Below, one piece after another: positions 1 to 64,000 of a DNA stretch of 64,000 nt. The stretch's first letter is position 1. The number at the start of each line of letters is the position of its first letter. Source of the stretch: Rotaria socialis. Lineage: Eukaryota. The stretch lies in assembly GCA_905331295.1 (NCBI GenBank), contig CAJNYD010000464.1, positions 1 to 64,000 of the forward strand. The letters run 5' to 3'. The notes under the pieces are model-generated. The model saw only the letters and a list, made by a program, of their open reading frames with translations, had not been told where the DNA came from and ran no database searches. The position numbers and the translations under genes were made by a program.

Positions 1-2256
1 GTTGACATAGGCAAAACAAAGCACTTCATCTACATATGAAAGTGCGGAGGTGTCGTTTTTCTCAAGAGTTTGAGAAATCAATTTCCTATGCAACAGTATT
101 GTCTTGCTATTTATCAACAGTTTACTTCAAACTTTAATAGATTTAAAGAGATAATATGTGAATAGATAGTTTGCTTGCACTTGGCACCTAAAATAGTTCA
201 CCCATAATCTGATTAACTGAGACAAATTCACCAATCAGTTTGTTTAATAAAACGAATTTTATCGCTGAGGCAGTGCTACAGATTATGCCAGTTGATATCA
301 GTGTTTTTACTTTTCATTTCTCTTTCATCGATACAACAGAAAGAAATATAGAGCCTATTCCATGTTTGTTATTTCAGTAGTTATCTCTACAGGTGATTTT
401 TTAAGACTTACATTATAATGGCTAAAACTTTTTCTACTTGTAAAAGCATGAATATCATCACAGCTTCATGAAATAAGAGGCAGAGGATTTGGAGACACGA
501 TACGCATCTTCAAAACTATAGGTAATCTCGAAAAAAAAATTGTAGATTTTGAGTAAGATGGGATCCCGAAAATCCCATGAAAATCCCAGGGATCCCAAAA
601 AAATCCCGGGATCCGAAGAAAGTCCCAAAATCCCAAATCCGCTTTTCCCCCCTTGGGTGAAGTACTATAGTGAGTATCTGCTTGCTTCATTCGCTTCGAA
701 GGCCGAAGTGCATACTCACAATAATTTATGTATTGCCGTTGCACCCATGTAATGAATCTTTCTTCAAATAAAATGGCAATAGCATATTTCAGCGATTGAA
801 AAGATCTGTTAGTTATTTAAAATGCTTTAATATATTCATTGATGATAATAAGATGGGTAGAAGATTTAAAAAAAACATGATATTCAATGTTCTTCTTCGA
901 TACCGTAGAATATAGTAATTTTCCAGCAGCATACTTCATTTTAGCACAGTACGGCTTGTCCTGAAAATTAAGCAAAGAAGATTTATTTTGAAGATCTTGA
1001 ATTTCGTTCTGTAGCACAAATTTTGGTTGGCACCAGTAACAATCAAGAGAATACAAATATAGTACTATTGATAATAATGAAATCTTACAAAGTTGTTTCT
1101 TTTACAACAGCGTGAACTATTTACAAGCATAGAAATAATATGTGAAGCAAACATCAACTGAAAACTTGTAAGTACTTGCTGTAAGGATTTCTTGCTAGGC
1201 TTTTACACGAATAATTATTACTTGGATTTAATTATTACAAACATCCTCCCCACCAGGCGATTTCTCATAAGTAATATGTCGTTGGCGTTTAACTAGACGC
1301 AGCTCATTTACGTCACATTGTTAACAGCTTTCTATGGGTTAAATCATCATTAGTATCAACTATGCAACTCATATCCAATAAAAACAGATTTTCAGCAATG
1401 TAACAGTGAAGTTTCTATATGCTCATTGAATAAGGACATAGATCGATATTGAATAAGTAGATTTATCGATGAGAAATTATTGAACGATGCTGACAAGAAA
1501 TTTTATATGGTGTTAAAGAAGAAAAGTAGTCTTGAATATTCGTAGCGTTTCTTTCTTTATTGTACACCCATCCATCAAACACAAACCAAAATTTCGTTAA
1601 TATGAAACAATAAAACATCACTCGATGATCGTAATGTTAATTTTGTATCATGTTCTCTCTCATCTATTATCTTTTTATTAACAACTCTCGTTTCATTACC
1701 TTCAAGAAAATAACCATTTACTCAAAAACAATCTTCGCTTACAAAACATAGAAATCCAAATAGTTAGTTTATAAGAAGAATTATTTATAAATTCTTATGA
1801 TAAACATGCTTCCAAGAGAAAAAATAAAGGCCAATAATATAACGAATAGCCTTCGATACAAATTCATTTAAAATGAATTTATTAACAATGGAATTCGCCT
1901 GACTTTTAAGATCATATCAATTGATGGCTAGATCGTAGTATGCCGTCAAGTATTGGACTGTTTAATCGAACCGATTGTTCATTTGCTTTGCGTCTCACTG
2001 ATGATGATGGATAAAACAATGGATAGATAAAAAGAACGTCGACAGGATGAATGTACCATTGTTTTGAATTAGTCGAAACATTACTGAAGAATATTATTCT
2101 TATTGACGATCAATCACAATGGATAGGCCTGCCGGTTATTATACATATTTGACTAATCATGTTGGATCTTCTCATTCCTTTTTCGCTTTCTTTGAACAGT
2201 ATATATATATATACTCGCAAATACTGGAAAAATAAAATCACTATTTCGATTAGACA

Positions 2257-3567
2257 ATGTCTCTATCGTGTGCGATCGAAACATGCAAACGTAAATCACG
2301 AGCAATATGTCATTGTTGCAACAACAATATTTGTCTTGATCATTTGAAAGAACATTTCGATTTAATAAATTCACAAATGAATCCTCTTGCTGACGAAATG
2401 AGTACTCTTGATAATCAATTGTCGTTATTGAATGTTGATGAAGTTATTGATAAATGTCGTCAAAAATTGGATAAATGACGTCATGAATGTCATGCTACAG
2501 TTGATCGTTTTTATGAAGAAAAATGTCAAGAACTTCAGCAGCGTTGTGTTGAAAAAGTTGGTGAAAAACGAAAAAACATTCATCAATTAAAATTAAAAAT
2601 AAATGAACTTATTCGAGAACAAGAAGCTACACATGACGATATTTGTTCATTGAAAGCAACTATTAATGGTATCAAACGTGATGTTAACCAATATGAAGAG
2701 AATGGCATTGTAGTCGATGTCAATCCTTTAATTATTAATCAAAATTTAGTTTATATCGAACAATGGACATCGAATGAACTTGATATGTCACCTCTTTCGT
2801 CACCTTCTCGAACAATTGCTTGTTCCAAAGATAATTGGTCTGCCATGACTAGCAACAATCATTTTTTGTTAATAGATCAATGTCCAAACTTATGTTTATA
2901 TGATGAGCAATTGACTCTTTTAAAAGAATATCCATGAGAATATGGTAAAATTCCTGATATGTGTTGGTCATCGACATTAAACAGTTTTATTATCATAACA
3001 AACAAAAATAAAGTTTTTCTCATCCATGAAAATCTAACATCACTTAAATGTATTCAAACGATCGAGAAGAAGCAATGGCTGTCTTGTACATGTTCAGATT
3101 CAACTTTATTTCTAACGACAAATGCACCAGGTTCTAATATTTTTCAGTTCAATATTTTATCGTCATTTCAATTCATGAAACAATGAAAATCTTCTCAAAG
3201 TTGTAACTGCGACGAATTTATCTATAATATTGCTTATAACAATGAAACACTTGCTTTAATAATAGAAAACAGAATCAATAACAAAAATCGCATAGAAATT
3301 CTATCTTCATCAACATTCGATCCACTCTGGCCAACCACATTTAATGCAGCATATTGTTTTGCACCCTGGAAGAATCATGTTTGTGTACTCAAACATAACG
3401 AATGGCTTGTAATCGATTACGAGAATTCACGTCTTTTCCATGTTAGCAAAGACGGACAACTAAAGGCAAACCGTTCATACGAACCGACAGTTGACAATGC
3501 TATTTTATTTGGTACAAATATATTAGTCATCAAAACTGTAGATAACATCAATTGTTACAGAATATAA
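2257..3567 (+). pseudogene. Cys/His zinc-finger (B-box-like), coiled-coil and beta-propeller-like protein; one frame with three in-frame TGA codons
   Basis: ORFs at 2257, 2650 and 2959 share a frame that continues to TAA 3565-3567. Internal TGA at 2476, 2935 and 3184; no frameshifts. N-terminal CxxxxC..CHCC..CLDHLKEH motif. Confidence 0.75.
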
Positions 3568-3994
3568 CAATATAACTGTATTATTGTAAATAAAAGTAGA
3601 TAGATCTATAGTTTGCATTAAGGATTATAATAAATATTTTGCCAAGTCTTTGCATGAAGCGTTTTTTTCTTCTGTACACGTTTTTAGGATGTGTGAATAT
3701 GGGTTCAGAGCAGTCTTATACCCGCAAATAAGTTAAAATCGCAGTAATTCTCTCGGCAGTCTTAATTTTAACTGAGAGTTATGTTGATTTCAACGTGTGT
3801 ATCAATATGTGTTCTAGATGTCAGTGAGAGCATTCCTTTTTCAAACTCTCATACTGCAGACAATTATTTCAAAAACACCGAAGTAGCAACAAAAAGAGGA
3901 AATGCTTTTATTTAGACTACAACAGTTGAGATAAAAACTAACAAATACAAATTAACTTGTTTAAGATAAAGTAAAACACAGTTCTTTAGAAATA

Positions 3995-4426
3995 TTAAGA
4001 AATTTCAAGACAAATTTGAGTAGATACAGCTGATTTCGTCGATTCATTCTTTCTGATAAGTATCGTCATTCCTACCAGAACACCACCTAGCCCTATAAGA
4101 GCGCCACCAATCATTATCAAAGGTAAAACAGAAAAATTTCTGCTCGGTGATGGCTTTCCAAATATCTCTCTAGCTTGGTTATATTCATAGTCAATGGTGC
4201 TTGTATCGTTAACTGATTGAGACGTCAAAGTAGAATCTATGGTGACCGTATCGTTTATTGATTCAACTGACAAAGTAAAACTTGTAGGCAATGTGCCGTT
4301 GTCAATGGTATGTGCCAAAATTATCTGCGTTAATGAGACCAGGATAAAAACTTAAAATAGACAAATAAGCTCATTTTATACATTTCTTATGTAAACCTTA
4401 CCTAGTATGATGAGAATTTGTTTCAT
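3995..4426 (-). CDS. Small type I membrane protein (signal peptide, S/T-rich ectodomain, one TM); exons 4426-4402 and 4350-3995
   Basis: A 51-nt GT-AG intron (4401-4351) joins MKQILIIL to VFILVSLTQIILAH in frame. TM segment VLPLIMIGGALIGLGGVLVGMTILI is followed by RK. Confidence 0.75.
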
Positions 4427-6271
4427 GTAATGACTGTGGAGTAGCTATATGGTTATCGAACAGAGGAAAATTATGAACGATGATTATGTTGTTGCATTGT
4501 CAAACGCTTTTCACTTATATAGATAGAAATTCAAAGAGCGACCTTCAATGCAAGGTTGATCAATATGTTTGATACGTAACTCATTCACATTCATGCGTCA
4601 TGGTGATGTGACTCATGTTATGCATGATCATAATATTTATTATAACGTCAAATGATGACGATATGATAATAGGCTTCTTGAAGTATATGACCTAGAAATC
4701 GAGTCCTAGAAAAAAGCCTTCATTCAATCATTTTTTCCAAGAACCAATGTACTGCATAGTATGGAGTTATAAGATTTGTCTTCGTCATTGGTTAACATCA
4801 ATTGTAGAATTATTAGATGGAGAAGGAGCTAAATGAATGCCATGGATTCGAAGTCCTAAGTTGAATGATTCTCTCAGGCAATCTACGTTAGCAGAAAGTT
4901 CTTATTCAAGCTTCGCTTCTCTTTCTTTTCATTGATTTGATCACTGATACGTGAATTTCAATTGTTAGATAATTTCTCGCTGAGAGTAACAGGACATCGA
5001 ATTGCTGAATCTTTGTTCAAAAAAATCAAATAAATACTTTTTTGCGCTTCCGAAAAAATTCATTATTGAACAACATCGTATATAAATATCCAAAAAAAAC
5101 GATTTTTTTGTTCATTCAATGTTTTCAATAATTAATCAGGGAAGCTTTTGTCATTGGTATAAATAAAGCAATATTCAAATCAAACGAATGAATTCATTTG
5201 AAATTCATTTTTACTTATTTGCAAAGCAAAATATGAAAGAAGAATTAAAACACGTAAGACCATGTAGCTAAGAATGAAGTTAAAGTTCCATGCAATGGTT
5301 GATATTGACTATCAACTAACAGCATTGACTAATTTATCTCACAAGATTTTCGAAAAGAAAAGATAGAAATTTCGTATTTTTCAATTGCGACACTGAATCA
5401 ATATTTATCCATAGACTAAGCATCCGTTGTTTTAATGCTAAGAAGATACTATAGACGAGACACATGCACCAAATTATCAACGATATTTTACTTGATATCA
5501 TCTTTCCCAGAGTAGAATTTAAAAGAAGATCTTTTGCCATAAAAAAAATATTTCTTACATCGATCGGTAAGTGATTATATCAGTAATTTGTTTTGCTTTA
5601 GTGAATAGCATTGCTTAAATAAATCTAGTAAGAAGGTTGTGGGTGCATAAATGTGGATACTTGATTGATCCATTCCCGCACACCCACACCTAAACAGAAT
5701 GGTAACAATATCTCAAACTTGCTTATATGATTAAGTTTTATTTTAAAATAAAGATCATATTCAGTTTAATCTTGAACACGACCGAAGTTTCCTTACACTG
5801 TCTCACAGGTGAACTACGTCCAATATCGACCATTGAGGTATGTCAACGAACTGGATCTGCAACAAAGCACGAGTTGATTTAAACTAATAGCGCTCAGATC
5901 TTTTGAAATCAGCAAGATTCTCGAAATTTCATCAACAACCCTTTTCGCTTGTTTCGATAGAATTAGTCGAGCTGAAAATGTCACTCACTTATTTTTTTGT
6001 CATTCAACCTATGAAAAAAAATTTATAAAGAGATATGATATTCATTTATCTATGTTAAAGTCTAGCAAAAGGAACATCGACTGAATCTTATTTTCCGCAA
6101 TGAATATTTATTGGTAATTGTCGGACAAGAATCATTGATTCAACTATCTTGAACGGCAGCTTTGTTTCTCTATGTAGATAACTATTGTGAATCATGTCAA
6201 CCAGTAGTTCACGGTCAACATAAATATACCATCGGTCTATTGATATAAATCGGCGCGCTAGAAAGTTGATC

Positions 6272-7700
6272 ATGAATAAGATTTACCAGTCGAAAATTTT
6301 CACCATATTTTCGAATATCTCGCTCCGCATGATCTTCTCAATGCTTTCGAAAGACTCAATCGACGATTTGACATTATGTTTGCTCAGCAGCCACTTTGTT
6401 TACCGAAGAATCGACAAATGAGTACTCACTTATATTATCATTATTTAAAGAAAATTGTTAGCAAACATGCTTCACAGATTGTTTGCCTTCATTTATCTGA
6501 ACGAAATGCACCATGTGCAGTAGATTATTTTCTGCCTGAAGTGCCATTAAATGAACTCACCTGGCCATCATTGACCATTGAAGATGTTTCACATAATGTC
6601 CTTGAAGTACTGCTTTATCATTCTTCATTATTATCTAAAATTCATTCATTATCACTCGATGTCGGTTAACATCGATTTTATTGTGATCAATATGATGAAT
6701 GTTGTGATCTCGACATTACAGAATATACGCGTAACTTTTTCAATGTAAGTGACAGATCGTCGATGGAGATGATCAACTAAATTTGTTCGTTTTTATGGTT
6801 TAGGGCTCATGGCAATATTGAGAATGAATTGTTACTTCAAATTCCATTAAAACAAGCATTCGCATCTGAACTACGTCATAACAATCTGAAAATCTATGCA
6901 GATGTAGCTTGGGTTTTAACTTTTTTCGAAAATCTTCAACGCTACAGTGGACTTGATTGAATGACTATATCAAGTTATCAAAAGATTCGCTGATAATAGT
7001 CATTTTCCACGAGTAACAATATTACGACATTGGTTAACTTTATCAAAATCGAAGATATTTACATTTAAACTGAACTTGGACATAATTTATGCCTTCAATA
7101 ATAGCGAAACTCAAGAAGCGATCTTTGCCGAATATCGACTAACAACTGGTACAGAATCTGCAGCACGATATGGAAAGATATCGATAGTAATAATGATTCA
7201 ACATAGAGCGTCGAATGCGTTGAAGACGCACCAGTGAACGACTATGCTGAAGAAGTAAGTTCGATGAACGAAAATGAACTTCACATCACTAAGCTCTCTT
7301 TGTCTAGATCGACATTTATGAACTGGATTATGTCGAAGACGAACGGCTCGTTCAATTGGCAGCAATACATTGTTGGCATCATTTGAGGAAAATTAATCTC
7401 GAAGGTGATTATCCTGACGATAATTAAGTGTAATGCCACAGATTTATTACTGATTTATTTTTTTTGAATATAATCTAGTAGCGTTGTTGGCGATAATATT
7501 TCGCATTTACTTCATACTGCTCAACGATCACCCTATTTTAGTGAACTATATATCGAATCAGATCTGGATTATGGTCGTGCTCTTTCATTGAATAAACAAT
7601 TGGAAAGCTTACTTTGTCGTCAGCTTGTAATCTTACATTTTACTACTAAAGAAGCTAATAATTCACTTGGTGATCTTGTTCGTATTATTGATAAGTGTGA
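6272..7700 (+). pseudogene. Degraded F-box-like protein gene
   Basis: N-terminal FHHIFEYLAPHDLLNAFERLNRRF resembles an F-box start. Multiple stops and frameshifts, short introns. Coding-like sequence ends at a telomere-like repeat at 7701. Confidence 0.55.
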
Positions 7701-9697
7701 TGTGGGTGAGTTTAAACAATCTGCAGCTGTACTCATGCTCCATACACACCCTCACGCCCTAAATTACTTCAAATGAATCAAGTTGTGCATAAAAAACACG
7801 GTGATCGCTGAAAGCGCTGCGGCATAAAAGGTGAAAATCAAGAATCACTTTTCATAGAAAGTTCGTAAAACAATATTTCGTCTTTCATACATTTGTTTCG
7901 AAAGAAAGAAATGTTTTAACTCTTCTTTTTATTGAAATACAAGAGGTCATTCATTGTCAGCAAAAACAAATTAGAAATCAACATATTTGAAAATAAAAAC
8001 ATCTGTTTCTCTTAGCATCGAGTCAACGCAAACAAAAAGCAAATATTCTTTTTTTCTACCAGCTTCTAGCAGTCTGAAGAAACATCGCGGCTGTAACTTT
8101 TCTAATTACTAGAAGAAACCATGAATAATGCTCTCCTATATTTAATGTTTACTTGCAATTATGATGTGAATACTATAGGTAAGTGCATTGAGGCAGAAGA
8201 CAAATTAAAATGGGCAGTCCGTTCAAGATTGATTAAGCGCAAGTTGGGTGCGCTCGCGTTTGCTGTGCCAGATCTGTATTAAGATATAATGAATGAAACA
8301 TATTGACGTGAGCCATTGATCAGATATTGATTTATAATGATTAGATGAATGAGTCGATTAGTCATATTTTGAATATCGATTACTGAATTTCAATCGTGTT
8401 TATAACATAATTAATGGGCATGCGAGTGTCTGGTAGTGATTTATTATGTTGGAGAACATTCAGACTATCCGTGAAGTTGAAAAACTTCGCCGTGAAGAAA
8501 ACGACAATGATCACCATATAAATGACTCAGTTAACTATAAACACAAGCACCGCAAGTAAATTTAATAGATGTCCTCCTTCCATCTGCCTTTCATAAATAA
8601 TGATTGGCAGACCCTCATTATGGAAAGTATGCGATGATTTATACTGGTCCGAGGGCGATATGTATCATTGTGAGCAGTACGTAAAATAATGACTGCCACT
8701 CTGATCAGCTATATTTTTCTGAACTATCAAACATCGTTTGAAACGAGAGAAATTAAGTTATAGATCAATGCTCTTTGCTCAGCCAGACAAGTGTGGATAT
8801 GACTGTGACTGTGAGTGGCAATAGAAGACTAGCAAACCACTCACATCCACCCATACACATACACACTTTTTTTCTGTTTTCTATCATGGCGAAGAGAACG
8901 AGAAACAAGCAAGATCCTACTTATACTGATCTCTAATCGACAACCAGTTATTGTTTTTAATTATTGATGTTTGAAACTGGGAGGGAGAGGGACATTAAAA
9001 TCCTCACCTTAAAACGTACCCTCACTATTTTCTTCGAAAATATGTGTAACTTCCACAAAGTAGTTCCTTATTAAATACAGGTAATTCATTAGATTTATAA
9101 ACGGAGTCACATTTAGTTTAATCACTTCTTCGCCTAGGGTTGTTTTATATCAACTTGAATCTCATATATTCTAGACTTTCAATCATTAATACCAATATAG
9201 TCTTTATTATCAAAAAATATTTTTTTTGACACTATTGAATATGTAGTATAACGGCGCGTACTAAACTCATGCTATACTGGAGAAAGAATTATTTCAGTGA
9301 TAATCGCTGAAGCATACGGATGCTTATCTTTTCTTTTCTTTCCATGTTCTACGATTATGCATTGATAAATAGTGCTTTTCAGGTTCTATTTCTTCTTTTG
9401 CACATTTCACTACATTGTATTATCTCTTCACTAGAATATGTTGTCAAATGGCACAATCATTGTCTCTTGTAGAAATACTGTATTTTACAAATAGTTGACT
9501 GGAAAGAATTAAATATCTTCACTTTCCTTTTATTTGACTCAAGAAATGTAAATTGTCCAGCTTTGCTGTTGACCTGAGAAGACTTTTCAAATAAAATAGA
9601 ATCATGAGTAAGTTAGATATTAAATTGATTTGTGCTTGACGAGTTCAGTTACAACTTATCTCGTAGTGTCAAACTTGAAGCTTGAATTCAATTGAAT

Positions 9698-9990
9698 TGA
9701 ATCTCAGAAAAATATCGGTTACGTATTCCTAACGATAACGACCTCTATTTCAAATAAAAAGCATAGCATTCGAATCCTATCGACATAACGAATCAAATGA
9801 TTTCTTAAACTACGTTACAAAAGAGTTTTCCTTCTTACTATTTTACTGAACGTATCAAACAGTGGATAAAGTTAATAGTTTTACGAAAAACAGCACTCGG
9901 ATATGTCATGTTGAGAGGATACGAATGTTATGCTTTTAACTTGAAATAGAAGTCGTTTAGAATACATAACTGAAGTTTTTCTGAGATTCA
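9698..9990. mobile_element. MITE-like element with about 90-bp imperfect terminal inverted repeats
   Basis: Left tgaatctcagaaaaatatcggttacgtattc...ctatttcaaataaaaagcatagcattcg matches the reverse complement of the right end, tgaatctcagaaaaacttcagttatgtattc...ctatttcaagttaaaagcataacattcg. Confidence 0.7.
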
Positions 9991-10522
9991 TTGCTATTTT
10001 AAATACAAATGTCAGAAATAGGAAAAAAATACATTGACCGACAAATAAAAATCCAGAGAAAAATTAGATGAAAATTGACCCTTCTGCTACACCTGCTGAT
10101 TGTTTTTCAATCATTTGCGTATCAATCGACAGAGAAATGTTTAGGCTACTCAGAAAACTAAAATTTAGTTTTTAACGACGTCGACAACTTAAGTTATACA
10201 AGTTTTATGAAAGAAGTTTTTTTTCCGGCAGAATTCGATCATCTGATTCTATCTGAAATAGATCGATACTGGACACCCTCTTTTCTATTTCTCAGAGGAA
10301 AAGTGTTATTATATATCGCTATGCAATAATTATGAAGAAGTGTGCACGTAGCTCATCTCAAACCGATTTGTACATATAAGGTTTTTCTTGTCACTCAGAA
10401 ATAAGCCTATAATATGTTTCATAAAAATATAAAGTTAATTCATCCTTCTATACGAAAAATATAATTAGAGAATGTTATTTATCAAACAAATATATTCTGA
10501 GCAGATCGATTTTCTATTTAGT

Positions 10523-13500
10523 ATGAACATTGTTTTTTTATAGAATATATTAATTATGAACAATTTATTTATGTTTCGTCTTACTGTATCTTTATAGCAA
10601 AACTTATATAAAACATCGTCGATCTCATTGTCATCATTATCATCAAGAGAGATTTATTCAAGAATGAAACAGCTGATGGATTCAAAAGAATATAAAAAAC
10701 TTTCGATTTTTTCGATCAACAATTTCATTCGTGTACAGATTTTGAAATAAATCTGGCATTAAAAGCATGTATATTAGTTTAAATGAATATCAACGTGGTA
10801 TGAATATTCAAAAAAAAACTTTCTCAAAATTCACTTAGTAATCCTTATATTCAAACAACACTTATTCAACTTTATAGTGAGTCATTTATTTCTTTAACTA
10901 CTCAATTATTATTGGACGTACGATAACAATAAACTATTACTAATGTCATTTTGATTCGCGATTTAGTTAAAATTTTAAAAGATTTTATTAATAATCTATT
11001 TATTAAAACGGTTCTTTCTTTTATGAAACATGTGATTTATAATACTAAGCATTCAGTAAAACTACGAAAAGCTGTTGTGAGAAGAAAACAATCAATTATA
11101 AATTTTTGAGATATTATCATTAAATATAAAAATAAACAATTTTTACTTGCTTGTTTTTCGTAAACTTGGAAATGAAAATGAAAGCATGGAGCTTTTCGAT
11201 AAGATCTATGCTCACCTAATAAGTCTAATAGGCGTTTAAAAAGTAAAAATAATTCACAGTTTATTATTTTTCAATTTTTTTAACACAACACTTATTTTAA
11301 TATGACAAGATAAATAATAAAGCGATTTCTTAAACTGCATAAAAAGAAAAATCTTCTAGAAACGTTTTCATGAGAAAAAACGATGATCTCCTTTTTCTTG
11401 CTTCTTTCAGCATAAAACATCTAAGAAGTTATTAAAATTTGAAAAACCTACATGATACAAATTGGTAAAATTTTGAGTGGAGAGTAAAATCTTACCAGAG
11501 CAACTTTCACGGTTGATTCAACAAAACATACAACATTATTCTGTAATATATTTTAATAATTAGAGATAAATAAAATAACTATTTAATAAAAAACTCATAT
11601 ATCCATTGATTGAAAACCATCTCTGTTTAGAGGAAATTATCCAAGTCTTTAAGATCAAGATTATAAATAATTACGTTATCACGAACGAATAAGTGAAATT
11701 GGCGGAAGAGGCAGAAAGGAAAAACGCTGAAAAGGAAACGTCGAAACTGGGAATTGCAGAAGGTAAAAACGTCGAAGAGGAAAACGTCGAAAGGAAAACG
11801 TCGAATGGAAAAAGTATAATTAATAACAGTGTCGAAGAAAAACTGCCAGAGAAAAAAATTAGAAGAATTTTGAAAAGGAAAACGCAGAATGAAAAAGATG
11901 TCTATAGATAACGAAATTTTTTTCTTTTGATTTGGTAATCAAGGCACAGCAATTATTGAAGGGATTAGCATTGCTACTTGGATCACACAAAAAAAAGAAA
12001 ATAATACTGATAAGCTTAGTTTTCTTTTTTTTATTGTATTTTATCATATAATCGAATAAATTTTTATTTTTCGTTAAAATTATCAAAAAACGCAATTTTC
12101 GACATTTACCTTTCGACGTGTTCCTTTTTCTAATTTTTTCTTTCGACGTTTAGAATTTCTGTATTTTCCCCTTCTATATTTTCCTTTTCGGCATTTTCCT
12201 TTTTTTTCGACGTTTTCCCTTTCTGCCTTTTCCACCAAACCCGAATAAGTCATCTGAAAATAATACTTCGAATAATTCAATATTAGACATTTAAAATTAA
12301 AACTATGTTAATATCTTATTTTATTTTTATTTCTAGTGCGATCTCGTGATGCCAATAATGCTTACTGTTTATTCTCTACAATTACCAATAAATCAAATTA
12401 TATCTATGCAACTATGTTAAAAGGTGATGATTATTAGTTATGCCATTTGACTATTAAACATCACCTTATTTTCAGGTCTTATTTCAAATAATATGCCGAC
12501 TAAAGTGCTCGATTTATTAGATGAAATGAATATTGAACCTAATCAAGCTATTCTCGCTGTTTTATTTAGTGCTTGTTCTCGAGTTGCTAATGATCGAGCA
12601 ATGAAAATTGGAAGAAAACTTCTTGATGAAATGCCTAAGAATTTTGTAAATGGCAATTATATTCAAAATTCAGCAATAAATATATTAATAAGATTTGGTG
12701 ATGTTAGAAGTGCGAGAAATCTTTTTCACATGATCCGAAAAAAGAACATAATTACTTATGGAACTACGATGAATGAATATAATATAAATAGTGAACCATT
12801 GAAAAGTTTAAAACTTTTTGAAGAAATGAAGCGAAATGATATAAATGCCGATGCAATCGTATTAATCATACTGATTGGTGCATGTGCACGACTTGGTATG
12901 CTTTCAAAATGTCAATCAATTGTTGCTCAAATACCTTTGCACTTCTATGAGAATCAACGTATACGCAATTCATTAATTGATATGTGGGTATGTATTGGTT
13001 GTGAAAATTGTCTGAACGAATAATTTTATTCATTCATTTTTTTGTCACAGGGAAAAGCAGATTCAGTTAAGGATGCTCAAAAGATTTTCGAATCGATTGA
13101 TAAACCCGATGTTATTACATATACTGCAATGAGTGAATATTCTTTATCTTTATTTTTTCTATCATCATATTTTTTTACTAATTTCTCTTTGAAGTTAATT
13201 CTTTTGGGCTTAATCGAATGGGCTCAGAAGCTGTGGATTTATATCGAAAGATGCCTAATAATCTACACGATGAAGTTTCAACCATTTGTGTATTAAATAC
13301 ATGTTCTCATTCGGGTCTTCTTAATGAAGCGCATTCTATCTTCAATGAAGTCTCTCATAGAACGGAAAAAAATTATTACTGCAATGGTTTGTATATTTTA
13401 TTGTTTTTGTTAACTATGAACATATTTTTATGATTTAGATTGATTGTTTAAGTCGCCTTTTTTTATTTGATGAAGCACAAAAGCTATTAGAAGATTATGA

Positions 13501-14593
13501 AAAATCCAATCCACCTTATTCAGCTATGTACAGTAAGTGTTGTTTCGATATTAATTTGTTTTTGTTGATTCATTATTTATTTTTGACTCTAGTGGCTATA
13601 TTATCTGGTGCACGTAGTTCTCATAATTATATTTTATCAGAAAAAATATATCTAAGAATGAAATTATTGTTTCCAGATCAAAAAGATGCTCTCACATCTG
13701 GTTCAATTCTTCTTTGTAATATATATTCATAATTAGGTGATCATGAAGAAGCAGAGAATATTCGATTGAATCGAATAAAAGAAGTAGGAAAAAAGTTCAA
13801 GCAGATTTATCGTGGACTGAAGTGAATGGTGAGATAGTGGTAAGAAAATTTTCTAATAAAAATCAAATTTCAAAGAAAAGAATTTGTTCACTTTTTTAGC
13901 AATTCAAAGCTCATGACCGTTCTCATTCTCGATCAAAAGAAATTTATGCTGAAGCTGAACGTATATCATCTGAACTTATTAAACATGGACATAATTATGA
14001 TTCAAGTTGGATTACTCGTCCGTTACATGAAAATGAAAAAATGGAATCTATTTTATGTGCTCATAGTGAACGACTTGCAATTGCCTTTAATTTTATTCAA
14101 GAAACAAAACCATCGTTTATTCAAATTACAAAAAAATCTTCGTGTCTGCGGTGACTGTCGTAAGTTATCAGTTATTTTTCTATGATTCTCAGTAGCTTAT
14201 GTATTTCTTTTTGTGAAACACGATCTGAAAGGAGTGTTGAAGTATATAGAGGAGAAATTTGAACCCACCCCGGGACAGGGAAATTAAGTAATTAGCTAAT
14301 TGATTTCTCTGTCACGGTTTGTGATGGTTTGTGAATTCTCTGCCACAGTCTATGATGGTCTCTACCGACTCCATAGATCAAAATACAGACCGTGGTAGAC
14401 GGGTTCCAGCAAAGGAGTTCCATCTTGTTTCACATTTTAATCCCACAGGGATTGCGCTAACAGCTTTTCTTATTCAGATCAAGCTGCAAAATTAATTGCA
14501 AAAATTCGTCAAGTCAATATTGTTGTTCGTGATGCTAATTGTATCCATCACTTTTCTACTAATAGAACGTGTTCGTGCCAAGATCATTTTTAA
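10523..14593 (+). pseudogene. Multi-exon pentatricopeptide repeat protein with C-terminal DYW-type cytidine deaminase domain; disrupted as assembled; start approximate
   Basis: PPR motifs (VITYTAM, ICVLNTCSHSGLLNEA), LSWTEVNG, FKAHDRSH, HSERLAIAF (14062), KNLRVCGDC|H, VRDANCIHHF, CSCQDHF* (TAA 14591-14593). Frameshifts in A-runs at 13366, 13789 and 14130; TAA at 13730; more lesions in exon 1. Confidence 0.9.
11695..12241. mobile_element. Non-autonomous Mutator-like (MULE) MITE in PPR intron 1
   Basis: Imperfect TIRs (ttggcggaagaggcagaaagg / ttggtggaaaaggcagaaagg) with aacgtcgaa subrepeats. 9-bp direct repeat CGAATAAGT at 11686-11694 and 12242-12250. Empty site near 47750. Confidence 0.85.
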
Positions 14594-15134
14594 TAGATTT
14601 TGTTGTTATATCTTTATATTTACTTTTTTGTATGAAAAAATAAAATAAGATACATGATAATATATCTGTTTTTTACTTCAATCAATCAAAATTATCTTTT
14701 TTCATCAAAAAAATAACATGATACGTATAGTCGACATTGATTTTGTAATTCAACAGAAGTTCGATTTCTACTTTGTCTTAAATTTAATGCTTCATCAAAT
14801 AAATATTCAGTAAGTAGATAGCAACGATGACAATATGCATCGAACCGCGCATTCTACAGTATCCAATGGCAAAGCAACCGTTACTCATTAGACAGATACA
14901 TGGTTTCCTAAAATTATTCTGCAATATCAATACTAACCGTAGTGAATTCGTCGGTTCATTGTCAAAACGCAACCTTTTCCCTCATTCTTTAATTGGATTT
15001 TGAATAAGTATGCTTTATTTTAAAAAGAATTCAATAGGATAAACAAACATTAGAGTGATTCTACATATTCCCTTGTTTCTATCTGCTTGATTTATTAGTT
15101 CAACGGATTTACGCGCTAATTTCCTCAAAGAAGG

Positions 15135-15206
15135 CAACATATTGAAATCAAACTGTGAACATTCACAAATGTGATTTTATCACACAGTCGTCATAAATTC
15201 ATGTTG
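15135..15206 (-). promoter_or_regulatory. Eukaryotic type II SECIS element in the 3' UTR of the deiodinase-like gene
   Basis: Minus strand: CAACAU gaauuu AUGAC GACUGUG ugau AAAA UCAC auuu GUGA auguu CACAGUU UGAU uucaau AUGUUG. It has helix I, the UGA/GA quartet, helix II, an A-run 12 nt after AUGA and an apical mini-helix. Confidence 0.88.
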
Positions 15207-15299
15207 AATTTCATTGTTGAAGGCCGTCGAGTTAATGAATAAGCAGAAACAAGAAAAGGAACGAAGAAAAAGAAGAACACAGGCGATGAATACGAGGAT

Positions 15300-16774
15300 T
15301 TAGGCAATGGGACGATACGATTGATAATAATTGTCAATCCACTGATTGAGTTCATCGATGTGATAGCTAAAAGTATCATTGTCAGGCTCTGCTTTTAAAA
15401 CGAGTATTCCATTGTGAATAATGTAGAAGCGGAATGGCCAGGATCCATATGTCAGATGGAAAGTGTTGTTCATACTATCTACAAGCATGGGCATTTCAAA
15501 TTTGCAATCCTTCTGACATTCACGGGCGTTGACCAGGCGTTGTTCGAGTGTAATTGGTTGGTCTACGCGTGATATTATTTTACCCATAGGCCATTCATCG
15601 TGGGCATGTGCCTCGACAATATAAATCACCAAGAAACACAGACCATTGGGCGCATGCGAGCGAAATAGCGCGCTAGATCAAATGAATAATAAGTATAAGA
15701 TTTAATCGAATCAGCAATATTTACTTAATTCGCTCGGCAGACGCCCGAAATGGAGGTCAGCTAGTTGAGCCAGCCAAAATGACTAATGGCTGACCAGCTG
15801 TGATTTGTGAGAAAAGATTCCTGGACTGACCTTCAGTGGTATACAAATCGACGTCACGCGCACACTGGCCTTGACTGATCAGACCTTGTGTGATCTTGTT
15901 GTGCTTAACTAGAAATAAATCAACGGAGATATTTAATTGTAACATAGAAAAGTTGTAGTATTCAAGATTGAGCCATTGATTTGTACTTGAAAATCTCTAC
16001 TGACTGTGTTAATAGTAAGAATAAAATATAGCTTTTATTTCGAAAACGTTTTTCTGAAAAGCAGATTAACTTCAGAGCAACGAAGCGTCTTTTTATGTTT
16101 CTGTTCCTCTCTTTGACTCACCGTAGTAAGCTGATTTCACGACTGGATCATCTGGAAAACGGTGAAAAGCAGTTCGCAGAGCATTGACATCATGATATCC
16201 AAAATGTTCCACGACATGTTGTTGGATGAGATCGAGCACATGACTTCAATTTCATAGCAAAAGTAAATTTAGAGTACGAGATTATGTGCAGAAGTAGAGC
16301 TAACCTCAACGAAGCTTCATCGTTGTGATAAAAGTCCATTAGTTCTTGAATCGGCTCGGATAGTCGGATGCTTGTTTCATAAGTAATCATTTCGCGTACG
16401 GTCTCGATTGGAGGGAATTCAGTCGATGTTTTGATTTTATCAAAGCCCATACGACCTGATGTTGGAAAAAACATCTTGCATCTGGCTCGGGAAAAGTCCT
16501 GTAAAAAGTGATAGGAGGAGCCATTGTGATTGTCGTTTAACAAATTCGGTGGTGAAAAGGGTGAAAGTTTTACCTTATGTTGTTTATTATTAATTGGCGG
16601 AGCCTTCACTTGGGCTGCAATGGCATCTGCTGTTTGCTGCTCAATGGTGGCTTGTGCTTGACTCGCATCATTTTGTTTGTCTTGGTGTCGAACATTTTTC
16701 GAGCCTTTCAAACGTTGAAAAAAACGCGAAAAAACGTTCTGGTGGCCTTTCGAAGGTGATTGACTGCTAGCCAT
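15300..16774 (-). CDS. DIO: Iodothyronine deiodinase-like selenoprotein, 382 aa with Sec248; exons 16774-16305, 16243-16122, 15908-15725, 15672-15300
   Basis: Three GT-AG introns (61, 213, 52 nt) give a 1149-nt frame with one internal TGA (15759-15757) in PLVILAGSTS-U-PPF. Also IYIVEAHAHDEW and DSMNN..YGSWPFRFYII, matching deiodinase motifs. SECIS lies downstream. Confidence 0.92.
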
Positions 16775-18079
16775 TCACAGAACTTACATTCTTCAATTTG
16801 TGAATTAGACGTAGGCAACGCTAACACACTTTATATAAGAAAACGCAGAGCATTGGAAGCAGGTAAAGTACAAATAAGAAGCGAGCAGAATCATAATGTC
16901 TGATTTCACCATCAAGCAACAATACCCGTCATCCTTGCATTCAATCAAGAAAACATTATAGAAACAGAGCGGTGACTCATTGGCGCATGACTTGGCGTTG
17001 TCTTTTGTACAGTAGACTTCATGATTCTCTTGTTTTGCTCTACGCAACTTTCTACGTTCAGCAAATTTCATGTCACGTATGACTTTTAGTTGGTCATACG
17101 AAATAATTATTACGAGATTGCTGTATGAACCAAGAAAAAGTTTCAAAATAATCATATTCAGTGCACGCTAACCACGCATCTAAATCATCCGTATATGAGC
17201 GACACCACACTTAAATGAAGCAACATCCATATGTGACGTAAGCGAATACTGATCGAAAGTATGTTTTGAGGGTGTGGCTGGATAGGAGTATGTGTTACTA
17301 TCGGCTAGTTCAGTAATGTGACACACTCACACCTACAGTCAATACCTATCGAGAGGCAATTTTGTGCAATGAAGTGATGAGGAGCTATCGATGGAAGAAT
17401 AAACTACACTTTTAAACACGCCAATATTACTTATAGGCTGTATTCACCAAAACATCTTAAGAATATGGAGACTTTTGCCGTAGCTATGTAAAGTATTAAT
17501 AGCTTTATCCCAAGGTTTTTTAAGAAAGGAAGGAAGACGCTCAAATAGTAACGTAAAATCTTCTTGAAGTAGTGTCTTACAAATGTAAGTCCATCTTTCA
17601 ATCTTTCATAGTTAGCTTCAAAACGGTATCCCTGTACTTACATGAAGAATAGTGTTTACAAAGTTTTGATGACATGGTTGTAAATATGGATTAGAGGTAA
17701 AACTGCACACATTGACATTCAGTAATTTGATACTGAAAATATATTAAGGAGACCTAGAGCACATTTTAAATTGTATTCAACATCTATATGTTTAAATACG
17801 TCTCACATACAAACTAGAATCTATTTTCTTCCAAACAAAGAAAAGAACAAGTATGTTTTAAGTGTGTATATCTATTCTCCATTCGCAAATAACCTGTAGG
17901 TACTCACTGTTTTTTCACTCCACACGATAAATAGAGAGTAATTTTTTCGTATATTTTCTATAAAGCAATTATTGCTTATATAAAAGCAGTAGATACCACT
18001 TGAATAAAGGCATAATTGCAATACAATTTTTTCAACTGACACGCATATTCGTATCCTTTCGATAATCGACATCAGAAAA

Positions 18080-18472
18080 ATGCATAACATCAAGACTGTG
18101 ATTTACTTTATGTGCATCTTAACATTTTTAGCTGTGCATTGCAATGCACTAATAGGAAAAAAATCTGGTCAACCTGCCAAGAAAGGTGGCTGTACTCGTC
18201 TTGGTGAAGTTTGTACTACCAGTTCCGATTGTTGTGGTCATGATGATCCTGAGAGTGGCCATTGTGTTGTTTGTTATAGTTTTTGGGCTAGTCTCACTGG
18301 TAGAGGTCATGAAAAGTGTGGTTGTAGTTATGGCTCTGTTACTGTTGATCCGGAAACACATCGTGTCATCAGTAATGTTTGCAATGGTCCCGATCGATCT
18401 AGTAATAGTGTTTGTCGTACACGTGTTGCTCCTCCTGGTGATCGTTATTATCTTGGCAACAAGATCTTTTGA
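18080..18472 (+). CDS. Secreted cysteine-rich protein with knottin-like C-x6-C-x5-CC motif
   Basis: Intact 130-aa ORF with signal peptide and CTRLGEVCTTSSDCC; 10 Cys in the predicted mature part; AATAAA near 18607. Confidence 0.8.
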   Translation: MHNIKTVIYFMCILTFLAVHCNALIGKKSGQPAKKGGCTRLGEVCTTSSDCCGHDDPESGHCVVCYSFWASLTGRGHEKCGCSYGSVTVDPETHRVISNVCNGPDRSSNSVCRTRVAPPGDRYYLGNKIF

Positions 18473-18682
18473 GAACCGTGAGAAAAAGCTAAGTGCTTTA
18501 CATGCATGTAAAATTCAATCAACTCATTAATTATCACCAAAACTATTGAATACTATCAATTTTTTAGCGTATTCTCCGTTTATTTTTCTTTTTTCTTTTA
18601 TTAAAAAATAAACGCATTGGAATTATACTGTCTAGTTGCTCGAGAGTATTACCATACATGCTGAATCATTGATGGTAACACT

Positions 18683-19095
18683 GGTAACCGTCTAAAATGT
18701 CCCCAAAAAAATGTCCTTTCAAAAATGTCCCCGAGAAATGGTCCTTAGAAATATTGTCCTCCGAAAAAATGTCTTTCATTTTTTAAGATGTGCTTTCTGT
18801 AAAACATGAACAACTCTTATTCATGAAAGCAATCATGTGATATAATTAGTAAAACGAATAAAACTAATTTATTTTCCACTTGCGATAAAAAAAGAAAGTC
18901 TGTTTATCAACTCTTGTGGATCAATTTGTTTTTTGTCGAATCGTTCATAATTCTTTCATACGTGGTTCACCGATTTTTGACTTGGGTCGCTTTACACGAT
19001 GTTTTATTCAGCAATTAATCTGAAAAATGACGTCATGAGCAGTAATTGTTCCAGAAAATCTCATAAATGTATCATCAGAATTTGTATGCAAAATT
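18683..19095. mobile_element. Probable terminus of a MULE-like DNA transposon running into the gap
   Basis: ggtaaccgtc followed by tandem aaaatgtcc subrepeats (18693-18775); partner TIR not seen. Confidence 0.4.
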
Positions 19096-20091
19096 NNNNN
19101 NNNNNNNNNNNNNNNNNNNNNNNNNNNNNNNNNNNNNNNNNNNNNNNNNNNNNNNNNNNNNNNNNNNNNNNNNNNNNNNNNNNNNNNNNNNNNNNNNNNN
19201 NNNNNNNNNNNNNNNNNNNNNNNNNNNNNNNNNNNNNNNNNNNNNNNNNNNNNNNNNNNNNNNNNNNNNNNNNNNNNNNNNNNNNNNNNNNNNNNNNNNN
19301 NNNNNNNNNNNNNNNNNNNNNNNNNNNNNNNNNNNNNNNNNNNNNNNNNNNNNNNNNNNNNNNNNNNNNNNNNNNNNNNNNNNNNNNNNNNNNNNNNNNN
19401 NNNNNNNNNNNNNNNNNNNNNNNNNNNNNNNNNNNNNNNNNNNNNNNNNNNNNNNNNNNNNNNNNNNNNNNNNNNNNNNNNNNNNNNNNNNNNNNNNNNN
19501 NNNNNNNNNNNNNNNNNNNNNNNNNNNNNNNNNNNNNNNNNNNNNNNNNNNNNNNNNNNNNNNNNNNNNNNNNNNNNNNNNNNNNNNNNNNNNNNNNNNN
19601 NNNNNNNNNNNNNNNNNNNNNNNNNNNNNNNNNNNNNNNNNNNNNNNNNNNNNNNNNNNNNNNNNNNNNNNNNNNNNNNNNNNNNNNNNNNNNNNNNNNN
19701 NNNNNNNNNNNNNNNNNNNNNNNNNNNNNNNNNNNNNNNNNNNNNNNNNNNNNNNNNNNNNNNNNNNNNNNNNNNNNNNNNNNNNNNNNNNNNNNNNNNN
19801 NNNNNNNNNNNNNNNNNNNNNNNNNNNNNNNNNNNNNNNNNNNNNNNNNNNNNNNNNNNNNNNNNNNNNNNNNNNNNNNNNNNNNNNNNNNNNNNNNNNN
19901 NNNNNNNNNNNNNNNNNNNNNNNNNNNNNNNNNNNNNNNNNNNNNNNNNNNNNNNNNNNNNNNNNNNNNNNNNNNNNNNNNNNNNNNNNNNNNNNNNNNN
20001 NNNNNNNNNNNNNNNNNNNNNNNNNNNNNNNNNNNNNNNNNNNNNNNNNNNNNNNNNNNNNNNNNNNNNNNNNNNNNNNNNNNNNNNNNNN
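19096..20091. other. Assembly gap (996 N)
   Basis: Run of N; ORFs spanning it are artefacts. Confidence 1.
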
Positions 20092-20878
20092 TGATGCAAA
20101 GTTTCGTTTGCAGTAGACTTTCTTGTAAACCGAAATTAAGGCGTTATGGACGAGTTTTCAGAAAATATCGATTTAATAGGCGATTACCACTTTTAAAGAA
20201 ACGTTTTTCAAATACATCGAAAAGAGCGTACTTGAAAATACCAGATAATGTTTCTCCCGTAACTTAAGCCTGCGTTTAAATTGTCGAAACATACTATAAA
20301 TGTTAATATATGTTGAGCTTGAAAGTTGGAGATTTTTCGACCTTTTTTCTTCGTTTTAGTACTTAGCCGTTTTGTAGTTTTAAAAAATCTTTTACACATG
20401 AGTTTGTAGAGAATTGAATGCTCAATCTTTTGGGAAAATGTTCAGTTCAAATCAATGAAGAGCAAAAACGATATTGAGTAAATAATGAGACCACCATTCT
20501 TTAAGGGTCACCCGTTACTTTTATGAAATCAACTGTTTATTTTCGGGTGGGCAAATCAAAATTTCGGGCGGGCGGCGCCCACCCTGCCCATACGGTAGAT
20601 AAATCACTGCATGTGAAACAAATCACATACTTCATCTACACCCACACCTTGTATCTTTTAAAACAATCGAAGAAAATGTAGAAACCAGAAAAGGGCAGAG
20701 AGGATAGGAGAGAACGAAACTAACTAATGAAGAGTGTGATACAATAATGACGATATTTTATGAAAGTCTGATTCTCAACGTTGTGTTTTTCTGCCAGGTG
20801 TCTCCAAGAAGCAAATTAGGCGATGAGTTATCATAGATACATTATATCAACTTCACCTGCCTGGCTTTTCCCTTTTAA

Positions 20879-21116
20879 TTAACAACGACCACGACTAACA
20901 GCATGACAATCAAAACCACTCCAATCACCAAGTTGAGAAACCCGAGAACAACAATCAGGAAAATTGGGATGATCACACGTTTGACGTTGACTGATAAAAT
21001 GATGGAGAAGGTCCTTGCCAATCGCATGCTGAAACGTTGCGCTTTGTGCCATGCAGACTACCGCCAGTAGCACCAAGAAGACGGTCAAATAAATTAATTG
21101 GCTGACCTTTTGCCAT
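20879..21116 (-). CDS. Small secreted Cys-containing peptide precursor; start codon out of frame by one base
   Basis: KVSQLIYLTVFLVLLAVVCMAQS signal-like segment, then QTCDHPNFPDCC...C...C*. Removing one A from ATGGCAAAAG gives MAKVSQ. Confidence 0.55.
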
Positions 21117-22298
21117 ATGTGTCTATGTGATGATTATGGATCGCAACGCTCAGCAAATTGTTTTGAATTTAATCATAATATGAAATTTGATTGTTCAAGT
21201 CAAAGTGTCTGCGAAAATGAAGGGCAATGCTTTCAAGACTCTTCAGATTGTTCAAAAAACTCAACATACACTTGTCAACCGCGCTTTTATGGATCACGAT
21301 GCCAATTTAGTTCAAATGGATTTGTTCTATCACTTGATACTATCATTGGTTATCATAACCAGCCACATACAAATATTATCCATCAACCAATAATTATAAA
21401 AATTACTGTAGCATTAACTGTGATTTTTATGGTAATAGGATTAATCAATGATTTGTTAACTTTCATTACATTTAATAATAAATCTATGTGCCAAACTAGC
21501 TGTGGCTTTTATTTATTAATCTCATCAAATGTTACTTTTTTCATAACGCTTATATTTTCATTGAAGTTTTGGATACTTCTTCTTGTACAAATGGCAGTTA
21601 TATGAAATCGATTATTTTTATGAATTCAACGTTTATCTCTTGATTTTCTTTTAGGAGTTTGTATTAACATGAATCAATGGTTAAATGCGGCTGCTGCTAT
21701 CGAGAGAGCAATTACAATAAAAAAGAGTATTAATTCAGTGCAAAAAAAGCAAGCAAATGTCGAAAATATTTACTATTGTTCTTCTAATTTTTACTATTAG
21801 TACTAATATCTATGATCCTATTTATCGACGGTTACTCGATGAAGATGATAAACGAATATGGCCTATTGCATTGTATCCATCGAATTTACGATTATTCAAT
21901 TATATTATTCATACATTTCACTTTTTGGCTCCATTTGTCATTAATCTTATATCAGCTATTGTTCTCATAACAAAAAGATCGCGCCAGAAGTCAAATGTTC
22001 ATGCTAGTCAAACTTTCATAGAAACTTTTAAAAAAATTAAAGAGAATAGCCATTTATTAACTGCACCTGTTGTAGTAGTGATTCTTGGAATACCACGTTT
22101 AATTATTGTATTTTTATCAAAATGTATGAGATCAACAAGTGATGCATGGCTATTTCTTATTATATATTTTATTTATTCCATCTATGTTGACGTTTTCTAT
22201 ATTTATACTACCATCAAAATTTTATAAAAAAACACCTTCGTGTATCTCTCGTCTCGTTTCGAAGTAAAATACATAACAGTTTACAATATTTGAGATAA
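21117..22298 (+). pseudogene. 5'-truncated EGF-domain rhodopsin-like GPCR pseudogene
   Basis: EGF motif CENEGQC..CQPRFYGSRC, TM helices, WLNAAAAIERA (ERx motif), HFLAPFVIN, ILGIPRLII; stops at 21603 and 21621, plus frameshifts. Confidence 0.8.
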
Positions 22299-23517
22299 AA
22301 CTGATTAAAAGGCTTATGTTAAAAATGCTTATGAACTAATCAGTATTTGCTTTTTGTACATGCTGAATCTATTTCAAAATTTTCTCAATATTACTAAATA
22401 AAAAATAATGTCGCTGAGTATTTTAGCATTGTTAGTAAATGTTAGACGGTGTTAGGTGTGAGCCTCGGATAACCAAACTAAAAATGAAATCTATCTTGCA
22501 AAAAAACCTCCAAAATTCAATCACTAAACTCAAAACAAGCAGATAAATATCTTGGGGGTGGGAGTGTCAACCTTTCGTCTCCGCATCCATTAGTGTTTGC
22601 GGTTGTGCATCTTTCTGATGAAGTTTTCAATGGTTGTTAGAGAAAAATTTTGTTTTTTTTGTGGATTGGTATAGGTAATTTCTGCTCGTATCGTGAATGG
22701 TGGACGACTCGGACACATTCTATTGGCCGCCCGGCTAGCTTCACAGTGGTATTGTAATCGGACTGGATTTCATCAACAGAGCTACGATCAGCAAGTCTGC
22801 AGAATTCGGAAAAAAACAGAATGCCAAAACAAAAACAAAAAAAACGATCGAAACTCAGAATCTTTTGCCTTTTTTTAGAAGATCTGGTATCCCGACGCAC
22901 AATACTGGTTGATTCAGACCAGAAAAAAAGAAAAAAAAAGTAATGTTGATAATACGAAAGGAGACGAAGAAAAGAAGAAAAGGAACGAAATTATGCAAGG
23001 AATGAGTAAGTGTTGATATTACAAAGGATTAATATGATTATCGACAACTTCGTCGTTTTAAATTTCTTTAATTCATCGATGATTGAATTTTTCTTCATCG
23101 CCACTAGAAAACACATGTCGTATAATTTTATGAGCAACCGACAGTATAATGGCGTGAGCATTCAACTGATAGGTAGATTCGCCACACTGAGAATATAAAA
23201 AAGCAGATATAAATAGTCAATCCTTCTTCATTTCATCAGACAAATATATTGATACAGACACCAAGTTAAAAAACAGAATTTCTAATAACGCTGCATGTAG
23301 ATCTGAGCATCAGTTGTTAAGTATATCGTCGTTTCTATTTGCTTTATACTATTGACTTTCTTTTTTATCGTTCTTATTTTTCTCGTTGTCCCAGCCATGG
23401 ATATGTCATTATTGCCATAGATATTTTTCGTATGAATTATTCAATACATGTGACATTAATAATTTCAGATTCCGGCATTGATCCTATTCCACTTCAGTAA
23501 ACACGACTGGTCAAAGA

Positions 23518-24313
23518 ATGCCGTCACGTAATTTAATTTTCTTCTTTCAAAAATAATTTTCTATCATTTAAACTTTGTTTTATAGGTATTCATATATCTA
23601 TGAGCCAGTTTCTATGGTTTGCCTATATAGTGCCATGTTTTGCTCTATTTTCTTGTGTTAGTTTATCATTAATGAAAGATTTTGAAAAATCAACACGCAC
23701 ACATTGTAATGTTACTAATTTTCTTCCATCAATATCAGCATCAATCAGTGAATATGAACCACAACGTTTTATATGGCGTTTATGTTTTGCTTTGGATAGT
23801 ATTCCTCGTTATATTATTGCTTATTTACAATTAAATCATTTACTTAATCGTCATCATATTGAATATCCTGAACATTTTGCATTAGTACAAATAGCAAGTA
23901 GTACTTTTCATTTTCTTGAATTAACATTTCTCCTGTTATTGACATATGTATCATCGAGGGAAATCAAATGGATACACGAATACTCCTTTATTAGTTTTAT
24001 GATATGTTCATTGGCACATATGCTATTGACTGTATCAACCGATTATTTGTGGCCAAGAATAATGCATATTCCTTTAAATGAACAAGAAAAATCGGTACGC
24101 TCGAAAAGATTAACATGGTTTACGTTGAATATCGTTTCAATTTCGATTTCATTTTATTTTTATTATCGACATGTGACATTTTGTGAGCCATATATCTATT
24201 CCATGTTTTGTCTTTTTGAATATATTATCGTAATAACCAACATTGCCTATCATTCAGTAATTATGAATGAATGGGATCGACAAGGAGTGCAAATACAATT
24301 TCTTATTAAATAA
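23518..24313 (+). CDS. PGAP2: Post-GPI attachment to proteins factor 2 (Frag1/DRAM/Sfk1 family)
   Basis: THCNVTNFLPSISASI..PQRFIWR, YYRH..CEPYIYSMFCLFEY and NIAYH motifs. Probable first coding exon 23518-23527 with a 58-nt intron, in frame with the 23600 ORF. Confidence 0.85.
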
Positions 24314-27300
24314 ACGTATAGTTCGAAGATCAATTTTTAGGTACTTTTGTTTTTACTGCCTATTTTCATTATCGATTTTGTCAAACAACGATGATCACGG
24401 CAATAGAGGGAAGAAAAGCAAACTTTTTTTCGTCGTAAACTAAAGAAAAAACATAAACAAATAAGTAAATATAAAAACGTTAACCCGACCATCTTGAGTG
24501 TATGAGCGCTGATTTGTTCTTTATTCACACGCACACAGTCGCACTGAAATTATAAATTGTCTCACTGATATTGATTAAGCTTGTTTTTCGCTGTTATTTT
24601 TATGCTAGGTGTAGCCCATGAAACTAATTAAAAGAGCTCATGATTAGTAGAGAAAAAACTGCTGTCAAATTGTTTCAATAGGCGATTGAATAAATAGGCT
24701 GTATAATTGAATGTGAGCCAAAAAATGGAACTATCTTAATTGTAGACTCACTTTGAAATACACTACTTCGAAGAGGATAACTGGGATTTGCTGGAAGCGA
24801 TGACATGCTTTCTGAAAATTGAATTTTCCAGTCAACTTTAATTGGAAGATTGGGTGTGGATGCCCTAATGCTTTTTAGACCGAAGATACATGTGGCCACG
24901 CCAGAAACGCATGGACACCTACACTGTGATGATATGTCGTGACTGGTGCATTTGGCTGTTTTCTGTCATGTTTTAAATATTATTTACGTCATCGGACAAA
25001 GAAAAAGTTCGGTGTTATGAAATATACTCTCTTTACATTCAGCATAGTTTGAATTAGTTTACTAGGAGAAAAAAATGCAACGTTTGGGTTCTTTTATGAA
25101 GTATTATCACACTGCAGCTCATTATTAAATTTCTGAAAAAATGATTAGAAAATCTCATAAAACGTTGACATGCATTATTACCTTGATGCACTTTTGTCTT
25201 GTTAAATATTCAAGTTTTTATAGTTTGATGGCAACGACGGGTGTGGGTGTGGGCGTTGAATAAAGAATAAACGTATACCCACAGCCACCCTTGTAGTTGT
25301 TGTCGGCGAATTCAAAAATCTGTCTGCAGATTGCTAGGATGTATCCGTCATGTTCTAGTTTATCTAGACATCTCCTCTCCTTTTCTATTACTTTTTCTGT
25401 ATGCCTTCGTTTCTCGTCGGTCATCGCTATAATGCTGAAAATGTTTCTGAACGTATGCATGTACATATATATTGATCGTTCAGTTGACCAACGATAAAAG
25501 TATTGTGTATTTGTATGTGGAACTCTTATCTGTCTTAAACTATTGGAGTGGAGGTCATTATAACATTTAGACAAGAGTTAGCCATTTTGCCTGATCGTTC
25601 AACCTTTCTTTCTCTTTTTCTCTCTCCGTCCTTCTCGTTCATTAAATAATCTATTCCTCCCACGACTTCTTCTTTATTCTCTTCTAACAACAAGTCCGAA
25701 TGATTACATCGTGGCGCAATTTGCTGATCAAAGCCTTCGGTAAGGAAAACGAGCGTTGAGAACACATCGTTAGCAACACAATGGCAGATAAAGACATGGA
25801 TCGAGAGTACAACGATAGTTATGGGTATAGTGGATGCGGATGTTGTGCCTTCACAGTATGGACTCACAACAGAGTAAAATTTCCAGCAGTATACAACGGT
25901 AGCGAATGTGTGGTCTCAGTTCCTCGGCATCCCAACGGCAAAGCAACTTCTCACATAGGTCGAGAATAGACAACATGACTACGTGACTGGCGGTTGGGTG
26001 TTTATTTCTTTTCATTTACTCTTTTTCTTCCTATGGTACGTGTTTCGTTATTTTTCTCATTAGTAACAAAAAAATAAACAGCTATGATATCATTTAGCGG
26101 TCTTTATCGACGACAGTCAATCTGATTTCGAGGGAAAACGCGATAAACATGTATCTAACAAATATTTTTGAGGCAAAATGGTCATCGTTCAGGAAGATAT
26201 CGACTCAATGTAACACTTAAGTATACAAATAAATAAAACGAGGGTGTGAATATGGATGTCAGAGTTCATCGTCTTTTTGTCTTCACTCATATCCTTCACC
26301 AGGCCATGTAATAAGTGAAAATTTCGACATATTCATTGAATATGAACTTTTTCGTCCGACTTGCTTGTTTTGAGAGAAACGAATAAGGTCTGCACAGACT
26401 GAAAAAAATAAAACGTCTAAAAAATATGATTGAAGTCGACATAGACCAATTATGTTGCTTAATTCTTGAGGGTATAAATAACCTCAACTATGTGTAGAAC
26501 ATTTTCAAAATTCCACAAAAGAAAGAATTCGGTATCTTCGTTTGTTAATCAATAAATGAATATAATTTTTGTTCATTCTCTTACATTTTTGCCTCAATTG
26601 AATCGTGGATGTAAACCATCCCAATCGAAAAGTCCAACTAGAAATAAATCCCCCCCCCANCCCCCCCCCCCCCCCGGATCTTTGTTAGAAAGCACTAGTA
26701 AATGATATTGTGACTGTGTCAGGAAATAGCGTTCTCTTTTAAATTCAGCCAGTGTAATGCTTTTTGATAGATCAATATATTTAGGATAATCTAATTTAAC
26801 TGAATTTGTCATCAATATACGTTCATGATTCCATTCGATACAGTATTGGTCAATGGAGAAACCACCACTAGTTGTAATATTACCATCAATACATTAATTT
26901 GAACCTGAATCAAGAATAGAAAGAGTCGCAAAATAATTTCACCATGTCAATTGACCTCTGATTTTAGCAATAACTTGTTTTGATGGATCAGAAATGATAT
27001 GATTATTATGTCATGGGATAGTGCAAGATTCTATACGATATTTGGTCATGGACGGAAAATATACTCGAAAGAATGTTCTCCGAAGCATGCCTTTTTATAA
27101 AAAAAAAAGTTGTGGGTAGTATTTTCCGTACTAATGACACATGTTGTCGTCAATAGAGAAGACAAATGAGAATCGGCGACATGTTGTATGCATATATGTG
27201 TGTCAAATTATTGATTATAATGTGAAGATGGAAGAAATGCCGTAGGATAAAAGGGTTACATATAATGGTATCTGGTTGTACTGCTTCTATTCATAGAATA

Positions 27301-29259
27301 TATCTAACAGAGTTATCGTATTCAAGTTTATATCACTACTTATTGATAATGAGAAAAGAGTAAAAAACAAGAGACACATATTTCTGTGTTATGCTATCTA
27401 AATTATTCAAATATACAATCCAATGTTCAACAATGGTGATTAGATTGCTCTTTGAGTACAGAAACAATAAATATACAGTTTGGCAAATTTGAGACTAGAA
27501 CAAAAGAACATTGTGAGCGTGTAAGCAAAATAACGTTTGTACTTCCTAACTTTTCAATATTACAATGTGAGACTATTGTGACTTTAGATATTGACACAAA
27601 CACCGATTCATATTCCAGTCATCATTTCATATGAAAAATTCAATACAAATTTCGTCGTTTAATTGCCATCTTCGGATGATAACTGATGAAACATAAAAAA
27701 GACATAGATTTTCCACATTTGAAGGTGCCAAATTTGATCCAATGAAAATTAAAAGAAAAATAAGAAGATTTTGAAGAAAAAAAAATATGAAAAAGAAGTA
27801 TCTGATCAGCAAGACAAATAAGAATTTGAGTGTAGGTGTTGTTGTTGTTGTTGTAAGTGACGATAAAAATGAGATTCGAATCAATATCGAACGACCCCCA
27901 CATACTCAAGAATTTTAATGAAGACTTTTATGTGAAAATATCGTTCAGACTAAAACAATATGATAGACTATAGTATATAACTTAATGGTATATCTTCATG
28001 AAGAAGAATAGGTAAATCTTTGTCTCTTGAAAGATAAAAACAACGGTTTATTTCTCTCTGATATGTGCTTATCAGATGTTCACATAACCATATAAAATGT
28101 AATAAAGAAATAATGAATATGCTCAATTGGAACATTCTATAGTGAATCATTTAGATAATCTCGAATCATTTATTCTAGCCGTTTTTGCATCTCTCCGAGA
28201 TAAGAACAAATAAATCTTGCATAAGTTGAACGAAGCGACTCATTTAACAATTTATAACTTTATAAAATAAAACTAATTTCATTATCGTATGAAAGAAAAA
28301 GAAACATCACTTTTGAGAAATTGAGAAAAGTCAATGAAACGATAGTAATAATAATAACTATATTTTAAAATGTAGAAAAATAATTTGTTTTTAAACAAAA
28401 TTGAAAAAGACCAGTTTCTGTTTTAAAGATTAATCCAGTTAAAATACATCACATTCTTCGCTGCAAATAGCCATTTCATTGAAAATAATTTTCTAGACTG
28501 ACTGTCTATTGAGTTTGTGTGAAAAATAGAGTCTTTGAATTCGTATGGAAGCAAGCTCCTTAGATATTCAGATATTAATGAATTATTTATTCTCTCTTCA
28601 ATAAGTCGCATGGTTGCAATAAGATTTCGATATTTTCTTCACTTTAATGCCATCCGAACATTTATTGTCACATTTTTCTCAGTCTAATTGAATATTGACA
28701 AAGGCTAGATAACCGACATAGCTTTCTATTCTTATCTAAAGTAATATCCTAAGAAGAAGGAAGTATAATTACGTCGATTAAAACATTTACGAATATATTC
28801 GATCATAGTAATTTCGTCTTCGTATTTTTTATGAACTATAAAAGTATGTATTTGTTGAAGAAACAATGTCATAATGAACAAAACTGATAATCATAGAGAC
28901 AACGATAATTTATCCACCGATTAGAAATTTGCATTTCTCAATTCTTATAATTTTAATATAGACAATTTTTTTAATAAAACATGTTCTTTAATCATATTTT
29001 ATTTTCATACGTTGAAGAGTTTATTGTTTAAATCAAATATTGATGTTTTAGATCACTTGCCAGTTTGGGTTCAAAACGTTCTTCTCCCCGTACACCTACC
29101 CCATCACTTCATTTACATATAAATCCCCACGCCCACACCCTTCTATGTACATCGGAGCAATCTTTCACTTTTATTTCTTAAATGATGCATTAATTTCAAT
29201 AGTTAAGGAATCAGATCTTAGTTATCAAATCTGAAGAGGTTCTCAAGTGGTTTGTTTTA

Positions 29260-32200
29260 TCAAGCTAGCTTTGAATTAACTTCAGCAATCATGCGCCGAA
29301 CTTGAGCAATATTAGCTTCATGTAGTGGTTGATTGTTAAGCAGAATACTCAAACTATTATCCAAGTAAGTTGGGCACTGAGAGAACTTGCCCTGTTTCAT
29401 GAGAAGATCACTGATTAACATAGATGTATAAGCGATCTGCGGGTGATTCGATGGAAATGAACTTGTTTGAATCAATAAGCACTTTTCATGACTCGATAAA
29501 GCCTCATCATACTGCTGCTGCTTAACTTGTATATTTCCGATCGATCGGTAAGTAGAAGCAAGATCAATATGTTCAGGTGATAATGTAATTAACTGAAGAT
29601 TTAAATATTCGTTGTAAGCTATCAAAGCTTCTTGGTATCGACCCAATAAACGGTAAATGATGCCCGATTTCTTTACAGCATGCATAGTCATTGGATGAGT
29701 TCGTGGTGCACATTCCAGTTGGAGATCCAAAACGAGCTGGTAATTCACAAGTGCTTCGGATAAATGTTCGTTCGTAAAGTGAATGTCACCAATACGAACA
29801 TAAATATCAGCAAGAGAACTGTTCCGATATTTGATCGAGTCTTGATCTGTCTTCAAATTCGTTGAAGAAAAGGATTGAAATAAAATCTTCAAAGCCGATT
29901 CATAGTTATCCAGTGCTTCGGTCAGTTTCTGTTGTTTCTGGAGAATTGTACCAATCATTGTGTGCGTATCAACAAGATCACAATGATAAGATGGAAGCGA
30001 AATAGTTTGAATAGACAAGCATGCTTTCAAGCTTGATAAAGCATTGTCAAACTGCTCTAAGAGCATATAGTTGATACCCAAGTACCAGTAGTCTTTGGCA
30101 ACCTCAGGATCCGTTGGTGATGAGCATTTGAGTCGAATATCTAAAGCACGTTTGAAATTGTAGAGTGCGTCGGCATGCTTATTCTGACCGCTGAGAGAAG
30201 AACCAATTGTTCTATACGTAAAGATAAGGTCGGGATGGTCTGAATGCAATGAACTCGCTTGAAACTCTAAAAATTGTCGCCAGTTTGTCAATGGATCCTG
30301 ATGCTGGCGTTTGCTTAAAAAATGCCCTTGTACCATTGATCGACTTAACGCTTCTATTTCCAACATTGGCATTGCCGAATGCTCAATCTCGAAGCTTGCT
30401 TTGAATGCAAATACTGCTCTTTCGTAGTTATTCAACTCGGCGTAAACCATTCCTATACGTTTCCAAAGTACTGCTATGGATGGATCCGTTGGTGGCTTAA
30501 CTTGGAGTCGGAAATCCATAGCGAGCTTATAGTTTTCAAGTGCATCAGAAAACTTGTGCAGTTTGCACAAGACTGTACCAATAAACTGGTAACAGTTAGC
30601 ACATTGTAGCTGATCGATAGGGCGGCAGTTCTCCATAATCCTAAGAGATTCTCGGAAGTTTGACAAAGCTTTCAAGTTTTCTTCCTTCTGCTCGTAGAGG
30701 TCACCAATTAAAAAGTAACCACGGGCAATCTGAGCCAACGGAACCGGCCACACTGTCGAGCCCATCTCTAGACATTTACCGAATTCATTTGATGCTTTTT
30801 CAGCATCCCCCAGTCGACAATACAGAAATCCCATGCGTATCCGAGTTTGTGCTATCTTGGAATATGTTGATGGTAAAGATTCAAGTTGAATTTGTAAAGC
30901 ATTTTCGAAATGTATAAGTGCATCTGGAAACCTTTTCAACAACTCCAAAGTCTCGCCAACATCGTCGTAAGCGCGAACCAGGTCAGATACACAATCAGGG
31001 TGGTACGTTTTTGTAATATGTAACGATTTTTGAAAACTGGACAAAGCATAATCGTACTTCTTCAGTTCTAAGTAGTTTTGTCCAATGCGGGAATGGGTGC
31101 GTGCGATGTTAATATGCTCCGGTTCCAAATAAGTCCTTTGAATTTCTAGGCGCTTTTCAAAGTTGAATAAAGCTTCTTCATGCTGTACGCAGTCTTGATA
31201 ATGCCAAGCTTGTTGTAGATATATATTGGCGATACTCTTTGATCGACTTGTGTTGAAGATATTGTAATCCTCCCTTGATATACTTATTGGCATGTCCCTG
31301 CATCTCTCCCACACAGCGAATGCCGCATCAAACTTGTTCTGAGCTACATAGACCCGGGCGATTCTATCCAATACCTTCGCCATTAATGGAAGTGTCTCAT
31401 GAATATTTTGTATTAGACTTTCGTAGGCTTTGTTATAGAACTCCATAGCTTCCGCTAGTTCTTCTCTTTGACGATAACATTCTGCTTTGATCATATAAAC
31501 ACCACATATTTCATGTGGAGCAATATTTTCTCCTTGTACTGTTTCGATATATTCATTGATGCTGGATAACGCCTCGTCTATCTTATTTTGCCCATAATAT
31601 GCAACACTTATTGTCAGCAATGAAATCGGATCGTTTACTCCGTTGGATTGTGCTTGTGTGAAAAGCGTCTGACAGAATTCATTTTTCGATACAAAGTTCA
31701 CGTCATTGTCTTCTGTACAGTTGACGAATCGATTCATTACTTCAGTCGCTCTCCTGTGGGTGTGCCCCAGTGGCAGCGAACGCTCTTGGACTTTGACAAT
31801 TTCTTTTACTATAGCAGATTCTTGACACTGTTGACCCTTGAGGTTCTTCAATACAAAAATTTGTTGGAGACATGTGGCAAGATATGGATGCGTCGCTGGT
31901 AGGCTATGTTGGAGAAGTTCATATGCTGTGGTCGAGTATGACAGGGCATCGGAGTAACGTCCTTGTTTATAACGAAACCTGCCAATAGTCATGTAAGCTA
32001 GACCGAGCGATTCTTGCTGAGATTTTGAAGTTTGATATGTTTTGTTAGCAACCGCTGCTTCAATATTTTCTATGGCAAGATCCCATTGGCCCTGCATGCA
32101 GTAGAGCAGAAATTTGCGCTGAAGATCTATTTTGCTGCCTCTTGAAATATGGCACCGTTCATCTGGAAAATTGAATAGCGATTGTAATTCACGCATTGCG

Positions 32201-33540
32201 TCTTCTTTCTTTCCTAGGTTTAAAGCAAACTCTGCCAACATTATGGATACAAGTGGTTTCAAATCTTGAGTGATTGTTTGAAGCGCTAGCTTGCCGATCT
32301 CCTTCGCCTCTACGTATTTACCCTCAAAATACATAAGCTCAATAAACGATAATACGTTTGGAGAGCCCATATTTAACCGTATGTGATGAGTGAGTCGTGT
32401 TAGTTCTGGGTCGTTATCGTGCGTTAATAGCAATTTGATGAGCGAAATATTACGGTCATCGGGTGGTTCAATCGATTGGATACGAAAAACGCTGCCCATC
32501 GTGAAGAGGAACTCCTCTTCGTCTTTGAACAGACTCCAATCGCGTATGTCGATATAATGAGCGACAGTGGGTATCGATGGGCCAGCTTCGATTTCAAAGA
32601 GCACTGAAGTCGTATGAGGAGGCTTACTCGAAGTTTCACTATATATCAAGGCAACGCAATAATTTTTTGTAGTGGAAAGAAAAGAATTGAATGACAGGAG
32701 GCCGCCAGCTTTTTTCTTCATTTCATCAAAAGTAGCTGTTGGTATGCTCATACCTCGATAGACCTTCAAGATCGACGATTCTTCAGAGTTCACATGGCAA
32801 TTAACAATTTGTTGATGAAGATCTTTGATGAACACACGCATTGAGTACAAAAAGATTACATCGTGTTCACGTAATGCTTGATTCAAATCTCTGTAGAGAA
32901 ACCAATCTTTCGTATACCATTGAATAGGTTTCATTTGATCATAGCGGCATTCAAATTCGCAAATTTTTTCAATATCCTTCGGATGTTGATAGTGACTGCG
33001 AAGAAAGTCGATCATCTGAATCCGGTCACAGTCTGAATAGTCCATCTCTGTTAAAATGTATTTGAGCAATTGGCCGTACATGAACATCACTTCCTGTTCG
33101 TTTTTTGAATCTACATCTGTTAGTGAAGCAGAGAAGCTGCTCACAAAATTGAATTGTTTACTATCATCTTGTGTGTACGACTCTAGTATCGGGCATATCG
33201 ATGTGATACTATTAATAACACCTTTAACTTTGTTGCGTTCCTTTATCCAAGACAAATTCGTTGATCGATTCAAAGAAAGTACATAAATCTCTTTGAGTTG
33301 CTTGACCTCATGAAGTACTGAAACAATATTTTCACCATCCAATTCATTAACAATTAACAGAATTTGATGGTCTTCAGTATCCGTCACATAATCGACGCAT
33401 TCGTCTAGGTCATCGAATATTTCAACAAACTTCACTATTCGCTCAAGTTCCGTTTTCGCTTTGTTTATATTATCGCTTCGTGCAAGATCAGTTCCATCGA
33501 GCAAGACGGCAACACATATTTCTGACTCAAACGATAACAT
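29260..33540 (-). CDS. Mono-ADP-ribosyltransferase domain plus long TPR array, 1426 aa, single coding exon
   Basis: WYT..FLYRDLNQALR, VYRG, FLSTT and EEEFLF (R-S-E type ART), followed by many ~42-aa TPR units (HPDL/HINIA..Y..IG). Confidence 0.9.
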   Translation of the reverse strand: MLSFESEICVAVLLDGTDLARSDNINKAKTELERIVKFVEIFDDLDECVDYVTDTEDHQILLIVNELDGENIVSVLHEVKQLKEIYVLSLNRSTNLSWIKERNKVKGVINSITSICPILESYTQDDSKQFNFVSSFSASLTDVDSKNEQEVMFMYGQLLKYILTEMDYSDCDRIQMIDFLRSHYQHPKDIEKICEFECRYDQMKPIQWYTKDWFLYRDLNQALREHDVIFLYSMRVFIKDLHQQIVNCHVNSEESSILKVYRGMSIPTATFDEMKKKAGGLLSFNSFLSTTKNYCVALIYSETSSKPPHTTSVLFEIEAGPSIPTVAHYIDIRDWSLFKDEEEFLFTMGSVFRIQSIEPPDDRNISLIKLLLTHDNDPELTRLTHHIRLNMGSPNVLSFIELMYFEGKYVEAKEIGKLALQTITQDLKPLVSIMLAEFALNLGKKEDAMRELQSLFNFPDERCHISRGSKIDLQRKFLLYCMQGQWDLAIENIEAAVANKTYQTSKSQQESLGLAYMTIGRFRYKQGRYSDALSYSTTAYELLQHSLPATHPYLATCLQQIFVLKNLKGQQCQESAIVKEIVKVQERSLPLGHTHRRATEVMNRFVNCTEDNDVNFVSKNEFCQTLFTQAQSNGVNDPISLLTISVAYYGQNKIDEALSSINEYIETVQGENIAPHEICGVYMIKAECYRQREELAEAMEFYNKAYESLIQNIHETLPLMAKVLDRIARVYVAQNKFDAAFAVWERCRDMPISISREDYNIFNTSRSKSIANIYLQQAWHYQDCVQHEEALFNFEKRLEIQRTYLEPEHINIARTHSRIGQNYLELKKYDYALSSFQKSLHITKTYHPDCVSDLVRAYDDVGETLELLKRFPDALIHFENALQIQLESLPSTYSKIAQTRIRMGFLYCRLGDAEKASNEFGKCLEMGSTVWPVPLAQIARGYFLIGDLYEQKEENLKALSNFRESLRIMENCRPIDQLQCANCYQFIGTVLCKLHKFSDALENYKLAMDFRLQVKPPTDPSIAVLWKRIGMVYAELNNYERAVFAFKASFEIEHSAMPMLEIEALSRSMVQGHFLSKRQHQDPLTNWRQFLEFQASSLHSDHPDLIFTYRTIGSSLSGQNKHADALYNFKRALDIRLKCSSPTDPEVAKDYWYLGINYMLLEQFDNALSSLKACLSIQTISLPSYHCDLVDTHTMIGTILQKQQKLTEALDNYESALKILFQSFSSTNLKTDQDSIKYRNSSLADIYVRIGDIHFTNEHLSEALVNYQLVLDLQLECAPRTHPMTMHAVKKSGIIYRLLGRYQEALIAYNEYLNLQLITLSPEHIDLASTYRSIGNIQVKQQQYDEALSSHEKCLLIQTSSFPSNHPQIAYTSMLISDLLMKQGKFSQCPTYLDNSLSILLNNQPLHEANIAQVRRMIAEVNSKLA

Positions 33541-35787
33541 CTTGTAGTCGAATATTGCTCATGCAGCCCACTATACATAATAATTCTTATTATATTGAGC
33601 TTTTTATGATTACAACATTTTGATAAGATCTCAAAATGGATAGATATGTCGAAATTAGTGACGATTTCAGGATTTTGGGACATCTTGTATCTCAGCTTCT
33701 GAGCACGAACCCTGGATGAATCTGATACACAGTGGCGTTAGACCTCAATGATGAGTTCTTATGGAAAACATTTTGTGATCGGAACATGTGAAAAGTAATA
33801 ATTTGATTTCCTCCGCCAATTCTACAATTGGTTTGTTTTTATTAGTATTTCTTTTTTTTAATGATCTGATCCTAATCTAGATAGAATTTCATCCATAAAC
33901 ATTCATTTCTTCTGAACAGATGTAAACTTGTAAATGATAATTAAAATCTCTCGATGAAATTCGATGTTGATTACGATTAAATTATTAAGAAAAGAATACT
34001 TATAAGAGTTCATTATTGTTCATAAATGTTATCTAGGTCACATGCGCTGAAGTCGAAGTACAGTATACCCGAAATTCGTGGATCCATCACTGGTCGAGAT
34101 TTAAGCTGCAGACTACACGACTCTCACGGAACTCAGGGAAGGGACGAGTATTGGTGTGTGAAATCCGTCGTCCATGTCTCTCACATCCAGTTAGATAGGT
34201 GTCTAAAAACACATTCAAATTACCTTGAAACGATTTTTGCTTTGTTGATTGAATAATATTTCTCGCAAAAAAAGCAACTCAATTTATTCATCAAAGCATA
34301 GAGTGAAATGTTGTGCAAAAATAAATCGTTCTCTCTACTATTGTGAGAGAAGTTAAAGTGGGAAGATCCACTCTACATATGCGTAAATAGTTCTCTACTT
34401 GAACGTAAACGAATTTAAACAGTTCTATTAACTAATGGAATTCTTTATATCGATTTCTTTTCCTAGAATGCATACGAAATGATTCACTCTGAATCAGAGT
34501 TCGGAGGTACGCATTTGCACTTGTACTGCTCGTATTTTTTTTGAGTAAAAGTAAAATACGTTTACTTGCTGTACTTGTACTTGTCCTAGCTCTGGTCTGA
34601 ACAAATCGACTCTTTTAATATTCTATATAGAAATGGGTGACAGTAGATTCTTCTTCGGTTAATAAGTACAATTAAGAAATGTTGACATTAAAATCTAATA
34701 TTGAATCACTCGAACTAATTTTCTCAAAGTTCTAAAAGATAATGTTTTTCTCATCGTTTCTTCATTAATAATTCATTGTTGACAATATTTACAAATAAAA
34801 TATTTATACACAGAAGCAAAGAGAGCAATTATGTTTTTTCAACTGAGAGAAAAATCCTTGCTTTTTAGCTCGTCCAATATGATCTAGAATAAACAATTCA
34901 TTTTTTTATTATTATTTTCCTCTCATCTAGATATCTTCAATAATCTACTTAATTGATATTCAACAATCGACAATGGAAGAAAAGCTCCCAGCACAATTGT
35001 TGCCACATTAAAATGTGAAATATGGTTAAATTGTTTTTCTGGAACTTATCTGTCACGGTCTGCAAGGAAAGAAGATTCGAATTTCTACCCTATCACTGTA
35101 AACAAGAAAATCGAATTTGATTTTTTCCTCGTCATGAAGCATTTATACTTGATGGTGGAAATAAAATCCAATACAATATAAGCAAATAAAAAAATAAAAT
35201 AAAATACCATATGAAAAAATAAAATAACAAGCATTGCGGACTAAAACAAAATAAAAAATCAAACAAAAAAAGATGACAGAATAGAAGCTAAAATAAAATA
35301 AAAACTAAAGTAGAGCAATAATTAACAAAAAATAAGAACTAAAAAAAAGAGAACTTTAAAGGAAATAAAAAATAAATAAAATGAAAAAAAAGATTTAACA
35401 ACTCCTAATAGCGAGTTGAAGAAAATAATGATTGTTTAACATTATACCTACTGACTTATATACTAGACAGGGCAAGGACTAGGTGACGGTCTTTGTTTCG
35501 ATAATCTTGGAAGAAATAGAATCAATTTTTTCGTTTTTAAAAATTCTCAATCGATATTCTATAAAATCAGAACTGATTTTCAAATGGTCTGAAATCTATT
35601 GTGGATTTTCCACTTTATAGAAAAATGATACCTTTTGAAATTCCAATTGAATTTCTATAAATGGGAAAATCAAGTATTTTCAATTTGTTCAAAATTCAAC
35701 GAATAAATCATCAAGCTTTAAAAATGCTTCACCTTATTTGAGATCGATTTTCGAATTTATAGAATTTGAAAAAAATTACAATGTATA

Positions 35788-36336
35788 CACACTAAATAAA
35801 AATGCGTCGGCTGTATGTGCCGTGAATTTTTGCGTCGCATTTTTAATTTAAAAAATGTGTCGTATATTTGTCGCGTTCTGCCAGTCGACTAGTCGTTCAC
35901 CATTTTGTTATGAACATACAGCGACATATAAGCAATATCGTTGAATGCATGGAAGATAAATTTTCGAAATAAAATTTTCTTTGGAATCGATTCTTGATTA
36001 CTTTATAATCAAGGAATTGCCATCCCGATCCATGATCCGGGAAGAACTACACTGGATAGTCTGATAGGAATCGAACCAATTCCAAATCAGCCAGATCTTA
36101 GGATCTAATCAGATTGAATGTTCAAAAAATAAAGAGATATGTGTAATTAAATTTTAAAAAATATCGAAATATGCGTTTCAAAAACAACCAATGAAAATGT
36201 GTCGGATGTGTTGTGAAAAATGCCTCGTGGTCTTGCTGAGCAGAATGTGGCGCAACGAGCACCTCATGTCGTGCTCGAATGTGTCGTGCTCGGTGTAGCA
36301 GTTTACGACACATCCGACACATTTTTACTTAGAGTG
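35788..36336. mobile_element. Non-autonomous DNA transposon with CAC...GTG termini flanked by TA
   Basis: Left tata|cacactaaataaaaatgcgtcgg; right reverse complement tata|cactctaagtaaaaatgtgtcgg; subterminal tgtgtcg repeats. Confidence 0.7.
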
Positions 36337-37243
36337 TATACTTCAACACTCCTTTTCGATCGTATTTTAAGAAGGTAAAGGAAACGAAAGAAAAATAATT
36401 TCATTCGCGCATGCGTAGTCGTTATTTTGAAGTGAAAGTGACTAAAATATAGAGAATGTTTTTAATCATACGAGAATTATTCTAACGGAGTTGTTTGTAT
36501 GAAATCAGATAGATTAACTTAATATCACACTTGGTTTAAATAATTTCTGAATACGATTTTCTTGAAATTTTATGGTTATTCAAATACATAGAGGATGCAT
36601 AGGATAGGATAGGGTAGGTACCGAGTCAGATGAGCAACAAAAAATAACGCGCTAAAAGAACTTGAAATTTCAGCGAAAAAAAAAGTGAAAATGTGAGTTT
36701 TTATGATTTTTTTCTTTTAAATTTTGACATGTTTTGACGAGTTCTTTTTCTGTTTGTTTGTCTGAACGAGCTGGGTGTGGGTGTGGCGTTATGGGGGTGC
36801 AGCTGCGCATAAACACGGAAAGATCACTATTCACCCACACCCTTGATACAACAATTGATTACTATAGGTATGCAGCAGTGTTGATTCAAATTGAATTTTT
36901 ACATTTTCAATCAATTGTATTATTGATTGAAATATGTCATCTACTTCATTAGTTATCAGTATCGTTTTGGATGATATGATCACTTATAAAGATAATATTC
37001 AATCAATCGAATGCTATTAGATCATGGGGCGACATGAAGAGAAAACGAGAAAATTTCATTTGTTTCAAACTGATCTAATTCAACTTGATTCACCAAATAA
37101 ATGAGGATATGAGCGTGGATGGATATTGACTGAACGCTTAACAACGCTCCACTGTACCTACACACACACCCACACTCCATTCATTCGATAAAAAACATGG
37201 ATAAGATGTTTACTTATTTTTGATGCACTACTGAATACTTTGT

Positions 37244-39090
37244 TCATGTCTCATTTATTTCCAACTTGATACTTCTGGTTTTATAAAATACGAATGTTGT
37301 GTCTATCGTTAATATCACTATAGCTGTAACCAGATAGTAGGCCATCAGTCTCCCGGTTAAAATCTTCCAGCCGAGAGACTGCTCGGCAAATGCAGCTGCA
37401 AAGAATGATATCGTTATACTAAGCATTGTAATCGCTTCGTATATTGAATGTACTTTTGGTTTTTCTTCCGGTTTGTGAGATTTCATTAGCAATGCTGATG
37501 AGGCTACGTACCCAAAGTTCCATCCAATACCAACAAAAATCAAACCTACATTGAAAGAACTAATTGCCATATTACGTTGAAGTAATAGTGCTCCTATCAA
37601 TTGAGTAACAAGACCAGCAACCATAAGTAGTCGACTACCACACCAGTTACATAGAGTTCCAGAAAAAAACGATGGAACAAACATGCCTAATAGATGGCAT
37701 TCGATAGCTGTTATTACTTGACGAAAACTGTAACCAAAACCAGTCATCGCTAAAGGTGTAGCCGACATTTGAACAGACATTGATGACCATGATACGAAGC
37801 CAATAAAAATGGCAACAAGAAATGTTCGTTGACCAGCTATTACGAATATTGAACGGCCGTCTAGACCAGAGTTACTGTTTCTTGTCGTTGATGATGAACT
37901 CGGTATAAGTGCAGCATATTTTGTGCTCATGTCGGGAAACTGGATTATTGTCATAAGGAATAGAAGCAGCAGGAATTCGCCTAATGTTGCTATATAAGCC
38001 CCGCAGTATGGTTTTGACAACATGTTTACTGTATGTGTAGCAATTTCTGGCCTAGAGTAAAACCAAATTAGTATAGATAGAAATGCTTCTGACGATATCT
38101 ATCTGCTTCTATCAGTGCGACTACCGTTCATGGCGAAATAACACGAGTAAGATCTCAACATATTTATCACTGCAACTGAAGTACTTCTGATAGTGCACTT
38201 CAGTCGCTATATGCTTAATGACGATCGTTGGTAGTCTTATGTGCTTTTCAATGTGCTATTTATTCATTGTCAAAACTGCTGTGAGTCATGGTGGAACTAT
38301 CAAAAGAGCTTGCGAGAGGTAAGTTCCGTTTTAAGTAATGTCGGAGGTGAGAGTTTTCTCAACTTAAAATATATGAAGAATTTTAGTAGACATTCAATGA
38401 TCTATCTAATCAGAAATATTCAGTTATTTTGTGGTCTTTCCTAAAAATGAATAGATTTTTGCTCTGTTCGATGTACATATTTTGACAAACAAATAATTAT
38501 GGTAAGCATGAGCCTACCCGAGTATTGTAGAGAAACAACCGCCAGCTATGACCATTGCTATGGCTTTTGGAGCAAATTCTTGCGTCGAAAACTGCAATGC
38601 TACCAGACGATAGTACAATGTGCACGGCAATTGTCCACCTAAAAATCCAGAACTCACGATTAACAACCAATAGAGCTTATACCATGCTGCTACAATGCTT
38701 AGTCCAGCTCCGATGGAGCCCATAAGAGCACCAAAATAAAATGGTCGTCGGTATCCAAACCGAGCTATTGCACGGGGCAAAAATATAGATGAAACGGTAC
38801 CAATTAAAAGCATTACGCCGATAGGTATCGTCGCCAGATTTGAATCGGTAAAACTTTTAGCCGCCACTGTTGTCGTGCTTACTTGAATATAATTTATGGC
38901 TTGACCGAGACTCCATGAACATGACAATAGAAATACATTCCATAACATTTTCCGGAACAACGGATCAGTCCATCGAGCGTGAAGACCATTTAGCGACCAA
39001 AACGATGGTAATTGAACATCAGTTGGATTCTGTTGTTGTTGTTCAATATGAACTGATTCATCATGTCGTGGAATGCCAATTTTTGCGAGA
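37244..39090 (-). CDS. Bacterial-type MFS transporter (RfnT-like); exons ~39090-38518 and 38051-37244; start unresolved
   Basis: A 466-nt intron joins AIAMVIAGGCFSTILG to PEIA. HLLGMFVPSFFSG and GIGWNFGYVASS motifs; about 12 hydrophobic segments. Confidence 0.8.
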
Positions 39091-40825
39091 GCTGAATCAA
39101 AAGGACGTATTATTCAGATTATTCGAATAGCACAAAGAACAAAACTCTGATCATTTATTCAGAAATTTTAATAATAATCTTGATTATTCTTATCTATAGA
39201 ATCTGCATATTTTATTTTATACTCAATTTAGTATGTGATATTGTATTCTGTATTTTTCATTTACTGTTCGTTCGATTTCTAACGATGAAAATAAATCTTT
39301 GAAAACATGAATTTCTTACCTTAATAAACATTTTCTGATTAAAACTGTGAAATTTTTCATAATTGTTAACTAGTTTTTCAATTGCTGTTTAGAAACGCTG
39401 TTACTCTGCCATTTTAAGGATCATTGGCGACTTTTCATGTAATTTTTTATATTCAACGCCGCTCTACACCGAACATCCACATAAAAACAATCAAAAATCC
39501 GATATATCTGAACGAATAACAACGGTAAACATGCAAGATGCAGAGTGGGATGCTCACATTTGATATTTGTAAAAATGTTCTTCCTTTTAATATGACATTC
39601 CATATTTCAACGGTTGTATCCTCAAGTTAAGTCTCTGATATTGAAATATATAAAATGGTCAAGCTATAGTCCTTATTTCCATACTACTGAAACAGTATGA
39701 ATATGAAATTTTATCAACAAAATGAAGTTTAAAAGAATTCAAACATTACAATGTGAACTATATTAACATAGAATATATTCAAATGGACAAATGAGGTGCT
39801 TTGTTGGTTTGACATTTTGAATATCGGATTCTCGCCGTCACTCCACTCTCGTGGTTGAATGGATTATGTGAATTAGATACAGTTTTTAATGTAAGACAAG
39901 CTACATATGTAAAAACAATTTGAAACTCAATATTGATACTAAGCGAAAGTAGTCCATACGATGATTGAATTGTAAAATTTTAAGAAAATTACAATGACTC
40001 GTACATGTTTCCAGCTACCTAAAATTAAAGTGCCCGAACAGCTCGTAAAGCTCTTTAGGGAGATAAGAAACAATGGGTTCTTTTCTGGAGAAGTTTGCTA
40101 CATAATCCTATCATGAAGATTTTTAAGAAATCTGCGTTGGTTCTGACTATTTTTTCTATCGTTCATTCAACTTCTGAAACTTAACTATTTAAATCATGAA
40201 CAGCAGCACTGGATTCAACCACTCGTTGTCTTGTCGTATTAGTGTCTTTCAAACCTTCTATTTCACCACGTTTTAATGTTACTGCGTCTTGAGAGCGTAC
40301 ATTGTCACTGATGGATGCCATGATTGGTACTTCGTTCTGTGTATCACTGTACAATGTCGTAGGATGACATGATTCAATATTGATTACTATGGTGTTTTCA
40401 GAATTGCTACATTTATCTGCGACATCGGATTCGACGACTTGGTTCGTAGATATGTTCATCTAGAAATGAGATAGGAATGTGTTCATCGTCTTTTTTTCTA
40501 TTTTCTATCGCATGTACAAAAGAATTACCTCGTCTGCAGCAAAATGATTTCAGTTTCACATAAAGAAATGTGCTTAATAACGATGATAAAATGTTTGTTG
40601 TTGATTCTTGGATGCAGTACAACAATGAAGAATCATTTCGACCTCTTATCTCTTCTGTGTTTGCCTTGTATTCTAATGGTATACGTAAAATGATACTTTA
40701 TAAACATAAAAAAAACGCTGTGGTATCAGAAGACAACAAGATTAGAGTAGATTTAGTATCCTTACCTTTCGGTGTGGGGTGAGGATCAAATAAATGTGGA
40801 AACTTCGGATTTCATCCGAAAGTTA

Positions 40826-41305
40826 TGTGTACTGCAAAAAGTGCATGGGATATATGAGTCATTCTAGAATGTCTGAACACCAAAATTATCATGAGAAACT
40901 AGGCAATTTGATTTCTGGATGCAGTTTTTGTGCATTTTGAGACGTTTTTCAGGCGATGCTTCATCAGAAAGCTACGGTTTAGCTCAAAACCAATATCAGA
41001 TTCGGAATCAGCGTTAAAAACTGAGTCGATTTATACATGTTGTGAATAATTCTGAGAAAGATTTATTTTTTGAAAAAAATTCCCTGTACTCCTCCTCAGG
41101 GATGACCTGGTCAAAAATGACAATTTTTTCGATAACTCAACCATTTCTTGAGGGATTCTTCTCATCTTCGAACTCGACTGAGATATTCATGAGATTGAAC
41201 TGTGTGGAAAATTTCATCACGATCTGGCTCTCCTTTCGCAAGTTATCGTGCCTACGGCCGGACACACTGACCGGTTCTAGAGTGTACTCACTTTTTGAGT
41301 ACACA
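40826..41305. mobile_element. MITE-like element
   Basis: Left tgtgtactgcaaaaagtg versus right reverse complement tgtgtactcaaaaagtg; both carry an inner tctagaa. Confidence 0.55.
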
Positions 41306-43205
41306 AAAAGGATGGTTTGAAATGCTTTGCTTGAATGGTATAACTTGTAATGATGATGGTGAAATGTTTTCATTAGTAGTAAAAACAAATTTTTCTATTC
41401 GTTTATTTACGCATTTTTTTAGCTTGACAAATCAATATCATGTTGTTGTCGAATAAAACGTTTCTTATTAAGTATTAATAAATTGTTACCTTGAGGGTGT
41501 GGGTGTAGATTAGTTCATCAGGGCAATACCCGCACCAGCCCAACCGCCCACACTCAGAACATAACCCTGATTGATTTCCGGTTTGATCCATACTCTAGAT
41601 TTCTTGTCCAACTAAATGTTAGCATAGTTTTCTTTTAAAAGTATGCGAAAGACCAGAAAATTATACAATTGTATGAAAAAACAATTAGTTAATATTCACA
41701 GGCAATTAGCTGGTATATCATCTTCACTGCTCTTGATAGCTGAATGCAAATAACTAATTCGTTCATCAACGAACGACTTAAAAAAAGTATTTACACGATA
41801 ATACGATTCTACTCCTGTTTTTCATTTAAGCTTAATAGTATATGGAAAACTATTGCAGCTCTATATCTTACTCATCCGCTCGGTTGAAACAAAAGGCAAC
41901 CATGTATTAATGCGATCATTAGTAATGTTTAAGATACACCAAAATTAGTAACAGTGGCACTGTAATGCCATACAGGAAGTTTTCTTATCGTATGTATCAG
42001 TTGTATTGATACTCGTTTAAAAAAATGCGAATGAATATTTTTTGACAGAAACACGAATGAAAATTTAAGTTTTCGAAACTTTTCAATGAACATTTTTAGA
42101 ATCAAACCTATCTGGTACGGGTTTTAGAGTAAGTTTTCAATAATCCAGTAGAAATTTAAACTTTTAAGAAACGATCTTCATAGTGGGAAAGATTAAGATG
42201 AACAATATGTATTCTAGTCGATCCTCCAATAAAATTTCCTAGAAAAATCTGTAAAAAAAAGTACACTTTTATCCTTTGTTCCAAGGGGGACAAAGCTTAT
42301 TGCCGTCAAAGCAATCATGAATTTATTTCCTATTATAGGATGATTGCCATTGTGCCGCATAATGAAAACTAAATGCAGTATCAAATGCACCCAGAGCCCA
42401 TCGTCTGATACTCAAAAAACCGAAAGCAATCAATGACAATCTTCACCATCAAAAAATCAGCTTCTCTTCACAGATATTAATACCGATCTAAAACACGATT
42501 ATCATCTTGCTCCGTGACGACAACGAAAAGTGTACCGAGAAACAAACTGGTGATGAAAACACAGATAGCAATTAAAGACAATACTGAAATATTATGATGA
42601 TGATTGCAATATATTACTTTCAAACAGAAACTCATAATTGAATTGTGATGCTTACAACTCTGCAAAACGGGCGGTGTCAAATCGATCCACAAGATAGTCC
42701 TATTTCAAAATCGTTTCGTCACTGTCGCTGGGAATTTATGTTGTCTGCTTTAAGGCAATACACGGCTTGATACAAATGGACAATTTTCATGGACGCTTCA
42801 TCGTGTATTCAATGAAATAGGTCAATAGCCTTCCGATACCACGTCTCTCCTTCACGTTACAGCATAAAGTACCTGTGATCACTACGTCAGTCCAATCGGA
42901 AAGTGTCATTGTTTTCAAGATAGATTTATTTAATTTACCGAAAGCTACAAAACTGTAAAAAAATCTGTACCAGAGAGACAAACATAGTCCGTAGACGCGA
43001 GTTACTTGAAATATATGCATATTTAAAATAAAATTATTAATGCTCATGTTCTCTCTTTAAAAATTTAATGCAACATGTCTAATACAGACGATTCGAGAGA
43101 TGTGTTTGCTCTTGATTTTTTACGATTATTCTATGGTAAAACGACTTTGATACTTTGCCGACTGAGTTAATAGTCAACTGCTAGTTGTGTCTAAGTGATA
43201 AAATG

Positions 43206-43520
43206 TTAGGACATTGAAAACAAAACAAATCTTGTTGTTCTTACATGAAGTTGTGTTGAATCACAAAGAAGAACATGAGGTATGTCATTTTGCTTGATAA
43301 GCACTGATATTTCTATGAGAGTATGTAAGATAAACTCACGGTAAATATGAATCGATCGTATTAAAATCCTCACCAGTAAAGCCGAGAACAATACCCTCGA
43401 TATTCTGTTCATCGTTCAAATGTTGAGTTACTTTTAAAAAAGTTTGTTTCGATTCTTCAGTGACTATCTCGAATGATAATTCATTCATAATAATATCATT
43501 CACTCGCATGATTTCTTCTT
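43206..43520 (-). pseudogene. 3' fragment of an aspartate/glutamate racemase family gene with a 61-nt intron
   Basis: Spliced product RVNDIIMNEL...IEGIVLGFT|EISVLIKQNDIPHVLLCDSTQLHV resembles the racemase ILGCTE..DTT..H region. Intron 43373-43313; N-terminal half missing. Confidence 0.7.
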
Positions 43521-43956
43521 GAGGGTGTGAGTGTTTGCAACAGGATAACACCCACGCCCGACCAAGTATGCTTCATTTACTTGCCTGTATAATATGCAAT
43601 CGGTGTACATAGAAACGCATGTAAAATTTTTCGCGAAAAAATTCTTGCCAAAGATAGATTTCACTATTACTCATTAAAAATTACAATGAATATCCCGATT
43701 AATGGCAGTGTTTATTCCGGCGTAACTTTATTTAATGAGAAATGTGAAGCCTATATCCGCATCCGTACCCACGCCCACACCCTCAAAATAGGATTTATGC
43801 ATGCTGAGATAGTTGCCATTATTTTGGTTCACCCGGCATATATAAATATATGAAGAAGATGTCAACAAGATAAAGTCTATAAAACCTTTCTATATTTATA
43901 TAAATTGACACTAAAAACACTAAAAAAATTGCATTTGAATTGGTTCTGTTGTACAT

Positions 43957-44398
43957 TTATCGTTGCAATGTTAATATACAGCAATTGCCGGATACGATTT
44001 CCTTCTTATTTTTCTTATTTTTTAAATACGTAACGAACTTCAAATTTGCTCGTCCACATAAGCATTGTTCGCATCGTTTGGTCAGTTGAACTTGTTTGAC
44101 AACGATCCATTCCTTTTTTTTTGTTAAGAAATTGAATATAATCATTCGTTAAAAAAATTCTCGGACGCAGAACATCTTTTTCAATGATGCATACCTTCTG
44201 AATTGAGGGCCATGTTTTGGCGACACTTATTTTTAATAATTTTGACCGAAATTTTTCTCCAGTTTTATTTGCAAATAATGACTTCTTATCTGTTTGACTG
44301 ATTTTGCTTGTCCAAGATGAACCACGGAATCGATCATGCATTAATTCAGAGCGTTTAATGACAATTTTTAGCAATTTCGTTTTGAATCGACGAGTCAT
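43957..44398 (-). CDS. Small basic Cys-motif hypothetical protein (two exons, intron 44194-44113)
   Basis: Splicing joins KISVAKTWPSIQK to EWIVVKQ...CEQCLCGRANLK...N...IVSGNCCI in frame; the acceptor is A-rich and atypical. Confidence 0.5.
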
Positions 44399-44770
44399 AA
44401 TGTATCTAATATTGTGTCAGGACCTTCTAGGATTTCGTTTTCGCACCAATGTTAAACTATGCTAATCACCTATCACTTTGATATGTAGACGTAAACAATA
44501 ATCTCTTTTTTTTCTTTGAAGATTCGTTAGAGAGTATATCATATATCGAATAGAAATGGATCAATCAAACTTAGCAAGGTCAAATGTCGAATACAATGAA
44601 TGGGGCGAAGAGGGGGTAGCAGTTAAATCACACCCTTTCTATCGAAAACAGACAAGTAGAAAGCAAGATTATATGTCTGTCTTAGCAAAGATTAATCAAG
44701 AAGAAACAGAACAATACTTTGTTCGTTGAGTTTTTATTACTTTAATATAAAAAACAAACAACTTTAGCCC

Positions 44771-44925
44771 TTGCCCACCCTCCCCTTTCTCTTATTCTCT
44801 CTCCGTCTTGCCCCTTTCTCTTTTTCTCTCCATTTTGCCCCCTTTTCTTTTTCGTTCTCCCAGTTCGCCCCTTTCTCTTTTTCTCTCTCCGCGGCCCCCT
44901 ATTTCCCCCTGGCCCTTTCACCCCT
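44771..44925. repeat. Pyrimidine-rich tandem repeat (about 27-33-bp unit, ttgcccctttctctttttctctcc)
   Basis: Four to five degenerate copies; gives a spurious APFSFSL ORF. Confidence 0.75.
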
Positions 44926-46261
44926 CAAGGTCTATTATTTTCGTTCCTTCGTCATGCCAATATGCTGCATTTGTATAGTATGTACAGTTGATAAAAAGAT
45001 TCTACCTTGTTGAAGATATAGATAGTTCTTGGCACAGCTATGATTCAAAAATTTTCTTTTTGAATAAACAAAATCAGTTCACAACAAATAAACTTTTCTC
45101 CTAATTATAAAAAGGAAATTTATGTAAGACGAATATCTCACGCAGAATTGCGCATCTCCATAAAAGTGATAGTGGTGCGTCTTGTATTCGTTATCATGGA
45201 GATGTTCAGCGTTGATCTCAAGTATATTCTAGGATCCAAAATTATCGACACAACATCGGGTTTGCTCAACAAAGGCAAAACTTCAGTTTTTTTTCTTCTC
45301 TTTATTATTACTGTTCTCGTATAATGTCAGATTTAACTCATGTTCTAATATATAAGATGATGATCGAAATCAGCAATTACACAAGAACAAAATAGAAATT
45401 CTTCTTTTTCATTGAAACATAACTAAATTCATTTTAACGATAATGTCTTTTCATTTTATTCCTGTAGCACGAATAATGAAAGAAACTAAAGCATATTTTA
45501 AGGATTTTCACATTGAACGCTCACTCGTTGACATTACATTTACCTCTTAGATCATCCATGTTCTCTTCTCGGTGCTCTTCTCATTAAGAATCAATTCAAT
45601 CTAGTGAGAGAAAAAGCAAGGATAATATATAAAAGAAATAAAGCATGAAGGAATGCGCATTGAATAAAAGATATAGATAAGAGCAAAATGAGTCAAAGAA
45701 TATAACATGCCTCATCACCGACAGAAAGATGGATCCATACACATTATAAAGAGGACAGAAAAAAAATGAATCAGATTAAGACGAACAATACATCAAGTTA
45801 AAAAAAGTGCTCAAACACGACGGATAAACAACTTTGTGGGCGATATCGAAATGTTCAATCTATTTATTGTCCGATAAAATTTGCGAGAATGACGAAAAGT
45901 ACGAATGGTGAACAAAGGAGAAAGAAAGAAAGAAAATGATGAAAATTCAAGTTGTAATCGTCGAGAGAACGGATGAATATGATTATTGAAGAAACGTACA
46001 AGGACGAAAGCTTGAGAAAAATTTTCTGGAAGAATGTCGACCATGATCACTAATCTCGACAGGCAGAAACACAATTGAATGCAGAAAGAACGATGCATAA
46101 TCATGAGCGTGAAATGTCACGTACTAGAAAAAATTACTGATAACACACCGAGTGTCCAAATGAAAAAAAAGTGTGAGGAGATTGTGCAACAAGTTAAATT
46201 CAGAGTGACTTCTTGAAGAGAATGATACCATAGTCGACTGGCTGAAAATTCAAGTTGATCA

Positions 46262-47094
46262 ATGGAGGTGAGTTTGTCGAATTTAAACATACCTGCTGCA
46301 TGCTTACTATGCATAGAACAGAGATTCTATTTACAATTTTCTTATATTGCTATTGCAGGTTGTCGAAGTGCATTATTCAGCTGCATCGTACAGTCTGGTA
46401 TCAAAATAGATTTTTTTTTGTATATCAATTGTGCATATTTTTTATCAAGATTAATTATATTGTAGCTATACTATTTTTCTTACTTGAATATTGTCTTGGA
46501 TTTAAATATATGTTTCTTGGTTTAACAATAATCGAATAGATGAAATCGAAAAATAGTAATTTGGATTTTTTGTTGTGATCTAAACTCTTCCGATTTTCAT
46601 TAGCTTCAACGTTTCTCGATCAAAACTTCATTTTGTAGGAGGAGCAGATGACTCGTAGACCCAATGTGTGTTACCGATCAATATATGGAGCAATACAGTG
46701 CGTTCGTTACTTTTTTTTATTGCTTATTTCAACATGTGGCTTGTTTCGTAGCTTGTACGACATGCTTTCATTTATTGCTCAATATTTTATTGGTCATCAT
46801 CTTTTTGCACACGATTTTATTCATAAATACCCAGCAGATATTGTACTTATGCATCGATTATACGAAGTCGAACAAGGAAATACATTGACGGGTCAAATTA
46901 TCGATCAACTGTTAAGAAAACTTACGTTTCTCGAGAAAATTACCGTAATTGATCAGCTTTCATTTTGTTTTATTTCTTCTTATCTCGTTATTCTATTTTT
47001 TTTCTTAATAATTATGGTATTCAATGCATTTTCACATACTATCATTAAGCAAGTCATGCCCAAATTTGTTTTGCACTGTATTCCTCTTTACTGA
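46262..47094 (+). pseudogene. Possible degraded multi-pass membrane protein gene
   Basis: Hydrophobic ORF pieces with an internal stop at 46463 and an acceptor-like tttgtag before 46640; no family recognised. Confidence 0.3.
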
Positions 47095-47204
47095 TGATTT
47101 ACAACTATTTCGCTATCCAGTGATCAATCGTATCGTCCAAAAGAATCATTATCTTTCTTCCAGATAAATCATCCTGTTCGGCTAGCTTCACTCTGGTTCT
47201 TTCT

Positions 47205-47922
47205 AAACGAAAAATATAATTAGAGAATTTTAGATATTAAACAAATATATTCTAAACGGATCTCGAAATCACTTTTTCTATATAGCATGAACAGTTTATT
47301 TATATGTCGTCCTATCCTATTTTTATATCAAAACAGATATAAAACTTATTCAAGTGTAAAAAAACACTTATGGATTGAAAATAATACAACTGCTAAAATA
47401 TAGTTGGAAGAAGAAAACAATCAATCAGAAATTATTGAGACAATGTTAATTGATCCTGTTTTTCATAAGCCTACAAATGAAACTAGAAACCTGAAACTTG
47501 TTGATAAGATAAATAATAAAGCAAATTTTTGCACTCAATGAAAAGTAATCTTTCAAGAGAACTTTTCGTGAGAAAAACGATGGTCTCCTTGTTTTTGCCG
47601 TAAAATATCCTAGATTGTTCAATTATATTTTAATAATTAGTCATAAATCAAATAATTACCTAATAAAAACCTCATATCTTCATTTGATTGAAAATTATTT
47701 CTGCTTAGAAGAAATTATTCAGGATTAAGACTAGAAATACGGTCTGACGAGCGAATGAATCATCTGCAAATAATACTTCGAATAGTTCAATAATAGGCAT
47801 TTAAAATGAAAATCATTTCGTCATCTTATTTCAAGTGCAATCTCATGATATCAATAATGCTTATAGTTTATTCTCTACAATTACCAATAAATCAAATTAT
47901 ATCTATGTCACTGTGTTTAAAC
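47205..47922 (+). pseudogene. Truncated paralog of the 5' part of the PPR-DYW gene
   Basis: Collinear similarity to 10450-10615, 11350-11690 and 12250-12422 (shared ttattctctacaattaccaataaatcaaattatatctatg); lacks the MITE. Confidence 0.85.
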
Positions 47923-48233
47923 GATGTGGGTGAGCGTGAATTGTATTTCAGAGAACAGGCACGTACAGCTCGCCCTATAATTACGTAAATACATTACATA
48001 TTGTATTTTCTACAATAACTACAATTTTCTCGGAACGCGTACATTTGGCACATGTATACATTTAATATTTTCTCTATTGTTATCATCGTATCTGGTTTTT
48101 CTAATCTCGCATCATTTTTGTACATCTTCAATCAAATATGCAACATGAGCTTTTCAAAAATGATTTATTCTATTGCATAATATATTTCATTCATCCTTAC
48201 AAAGTTCAACTAAAAAGCCTATTATGACACAGT

Positions 48234-50306
48234 CTATTGTGGTCTCGACTTATTTAGCGATGCATGTCCATATTTTTCAAGCCATTTAAGTTCTTCTCGA
48301 ACTTTGATCTTTCCATGCCATGGATTGATAGTCAGGTCGTGTCCTTCGTTTGGAAAAAGTAATAATTTCACAGGAACACCAAGATAATGTAACCCGCGTT
48401 CTAACGTTACACTTTCAGACGGAGGAACACGTAGATCATTTGCACCACTAACTATATGTGTTGGCGTTTGGACGTAACCTAATTTAAACATAATCGATTC
48501 TTCATAATAGGTTTCCGGTATTTCCCACGGATATCCACCAATATAAGATGCAATATACAACGGCGTATCCATCGTACCCCATAAAGAAACATGCTCAACT
48601 GGTCCAGCACCGGATACAGCAGCATTAAACCGCGTTGTTTGGGTAATCAACCAGTTTGTTAAAAATCCACCATAACTAAAACCGCCAACAGTAAGTCTAT
48701 TTGGATCAGCGATGCCATCGGCAATTAAAGTATCAACGCCAGCAAGAATATCTCGTCCTGGTCGAGATAAAGGATGACCAATAAGTTCACTTAAAAATGC
48801 ATCGCCATATCCCGCCGAACCTCGATAATTAGGTTCCAAAACTAGCCAACCTTCAGTAGCTGCTAATGGAGCCCACGAATACCAATCTCCGATTAACATA
48901 TTGAGACTTGTAGCTGATGGACCTCCATGAATAAGTACAAATAATGGCAAATTTTTACATTCAAACTTTCCCGGTGGATAATGTAGAATTCCTTCGATTG
49001 TACGATCATCTTCACTATTAATCCATCGATATACTTTTGCTCGAGGTAGATTTCGTTCACGAAGAAGTTGATTTTCACAAGTAACAGCTTTCGCGACATA
49101 TAATTGATTGATATTTTCAACAAAATAAACCTCTAATGCGCTTTCAAATGATGAATGAGCAAATGCAATCGACAGTGAATGTGGTGATGTGGCCGAGGAA
49201 ATCAATTGATATGTTCCTTCCCATCCGTGCTGTAACATTACAAACTTTGATGATGACTGCTGTACATATATTTGAACATTGACTCCTAATTGTCCAAGTA
49301 TATAAACACCACCCTGTGGTCGAATTGTATAGCCTATAATATTTCCATTGAAGCCTTTTCCCCAATGTTCAGTCACTCCAGTTGTTAAATCGACCGAGCC
49401 TAATGCATTTTGTGTATCATTATATTTTCCACCAGTCGGTCCCATGGAACCTATTACAAAGAATAGATGTTTACCGTCGGGTGATAATTGCAGATTTTGT
49501 TCCATCATTTTGTTATCTGTTAATCTAGATAGTAAAGATACATTTCTGAGATCAAGTGCGTATATTTCGAAATCATGTGAATTTTCGACAAGCGTTGATA
49601 CGGATGTAAAGACAAGTTTATTTTCCGCTGGAACCAATAAGAGTTCACCAACTAGAAAATCGATATTGGTAATAGTCGTAATTTTCACAGATATTTTATG
49701 ATTTTTATTTTTAATATCAATACGATGGAGAGTAGTACTATCTGTCGGTTTTCGTTGTCGATATTGAACAACATCCTTCCATTCGTTTTGATTCGTCTTG
49801 TTGTCTTCTTGAGATGATGCTATTGAAATGAAATAAAGTGAATTATCATCATTGCCCCATACGATTGCCAGTGGGTTGTGGTTTCCGACTTCGATCAATA
49901 ACGTTTCTTCGGAAATAATATTATATAAATGAATATATTTTTCATTTTTCACCGGTCGAGAACGTTCGTTAATGTTGATTGGGTCTGTTTGTGAGCTTTC
50001 ATCGATTAAGTAATAAATCCAAGCACCACTCGGTGACCATTTTGGTTTGACATTGGGATAGAGTTGGTTAGTAATCAATTTTTTTTGTGTAGTTTCAGTT
50101 CGATAAAGCCACAATGCATCTTCATATCGATTCGATTCCCAAGCAGGACGCAAACTGTGAACTAATAAATAACCAGCATCAGGTGAAAGACTCAATGATT
50201 TATATTGGGTTGAATTAAGAAAATCATCAATTGTTAACTTTGGAAGTGTTTCTGTTGAAAAGCAATGGAAATATGCTACGACGAGCACTAATAAGTAACA
50301 CTTCAT
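48234..50306 (-). CDS. Secreted S9 family peptidase (dipeptidyl aminopeptidase / acylaminoacyl-peptidase type), 690 aa, intronless
   Basis: Signal peptide, SPD/WSP propeller repeats, IHGGP, PNYRGSAGYG, GFSYGG (Ser), DLRV (Asp), EGHD (His). Confidence 0.93.
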   Translation of the reverse strand: MKCYLLVLVVAYFHCFSTETLPKLTIDDFLNSTQYKSLSLSPDAGYLLVHSLRPAWESNRYEDALWLYRTETTQKKLITNQLYPNVKPKWSPSGAWIYYLIDESSQTDPININERSRPVKNEKYIHLYNIISEETLLIEVGNHNPLAIVWGNDDNSLYFISIASSQEDNKTNQNEWKDVVQYRQRKPTDSTTLHRIDIKNKNHKISVKITTITNIDFLVGELLLVPAENKLVFTSVSTLVENSHDFEIYALDLRNVSLLSRLTDNKMMEQNLQLSPDGKHLFFVIGSMGPTGGKYNDTQNALGSVDLTTGVTEHWGKGFNGNIIGYTIRPQGGVYILGQLGVNVQIYVQQSSSKFVMLQHGWEGTYQLISSATSPHSLSIAFAHSSFESALEVYFVENINQLYVAKAVTCENQLLRERNLPRAKVYRWINSEDDRTIEGILHYPPGKFECKNLPLFVLIHGGPSATSLNMLIGDWYSWAPLAATEGWLVLEPNYRGSAGYGDAFLSELIGHPLSRPGRDILAGVDTLIADGIADPNRLTVGGFSYGGFLTNWLITQTTRFNAAVSGAGPVEHVSLWGTMDTPLYIASYIGGYPWEIPETYYEESIMFKLGYVQTPTHIVSGANDLRVPPSESVTLERGLHYLGVPVKLLLFPNEGHDLTINPWHGKIKVREELKWLEKYGHASLNKSRPQ

Positions 50307-53300
50307 GTTGTCGACTTAACACAACGCTATCGTATCGTAGAATTTGATATGAAGAGCTTAATACAATGTGGTTTTATGATTTATTTAACCGTCAGAATTT
50401 ATAATAAAGGCAACTGTAGGTAAACACAGGTGCATGTAGCCAATATTCTCTAGGTGAATAAAGAGCACAAGGGATTAATTTGATTCTATTCTCTTGTTAT
50501 TGCTTTGTGTTGATTAAATACCAGTTAACATTTTACATCATCATCCAGAAAACATCTGTTTCCTCGTTTTTAAGCCTATCTCAAGTACATGTCATGCTGT
50601 TGGATTAGCGTTTTGTGCACGATAAAAAAATGAAGCTGATTCAAATCGTTGGTATACAAATGATGAAGAACCGCTTTATTAAAATATCAATACATATAGT
50701 ACATGGAGCACTGTAGACAAATCAAGACACTTGCATCTTTAACTGTCTGTTGATTCACTACAAGGGTTACTTTGAATATCAATATATGGATGAAATATTG
50801 GCTCTTTCTGCTCACTTGTCCTTTCAAAACAGATAGACGACGATGAGTTTCCAAGGTCAAAAATCGGCAATCAAGTTTTATCGGATATTTTTCTTGAAGG
50901 AGCTGTCGAATATGTCTTAACATTTTGTAAATATCGCATTAATTGTCGAGGGTTCGGAAGCAATTTGCTTTCCTGAAATACTGATTTCAATACTCCTGAA
51001 GTATTTTGGAATCCATTGTTTTTGATATTGGAAATCTAATCGGATATTTTCAGGAATAGTCAGTGTAGTCTAGGAAATTTATATCGTCAAAAATTAAGCG
51101 GAAGTCATTTGAAATATGCGGAAATTCCCTGTTGGCGTCCAAAATGTTGCTCCGAGTATATTCAATCTAAAAATCGTATGATAATGAATCGAAATTCGAC
51201 TCTGAGTTGTTGTTGGCTAAAACGAAAGTCTTCGATATTTCCAGAATGTTCTCGAAACTGAAACTGCTCACAATAATAAACATAGCCTAATCCATCAGGA
51301 ATCTTCCCTTCTATGAGCCATTTTAATTCCATTAAAATAACCTTATGTTATCATTACATTCTTGCACTGTTTTCGATTTCGAATACACTTTAAGGGATTA
51401 AGTTAGTGGGTATGTTAACGTTAAGATGACAAGTAAATAAGATAGACGGACAGCTAAAGGGATAGGTTTGTCGGTTCAAATCGTGCAAGCACACAGATCG
51501 AGTGTATTGTAACTGTGACGAAATTTTTAGCGTGAATTGAAGACGGTTTGGTATGAAACCATATTTTTACGAAACTCAAAAAAAGAAGGTTTCGATTTCG
51601 TTGCACATCTCTGAACCTTTATTCAGTCCCGTATGAAACTTTTTTTCAGTGTAGATAAATTGTACAACCTTGTTAAAAACCCGACCTGGTTCAGTCGGAT
51701 TCCTTTATTTTTCTAGCATGACCCGATATGATCTCGCCGCATTCCAGGTCACTGGACTTAGGGTTCGTTTCGATAAGATTCATCGGTCGGAATTCTCGAC
51801 TTGGGTGAATCCGACCTTTGTTCAAAAACAAACCAAAAAAGATAGAAAAGAACACGGTTTTGTATCTTTTGTTAGAATATTAAACTGTTCTAAGCAATGC
51901 TTTAGCACAATCAAGCAAATATGATCGTCGATAAACTTCACGTCAAGATAAACAGATTTCAACTTGATCAAGATTCCAAAGATCTATTTTATTTGTATGT
52001 TTAATAGTTTCCAAATGAAATCTTCTTGCACGAAATAAACGGCCATTTTCCCTCGAATAATTTTAATAGCAATTGCATAAATCTGCTTTTATAGTAACAG
52101 CCTTATTAGTTATTTCACCCCTGATCCATTTGTAAAATGAACGATCAAATTGGAACACAACGCTATTTATCAGAAAATAAATACAATTTCTCTCTACTTT
52201 CTGTGGTTCGTTTCGAAAAGGATACTAAAGCTAATAAAATTGTGGTGACTGTTTCAAGCAATCCTATATGTTTAACTCGCATTTTATATTCGGTTGATGC
52301 AAAAAAACTGAAAAAAAACAAATAGAAAGCAGCAATACTGTCAATGGATCGTACATTTGTCGATTATGCAATCTGATTTTATGAGAATCATGTCAATTTT
52401 TATGTGTGGACATAGCCAATGTAACAATTGTTGATCTCATTTGAATATTAGATGTTTTGTGATCAAGGTATAGTCAAATCTACCGAATGTCTTGAACAAT
52501 CTCAGAAAGACGAAGTCTTTGTTATAAAATTATTTTCTAGTCAAAAATAATGTCTGATCGAGGTTTCACGAATGATTTATTTACGGATTACGAGTAATAT
52601 CTTGTTTAATTGCGATGCGAATACATTTGATTGGTTTTATATTCATTTTGTTCTTTGGTTGCTCTTTGAAAACTAAACTTTTTATTTCTGAATAACAACA
52701 CACTACAGGGAAGGAAACGATAAATTTTCATAAGAATTGAGAAAATAGAGCACTAGGAAATAAACAAGAAAAAATAGAATATAAAACAGCTATGAAGATC
52801 ATTATCTTTTTTTTTAATAATTTCGTTGTCATACATTTGTCTGGTCCTCAGTATCATTTTTACTATGAATTCCAGTCACAATATTTCCCTGCAGAAGGGG
52901 GTCTACAAGATACTGATTCTTGACATCAAATTTGCTGGTGATTGTAAACAGCATAGACATGATTATTCAGAATTTATTAATTCTAAAGAGACACTTACTC
53001 GTGGCCACCAATTATACGTCCTGAAAGTTGTTGTGCATTTTCTTGTCGACTACACGTACTACTCTCGATTGGCTGTATATAACTGATACGCTCTCTATAA
53101 TCTCTCATCGATTGCTAGAGAATATTTCGAAGATGCTTGACTTATGACTATTCTTAAATATTCTTGATAAGTGCAATCGCTTCATCCATGAATCAACAAC
53201 TATATGAATGGAAATGCATAGAGAAAGTCTACACACGAATTGTAGATAACTGCCAAAGTGCTGGATTTTACAAGAATGGCATACTTAGTTAAACTGATTG

Positions 53301-56045
53301 ACTTCAAATTCAAAGAATGGAAATCTTCCGGTTTTTCTCGAGAATTGACCTCATGGATGAAGAGGTCTATACAAAAAACATTACATATATTCATGTAAAA
53401 AGTTTATTTCTTAAACATTTTTTCATACAAATCTTGAGCAGTATCATATCGACTGTATACAGCCATTGTACAATAAGCAAGAAGCAAGCTATTTGAAATC
53501 AATTTGGTCCGATGCATGATTATTGTAGAAAGATACAGGATGTGAGAGTTTTTTGTATTTGAAAATAAACCGATGACTAACTAGTCATTTTTATTATTAT
53601 TACTGGCGATGTGATTTCATAAGATGGCGACATCTCGATTGGTACTTATCGTTCTAATGCATATCTACGGTCTAGCAATTTTCATGAGTACTATGCGTTT
53701 ACAAATTGGTTTTTCTTTCTGTGCTCGTTGCATTTCGTTTTTTCTTACATTTGCGGTAGGTATGCAATACAAACATGAGAATGAGGAAGGCTATGATGGC
53801 TGTTAGTGGGATCTCACTTCTAGCAGAAACTAAGAGCTAAGTAAAATACTCAAATTCTATCAAAAGACTAATGCTGTGACACTAAACTGGGAATTTTTGC
53901 TCGCAGAAAAAAATCGATTTTGAGATTCGAGATCTACTCCAATGCATGTAGATCGTTACATGAATATATTGCAATTACCGTCACCACATCAATAATCAAG
54001 AGTTAATAACCATATATTTCAATAACGAAAATATTTTTGTGGCGGTCTAATAAAAGCTCGTCAGATAGAAGATTTTTTCTCACTGTTGATGAAGCATGAA
54101 ATTATCTTTCGAGTAATGATTATTTGGAAAAGAGCTTGATTTACTTCCGTTCAAATATTTATGAATCTTTTTAGTTTTTTTCTCAAGTTATCTTTGACTT
54201 TTGTATTTTATTTTTGTTCAATTATTGAGACATTTACCATTGCCAATAGTTCGAAGGGGTTTGATTGTATTCTTCTTTTGGTTCGCTTCGCCGGTTATTT
54301 GTGGTTCTTCATTTGCTCTTACGCGATAATTGTCAAATGGATGGACGATCTTATCTGTATAGTTGGCATTCATGCTTCCTCGTAAAATTTAAAATTAAAA
54401 CGAAAAGACAGATTTTAATATAGCTATGACTTTAGAGTTTTTCACTTAATATTGAACTGCATGCTTCTTTTGTTAGTTACTGGTATGAGATTTATTTCGT
54501 GGAAATGAGTTTTACAAAGAAAAATGTAAGTATACGTGTTACAGCTTCTACAACGCTAAATTTGTCATTAGAAACCTTAGATTTAAGGTACATGATTACG
54601 AAAGCTTTTTCAATTATCAGCATGAGAAAACAAGAATCAAACTAATCTTAACCAGTTTCGTGTACATTTTGCAGAGTAAACATTGATAATCTATCCTGTT
54701 TTTGAAGAATATAAGATTTAAAACAAGGGTTGAAGTATTACGATTTCAAAATTTGTATACATTCGATCCTAATTAGTCATTAGACTTATGGAAAGAAAAA
54801 CGTTACTGACTATTTGTCAACGAATTTTAAAGATTCATTAGACAATGTTTTGACATTTGAGAAATTTCAGATGATTTATGATCAAAGTTGGAAAATGGCT
54901 TAAGATTATTATCTAACTGAGGTTGTTTAAAATAATCCTTTGTTAGATATAACTAGGGTTGGTACATTTACTTTATTTTTTTCCAAAGTAAATAAGTAAA
55001 GTAAATATAAAGTGCCACCTCTAGATCTTATACGTTGCTCGCGAAAAATAAAATATTTCCACTCATCGAAGCTATAGAATTTGTTTTTATTTAGACGATT
55101 TCATCTTTCTAGCAACAATACAACTACCATGTCTGCTATGGTTGTTTCTCGCTAAGAAACGTACGATTCAAGTGACACTCGTAAAATTGATTCTCTCGAA
55201 AACAGTTTAAAATATGCAAAAAATGAAATTATTTACTCTTCTGCATACCAAACTGTTCAATCATAAGTGAGAAGGCAGCAAAAAGAAAAGATTACTCTGT
55301 TCAATTCTATTTCAAGATTTTAATTTACAACTAGCGACGCATATTCTTGTCGGTGAAAAACGAGTGACTATTATGATCTTGAGATGTGCATTTCTGCTAT
55401 GCAGAGTATTACAGCCGCATTCCTGTTACAGTTTCACTCACTGCAGCTGAACATCGCTTCATGTAATTTGAGGTGCTCTGTTGTCTCTGTATACTACAAG
55501 TCTTACGTTTCTACAGCATTTGATACCAATGTGAGAATGTAGTAGGTAATAATTTCCAACAAGCACTCTTTTTTCTGAATTTCAAGTTTCTGATCTGACC
55601 ATCCTGGTAACAATAATAGTTGTTTGCCCGATAGCATTACTGCACAATTTTCCGTTCAAGTTTCTAATCCAGCTGGAAAACTCTGCACCTGCGTGATATC
55701 GTTTGCTTAGTCTAATTCATACATGGAACCGGTACTGGTCTGTTGGCGATCTATTACTGGTCTAACTTTTTAATTTTCCTGCTTTTATCACAAACACTAG
55801 TACAAAGTTGTTATTTGCAGAACGATATAGCTATATCGTTCTGTAAGGATGTGGGTGTGGGAATATGCACACAAGAACACACACACTCACATTCTCAAGA
55901 ACGAATGCAGATGTCAAAGATTGACCGTAGTTCACTTATTTCAATATGAAAAGTTGATCTTTACGTTTTCATGAGTACCTGTTGATCGTTTAAAGAGTGT
56001 TAAAAATATTTTAAACAATTTTTGTTCTAGATACAGAATTTTTAT

Positions 56046-58489
56046 ATGGCTTCTAGTAGTTTTCATGAAAAACCTTCGGCTCTGCGATTTACCGACGTGG
56101 GTGAATTGCCAAAACGAATGTTGGCACCGATCGAAGGCTATGAGACGGTTCCACTTGTATCTCTCGAAGAAGCTGTAAAACCTCTTGTGGATATAGTACC
56201 AAACGTCGAACGAAATGTATATGTAGTGAAAGAGAACTGTCAAGATCCAGAAGATGGCTTAACAACTGACGAATCAGCTTCGATTATGCTTTATACGTAC
56301 GAGTCAATACCGCATGAAAACTCGTTGTATGTTAAATTGAATGACACTACGATCTGAAGAAAGAAAACATCTAGTTCCATGGTTCCTCTATCTTCGACTC
56401 ATGCTGACTGCACTTGCTCGACTTCCATCAAAGCGTCGTTCAATTTTCCGAGGAGTCAAAAAGGAATTATGGCTCGACTATCCAGAAGGGAAAGTTTTTA
56501 TTTGGTGGGGTTTTTCTTCATGCACTTCGACTATCGGAGTGTTGAAGAATGAACATTTTTTTGGCAAAACAGGTGAAAGAACTCTTTTTAAAATAAAGTG
56601 CACTACAGCCAAGAACATAAAGAAACATTCATTTATAGTCAATGAGGATGAAATACTTCTATTAACCGCTAGACAATTTGAGGTTAAATCATGTCTAAAT
56701 CCTGGAAACGGACTTCATATTGTACAACTCAAAGAGTTGAAGCCAAAGTTCGATCTTCTTCAACCAGTCTCAATACCTAATTTAACAGTTCAGTCCAATA
56801 TAAGTTCGCAAGGTATATCTCCACCAATCTCTGGAGCCATGGGAGCACAATTTTCAGCCACGCAAGCAACATCAAAATGTAAGTCATACTTCATGAATCA
56901 ATTAGATATGTGTTACTTAGGCGTTAATAGAGATAATGCATTAAAACATTAGTGAAAAATATAAATCATCTTCATACTGCATCATAAAAGAACAAAAGAA
57001 AAAAGCAGTGATTATTAGCAAGTAATAGTAGACGTCTGATAATAACGATTCGTATAAAGTCAGGTGTTAAGAGCATACCACAGTAGTGTAGTTTGATATA
57101 TTTTCAAAGAGTATATTTGTGGCATGCCAATTTAGTTAGGGTCAAAATACTATTTTCTGAATTTGTATTTCATATAGAAATATTTAATGAGGTGCTTCGA
57201 GAGTTTTCTTTTCCTTTTACTTACTAAAAAACGTACGCATGCTTTTTGTGACCTCACGATCTTAGATATGATCAGTCAGAAAAGAATTCATTCTTTTTAA
57301 ATTCGAAATAATAAAACGAAAAAGTTTGGCGCCATTTTCTTTTTATTAATATGCTGAACAGTTACAAAATACCTGGGTGTAGGTACGAATGTGGATGTGT
57401 TCGTAATCCACACCGGCACCCTCACTTGTCAGCAAAATATTAGCTTACAAGCTTTGAATCACGCCGGGCGGTTCCCTCGTAAGACTATACTTGCGAGAGC
57501 AGTTTTTTCCCCTAATATCGCTACCACTTCAGAGATAGAGTGAGCGATCTCCTTTGATTGTACGTTCTCTCTTCTAGTTGATATTCCTGATAATGCTGAA
57601 TGGACACAGAACGGAGTGACGATTGCTGGAAGTCACGGGCAAGGCGATGCCACTAATCAACTCTTCTGGCCCCATGGTCTTTTCGTTGATGACGATCAAA
57701 CAGTGGCTGTTGCTGACTTTGGGAATGATCGCATCATCCAATGGAAGAAAGATGATACAACGAATGGACAAGTTATTGCTGGTGGCAAAGACCAAGGAAA
57801 TGGATTGAATCAATTGAATCGACCAACAGATGTATTAATTGACAAAGAGACGGATAGTCTCATTATTTGTGATTGGCAGAATCAACGAGTTGTGCGATGG
57901 TCTCGTCGTAGTGGTACAACACAAGAAGAAATATTCATAGACAACATCGCTTGTTATGGATTGGCATTGAATGAACAGAGATATCTCTACGTCTCTGGCA
58001 CCAAAAAACATGAAGTAAGACTATATCAATTGGGTGGGAAGAATTACACTGTCGTAGCTGGTGGAAATGGGCAAGGTGATGGTCTCAATCAACTCAAATT
58101 TCCGGCATATCTCTTTGTCGATCGACAACAGAATGTTTACATATCAGACTGGAATAATCATCGTGTAATGAAATGGACTATAGATGCACAAGGAAGGTGT
58201 TGTCGTCGCTGGAGGTCAAGGCTTAGGGAATGATCGGACACAACTTTATTGTCCTAATGGACTTTTCGTTGATGCGTTGGGTACACTCTATGTAGCAGAC
58301 TCTTGGAATCATCGTGTAATGCGTTGGACTCAATGAGCGAAAAAAGGCACTATAATTGTGGGTGGAAATGGCCGAGGAGAAGGAGCAAATCAGTTCAACA
58401 TCCCCATTAGTTTGTCTTTCGATCGATATTTCAATCTTTATGTCACCGATTATAATAATAATTGTGTTAAACGATTTTCAATCGAATAG
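56046..58489 (+). pseudogene. ADP-ribosyltransferase plus NHL-repeat gene; exons 56046-56878 and 57578-58489; disrupted
   Basis: ART motifs IFRG, WGFSSCT and EDEILL; NHL repeats (VAGGNGQG..LNQL..P..LFVD..YISDWNNHRVMKW). Frameshifts near 56348 and 58190; TGA at 58334. Confidence 0.88.
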
Positions 58490-59972
58490 ACTTATGAATT
58501 GTCGATTTTCGTTTCTTTCTCTTTTTCTACTTTGAAATAAATGAAAAAGAAAATTTCTTTCTTTCTCTCTCTCTCTCTCTCTCTCGTTCGAAAGAAAAGA
58601 ACATCCTTACTGAATTTGGTTGTTCGTTTTGAGATTGACCTAAAATCAGAGAGATAAAATTTTTTCCTATTGTATCAAATATTAGGATAGTTATTTACGA
58701 GATATTGAATTTATCTTTCATCGACAGTTTCGATTCATTCTAACAAAAATTGAAGTTTTTTGAAAATAGCCGAGCACGAAATTTTATGAATCAACGAATT
58801 GCAATAGAACTATTTAAAAGTAATTTGCTCTTTATAATATGAGTTGACAGTTAATTTTATACAATTATGAGAAAAAGATTAATAAAAGTAGTGATTAATG
58901 ATATTTGTTCAAAAGAAAAACTTTTCGTTAGATTCATCACAATTAAAAGTGATTTTGTCAGATTTATATATTATAAGAATACGGTTGCATAACTTCTTAA
59001 CAAATTTTCTATGATCATTAAACACAAAATCGATGTCAAAGTCATGTGATATCTACTGGAATTAAGTCGAAAATAAAAGTCAAAGTCATTGAACAAATAT
59101 GCTCTCTCTCTGCAATCATCTCACAGCTTCTACCATCAATAATTGTTGGCAAACCATGCATAAATACATGTAATGAACTCAACTGCGGTAAATTTTAGAG
59201 TGAATACACAGCCGCTGATCAATTTGGTAGTTTATAGTTAGGATCAAAATAAAAAAGAAGAATACGAACAGAGAGAATAGTGGGTAGAAATAAAGAACAG
59301 TTGTTCAGACAATTAATACTATTCACCAGAGTTATAGTGCGAAGAGTAGATAAATATATAGGAATGGATTTATTATAACACAACAAGGGCAACGTTTCAA
59401 TGCAATCAGATAATACCACATGAAGTAAAGAACACTTAGATTATACGAAATTTCGACTTGATGCATCGAGTGTGCAAATATATGATTGATTCACTGTCGG
59501 ATTATTGAGAAAAGGTGCTTCAAGTACTTTTATTTTAGTGACGTATTTTTCTTCAGACTATTTCTGAAAGAATTCATCAAATGCCCGTGGAAGAGTATAT
59601 CACATATGATGATACTATGGACTTCCACATCTCTTGAGGGCGTGGGTAGGAGTATTTTATAGGCAACTTGTAGCCGTCACTTTCACATCCGCCCTCTTCC
59701 TTTTAATCCGCGATCAGGATCAATGCATACTCGAGAGATATAAATAAAATAAGTGCTTGTTGCGATGAAAATTGTTGATTATATCTCATATCCTTCAACT
59801 GGCATTTGATGTTGTTATTTGAGAAAGGCTTCGTAAATAGTAAATATTTGATGTAATACAACATAGAACGCGCACATCTTTACTATTTTAGTCACATATT
59901 GTGTTGAAGAAAAATTTATTTCTTACATTGACTCACACATCGGCAGACTGCGAGCAAGACAAAACTGACACG

Positions 59973-62281
59973 ATGAATGAGTTACTAAAGGTATTCCTCA
60001 TTTTGAATTTATGTGCAATAACTTTGGCCTGGCATTCTTGCGAATTCAACGATAAATCGTTGAATAAAACAATAGAGAACAATGTGACTATTCAAGCTGA
60101 ATGTATGTATTTGACTAGTCCACTTGAATGGAGTGAATTTGATCCGAATAATTTTGATGGTTTTTACTATAATTCGACAAGATCTATCCCATTGACTCAT
60201 CTACATATCAAACGCTTATTTTTTTCTGATTTGCCACCACGAAATACTTCGGCTGTCAAGCACATCATTAATTATTGGCTTGTAAACGGTGGTGGTGGTT
60301 CTCAATACGGAATGGAAGCATTTGGTGTATCTATGTTGAGACAAATTATTCTAGATAAATATCATAAAACATATCCTCAGACACATCCAATAATGTATCT
60401 ATTTCAATACAGAGGAGCAGGATTGAGTACACCGTCGATTCATTGTTATACTGCGAAAACATGGATTGATTGCGCAAAAGAATTAATTGAAACAACTGTA
60501 CCAACTTCTGCCAATGAATCATTGAAAATAATCAATGCTATGACAAATCAAAATATTGCCCAAGATTTACAATATCAAATTCAATATTCAATCAATGAAT
60601 CGCAATCCATAGCGTCGACATCAACTTATGTATACGGACTAAGTCAAGGTATAAATTGGTAGTAAGCATAACATCACCCCTTGGTGTTGGTGGATCTGCA
60701 TGTGTGGGTAGCTGTATGAGTGTAGTCATGCGAGAAGAGAATACTAAACCGATTTTTTTCAATTCGAATTAAGACTTGAGATTACTTAAATACACGTATG
60801 CCGTGCTGAATTAACGATCAAAACTGAGCCGTTGCGAATAACTATAAACGATTATAGGAAAACGGTAAAATATCAGTTTTAGACATATTGATTGATAGTA
60901 TCGAATTACATGAGAAAAATCTTCTAGTTAAACTATTTCTTTGTATAACCTTTGACTCATCGCAAGTGCTCATCGAATTATAGGTACAGGCATTATTCAA
61001 TACTATCTGTCAATTCAATCGATCAATGGCCAAATACAACCGATCGACGGAATAATCCTCGACGGTATAATGTCAATAAAAAAGTCGGATGCCTTTCAAA
61101 ATCAAATCAAATCAATCAACAATCGATTTTATTTGTATTTATCCAAATGTCAAAATGATGTATCATGTGCGAACGCTTTCAAACGTGTCACTGGCACTGA
61201 TGAAGATATTATAACTGTTACATTAACATTACAAATGCAGTTCTTGACCAATCTCACAAATCCTACGTGTACAACTAATCTAGGATTGAATACTTGGAGT
61301 TTATTTCATAGTATTGCTAGTCAAAGCATTGAACTCATTTCGGTTCGTCCACTTGCTGCAATACTCATTGCACGTCTATATCGTTGCTCAGCTGAAGATC
61401 AACGAGTTCTATCGCGAGCAATACCAAATTTGATTGCCGTAGCAGAACAATCGTTAGCACCAAGTTTAGTCGATCCACCAACTGTACATCCAGATGATGG
61501 AAATGTTTTAAGTATAACAACAGTATGGAGTGATTTTGTTGGTTTTACTTTGGAAGAAAATTTCAAAACGAATCCTAGTTTTTTCAATGATTTTTGCATC
61601 AATAGTGGCGTTCTGAATGAATATTATTTAGCACCAACAGGCCCATTGCCAGTGTGTCGTGAAGTACAGTCAGCAAAATACAACTATACCATTCCATCCA
61701 TATTTACTGATATTTTATATACAAAAAATCCTCGTTATTGGGGACAATTTCAAGTGAATCCACAGATATTTCGATCGACTAACGGTGGAGCATTGCTTTT
61801 GAACGGAGATCTAGATTATAATTCACCCATGTATTCAGCACAACAAACTCAGCTATGGCTCCAATCTGAACATATTCGTACAAAATTAATCGAAATGAAA
61901 GGTTTAGCACATGTCACTAGCGTACAATCACATACCAAACAAGGTGGATTTCAATCAACAACATGTACAGATCAGATTATCGTTCAATTTTTGTATCAAC
62001 AAGAGCTGAATTTAGATTTAGAAACGATCAATTATACGTGCAGTTTGAAAGAAAATTTAATTGGCATTGATTGGCTGTATTCAAATCCCATTGTCAATCA
62101 AACATTGCATACATTATTCGGTAATTCAGTCATTGATTATTGGGGAATAAACGCAACAGAGGTGGAATTAGTCGAAACAACAACAAAATCAACTGCGAAC
62201 CAGTCTGCACGGCTTTCTTGTAAACATGTAATCTTGATGTCATTCATGATGCTGTCATGTTGCATATCAATGTTTATTTGA
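59973..62281 (+). CDS. Secreted, possibly GPI-anchored alpha/beta hydrolase (TAP-like peptidase); exons 59973-60648 and 60984-62281
   Basis: Signal peptide, NGGGG, YRGAGLS, nucleophile elbow YGLSQ|GT across a 335-nt intron, NGDLDYNSP, GLAH and a hydrophobic C-terminus. Confidence 0.82.
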
Positions 62282-63504
62282 CAAAATGAAGTAAAACATT
62301 GACTGAATAAAACATCTGAAAAATCTATTCAATCGAACGAAGTTGAAGCTAATTTTTCGATTGTGCAGTTCCATGTGTTTATTTTCACGAACTGTTAGGC
62401 AGAGGAAGGAGAGGGATAGGAGTGAAGAACGTTTTTGAATCCAAACAGACGCTCACACCCAAATCTTCAAGATGCTATGATCGAGTATGGTTTGTCGATC
62501 TGAAACGCTCATCAACAGCATCGATTGACTGTTTGAGTACACGTGGATAATATTTCGATTCAGGCATATTTTTCACCTCCAATTTATATTATATAATACC
62601 GGTTTGTGTATATCGGTCGCGTGTTTCTTCTTCCTCATTCGTCTACCTATGCAATCGACAGTTGGTTTTTCCTACTTTCATAAAGAAAGCGAACGATAAA
62701 TAAACACACATTCGAACGAGAGATATTTTGCTTCATTTTGTCCATTACAGAGGCAAAGGTAAGTGATGGTTAACTTCAACAATATAGTGAGAACAAAACA
62801 AATCCTCTCAAGACATAAGTGTGTCGAATAAATTTCAATGAAATTATCTTTGGCCGTTTTAGTTATCTAAATTAAAAGATACTGCAATGTCGCGATTGTC
62901 AACAAGAAAAAGTTTAATTTCTGAAATCAGTTCTACCACTGATGAAGATTCGTCGCTAAATGTGCCCAACATCAATTATACAGCTCAGCCAAAAAAATAC
63001 TCAAATTCGCCTGAGAAAAAATCAAATAAATTCAAATCCATTTTATCAAATTGTGCAGCATCGGTGTCTCCGAAAGGTTCCAAACCATTATCTCGAGTTA
63101 TTCCGGACGACGACACAAGTAATAATGACAATTTGATATCCGTTTAAGTAACACTACTGAAGAGGAAATATCTCAATATGATAAATCATTTTTGACATGA
63201 GTTTGATTTCATGAAATAGACTTTCTTATAACTGCAGAAGATCTAAATTGATTGGTGTTCTTGAGTGTTACAATATTTTTTCAAGCATTCACAAGTTTCA
63301 ATAGAAGCTATTTAATGAGATACATTCGTAGACGAATATCACACAAGAACTGCCTTCTAACGTAGAACATCTAGCTACGCTATAGTATAATAAATTATTA
63401 TAGTCTCTAAGAAGTACAAAGATATAAATTATCATTTCAAATATCCAAACAAAAATAATGATCATTTTCAAGATTAAAAAGTAAAAAATTGGTATTTATT
63501 GTAG

Positions 63505-64000
63505 TGTCTAATCATCCATTATCATTGCCATATGATACTTGCGGAGAATCTTTACCTCTGACTAAATGCAAACTGTGTCTTCAGGCAACATCAGACCATT
63601 CATTATCTTGTTGTTCGTCAGCTGTTTGTTCATCATGCATTTCTTCTTATTTATCTATGCATATTACTAAAGATCAAATTCGTATATTTTGTCCATCGTG
63701 TCGACATATATTTACTCGCGATGAAATTCTATCATTATTATTTGAAAACAATTGCAATCGAAAGCTAGTGGAAGAATATACACGCTGTTATGCTGATATA
63801 AACCGTGAGGAACATAGAAAAACTTGTCCTAAATGTTGTACAATAAAAGAAATTAATAAAGATTTACTTCAAAATGTTCGTGGAAGGAAAAATACTCCGC
63901 GACATGTTATTTGTGATGACTGCCAATTTGAATGGTGCTTATATTGTCATGTGGTATGGCATCATGAAATGACTTGTGAGGAATATCGTGACGGAGAACA
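63505..64000 (+). CDS. Internal exon of an RBR E3 ubiquitin ligase (RING1 + IBR, RNF217-like); runs off the window end
   Basis: Open frame CKLC..SCCSSAVCSSC..IFCPSC, then KTCPKC..VICDDCQFEWCLYCHVVWHHEMTCEEY. The ORF at 62887 may be its first exon, but the junction is unresolved. Confidence 0.82.

What the first reader, a model, noticed from the sequence alone, without database searches (positions are those of the whole stretch)
5635..62460. Head-to-head telomere-like inverted repeats scattered through the window: possible break-repair scars
Seen in sequence: at least 15 elements of 40-80 bp have a degenerate (GGGTGT/GGGTGA)n left arm, an unrelated spacer and an (ACACCC)n right arm, always G-arm first. 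Examples: 25239 gggtgtgggtgtgggcg..acccacagccaccc; 36773 gggtgtgggtgtgg..cacccacaccc; 41492 tgagggtgtgggtg..cgcccacactca. The spacers do not resemble each other, unlike a MITE family. From recall, TGTGGG/TGAGGG hexamers are reported as bdelloid telomeric repeats. G-arm then C-arm is end-to-end fusion geometry. Inference: both ends of a double-strand break receive short telomeric additions and are then joined, a possibly undescribed repair signature.
Basis: partly seen in the sequence, partly recalled or inferred. Interest (0 to 1): 0.85.

Follow-up and report, generated by a model that had tools for sequence, protein, structure and literature searches.

The report
Head-to-head telomere-repeat scars at rotifer breaks
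This bdelloid rotifer DNA carries about twenty short sites where two runs of telomere-like repeat face each other, some exactly where a gene or a duplicated segment breaks off; they are likely scars where both ends of broken DNA were given a few telomere repeats and then joined, which would be an abundant repair footprint in animals known for surviving shattered chromosomes.

Summary
Observation confirmed. The window is Rotaria DNA. Telomere-like arms pair G-arm then C-arm 14 times and never the reverse at a 10-bit cut-off (0.6 and 0.4 by chance); I list 23 pairs by eye. There are no target-site duplications, the arms are hardly mirror copies, and Rfam gives no match. Two window elements start where homology to an intact copy stops: a duplicated PPR segment and an F-box gene. 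A third abuts a fold-back palindrome. Fresher copies in metagenome contigs mix both published bdelloid telomere hexamers irregularly, interrupt genes (CDK with 17 codons lost; a methyltransferase), and share an outer TCTTGA cap and a purine-rich core. So the scar reading is supported, but spacers are not always unrelated. The likely mechanism is telomerase extending both broken ends, sometimes copying the RNA beside its template, followed by end joining. The enzyme is inferred, and no clean empty allele was seen. The closest known kind is the vertebrate TERC-ITS; here head-to-head is the rule and density is far higher.

The parts
5634..5694 (.). G-arm / core / C-arm element
7695..7760 (.). Element that begins where F-box coding homology to the intact relative P0165 ends; also read through in four R. 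socialis and R. magnacalcarata relatives
8791..8866 (.). Element with purine-rich core
8979..9027 (.). Weak, decayed element
17264..17336 (.). Element with near-cap start (1 mismatch)
20632..20651 (.). Lone C-arm 23 bp right of a high-copy repeat end
22550..22588 (.). Element with near-cap start, weak C-arm
24492..24538 (.). Element with near-cap start (found here)
24851..24924 (.). Element
25239..25290 (.). Element; a 93%-alike contig of run X10 stops aligning at 25238
26240..26300 (.). Element spanned without gaps by an 87%-alike paralogous contig
26464..26489 (.). Minimal element: exact cap, 8-bp core, short C side
27513..27604 (.). Weak element, long core
27828..27910 (.). Element with cap letters at the right end
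29066..29140 (.). Long decayed C-arm with very short G side
36773..36843 (.). Element
37110..37178 (.). Element 66 bp past the end of an MFS reading frame
41489..41555 (.). Element with near-cap start
43517..43560 (.). Element with exact cap
43760..43788 (.). Lone strong C-arm ending in a near-cap
47198..47921 (+). About 80%-identical collinear copy (five pieces) of 10443-12422, the start of the PPR-DYW gene, ending 2 bp before an element
47923..47976 (.). Element at the end of the duplicated segment; the intact copy has no arm at that place
55815..55846 (.). 32-bp fold-back palindrome abutting a G-arm
55847..55900 (.). Element with cap letters at the right end
57375..57425 (.). Element between the ART and NHL coding parts (probable intron)
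59632..59697 (.). Element with exact cap
62405..62461 (.). Element with decayed G-arm

Best explanation
The facing telomere-like arms are likely scars of double-strand breaks at which a telomere-repeat-making reverse transcriptase, most likely telomerase, extended both broken ends before they were joined. Each broken end would receive one to a dozen irregular TGTGGG, TGAGGG or TGGG units on its G-rich strand, which forces the G-arm-then-C-arm order. The first round would sometimes copy a few RNA letters from one side of the template (the outer TCTTGA cap), and a last round would sometimes run past the other side (the purine-rich core). The two tails would then be sealed through a short ACCC/GGGT overlap or by blunt joining, either to the true partner end (insertion with deletion) or to an unrelated end (rearrangement). 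The window copies look old, fixed and worn down by G-to-A changes. Shown: geometry, repeat identity, position at homology breaks, no target-site duplication, shared cap and core in fresh copies. Inferred: the enzyme, the RNA origin of cap and core, and the joining step.
For: Order G then C 14:0. In-window paralog: the collinear copy 47198-47921 of 10443-12422 stops 2 bp before an element and the intact copy has no arm there; 0.5% of positions lie within 3 bp of an element end. F-box homology to P0165 ends at the arm start, and its last 99 residues have no credible hit in the window (best E 0.051). A fold-back palindrome with 16-bp arms abuts 1 of 46 element ends; the maximum in 1500 random flanks was 11. 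L070: the element lies between CDK residues 175 and 193, with 17 codons replaced (the right piece is weak alone, E 0.06). L073: methyltransferase homology starts at the element for 7 of 7 relatives tested, with no hit in the other flank. L111 (gamma-COP) and L040 (ART-TPR family) reading frames end at elements. L046 has flanks that are inverted copies of each other. Units in the arms of 15 long copies: GGGTGT 70, GGGT 42, GGGTGA 39, in a different order in each arm, matching both published hexamers. Target-site duplication scores equal the null: 3.32 against 3.39 in 31 complete metagenome copies, 3.45 against 3.49 in 22 window copies. With an objective flank-GC cut, AGAGA is in 15 of 41 low-GC cores (shuffles 2.4, maximum 8) and 3 of 77 high-GC cores. 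Neotelomeres are reported at A. vaga deletion breakpoints (PMC13564844, passages).
Against: No clean empty allele: contigs of runs X1 and X2 cross the elements unbroken, for example 20581-26600 with 5 differences and 2 gap letters (X1 and X2 may be the window's own source, and only 15 of 39 joints were shown). Only 3 of 23 window elements have direct break evidence. Window cores share nothing detectable and show no purine skew (p 0.36), so the templated core rests on other, unnamed species. Arm lengths correlate (rho 0.41, p 0.02) and cognate arms pair slightly better than shuffled ones as RNA (p 0.02-0.04; as DNA p 0.13-0.15), which independent additions do not predict. The cap is not on a consistent side of the core (by eye, 6 copies one way and 4 the other). 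Orientation bias in 36 kb of metagenome flanks is weak (2:0, 3:1, 6:2). The L111 and F-box breaks could be intron starts. PMC2861651 (passage) saw no end-joining footprints in over 1 Mb of collinear bdelloid pairs.
Confidence: 0.72

Rival explanations
1. Same scars, but the core, and perhaps the repeats, are copied by the Athena/Terminon reverse transcriptase from an element RNA that anneals to a G-tail, as a very short aborted insertion. This overlaps the best explanation in everything but the enzyme.
For: Terminon RNAs expose ACACCC or TCACCC stretches that pair with G-overhangs (PMC6431247, passages); Athena fragments occur at A. vaga breakpoints; several core types exist.
Against: No hammerhead or other Rfam match in the window; cores are mostly 6-30 bp; Terminons form head-to-tail arrays; irregular unit order suggests repeated realignment on a short template.
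Confidence: 0.1
2. Decayed copies of a tiny foldback or MITE-type DNA transposon whose inverted ends are built of telomere-like subrepeats and start with TCTTGAGGG.
For: Palindromic layout, shared terminus, shared core in fresh copies, correlated arm lengths.
Against: No target-site duplication; 0 of 31 complete copies carry the cap at both ends and 8 at one; arms are not mirror copies; loss of host sequence or unrelated flanks at the site.
Confidence: 0.07
3. A selected cis-element: convergent sites for a telomere-binding protein (like plant telo-boxes or yeast Rap1 sites, both recalled) or an RNA stem-loop near gene ends, about one per gene.
For: About one per 3 kb and outside coding sequence; several fold well (z down to -4.8); shared by diverged paralogs.
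Against: Found cutting coding sequence; changes are spread over all positions and are mostly G-to-A, as in neutral decay; by eye no fixed side or distance to genes; no strand preference in folding.
Confidence: 0.07
4. Pre-existing cut sites: the core is cut on purpose and the facing arms seed new telomeres on both pieces, as in programmed DNA elimination in nematodes (recalled).
For: The geometry is the one such a site would have.
Against: The intact paralog lacks any arm where the broken copy has one; assembled contigs run through the elements; window cores are not conserved.
Confidence: 0.04

Closest known systems
Vertebrate TERC-ITS and short interstitial telomeric sequences (PMC8537989, PMC7215372; passages read)
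   Same: Short telomere repeats inserted at break sites, often with deletion, microhomology or inverted duplication; fragments copied from just beside the template (their types B and C); head-to-head stretches explained by a second telomerase at the other end.
   Different: There 41 TERC-ITS were found in 30 genomes, 3 of them head-to-head, with 229 human and 142 horse short ITS in all. Here head-to-head is the rule, at about one per 3-5 kb in this window. The match to telomerase RNA cannot be tested because no bdelloid one was found in my searches.
Fusion-type ITS such as human 2q13 (named)
   Same: Head-to-head order.
   Different: Arms here are two or three units, between ordinary genes, many per window; not whole-chromosome fusions.
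Neotelomeres at A. vaga deletion breakpoints (PMC13564844, passages)
   Same: Bdelloid telomere repeat added at breaks; the authors speak of scars.
   Different: Described as one-ended caps on unrepaired fragments; the searched word 'inverted' does not occur in the text, and no joined pairs are described in the passages I saw.
Terminon/Athena retroelements (PMC6431247, passages; primary papers not held)
   Same: Reverse transcription primed on G-rich telomeric tails; short telomere stretches at junctions.
   Different: No hammerhead, no reading frame, inverted rather than head-to-tail.

Membership tests
Short ITS / TERC-ITS | Repeat equals the organism's telomere repeat | tested here: met
   Units TGTGGG and TGAGGG are the A. 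vaga and P. roseola repeats; Rotaria chromosome ends themselves were not seen.
Short ITS / TERC-ITS | Inserted at a break, shown by an empty homologous locus | tested here: inconclusive
   An intact paralog or homolog without the arm exists for 47923, 7695, L070 and L073, but no allele with both flanks contiguous was seen.
Short ITS / TERC-ITS | Adjacent fragment matches the telomerase RNA | not testable with these tools
   No bdelloid telomerase RNA in searches; no genome held.
Short ITS / TERC-ITS | Host bases in register with the insert at the junction | tested here: inconclusive
   Seen by eye at L070 (host CTT overlaps the cap) and 47921; not counted against a control.
Fusion ITS (chromosome end-to-end) | Head-to-head order | tested here: met
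   14:0
Fusion ITS (chromosome end-to-end) | Long arrays at a single junction of two chromosome ends | tested here: not met
   23 elements of 22-92 bp in 63 kb.
MITE / foldback transposon | Target-site duplication | tested here: not met
MITE / foldback transposon | Same terminus at both ends, arms mirror each other | tested here: not met
   0 of 31 with both caps; cognate partner ranks 3-14 of 18 as plus-strand RNA.
MITE / foldback transposon | Shared internal sequence | tested here: inconclusive
   Absent in the window, present in fresh metagenome copies.
Terminon / Athena | Hammerhead ribozyme next to the telomeric stretch | tested here: not met
   0 Rfam matches at E up to 1 in the window; metagenome loci were not scanned.
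Known structured RNA family | Rfam match and covarying stem | tested here: not met

The most novel reading that the evidence does not exclude
Bdelloids use telomerase as a routine end-joining enzyme: both broken ends are extended and a read-through tail copied from the telomerase RNA glues them together. This would leave tens of thousands of scars per genome that map past breaks and rearrangements and that spell out the template and both flanks of the still unidentified bdelloid telomerase RNA (the cap, repeat and core read in order in L052 and L093).
Probability: 0.4. Interest if true: 0.88.

Novelty: new variant of a known kind. Interest (0 to 1): 0.72.

Why it matters
How bdelloids rebuild broken chromosomes, shuffle gene pieces and take up foreign DNA is a long-standing question, and one study (PMC2861651) saw no end-joining footprints in over 1 Mb of gene-rich DNA. 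A countable, oriented scar would date and map past germ-line breaks, let desiccating and aquatic species be compared, and test whether foreign genes and duplicated segments are bounded by such joins. The shared cap and core give a concrete query for finding the bdelloid telomerase RNA. It would also be a case of telomere repeats being fused routinely instead of preventing fusion.

Tried and rejected
No whole genome is held, so no genome-wide count was possible. Rfam: nothing. No RNA holder listed; run X9 is only a guessed RNA run and is not used. Laying contigs: no displayed joint skips an element; two joints linking a G-arm to a distant C-arm (43534 to 43766, 25259 to 20631) are probably other loci matching by arms alone. 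Viral contigs: no ART relative, 3 pattern matches, no match to the core pattern. Flank translations of 37 loci gave few Pfam hits, so most loci say nothing on gene interruption; L086 lies inside an enlarged intron of an otherwise continuous glutamate-cysteine ligase gene. G-U wobble strand bias for an RNA hairpin: not seen. A fixed polarity of cap versus core: first noted, then dropped when a second core type showed the opposite side. TA, TTAA or Helitron-type insertion sites: considered by eye on cap flanks, not consistent. Two primary papers on Athena and Terminons were not held.

Full report
Setting. The window is 33% GC with bdelloid-type genes: ART-TPR, ART-NHL, PPR-DYW, MFS, S9 peptidase. 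The best protein relatives are Rotaria magnacalcarata (97% over the ART start) and R. socialis (99% over part of the F-box frame). Both are obligately aquatic, non-desiccating species (PMC7943196, passages). No whole genome was held.

The observation. The elements are there. With a periodic GGGTGT model, G-arm-then-C-arm pairs outnumber the reverse 8:0, 10:0, 14:0 and 22:4 as the cut-off is relaxed, while Markov controls give 0:0, 0.07:0, 0.6:0.43 and 5.1:4.3. I list 23 pairs by eye, 22-92 bp long. The hexamers are the published telomere repeats of Adineta vaga (TGTGGG) and Philodina roseola (TGAGGG with TGTGGG as a variant) (PMC7943196 supplementary file 10, read whole). Changes in the 42 window arms tallied are mostly G-to-A at all G positions, as expected from neutral decay. 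There is no Rfam match. An arm pairs with its own partner only slightly better than with another element's partner (p 0.02-0.04 as RNA, 0.13-0.15 as DNA, 18 elements), so these are two separate runs of a motif, not mirror copies.

Fresher copies elsewhere. I picked 40 by eye as low-GC loci with irregular arms; 3 were tied to bdelloids by protein. In 15 long copies the arms are irregular strings of GGGTGT (70), GGGT (42) and GGGTGA (39), ordered differently in each arm. Two non-repeat pieces recur. The first is an outer cap TCTTGA: complete on 8 of 73 arms against 0 of 155 arms in the other loci, and exact 4 times in the window against 0.2 expected. The second is a purine-rich core, identical as AAAGAGAAG in L015, L070 and L114. 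With an objective cut on flank GC, AGAGA is in 15 of 41 cores against 2.4 in shuffles, and in 3 of 77 high-GC loci. Window cores show none of this (1 of 23; pairwise scores at shuffle level).

Not a transposon by its defining marks. Target-site duplication scores equal the null in 31 complete metagenome copies and 22 window copies; no complete copy has the cap at both ends and 8 have it at one. Against my reading, arm lengths do correlate (rho 0.41).

Position at breaks. In the window, 47198-47921 is a collinear copy, about 80% identical in five pieces, of 10443-12422. The last piece ends 2 bp before the element at 47923, and the intact copy goes on into the PPR gene with no arm; 0.5% of positions are that close to an element end. 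The element at 7695 starts where homology to the intact F-box protein P0165 stops, and P0165's last 99 residues have no credible hit in the window. Four relatives from R. socialis and R. magnacalcarata read through the same element, so it is older than their divergence. The arm at 55847 abuts a fold-back palindrome with 16-bp arms, longer than in any of 1500 random flanks. A contig of run X10 stops aligning at 25238, one base before an arm, a weak hint. Elsewhere, L070's element sits between CDK residues 175 and 193, with 17 codons gone and host CTT overlapping the cap. L073's methyltransferase homology begins at the element and the other flank has none. L111's gamma-COP frame and L040's ART-TPR frame end at elements. 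L046's flanks are inverted copies of each other. Limits: only 3 of 23 window elements have such evidence, some breaks could be intron starts, and no clean empty allele appeared in the laid contigs, which cross the elements unbroken (output tables were cut).

Mechanism. Adding G-rich repeats to the 3' strand of each broken end and joining the ends gives G-arm then C-arm and never the reverse. Irregular units fit repeated realignment on a short RNA template. A cap outside and a core inside are what copying just beyond either edge of the template would leave. Sola et al. describe both kinds of flank copy in vertebrate TERC-ITS and invoke a second telomerase for head-to-head cases, 3 of 41 loci (PMC8537989, passages). 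That vertebrate telomerase RNA has a U-rich stretch before its template, as the core would imply here, is recalled and comes from no call. In A. vaga, telomere repeats and Athena fragments were found at deletion breakpoints (PMC13564844, passages). The enzyme is inferred. Athena reverse transcriptase, which primes on G-tails (PMC6431247, passages), is the main alternative. I put 0.72 on telomerase-type scars, 0.10 on an Athena-copied version, and less on a transposon, a selected cis-element or programmed cut sites.

Novelty. Eight literature searches (listings and abstract starts) showed no description of dispersed head-to-head telomere pairs or of a telomerase RNA in bdelloids. PMC8494291 (passages) notes only a local rise of interstitial repeats at one hotspot; PMC12133305 has rotifers only in a reference; PMC2861651 and PMC7215372 were seen as passages. 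The primary Athena and Terminon papers were not held, 9 of 21 supplements of PMC7943196 were not searched, and the supplements of PMC13564844 were not read; any could bear on this. Earlier notes of this scan reach the same reading on other rotifer windows; I saw them late in this analysis and count them as leads only. The kind is known from vertebrates; its dominance, density (one per 3-5 kb here, weaker in 36 kb of metagenome flanks, and possibly inflated in this pseudogene-rich region) and the templated cap and core are the new part. Verdict: real, likely break-repair scars, new variant of a known kind, interest 0.72.

Noticed in passing
window 40788-41309: Very high-copy repeat with sharp ends (MITE-like; depth in the thousands); it contains one exact TCTTGAGGG at 41146 followed by a pyrimidine run, like a minimal element.
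   Followed up: partly
window 20200-20609: Second high-copy repeat with a GC-rich hairpin at 20540-20600, ending 23 bp before a lone C-arm.
   Followed up: partly
window 9690-9998, 33839-34005, 11699-12238: Imperfect long palindromes and inverted subterminal-type repeats, probably old foldback or MITE remnants.
   Followed up: no
window 12333-14151: PPR-DYW gene (PPR repeats plus DYW deaminase domain) in a rotifer, with a truncated duplicate at 47198-47921.
   Followed up: partly
window 6280-7700 and 56046-58490: F-box gene and ART-NHL gene both broken by stops or frameshifts; the region is rich in pseudogenes.
   Followed up: partly
window 29260-33558: Single 1432-codon ART-TPR frame; run X8 has no cover over about 30476-32467, which may be a filter effect.
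   Followed up: no
window 15300-15677: Iodothyronine deiodinase-like frame; not checked for a selenocysteine codon.
   Followed up: no
L086 (intron around 301-370): Element inside an intron of about 176 bp in a glutamate-cysteine ligase gene whose other introns are about 50 bp; arms contain GTGAGT donor-like and CTCAG acceptor-like words, so scars might be tolerated in or create introns.
   Followed up: partly
L106 flanks: A 13-bp direct repeat lies about 40 bp left and 15 bp right of the element, possibly a repair-associated duplication.
   Followed up: no
L020, L021, L030, L031, L083, L085, L096: Unrelated family of perfect GC-rich hairpins with the same 11-mer in higher-GC contigs, probably bacterial REP-like repeats.
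   Followed up: no

Follow-up and report, generated by a model that had tools for sequence, protein, structure and literature searches.

The window analysed here, a stretch of 64,000 nucleotides of the Rotaria socialis contig CAJNYD010000464.1, contains on its plus strand a PPR-E-DYW gene that extends from 10556 to 14593 and consists of nine exons separated by eight GT-AG introns, six of which have a length of 52-63 nt. A sequence-only reading had proposed that this is a plant-type PPR-DYW RNA-editing factor gene with many introns in an animal-like genome, and the class of the gene, its introns and the bdelloid context are all borne out by our analysis. The start of the gene had been placed at position 10523; however, the ATG at this position is followed by a stop codon six codons downstream and was rejected, whereas the ATG at 10556 is aligned with Met1 of the relatives P0012, P0017, and P0022. 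Pfam searches, which had been proposed as a check, detected both domains: the PPR array with 6e-13 and the N-terminal half of the DYW_deaminase domain with 5e-08, above the cut-off (33 bits for the piece in the window as compared to a cut-off of 24), while the piece in the next frame gave 0.004. The E-like region is confirmed as E/E+ by a Pfam E+ trace and by the alignment of exons 6 and 7 through the E region; in P0012, the Pfam E_motif was found with 9e-05, below the cut-off. Both Pfam and the alignments reveal an array of P-L-S triplets ending with P2-L2-S2 at the locus and in its relatives. With exon 3 as the query, identity reaches 100% for the R. socialis model P0034 and 98% for P0026, and a frameshift-aware alignment with the intact P0012 of Adineta steineri yields 73% identity (460/634), the PPR array of the locus being 200 residues (two triplets) shorter. 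The PG box of the locus is AD as compared to xG in the intact relatives, and the protein ends, as the sequence-only reading had seen, with QDHF-stop (14591-14593) rather than with DYW.

The deaminase signature, in contrast, is not complete as had been claimed: Since one surplus base is present in the A-run at about 14130-14136 between the HSE and CGDC motifs, the two are encoded in different frames, and the His residue that follows CGDC is encoded across intron 8. The locus carries two stop codons and six frameshifts in total (see the table for their positions). When the spliced model is read unrepaired, it stops after 13 codons, and the locus has no unbroken frame that leads from the presequence to a DYW domain and joins HxE to CxxC within a single protein. 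The idea of a working editing-factor gene at this position has thus to be given up in favor of a pseudogene.

Features of the PPR-DYW locus, its inserted elements, and the remnant paralog (positions refer to the window)
Feature	Position	Strand	Description
exon 1	10556..10876	+	presequence-like N-terminus (Arg/Ser-rich, acid-free), first PPR motifs; TAG 10595; frameshifts near 10697, 10775, 10815
intron 1	10877..12336	+	1460 nt, GT-AG; enlarged by insertion
high-copy 547-bp element in intron 1	11696..12242		long imperfect terminal inverted repeats, 9-bp flanking direct repeat
exon 2	12337..12423	+	S-type PPR motif
exon 3	12476..12987	+	PPR motifs P-L-S-P-L-S; frame open
exon 4	13051..13132	+	S1 end, P2 start
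exon 5	13195..13386	+	P2-L2-S2 start; A-run frameshift near 13368
exon 6	13439..13532	+	S2, E1 start
exon 7	13593..13839	+	E1-E2, PG-box region; TAA 13730; frameshift near 13795
exon 8	13900..14159	+	gating domain; HSE 14062-14070; A-run frameshift near 14134; CGDC 14147-14158
high-copy 260-bp element in intron 8	14209..14468		13-bp subterminal inverted repeat, T-run ends; supported by depth and loose ends
exon 9	14478..14593	+	remaining deaminase fold; second zinc site (HHF, CSC); QDHF-stop end
remnant paralog	47198..47921	+	patchwise identity of about 80%: 5' flank, beginning of exon 1 (about 110 nt), intron-1 pieces, exon 2

Two of the introns harbor high-copy elements. The element in intron 1, of which the remnant (at about 47.75 kb) has no copy, is presumably a MITE (Mutator-like by the length of its repeats), and we take the element in intron 8 to be Helentron/HINE-like. 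The second partial copy that had been noticed in the window does exist, however as a remnant only, in which the DYW exons have no match. The turnover of the family had been proposed correctly.

Our work identified many relatives of the locus: 78 out of 80 homologue matches are bdelloid proteins or close look-alikes (41-100% identity). The whole bdelloid architecture can be aligned to land-plant PLS-E1-E2-DYW factors (OTP86 DYW domain, 7o4e/7o4f; DYW1, 7w86; the synthetic protein 9kfx): Residues 230-837 of P0012 align with 9kfx (1.5e-94) including the E1/E2 region, and this protein also aligns with the OTP86 and DYW1 domains. The P-L-S triplets, P2-L2-S2, E1, E2, the gating domain, and both zinc sites are common to the plant factors and the bdelloid proteins; the bdelloid genes differ by being intron-rich and by their animal host, by DHF or DQF ends and by xG instead of PG, and their PPR motifs differ in that P motifs often carry Gly as residue 5 and L motifs contain code-like pairs. 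The HxE pattern is present in 39 of the 78 bdelloid-type matches, HxE together with CxxC in 36, and the complete series through to the final CxC in 20; many of the remaining matches are partial models. Hence, the catalytic residues, the loss of which from all paralogs had been named as an argument against the editing reading, are retained in the family. The intact paralogs, with P0036 as the intact R. socialis member, have kept both the catalytic HxE(x)nCxxC motif and the second zinc site (H, H, CxC), and they reach DYW_deaminase scores of 94-103 bits. The DYW:KP subgroup, which is associated with U-to-C editing, is defined by the loss of the catalytic Glu or by a KP-type motif; neither was found among the paralogs, which have HSER or HSEK throughout. 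A presequence-like N-terminus (basic, acid-poor), judged by a crude rule of composition only, is present in 17 out of 33 distinct Met-starting models of at least 550 residues as compared to 152 out of 2180 internal windows (7%), and the N-termini that fail the rule mostly belong to models that start within the repeat array. In PPR proteins, residue 5 and the last residue of each motif specify the base that is read. The bdelloid pairs at these positions (ND, NN, TD, TN, SD, SN, plus GD, GN, and GS) differ among the paralogs, as expected for sequence-specific RNA readers. The PG box has kept its Gly, and the Pro is found in one of the eleven readable cases and otherwise replaced. The terminal Trp of the DYW domain is important in plant enzymes (PMC7611903), and its replacement by Phe in the bdelloid proteins (DHF in 17 and DQF in three of the 20 paralogs that reach the final CxC) may weigh against a function as editors.

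Bdelloid mitochondrial genes carry what appears to be a footprint of C-to-U editing, a new observation that comes with named candidate codons. A degenerate form of the published R. rotatoria cox1 primer (PMC2784805) served as the query and led to 58 metagenome loci, 41 of which are pieces of T-rich mitogenomes (T about 48% of the coding strand). Because the long mitogenome contigs share the gene order of R. rotatoria and have full cox1 frames that are 87-94% identical to that of R. rotatoria, we infer that the metagenome contigs are of bdelloid origin. The invariant columns of cox1 were defined with an outgroup of 104 insect and Brachionus proteins. At the 98% invariant columns, 23 distinct long contigs exhibit 18 distinct departures, and 11 of these are T>C changes that could be repaired by C-to-U editing (Y18H, I146T, F147S, L149S, L195S, I245T, L246S, F268S, F268L, F377L, and L381S). 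This corresponds to 11 T>C changes in 154 opportunities as compared to three other transitions in 322 (p=4e-4, with kinship between the rows ignored). At the 95% columns, repairable changes account for 11 of the 79 departures in 28 bdelloid rows but for none of the 134 departures in the 104 outgroup proteins, four short or chimeric contigs having been tallied separately. All three C-variants of the TTT codon were observed for F268 (Ser 11, Leu 7, Pro 1). At F377, the Leu codon is CTT in seven out of seven rows, whereas CTT and CTC together make up 95 of the 1873 Leu codons overall. Candidate sites are also present in published genomes, i.e. Y18H, I245T, and F377L in cox1 of R. rotatoria, and L246S and F268L in cox1 of Philodina citrina. 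The base at position -1 of the cox1 candidate sites is T in 16 cases and A in four, but never G, and the upstream composition of 37 candidate sites shows weak biases only (fewer A at -7, fewer G at -3; multiple tests uncorrected). Ala380 of cox1 (Ala in 75/75 bdelloid-like rows, Val in 104/104 outgroup proteins) was also considered as an editing site; this residue remains Ala in short contigs, and it was therefore treated as a plain substitution. Among the protein-only sequences there are Trp-to-Arg changes as well, the underlying codons of which are not visible.

A similar picture was obtained for cob: At 118 columns that are 90% invariant, 64 of the 305 departures in 84 bdelloid sequences are repairable versus none of the 43 in the outgroup (p=2e-4; the outgroup are 33 diverse sequences that define the columns, three divergent rows were excluded, and kinship was ignored). 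The repairable changes cluster in the PEWY-FLF motif (Y272H, F273S/P, L274S/P, F275S) and at L280, and they include F219S and F273S in the published genome of A. vaga and L274S and L280S in P. citrina. In R. rotatoria and Habrotrocha constricta, no repairable departures were found at the 118 columns.

Some contigs allow a comparison of DNA with probable RNA. Six short cox1 contigs are transcript-like: Four start near the 5' end of the gene, two extend past the stop codon, and one has a poly(A) after the stop, the contig ends being the sole basis for regarding these contigs, L016 included, as RNA. None of the six has a cox1 site, as compared to 14 of the 23 long contigs (p=0.017). L016, which is thus probably RNA-derived, is 98.7% identical to the genomic contigs L054 and L021; counted downstream of a chimeric 5' junction, it differs from them in 15 synonymous codons and in two non-synonymous ones, both of which are C-to-T changes that restore an invariant residue (Y18 and F377). 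For cob, nine sites are present in five out of 23 short contigs, and there is no clean split between short and long contigs. In cox1 codons 238-388 of R. socialis, the RNA-like run X12 agrees with three DNA runs at 36 of the 36 listed places under the main haplotype, which in X12 ends near 2652, before F377 and L381; one T>C that is common to the three DNA runs and missing in X12 lies among eight further rows of the comparison. The DNA of R. socialis already has T at the covered cox1 hot spots.

These observations make it very probable that mitochondrial C-to-U editing, as predicted from the comparison of gene sequences, takes place in bdelloids, and we regard the PPR-DYW family as the likely executor of this predicted activity. 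The possibility, raised by the sequence-only reading, of mitochondrial RNA editing by intact relatives has thus gained strong comparative support from the footprint in cox1 and cob: The locus would be a dead PPR-E1-E2-DYW copy, and there is good reason to assume that its intact relatives are editors of mitochondrial mRNAs. It is likely that bdelloids run plant-type PPR-DYW C-to-U editing on their mitochondrial mRNAs, which would be the first case in an animal; the sites would be specific to the species, and their gain and loss would go together with that of nuclear factors. It is conceivable that the proteins are imported into mitochondria via their N-terminal presequence and that the P-L-S array reads about 12-20 bases upstream of one cytidine, one motif for one base. 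The zinc-dependent DYW domain would then deaminate this cytidine and thereby restore codons for Phe, Leu, Tyr, Ile, Ser, Cys, or Trp. Editing sites may appear and vanish between lineages, and the factors may be born and lost alongside: If a site had reverted to T, its factor would no longer be needed and would decay, and this would account for the dead copy at 10556-14593. Doubts concerning editing come from the terminal Phe where plant enzymes have Trp, the mostly replaced Pro of the PG box, and the fact that the counts are not phylogenetically independent.

Two other explanations appear improbable to about the same degree. First, there might be no editing at all: slightly harmful substitutions would accumulate under weak selection in the asexual T-rich mitogenomes, and the DYW family would do something else or nothing. 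The high T content, a paper from 2007 that announces in its title evidence of inefficient selection on bdelloid cox1, and the fact that no edit was located in the comparison of X12 with the DNA runs are in agreement with this idea. However, weak selection should allow all types of changes to pass. Among the radical departures in ten genes within bdelloids, T>C changes were found 23 times in 888 opportunities, whereas purine transitions occurred once in 386. Moreover, the seven non-T>C departures at the 98% invariant cox1 columns are all mild, and the drastic changes Phe-to-Ser and Leu-to-Ser were counted 17 times as compared to four times for the milder Val-to-Ala and Ile-to-Thr. In addition, C at F377, which lies between a pair of haem-ligand histidines, occurs in scattered places on a poorly resolved tree (seven changes, at least two of them forced), and the sole non-synonymous differences of L016 are repairs. 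The radical C>T departures (7/262) match T>C in their frequency per opportunity, which weakens the contrast; editing predicts them as well, as the loss of sites.

Second, the mitochondrial editing might be due to another deaminase, or the DYW family might act mainly on nuclear or cytosolic RNA, e.g. after UV stress. The 60 DYW genes of A. vaga exceed the zero to nine candidate sites per mitogenome contig, and the upstream base biases are weak. However, gene counts in tetraploid-derived genomes include alleles, ohnologs, and decayed copies. The presequence-like N-termini of the paralogs also argue against this possibility. Editing in plants has a comparable site spectrum and avoids G at -1, and both the spectrum and the lack of G at -1 in cox1 resemble plant editing.

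For the locus itself, it is very unlikely that a truncated PPR-only product remains functional or that the lesions are assembly errors. Five of the six frameshifts lie in A-runs, a 292-codon frame is open over the middle PPR motifs of the spliced model, and two lesions, the second stop (13730) and the frameshift near 13795, are not spanned by the listed pieces of the DNA runs. Yet, six of the eight lesions, i.e. the first stop and five frameshifts, are bridged without any difference by contigs of the DNA runs X2, X4, and X7 (they come from two studies, and the window itself possibly stems from one of these runs), with the frameshift near 13368 bridged in X4 and X7 and the DYW frameshift in X4 only. 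All 13 of the listed R. socialis models that reach the DYW region go out of frame at the DYW frameshift, and the 292-codon frame has no presequence and is flanked by stop codons. Close paralogs in the same DNA runs have Tyr at the position of the first stop, and the surplus base at 14131 is absent from them. The locus is a pseudogene, and its lesions are not assembly noise. The data sets listed as carrying the locus include no RNA run, and in the RNA-like run X12, four contigs map to the locus, all of them repeat-bearing; neither result says anything on expression. A plant contamination of the assembly, for which the plant-type domain architecture might speak and which had been named as a possible objection, is refuted by the almost exclusively bdelloid or bdelloid-like matches, the short bdelloid-type introns, the high-copy host elements within introns, and the animal neighbor genes.

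The bdelloid reports to which the sequence-only reading had alluded do exist, and the family has been published with R. socialis included (PMC13386178, PMC4202320, PMC3239186). In the sections covered, these papers describe the family of the locus, with HxE and CxxC kept and a variable PG box and DYW tripeptide; in contrast to the published genes, the copy studied here is dead, and candidate mitochondrial sites are provided in this work. In the sections covered, all of 1,666 metazoan DYW domains are bdelloid, a transfer from plants has been proposed, 58 of the 60 DYW genes of A. vaga are expressed, and a role in UV adaptation is the subject of speculation, whereas edited sites are named nowhere and the words "editing sites" are confined to the titles of two references (Chen, Qu, Zhang 2026, PMC13386178). 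The sections covered of other papers mention the presence of DYW in rotifers (PMC5295000), group the rotifer versions with Naegleria in one tree (PMC4202320), suggest that they could edit mitochondrial RNA (PMC3239186), and describe bdelloid mitogenomes without RNA editing (PMC2784805, PMC3426538). A search of the literature that largely excluded subscription journals yielded no report of targets or edited sites in rotifer mitochondria. The protist DYW systems of Naegleria, Acrasis, and Physarum are likewise non-plant and have few mitochondrial C-to-U sites; there, editing has been shown, whereas it is predicted for the bdelloids. The known cases of animal mitochondrial editing, i.e. tRNA editing, placozoan U-to-C editing in cox1, and U insertion in calcaronean sponges, also repair defective transcripts, but multi-site C-to-U mRNA editing and a PPR-DYW enzyme are not among the cases listed in the covered part of that review (PMC5633667).

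That DYW proteins of rotifers act as editors of mitochondrial RNA has been a guess since 2011; it can now be tested on named codons of published genomes, and an editing assay in E. coli has been described (PMC6397227, as far as covered). If bdelloids indeed edit, a horizontally spread machinery would operate natively in an animal in which plant helper proteins are not known. This would bear on the neutral origin of editing and, for animal mitochondria, on programmable C-to-U editors. Moreover, bdelloid mitochondrial proteins translated from DNA would be wrong at the edited sites, with effects on phylogenies and on estimates of selection in asexuals, and part of the apparent mutation load of bdelloid cox1 would be repaired in the RNA. 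Taken alone, the locus is an ordinary pseudogene from a family already known, and its sole significance is that of a relic of factor turnover.

The R. socialis protein P0026 and similar database models join an upstream gene (window 6280-7776) to part of the pseudogene (12337-14154). Such fused models, labelled 'DYW domain-containing protein', are annotation artefacts, and they may push up the published counts of DYW genes in bdelloids. Many of the relatives' gene models in the database end by read-through into intron 8, the intron that in the pseudogene holds a 260-bp element of very high copy number. The second partial copy presents, at about 47.75 kb, the empty site for the MITE-like insertion in intron 1. 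P0016, a relative from Rotaria magnacalcarata, loses the frame and ends at the same A-run as the one shifted in the pseudogene, and Gln stands in place of the zinc-binding His; this may reflect either common decay or repeated slippage.

Among the bdelloid-like mitochondrial contigs from metagenomes (L001-L057), L011 has the most sites at which C-to-U editing would undo a T-to-C change: nine over five genes, and one more in a separate count. If culturable, its source would be a suitable test species. Codon 380 of cox1, which adjoins the haem ligands, encodes Ala in all bdelloid-like cox1 sequences and Val in 104 of 104 outgroups; this Ala apparently involves no editing. In L022 and L057 the nad1 gene is divided between two frames that overlap, as it seems to be in L007 too; L036/L037 belong with the first two in this observation. 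A frameshift, insertion editing or an assembly error may lie behind the split.

The TPR, S9 peptidase, ADP-ribosyltransferase and NHL-repeat genes of the window are expansions typical of bdelloids. The deiodinase-like exon lies immediately downstream of the pseudogene, on the opposite strand.

Mobile elements, other genes and assembly gap in the window
Feature	Position	Strand	Remark
MITE-like insertion	11696-12242		intron 1; flanked by 9-bp repeat
260-bp element	14209-14468		intron 8
Partial copies of 260-bp element	35007-35062, 36337-36367		
Iodothyronine deiodinase-like exon	15300-15677	-	Pfam 3e-14
Assembly gap	19096-20091		996 N
TPR protein gene	29260-33558	-	1431 aa; intron-poor
S9 peptidase gene	48234-50315	-	
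ADP-ribosyltransferase domain gene	56031-56952	+	
NHL-repeat gene	57544-58233	+

What the first reader, a model, noticed from the sequence alone, without database searches (positions are those of the whole stretch)
15135..16774. Hidden selenoprotein: deiodinase-like gene with in-frame UGA, SECIS and an unusual N-terminal domain
Seen in sequence: three separate ORFs splice into one 382-aa frame whose only internal stop is TGA in GSTS-U-PPF, and a type II SECIS lies about 95-165 nt past the stop. Established: iodothyronine deiodinases carry Sec in GS(C/A)TUP(P/S)F followed by YIxEAH..W. Unusual: STSU replaces SCTU, there is no N-terminal TM anchor, and about 200 aa of basic/helical sequence (PPIETVREMITYETSIRLSEPIQELMD...) precede the thioredoxin fold. 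Inference: a soluble Sec-dependent dehalogenase-like enzyme in an animal with no thyroid, likely split by standard annotation and possibly of non-metazoan origin.
Basis: partly seen in the sequence, partly recalled or inferred. Interest (0 to 1): 0.88.

Follow-up and report, generated by a model that had tools for sequence, protein, structure and literature searches.

The report
Rotifer deiodinase-like selenoprotein with C10-like domain
A bdelloid rotifer gene keeps an in-frame UGA codon and a conserved RNA hairpin behind it, so it very likely makes a soluble selenium enzyme related to thyroid-hormone deiodinases; its extra domain likely resembles the human Temtamy-syndrome protein C12orf57, and the gene probably came from a microbial eukaryote.

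Summary
The gene (minus strand, Rotaria-type bdelloid rotifer) has five exons, not four: RNA contigs remove a 75-nt in-frame intron, giving 357 aa with UGA at codon 223. UGA is kept in 23 of 23 related loci that span the site. The form-2 SECIS covaries, and a model built without the window finds it alone in 64 kb. Public gene models skip the UGA or stop at it. The catalytic domain folds like Dio2/Dio3 but lacks the membrane anchor, His219, the thyronine clamp (Arg275, Glu259) and both resolving cysteines, so it is not a thyroid-hormone deiodinase. The N-terminal five-helix domain is shared with amoebae, a cercozoan, a heterolobosean, early-branching fungi and giant viruses, and was absent from 79 bacterial loci. 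Some relatives match Pfam Protein C10 (C12orf57); the rotifer proteins themselves do not, so that link is transitive. Bdelloids were the only named animals found. They form one expanded clade apart from opisthokont sequences, which fits an old gene transfer. Deiodinase-like selenoproteins are a known kind, and this scan noted such genes before in a marine protist and in giant viruses. New here: the C10 link and the bdelloid family.

The parts
16574..16774 (-). Exon 1 (coding part), aa 1-67: variable basic tail
   Evidence: ATG at 16774; same start as public model P0001; contigs cover upstream to 16901
16499..16573 (-).
   Evidence: skipped in contigs of X2 and X4; GT..AG; also spliced in model P0045
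16305..16498 (-). Exon 2, aa 68-132: MFFPTSGR motif (16474-16442) and first helices of the C10-like domain
16122..16243 (-). Exon 3, aa 132-173: rest of the five-helix domain
   Evidence: joints of 61 and 213 nt; model with five helices
15725..15908 (-). Exon 4, aa 173-234: start of the thioredoxin/peroxiredoxin fold and the active-site loop AGSTS-U-PPF
   Evidence: Pfam T4_deiodinase E 0.0024 for this exon alone
15757..15759 (-). In-frame TGA, inferred selenocysteine 223
   Evidence: TGA in 23 of 23 metagenome loci that span the site, 5 of 5 viral loci; Cys at this place in Rhizophagus relatives
15300..15672 (-). Exon 5, aa 234-357 and TAA: IYIVEAH..D.W motif and rest of the deiodinase domain
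   Evidence: Pfam PF00837 E 3.2e-14, 53.3 bits over cut-off 27
15138..15203 (-). Form-2 SECIS: AUGA at 15194, UGA on the 3' side, AAA bulge, apical mini-stem
15108..15225 (-). Predicted lower stem extension of the SECIS and a conserved GCGCG motif (15116-15112)
   Evidence: consensus fold of 10 chosen UTRs; GCGC 78-86 nt behind AUGA in 10 of 15 UTRs, 0.027 expected

Best explanation
This spliced rotifer gene very likely reads its UGA as selenocysteine and makes a soluble deiodinase-like enzyme whose active site is predicted to strip a halogen from, or otherwise reduce, a small substrate that is not thyroid hormone, with a likely C10-type helical domain in place of the membrane anchor. Shown: gene structure, conserved UGA, covarying SECIS, no hydrophobic anchor, residue pattern, family range. 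Predicted: fold. Inferred: Sec insertion (0.96); the selenolate in S220-T-S-U223, helped by Y251, E254 and H256 (Dio3 Ser167, Sec170, Tyr197, Glu200, His202), attacks the substrate and is re-reduced by outside thiols because no resolving cysteine is kept; halogen-removal chemistry rather than plain peroxide or disulfide reduction (about 0.5); the helical domain is a remote Protein C10 homologue acting as a binding module (homology 0.7); one transfer from a microbial eukaryote into the bdelloid ancestor, then intron gain and duplication (0.65).
For: UGA kept and spliced in; six intron-free loci read through it in one frame. 26 of 59 hits for the N-terminal half end exactly before this codon, two read it as Trp. 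SECIS. AlphaFold model of a close relative (L001, aa from the motif on): pLDDT 94.9; best matches Dio2 9h48 E 1.3e-13 and Dio3 4tr3 E 2.7e-13, Dio3 4tr4 Z 23.9, rmsd 4.6, 179 aligned, next Z 15.0. Residue map to Dio3, roles from PMC12025243 and PMC11592359. Highest 19-residue hydropathy in the first 200 aa is 0.43. Pfam P_C10 in 8 of 61 aligned relatives, best E 1.8e-7, 31.6 bits over cut-off 27, profile 9-89 of 103; five helices in the model, as described for a predicted C12orf57 model (PMC13478489). Origin: only bdelloids among named animals; bdelloids one clade 100/99, opisthokont rows in another starred clade 96/92; forced unions rejected, p-AU 0.0019 and 0.040.
Against: No activity, no selenium and no Sec machinery (tRNA-Sec, SBP2, eEFSec) was shown; no genome is held. 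His219, the entry of the proposed proton relay, is Pro here and in 27 of 63 stored family proteins that fit the pattern (redundant set), which weakens deiodinase-type chemistry. No rotifer protein scanned matched P_C10; only 1 relative passed the cut-off, and the good hits fall in one amoeba-like subclade, with weak ones in other clades (E 0.033, 0.065). Helical domains match by chance easily. The tree rests on 146 columns of the N-terminal half, has no root and no supported named sister for bdelloids; the groups were tested after a first tree was seen; hidden paralogy and losses could give the same picture. Most relatives are unnamed, so other animals may hide among them, and no animal deiodinase was in the tree.
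Confidence: 0.55

Rival explanations
1. Same selenoprotein, but it works as a one-selenocysteine peroxiredoxin or thiol oxidoreductase (peroxide, sulfenic acid or disulfide reduction), part of the bdelloid antioxidant set, and has no link to halogens.
For: After Dio2/Dio3 the closest folds are TlpA/ResA-type oxidoreductases and peroxiredoxins; AhpC-TSA and Redoxin match several members; His219, Arg275, Glu259 and Asp211 are not kept; the W-P turn is that of ordinary thioredoxin folds (established knowledge); Cys forms persist in Rhizophagus.
Against: The deiodinase-specific insertion and the Y-x-x-E-A-H network are kept in all members, and the fold match to Dio3 stands well above peroxiredoxins (Z 23.9 against 15.0). 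No peroxiredoxin P-x-x-x-T-x-x-C motif and no CxxC partner are seen in the sequence.
Confidence: 0.3
2. It acts on proteins: the C10-like domain binds a partner and the Sec site reduces a modified residue, such as a halogenated tyrosine or an oxidised cysteine, in a ubiquitin-linked quality-control setting.
For: Relatives carry ubiquitin, F-box, ZZ, C1 or FYVE domains in front; in 12 stored proteins the M-x-x-x-T-S-G-R motif follows a ubiquitin RGG end directly; the residues that grip the free amino acid of thyronine are absent; C12orf57 is reported to bind CAMK4 (PMC11838199) and predicted to bind ANKRD50 (PMC13478489).
Against: The rotifer proteins have no such fusion; the RGG cases are mostly one Rhizophagus cluster; no partner or substrate was tested.
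Confidence: 0.12
3. The gene is an old eukaryotic paralogue inherited vertically and lost, or merely not found, in other animals.
For: The family occurs in fungi and in a transcriptome labelled Colp12, which I recall as the holozoan Syssomonas; the word-based searches are insensitive and UGA-split genes are poorly annotated; introns 3 and 4 are shared across the genomic bdelloid loci; the bdelloid sister group is unresolved.
Against: No named animal outside Bdelloidea among 8, 59 and 120 listed hits; unions with Colp12 or with opisthokont rows are rejected; bdelloids are known for foreign genes (established knowledge).
Confidence: 0.3
4. The UGA is a real stop (truncated 222-aa protein or a pseudogene).
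For: Many database models end there; the hairpin is below the Rfam cut-off; two degenerate Rotaria magnacalcarata models with a deletion and C-S-P-F show that broken copies exist.
Against: The frame continues for 134 conserved residues holding the rest of the catalytic domain; only TGA, never TAA or TAG, stands at the site in 23 of 23 loci; the SECIS covaries.
Confidence: 0.03

Closest known systems
Vertebrate iodothyronine deiodinases Dio1-3 (Pfam PF00837; PDB 4TR3/4TR4, 9H48)
   Same: Fold, S-x-x-U-P-P-F loop, Tyr197/Glu200/His202/Trp207/Arg260 equivalents, UGA plus 3' SECIS.
   Different: No membrane anchor; five-helix domain instead; His219 is Pro, Arg275 is Pro, Glu259 is Phe, Asp211 is Lys, Cys168 is Thr, Cys239 is Met; Phe258 is Pro as in Dio1.
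Deiodinase-like (DI-like) selenoproteins of Dictyostelium (PMC2375036), Gonapodya and other protists (bioRxiv 10.1101/314781) and invertebrate DI clusters (PMC3473315)
   Same: Sec-containing deiodinase homologues in organisms without a thyroid, function unknown; a Gonapodya protein belongs to the same family as this gene (P0132).
   Different: The passages I read describe no N-terminal helical domain, no C10 link and no rotifer member. Whether the Dictyostelium, Trichoplax, Lottia or Capitella proteins carry the domain was not tested.
Bacterial deiodinase-like selenoproteins (Acidobacteriota, Planctomycetota, Actinomycetota loci)
   Same: G-S-x-T-U-P-P-F with TGA in 72 of 79 loci by my pattern.
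   Different: 0 of 79 carry the helical domain within 1.2 kb flanks, against 5 of 5 giant-virus loci.
Protein C10 / C12orf57 / GRCC10 (Pfam PF14974)
   Same: About 80 residues of the profile match the helical domain of relatives; five helices predicted in both.
   Different: C10 is a free-standing 126-aa protein said to lack homology to other vertebrate proteins (PMC11838199); here it would be a domain fused to a selenoenzyme, and the rotifer copy is too far to match directly.

Membership tests
Eukaryotic selenoprotein | In-frame UGA kept in spliced RNA and in homologues, Cys in some | tested here: met
Eukaryotic selenoprotein | SECIS in the 3' UTR | tested here: met
   covariation and leave-out model; alone below the Rfam cut-off
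Eukaryotic selenoprotein | Host has tRNA-Sec, SBP2, eEFSec; selenium in the protein | not testable with these tools
   no genome held; no tRNA in the window
Deiodinase-like superfamily (PF00837) | Pfam score over cut-off and Dio-type thioredoxin fold | tested here: met
   53.3 bits for exon 5; 82.1 bits for the L001 relative
Deiodinase-like superfamily (PF00837) | S-x-x-U-P-P-F and Y-x-x-E-A-H..D.W motifs | tested here: met
Vertebrate-type iodothyronine deiodinase | N-terminal membrane anchor | tested here: not met
   hydropathy maximum 0.43 in the first 200 aa
Vertebrate-type iodothyronine deiodinase | Complete proton relay including His219 | tested here: not met
   Pro273 aligns with His219; Ser, Tyr, Glu kept, Thr169 is Ser
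Vertebrate-type iodothyronine deiodinase | Thyronine clamp His202, Arg275, Glu259 | tested here: not met
   His kept; Arg275 aligns with Pro, Glu259 with Phe; Dio1 also lacks Arg275
Vertebrate-type iodothyronine deiodinase | Resolving cysteine(s) Cys168 and/or Cys239 | tested here: not met
   Thr221 and Met294; Dio2 lacks only the first
Vertebrate-type iodothyronine deiodinase | Deiodination of T4/T3 | not testable with these tools
   needs an assay
Protein C10 domain (PF14974) | Pfam match over cut-off | tested here: inconclusive
   one relative over cut-off, 8 of 61 at E<=0.01, no rotifer member
Protein C10 domain (PF14974) | Five-helix bundle of about 90 residues | tested here: inconclusive
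   five helices in my model and in a published prediction; no structure of C10 was available to superpose
Horizontally acquired bdelloid gene | Nested with support in a non-metazoan clade, absent from other animals | tested here: inconclusive
   apart from opisthokont rows, but no supported named sister and no other animal genome searched

The most novel reading that the evidence does not exclude
An undescribed eukaryote-and-giant-virus class of soluble selenoenzymes joins a C12orf57/C10 module to a deiodinase fold and repairs or edits halogenated or oxidised residues on proteins; bdelloid rotifers took a whole Sec gene, SECIS included, from a protist, plugged it into animal recoding and expanded it. 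This would give the orphan Temtamy-syndrome protein its first enzyme-linked relatives.
Probability: 0.15. Interest if true: 0.85.

Novelty: new variant of a known kind. Interest (0 to 1): 0.56.

Why it matters
It corrects a whole gene family that the public bdelloid models seen here break at the catalytic codon. It gives a soluble deiodinase homologue, easier to express than the membrane enzymes, for asking what deiodinase folds did before thyroid hormone. It is a candidate case of a foreign selenoprotein gene working with animal recoding machinery. The likely C10 homology offers a handle on a human disease protein described as having no homologues.

Tried and rejected
No host genome is held, so Sec machinery and copy number were not checked. 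No RNA holder is on record; runs are guessed RNA. A single-protein scan of viral contigs found nothing; the alignment did. The helical domain alone gave no clear solved fold: Foldseek no E<=0.001, best VIA Z 5.8, rmsd 4.0, 76 aligned; no PDB sequence match to it; no usable named Atlas hit. These blanks do not show a new fold. A loose SECIS pattern gave 13 hits in the window, so pattern matching alone is no evidence. The two Cys-bearing R. magnacalcarata models were not counted as functional Cys homologues because they carry a deletion and an altered motif. P0123 was a spurious repeat hit. Two regex hits (P0078, P0079) end in an unrelated GS motif and were dropped from 28 to give 26. P0297 was dropped from the first tree as too short, which is the quick tree because the careful search did not finish. 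The rotifer SECIS model found nothing in the five viral loci; a loose pattern found hairpins in 4 of 5. Whether the protein forms dimers is untested. Paper searches for rotifer or bdelloid with selenoprotein, deiodinase, SECIS or selenocysteine, giant virus with deiodinase and C12orf57 with deiodinase listed no paper on this family; the library lacks most subscription papers. Supplements of PMC10809525 and PMC12220480 held no deiodinase row, but the latter was cut at 7,614 rows and one file was too large, so foreign-gene calls for these genes may be in parts I could not see.

Full report
Gene and organism. The window is AT-rich eukaryotic DNA with short introns. Exon 5 is 99% identical to a Rotaria socialis model, and all 8 hits of that search are bdelloid rotifers. 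Contigs from four public runs show joints at all predicted introns and at one more, 16573-16499. The supported protein has five exons and 357 aa, with the TGA at codon 223, 32 nt before the last junction. The contigs are from close relatives, and the runs are only guessed to be RNA, but they lack the introns.

The UGA. In the second laying no other letter is listed at the codon, while the two bases beside it vary; four rows were not shown. Of 29 metagenome loci, 23 span the site and all 23 have TGA followed by PPF; four of them are near copies. Six are intron-free and read in one frame through it. Five of five giant-virus loci also have TGA. Rhizophagus relatives have Cys there. Public models fail at this codon: none of the 8 full-length hits holds the motif, and 26 of 59 hits for the N-terminal half end exactly before it.

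The SECIS. Alone it is weak (Rfam 20.6 bits, cut-off 35; folding z about -1.1 to -1.6). Across 15 UTRs the AUGA, the AA bulge and the 3' GA are invariant. 92% of cells pair, 8 of 14 pairs change on both sides, and 0 of 500 shuffles or any slid register comes near; the shuffle ignores relatedness. A model built without the window and without its closest relative finds only this place in 64 kb (57 bits, next 17.6). The apical mini-stem makes it form 2. Sec insertion itself, and the host's Sec machinery, were not shown.

The catalytic domain. An AlphaFold model of the close relative L001 has pLDDT 94.9 and matches Dio2 and Dio3 best. By the alignment to Dio3, Ser167, Sec170, Tyr197, Glu200, His202, Trp207 and Arg260 are kept. 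Thr169 is Ser. His219 is Pro, Asp211 Lys, Glu259 Phe, Arg275 Pro, Cys168 Thr and Cys239 Met in the window's protein. The roles of these residues come from passages of PMC12025243 and from passages and one section part of PMC11592359. There is no hydrophobic anchor. So the protein works like a deiodinase core but is not a member of Dio1-3. The STSU motif is ordinary variation in an S-x-x-U frame.

The N-terminal part. Residues 1-75 vary. A motif MFFPTSGR follows; it is ordered in the full model (pLDDT 87-93) and not in the domain alone (under 50), so it likely packs on the catalytic domain. One short paralogue group lacks it. Then come five helices. This domain is present in Endostelium, Euglypha, Willaertia, Gonapodya, Hyaloraphidium and Rhizophagus proteins, in Atlas clusters of giant viruses and ciliates and in 5 of 5 viral loci, but in 0 of 79 bacterial deiodinase-like loci. 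Pfam Protein C10 matches it in 8 of 61 aligned relatives over most of the profile, one above cut-off, with further hits in the same subclade and weak ones in two others; no rotifer member matched. A paper passage describes predicted C12orf57 as a five-helix bundle (PMC13478489), and another says it lacks homology to known vertebrate proteins and binds CAMK4 (PMC11838199). I put the homology at 0.7. Relatives often carry ubiquitin, F-box or zinc-finger domains in front, and in 12 stored proteins the motif follows a ubiquitin RGG end.

Origin. Rotaria, Adineta and Didymodactylos carry several paralogues; Adineta vaga has at least four models. They form one clade in a 79-row quick tree and a 34-row careful tree (100/99). 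Fungal rows and Colp12 (recalled as a holozoan) sit in another starred clade with viruses, and forcing them together with bdelloids is rejected (p 0.0019 and 0.040). No other named animal appeared. Against this: 146 columns, no root, no supported named sister, many unnamed rows, no animal deiodinase in the tree, and possible paralogy. Introns 3 and 4 are shared across the genomic bdelloid loci, so the gene is long settled. Transfer from a microbial eukaryote: 0.65.

Mechanism. Most likely the selenolate attacks a halogenated or otherwise electrophilic small molecule, with the kept Ser-Tyr-Glu-His network, and outside thiols restore it. A one-Sec peroxidase or thiol reductase is the main rival. 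Action on protein-bound residues through the C10-like domain is the bold reading. None was tested.

Novelty. Deiodinase-like selenoproteins without a thyroid are known from Dictyostelium (passages of PMC2375036), invertebrates (passages and section 10 of PMC3473315) and Gonapodya (passages of bioRxiv 10.1101/314781). Earlier notes of this scan describe such genes in giant viruses and a soluble one with an unplaced N-terminal domain in a marine protist. My paper searches listed nothing on a rotifer family or a C10 link. Verdict: real, a new variant of a known kind, interest 0.56.

Noticed in passing
window 15116-15112 (-) and 10 of 15 homologous 3' UTRs: A GCGC(G) motif stands 78-86 nt behind the SECIS AUGA in very AT-rich UTRs (0.027 expected per such stretch), just past a predicted lower stem extension; the five UTRs without it are of the S-x-T-U paralogue group. 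Function unexplained.
   Followed up: partly
window 16789-16784 (-): An ATG followed at once by TAA lies 15 nt upstream of the start codon, inside the covered 5' region: a minimal upstream frame.
   Followed up: no
proteins P0118, P0131, P0153, P0171, P0203 and relatives: Cys-form family members in Rhizophagus and unnamed sources are fused behind one or several ubiquitin-like domains, with the M-x-x-x-T-S-G-R motif directly after the RGG end, as if released by a deubiquitinase.
   Followed up: partly
L030-L034: Giant-virus contigs carry the same two-domain gene with TGA at the active site, four with a SECIS-like hairpin by a loose pattern; L030 appears to have a zinc-finger region in front.
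   Followed up: partly
window about 12451-14290 (+): A PPR gene with a DYW deaminase domain lies tail to tail with the gene; such plant-type editing factors in bdelloids are known to me from recall only.
   Followed up: no
window 18008-18472 (+): Small cysteine-rich frame with a hydrophobic start, knottin-like; only a weak Pfam hint (E 0.31).
   Followed up: no
window 29260-33558 (-), 48234-50315 (-), 56341-58233 (+), 23537-24313 (+), 37244-39113 (-): Long TPR frame (1432 aa), S9 peptidase, ADP-ribosyltransferase with NHL repeats, Frag1/DRAM and MFS transporter frames.
   Followed up: no
proteins P0066, P0080: Degenerate Rotaria magnacalcarata copies with Cys in place of Sec, C-S-P-F and an internal deletion.
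   Followed up: no

Follow-up and report, generated by a model that had tools for sequence, protein, structure and literature searches.

In the 64,000-nucleotide stretch of Rotaria socialis DNA analyzed here (contig CAJNYD010000464.1, positions 1 to 64,000, referred to as the window), a partial copy of a PPR-DYW gene ends at a short sequence made of two opposed telomere-like tracts. Both the junction and the recurrent element are real, and the element is likely to be the repair scar of two telomere-tailed ends. The account we favor for the joint at the PPR end, and hold to be reasonably probable, is double-strand break repair in which two unrelated ends each received a telomere-type tail of about 20 to 40 nt and were then ligated; the joint is thus likely a repair footprint rather than a working element. 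A short signature of fixed orientation, countable and datable in assemblies, would offer a way to test how bdelloids mend broken chromosomes and acquire foreign DNA.

The PPR remnant and its junction

When the window is compared with itself, 10443-12422 and 47198-47921 form colinear blocks; nine ungapped blocks have a mean identity of 82% (70-88%) and take in introns and promoter as well as exon. The copy at 47198-47921 comprises the promoter, part of exon 1, an intron, and an exon ending ...NYIYVTVFK, with several internal gaps and with all 3' sequence missing. In the longer copy, exon 12478-12987 is 100% identical to the R. socialis predicted proteins P0033 and P0037. That copy has an exon 1 stop and frame breaks and may itself be a pseudogene. 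The features at and around the junction are the following.

10556..14590, + strand: near-complete PPR-DYW gene with a stop in exon 1; the comparison copy
47198..47921, + strand: 5' remnant of a PPR-DYW gene, 82% mean identity to 10443-12422
47923..47939, + strand: G-rich arm, GA followed by TGTGGG TGAGCG TGA (about 2.5 telomere-like units), run score 12.5
47940..47959, no strand: joint middle, with no clear repeat and no match to the middles of other elements
47960..47975, - strand: C-rich arm, decayed, reading GGGCGAGCTGTACGTG on the - strand
48234..50306, - strand: S9 peptidase gene, intact, with the stop 259 nt to the right of the joint

The exon at 12338-12422 aligns with 47837-47921 at 88% identity. 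The last matching base is 47921, the next pair (C47922 and G12423) is mismatched, and the G-rich arm (GATGTGGGTGAGCGTG, 47923-47938) starts 1-3 nt past the end of the homology. The sequence-only reading had claimed that PPR homology ends at this junction and that the downstream PPR exons are absent, and it had proposed a pairwise alignment with the paralog as the check. Letters and coordinates proved to be as written there, and in the alignment homology stops at 47921, with none past 47980. Likewise, the downstream exons could not be found: a word-7 blastn search with 12424-14500 gave just one match right of 47921 (25 nt, E 0.39), tblastn with 120 PPR homologues matched only the exon at 47826-47921 near the junction, and the score of 47932-48010 against the next PPR intron and exon was equaled by 49% of 850 control windows. 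Because nothing 3' of 12423 matches rightwards and the S9 stop is only 259 nt off, the PPR copy is truly truncated and does not simply run on into a diverged intron. The homology ends at a splice donor, where exon gives way to intron in the comparison copy. Gaps elsewhere in the remnant are without a telomere-like tract in both motif scans, so not every breakpoint is marked.

The same reading had described what follows as a telomere-like inverted repeat. Opposed telomere-like tracts are indeed present, with the right arm (CACGTACAGCTCGCCC, 47960-47975) falling under the threshold of both motif scans. The hairpin is not borne out: it is no better than that of shuffled sequence (z -0.8; 45 of 200 shuffles fold as well), and a hairpin function at this site was rejected on these grounds. 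For the PPR-junction element, a pair of opposed telomere-like tracts is therefore a better description than inverted repeat or hairpin. Three of six elements tested fold better than shuffles, as complementary arms would, and it is the class as a whole, across the window, that exceeds chance, not the PPR-junction hairpin alone.

The earlier reading had also named misassembly as a possible refutation, and this does not apply. Single contigs from three of three DNA runs (X4 from the study of the possible source samples, X3 and X6 from a different one) cross the junction without difference, extending over 47878-48900 in X3 and X4 and 47878-48737 in X6 with 0 other letters and 0 gaps. These are short-read contigs with 44 letters left of the junction; the link leftwards of 47865 crosses 42 nt identical to the paralog (47866-47907) and rests on the window assembly. 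A putative RNA run, X9, covers the region from 48149 rightwards only and was left out. The depth of the X3 contig right of the junction is 63 versus 126-136. A second allele was considered as the cause of this lower right-side depth and rejected; the 42-nt identical stretch explains the contig break. In each of X3, X4, and X6 there is also a contig with about 88% similarity over 47626-47762; it lacks 47763-47913 and resumes at 47914, where it has 42 letters beyond the gap. The contig table suggests that this is a second PPR remnant sharing the junction to about 47955, with the left arm apparently included.

The intron of the longer PPR copy carries an insertion of about 550 nt (11686-12250) that is absent from the remnant at 47751. 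Its terminal inverted repeats measure 35 nt (86%), and a direct repeat of 9 nt, CGAATAAGT, lies on either side; a duplication of 9 nt points to a Mutator-like MITE. Pieces of the last PPR intron (14216-14471) match, in inverted orientation, 34977-35062 and 36337-36367, which lie 1.3 kb apart; the matching stretches are probably the ends of a related transposon.

Paired telomere-like elements across the window

The PPR-junction element is one of about 15 in the window, in each of which a G-rich telomere-like tract faces a C-rich one. The scan was made against (TG[AT]GGG)n with no trained matrix, and 10 third-order Markov sequences served as controls. At score 7, 66 runs gave 14 G-then-C pairs and 0 C-then-G pairs, where the controls averaged 0.5 and 0.7 with a maximum of 2. 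The counts were 11 versus 0 at score 8, and the contrast was weaker at score 6 (17 versus 5); a matrix trained on the window found 54 sites and again 14 G-then-C pairs versus 0. The set of 15 used for statistics comprises 13 of the 14 score-7 pairs, 59636-59692 (found with the trained matrix), and the PPR-junction element; the pair at 8981-9025 was excluded as doubtful. Apart from the elements at the PPR, F-box, and racemase breaks, the set contains twelve, spanning 5634..59692.

5634..5690: paired element
8791..8866: paired element
17267..17337: paired element
24851..24924: paired element
25239..25290: paired element
27827..27908: paired element
36772..36843: paired element
37102..37175: paired element
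41492..41556: paired element
55843..55892: paired element
57374..57425: paired element
59636..59692: paired element

The elements are 40-82 nt long (median 64, n = 15) and occur at a density of about one pair per 4 kb in the window, many of them 70-540 nt from gene ends. Each consists of two opposed tracts that are sharply bounded on the outside and blurred toward the middle, since the outer flanks show no G/C skew (51/55 and 54/57) and the skew inside flips at the midpoint (13 of 14 non-tied elements). Indeed, the skew remains when 18 nt are trimmed from each end (left 55 G/22 C, right 32 G/53 C, p 2e-5). Only the outer 12 nt or so of the arms are near exact, and the inner part keeps the G/C skew only. 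The commonest arm units are TGTGGG and TGGGTG (15 each) and TGAGGG (6). The telomeres of A. vaga and P. roseola are built of these units (PMC7943196), and those of R. socialis itself may differ. TGTGGG is found 58,964 times in A. vaga noncoding sequence, versus 9,720 for TTGGGG (PMC7943196). Words in excess in the window are GGGTGTGGG, with 8 occurrences versus 0 in shuffles, and TGTGGG, with 27 versus 9.8.

Between the arms there is no conserved cut motif of the kind a programmed chromosome breakage site would have, and the middles share no sequence: all-against-all blastn of 25 regions returned nothing beyond matches between arms, overlaps, and short AT-rich stretches. A flanking direct repeat of at least 4 nt is present at 3 of 15 elements (4, 5, and 8 nt) and absent from the PPR junction. 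Rfam gave 0 matches in the whole window.

Strong C-rich arms with no visible partner within 70 nt were seen at 20632-20648, 29092-29141, and 43767-43785. The element at 57374-57425 is flanked by an ART-domain ORF and an NHL-repeat ORF, both on one strand; should the two belong to a single gene, the element would be an insertion without loss.

A metagenome scan with the PPR alignment gave five loci (four of 1.2-1.9 kb within the gene and one of 10 kb), with no motif except a G run. A metagenome contig with a rotifer-type PPR-DYW gene (L005:1-10163) contains no such pair over its 10 kb, so pair density may vary by region or species. In viral contigs, the exact pair pattern gave two phage matches, which were taken as chance.

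Breaks in an F-box-like gene and a racemase gene

Flanks were compared with relatives at 3 of the 15 elements (PPR, F-box, and racemase), and at these three a gene remnant ends no more than 3 nt from the outer edge of an arm. The F-box and racemase cases were found starting from the arms, by comparison at the protein rather than the DNA level; a codon-score screen of 39 arm flanks gave leads, and the racemase lead was confirmed.

6280..7695, + strand: F-box-like pseudogene, cut after ...IIDK (protein comparison)
7696..7759, no strand: second element, at the F-box break
43209..43518, - strand: 3' remnant of an Asp/Glu racemase gene (protein comparison)
43520..43559, no strand: third element, at the racemase break (TGAGGG TGTGAG TG ... 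CACCCACGCCC)

The F-box match stops at 7695, mid-exon, and the arm runs from 7696. Three of 11 homologues are full-length (P0125, P0128, and P0129) and go on for about 95 residues, four read through into the arm (P0121 and P0122 from R. socialis, P0123 and P0124 from R. magnacalcarata), and in three the gene model splices its way out of the arm (P0033, P0126, and P0127); P0130 has a shorter, partly different tail after the break point. The read-through in both species dates the break across R. socialis and R. magnacalcarata. Among the matches listed, the missing C-terminus (the last 95 or so residues) has no significant match in the window. The copies vary inside the arm (DVGE, GVGE, and GVSE), and the codons past the break would not seem to fit an intron there. 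The 12-mer GATGTGGGTGAG of the PPR junction is also present at 7699, in this unrelated gene.

Against a 214-residue R. sordida protein, the racemase remnant begins at residue 159, with 71% identity over 56 residues. Its match begins at 43518 and the arm at 43520, 2 nt apart. The racemase, on the other strand, lost its 5' part, so the break rule is independent of transcription direction. All three breaks are at G-rich arms. The chance that a random break falls within 3 nt of an arm edge is 0.3-0.9%, and three such coincidences would arise by chance with a probability of about 0.001 or less if 20 gene breaks in the window are assumed.

These cases uphold the sequence-only reading in its claim that the repeats mark breakpoints, at 3 of the 15 elements. 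Its choice of the PPR site as the clearest internal evidence has to be given up, as the end there lies on an exon/intron border and the right arm is decayed. Clearer are the F-box break at 7695, which is mid-exon and dated over two species, and the racemase break at 43518, on the other strand.

For a C-rich-arm candidate at 25221-25424, neither the homologue search nor the ESM Atlas yielded anything; for 12 ORFs close to arms (62478-62588 and 36834-36983 among them) there was no Pfam match above the curated cut-off. At 25290-25424, a - strand frame starting MTDEKRR runs into a C-rich arm. At 62449-62588, a C-rich arm adjoins a short - strand frame (...YYPRVLKQSIDAVDERF...) with no Pfam match; this is a candidate C-arm break, and the frame may be akin to the end of a hAT transposase.

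The P0033 model joins the F-box remnant to the PPR gene via a GTGAG splice inside the arm (7699-7710 and 12336), and P0126, P0127, P0144, and P0145 look like fusion artifacts of the same kind. Gene predictors take GTGAG in the arms as a splice donor, with the result that remnants are fused into false genes, as in P0033.

Origin of the joints

From the truncation, the two tracts, their fixed order, the narrow length, and the matching geometry at two other gene breaks, we infer the following course of events. A break would have cut the PPR gene copy near the exon end, and a telomere-type RT would have extended the 3' end with TGTGGG/TGAGGG units, too few for a stable telomere. The second end would have been tailed likewise, so that the order is always G-rich and then C-rich. 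End joining would then have sealed the tails, leaving a middle of untemplated or error-prone filler, and the remainder of the gene would have been lost or moved. The joint would since have aged neutrally, and later duplications would have copied it together with its flank. As R. socialis does not live through desiccation cycles (it is a non-desiccating species), drying need not be the source of the breaks. De novo telomere addition produces a G-rich tract that, read 5' to 3', leads away from the cut gene; if the facing C-rich tract is the same tailing on the partner end, brief tailing of both ends followed by ligation is the simplest account. Telomerase is more likely as the enzyme than an Athena-type RT. 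In human cells, short telomerase products unbound by shelterin are argued to be end-joined (10.1101/2022.10.31.514589).

The elements are missing from the loci of relatives at 3 of 15 sites, at the DNA level for PPR and at the protein level for F-box and racemase, where the comparison is with paralogs or relatives rather than with an empty allele. The changes of end joining are present, with gene parts missing and the middle unmatched; for the register of the first repeat with the break, the comparison copies are too diverged or consist of protein only. Remnant and paralog differ by about 18% in total, which bounds the decay since the break, and the middle is nevertheless without a clear repeat; the F-box middle was non-telomeric already in the ancestor of its copies. 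Taken together, these two points suggest sloppy or untemplated synthesis at joining, with selection on the outer 12 nt as the alternative. The inner parts are far less telomere-like than the outer ones, which simple addition and even decay do not predict and which counts against the proposed repair, as do the weak right arm and the splice-donor coincidence at the PPR site, the confinement of the three known breaks to G-rich arms, a pair density far above that of vertebrate examples, the lack of any pair in L005, and the weaker contrast at score 6.

A wider proposal, which we put forward tentatively and regard as rather doubtful, is that in the bdelloid germ line every free end routinely gets a measured telomere-type tail of 20-40 nt, accurate at first and then increasingly sloppy, and that such tails are universal adaptors joining unrelated ends. 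If true, gene-family and foreign-gene regions would be stitched from fragments, with thousands of datable joints per genome.

The pairs might instead be functional sites between genes at which a telomere-type or GT-box protein binds (a boundary, roadblock terminator, or promoter element), with deletions tolerated or stopping only there. Regular spacing, the short distance of many elements to gene ends, and the better preservation of the outer 12 nt, as selection would give, speak for such sites; we consider them unlikely, however, in view of the three elements that adjoin cut genes (one mid-exon), the variation of the arms in sequence and length, even within the arm among F-box copies, the lack of any pair across 10 kb of L005, and a position tied to neither one gene end nor strand. 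Repair by copying or capturing old degenerate subtelomeric repeat DNA, instead of fresh addition, would account for degenerate inner parts that keep their strand skew and for an F-box middle that was non-telomeric before its copies diverged. Nevertheless, it is decidedly unlikely: the middles of different elements share no sequence, and the fixed G-then-C order and the 40-82 nt length are given no reason. Inverted ends, a narrow size range, and many copies recall tiny transposon remnants whose telomere-like terminal inverted repeats caused adjacent deletions, an origin that is quite improbable for elements with no interior in common and ends not fixed in sequence, with direct repeats of differing length at 3 of 15 and none at the PPR junction, which moreover folds like shuffles.

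Two further alternatives concern the PPR junction itself. An ordinary deletion could have brought the exon end up against another exon end of that gene, ATGTGG|GT at 12983-12990, the telomere likeness being chance; the two share 8 nt (ATGTGGGT), a short ATG microhomology could have mediated the event, and other gaps in the PPR remnant are without a telomere-like tract. Past those 8 nt, however, similarity does not rise above the 850 controls, and the recurrence of the 12-mer at 7699 in an unrelated gene also makes this very improbable. That the junction is an assembly chimera, as the 42 nt identical to the paralog just to its left might lead one to suspect, is barely credible given the single contigs that span it unchanged in all three DNA runs of the two studies.

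As likely joints of two telomere-tailed ends, the elements can be set beside known systems. Short ITS, neotelomeres, and telomere fusions are the nearest of these, and short paired head-to-head tails at this density appear to be new within the literature searched. Short ITS at vertebrate double-strand breaks (PMC8537989, PMC7215372) resemble the elements in having few telomere units internally, flanking loss, and added non-telomeric letters. In vertebrates, however, head-to-head repeats are rare (3 of 41 TERC-ITS, ascribed to a second telomerase; PMC8537989), the repeats show little or no deviation from the unit, and there are 142 loci in the horse genome, whereas here head-to-head is the rule at about one per 4 kb, fidelity drops inward, and large gene parts are missing. 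The elements, whose repeats are not exact throughout, differ from plain short ITS and would be a variant working alike. In A. vaga, telomere repeats lie at deletion breakpoints in a few lines, and the neotelomeres and Athena at breakpoints share with our case a bdelloid host, the same repeat, and a place at break ends; the authors propose transient neotelomeres leaving scars (PMC13564844). Those are capped ends in a few experimental lines, not face-to-face tails that became fixed in the germ line of different species.

Repeats inside a joint of once-separate ends are likewise found in fusion-type ITS (human 2q13) and in the telomere-spanning arm fusions of cancer (10.1101/2023.11.30.569101). 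The example described has about 650 bp of repeats and real subtelomere, in contrast to the 2-6 units per tract, starting inside a gene, seen here. The head-to-head orientation of fusion-type ITS is found in our elements (14 versus 0); long arrays between former chromosome ends are not, the elements being 40-82 nt long with three starting in genes. The bdelloid endonuclease-less Penelope-like elements (Athena) prime synthesis at exposed ends or breaks, followed by telomere repeats, and their RT could make the tails (PMC3846280); their additions would be expected to leave repeats in a single orientation, whereas two opposed orientations are present here. Athena or Terminon additions would have element-derived sequence or a hammerhead ribozyme beside the repeats; no element sequence was recognized in the middles, and Rfam had 0 matches in the window. 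For a MITE or telomere-bearing transposon, a shared interior is lacking, as is a target duplication of fixed length (none at 12 of 15 elements). An interstitial telomeric excess in A. vaga has been read as a possible old fusion (PMC8494291). The bdelloid telomere literature searched holds no account of dense short paired tails; the 2017 Terminon and 2007 telomeric-retroelement papers may hold one.

Bdelloid subterminal regions are described as marked by repetitive and foreign genes with short telomeric stretches (PMC2861651). The window contains PPR-DYW, F-box-like, TPR, S9 peptidase, ART, NHL, and MFS genes, that is, expanded families and enzymes, and may itself occupy a subterminal position. 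It also contains a MITE-like inverted repeat (9698-9990, 92 nt at 80%) and an assembly gap of 996 N (19096-20091).
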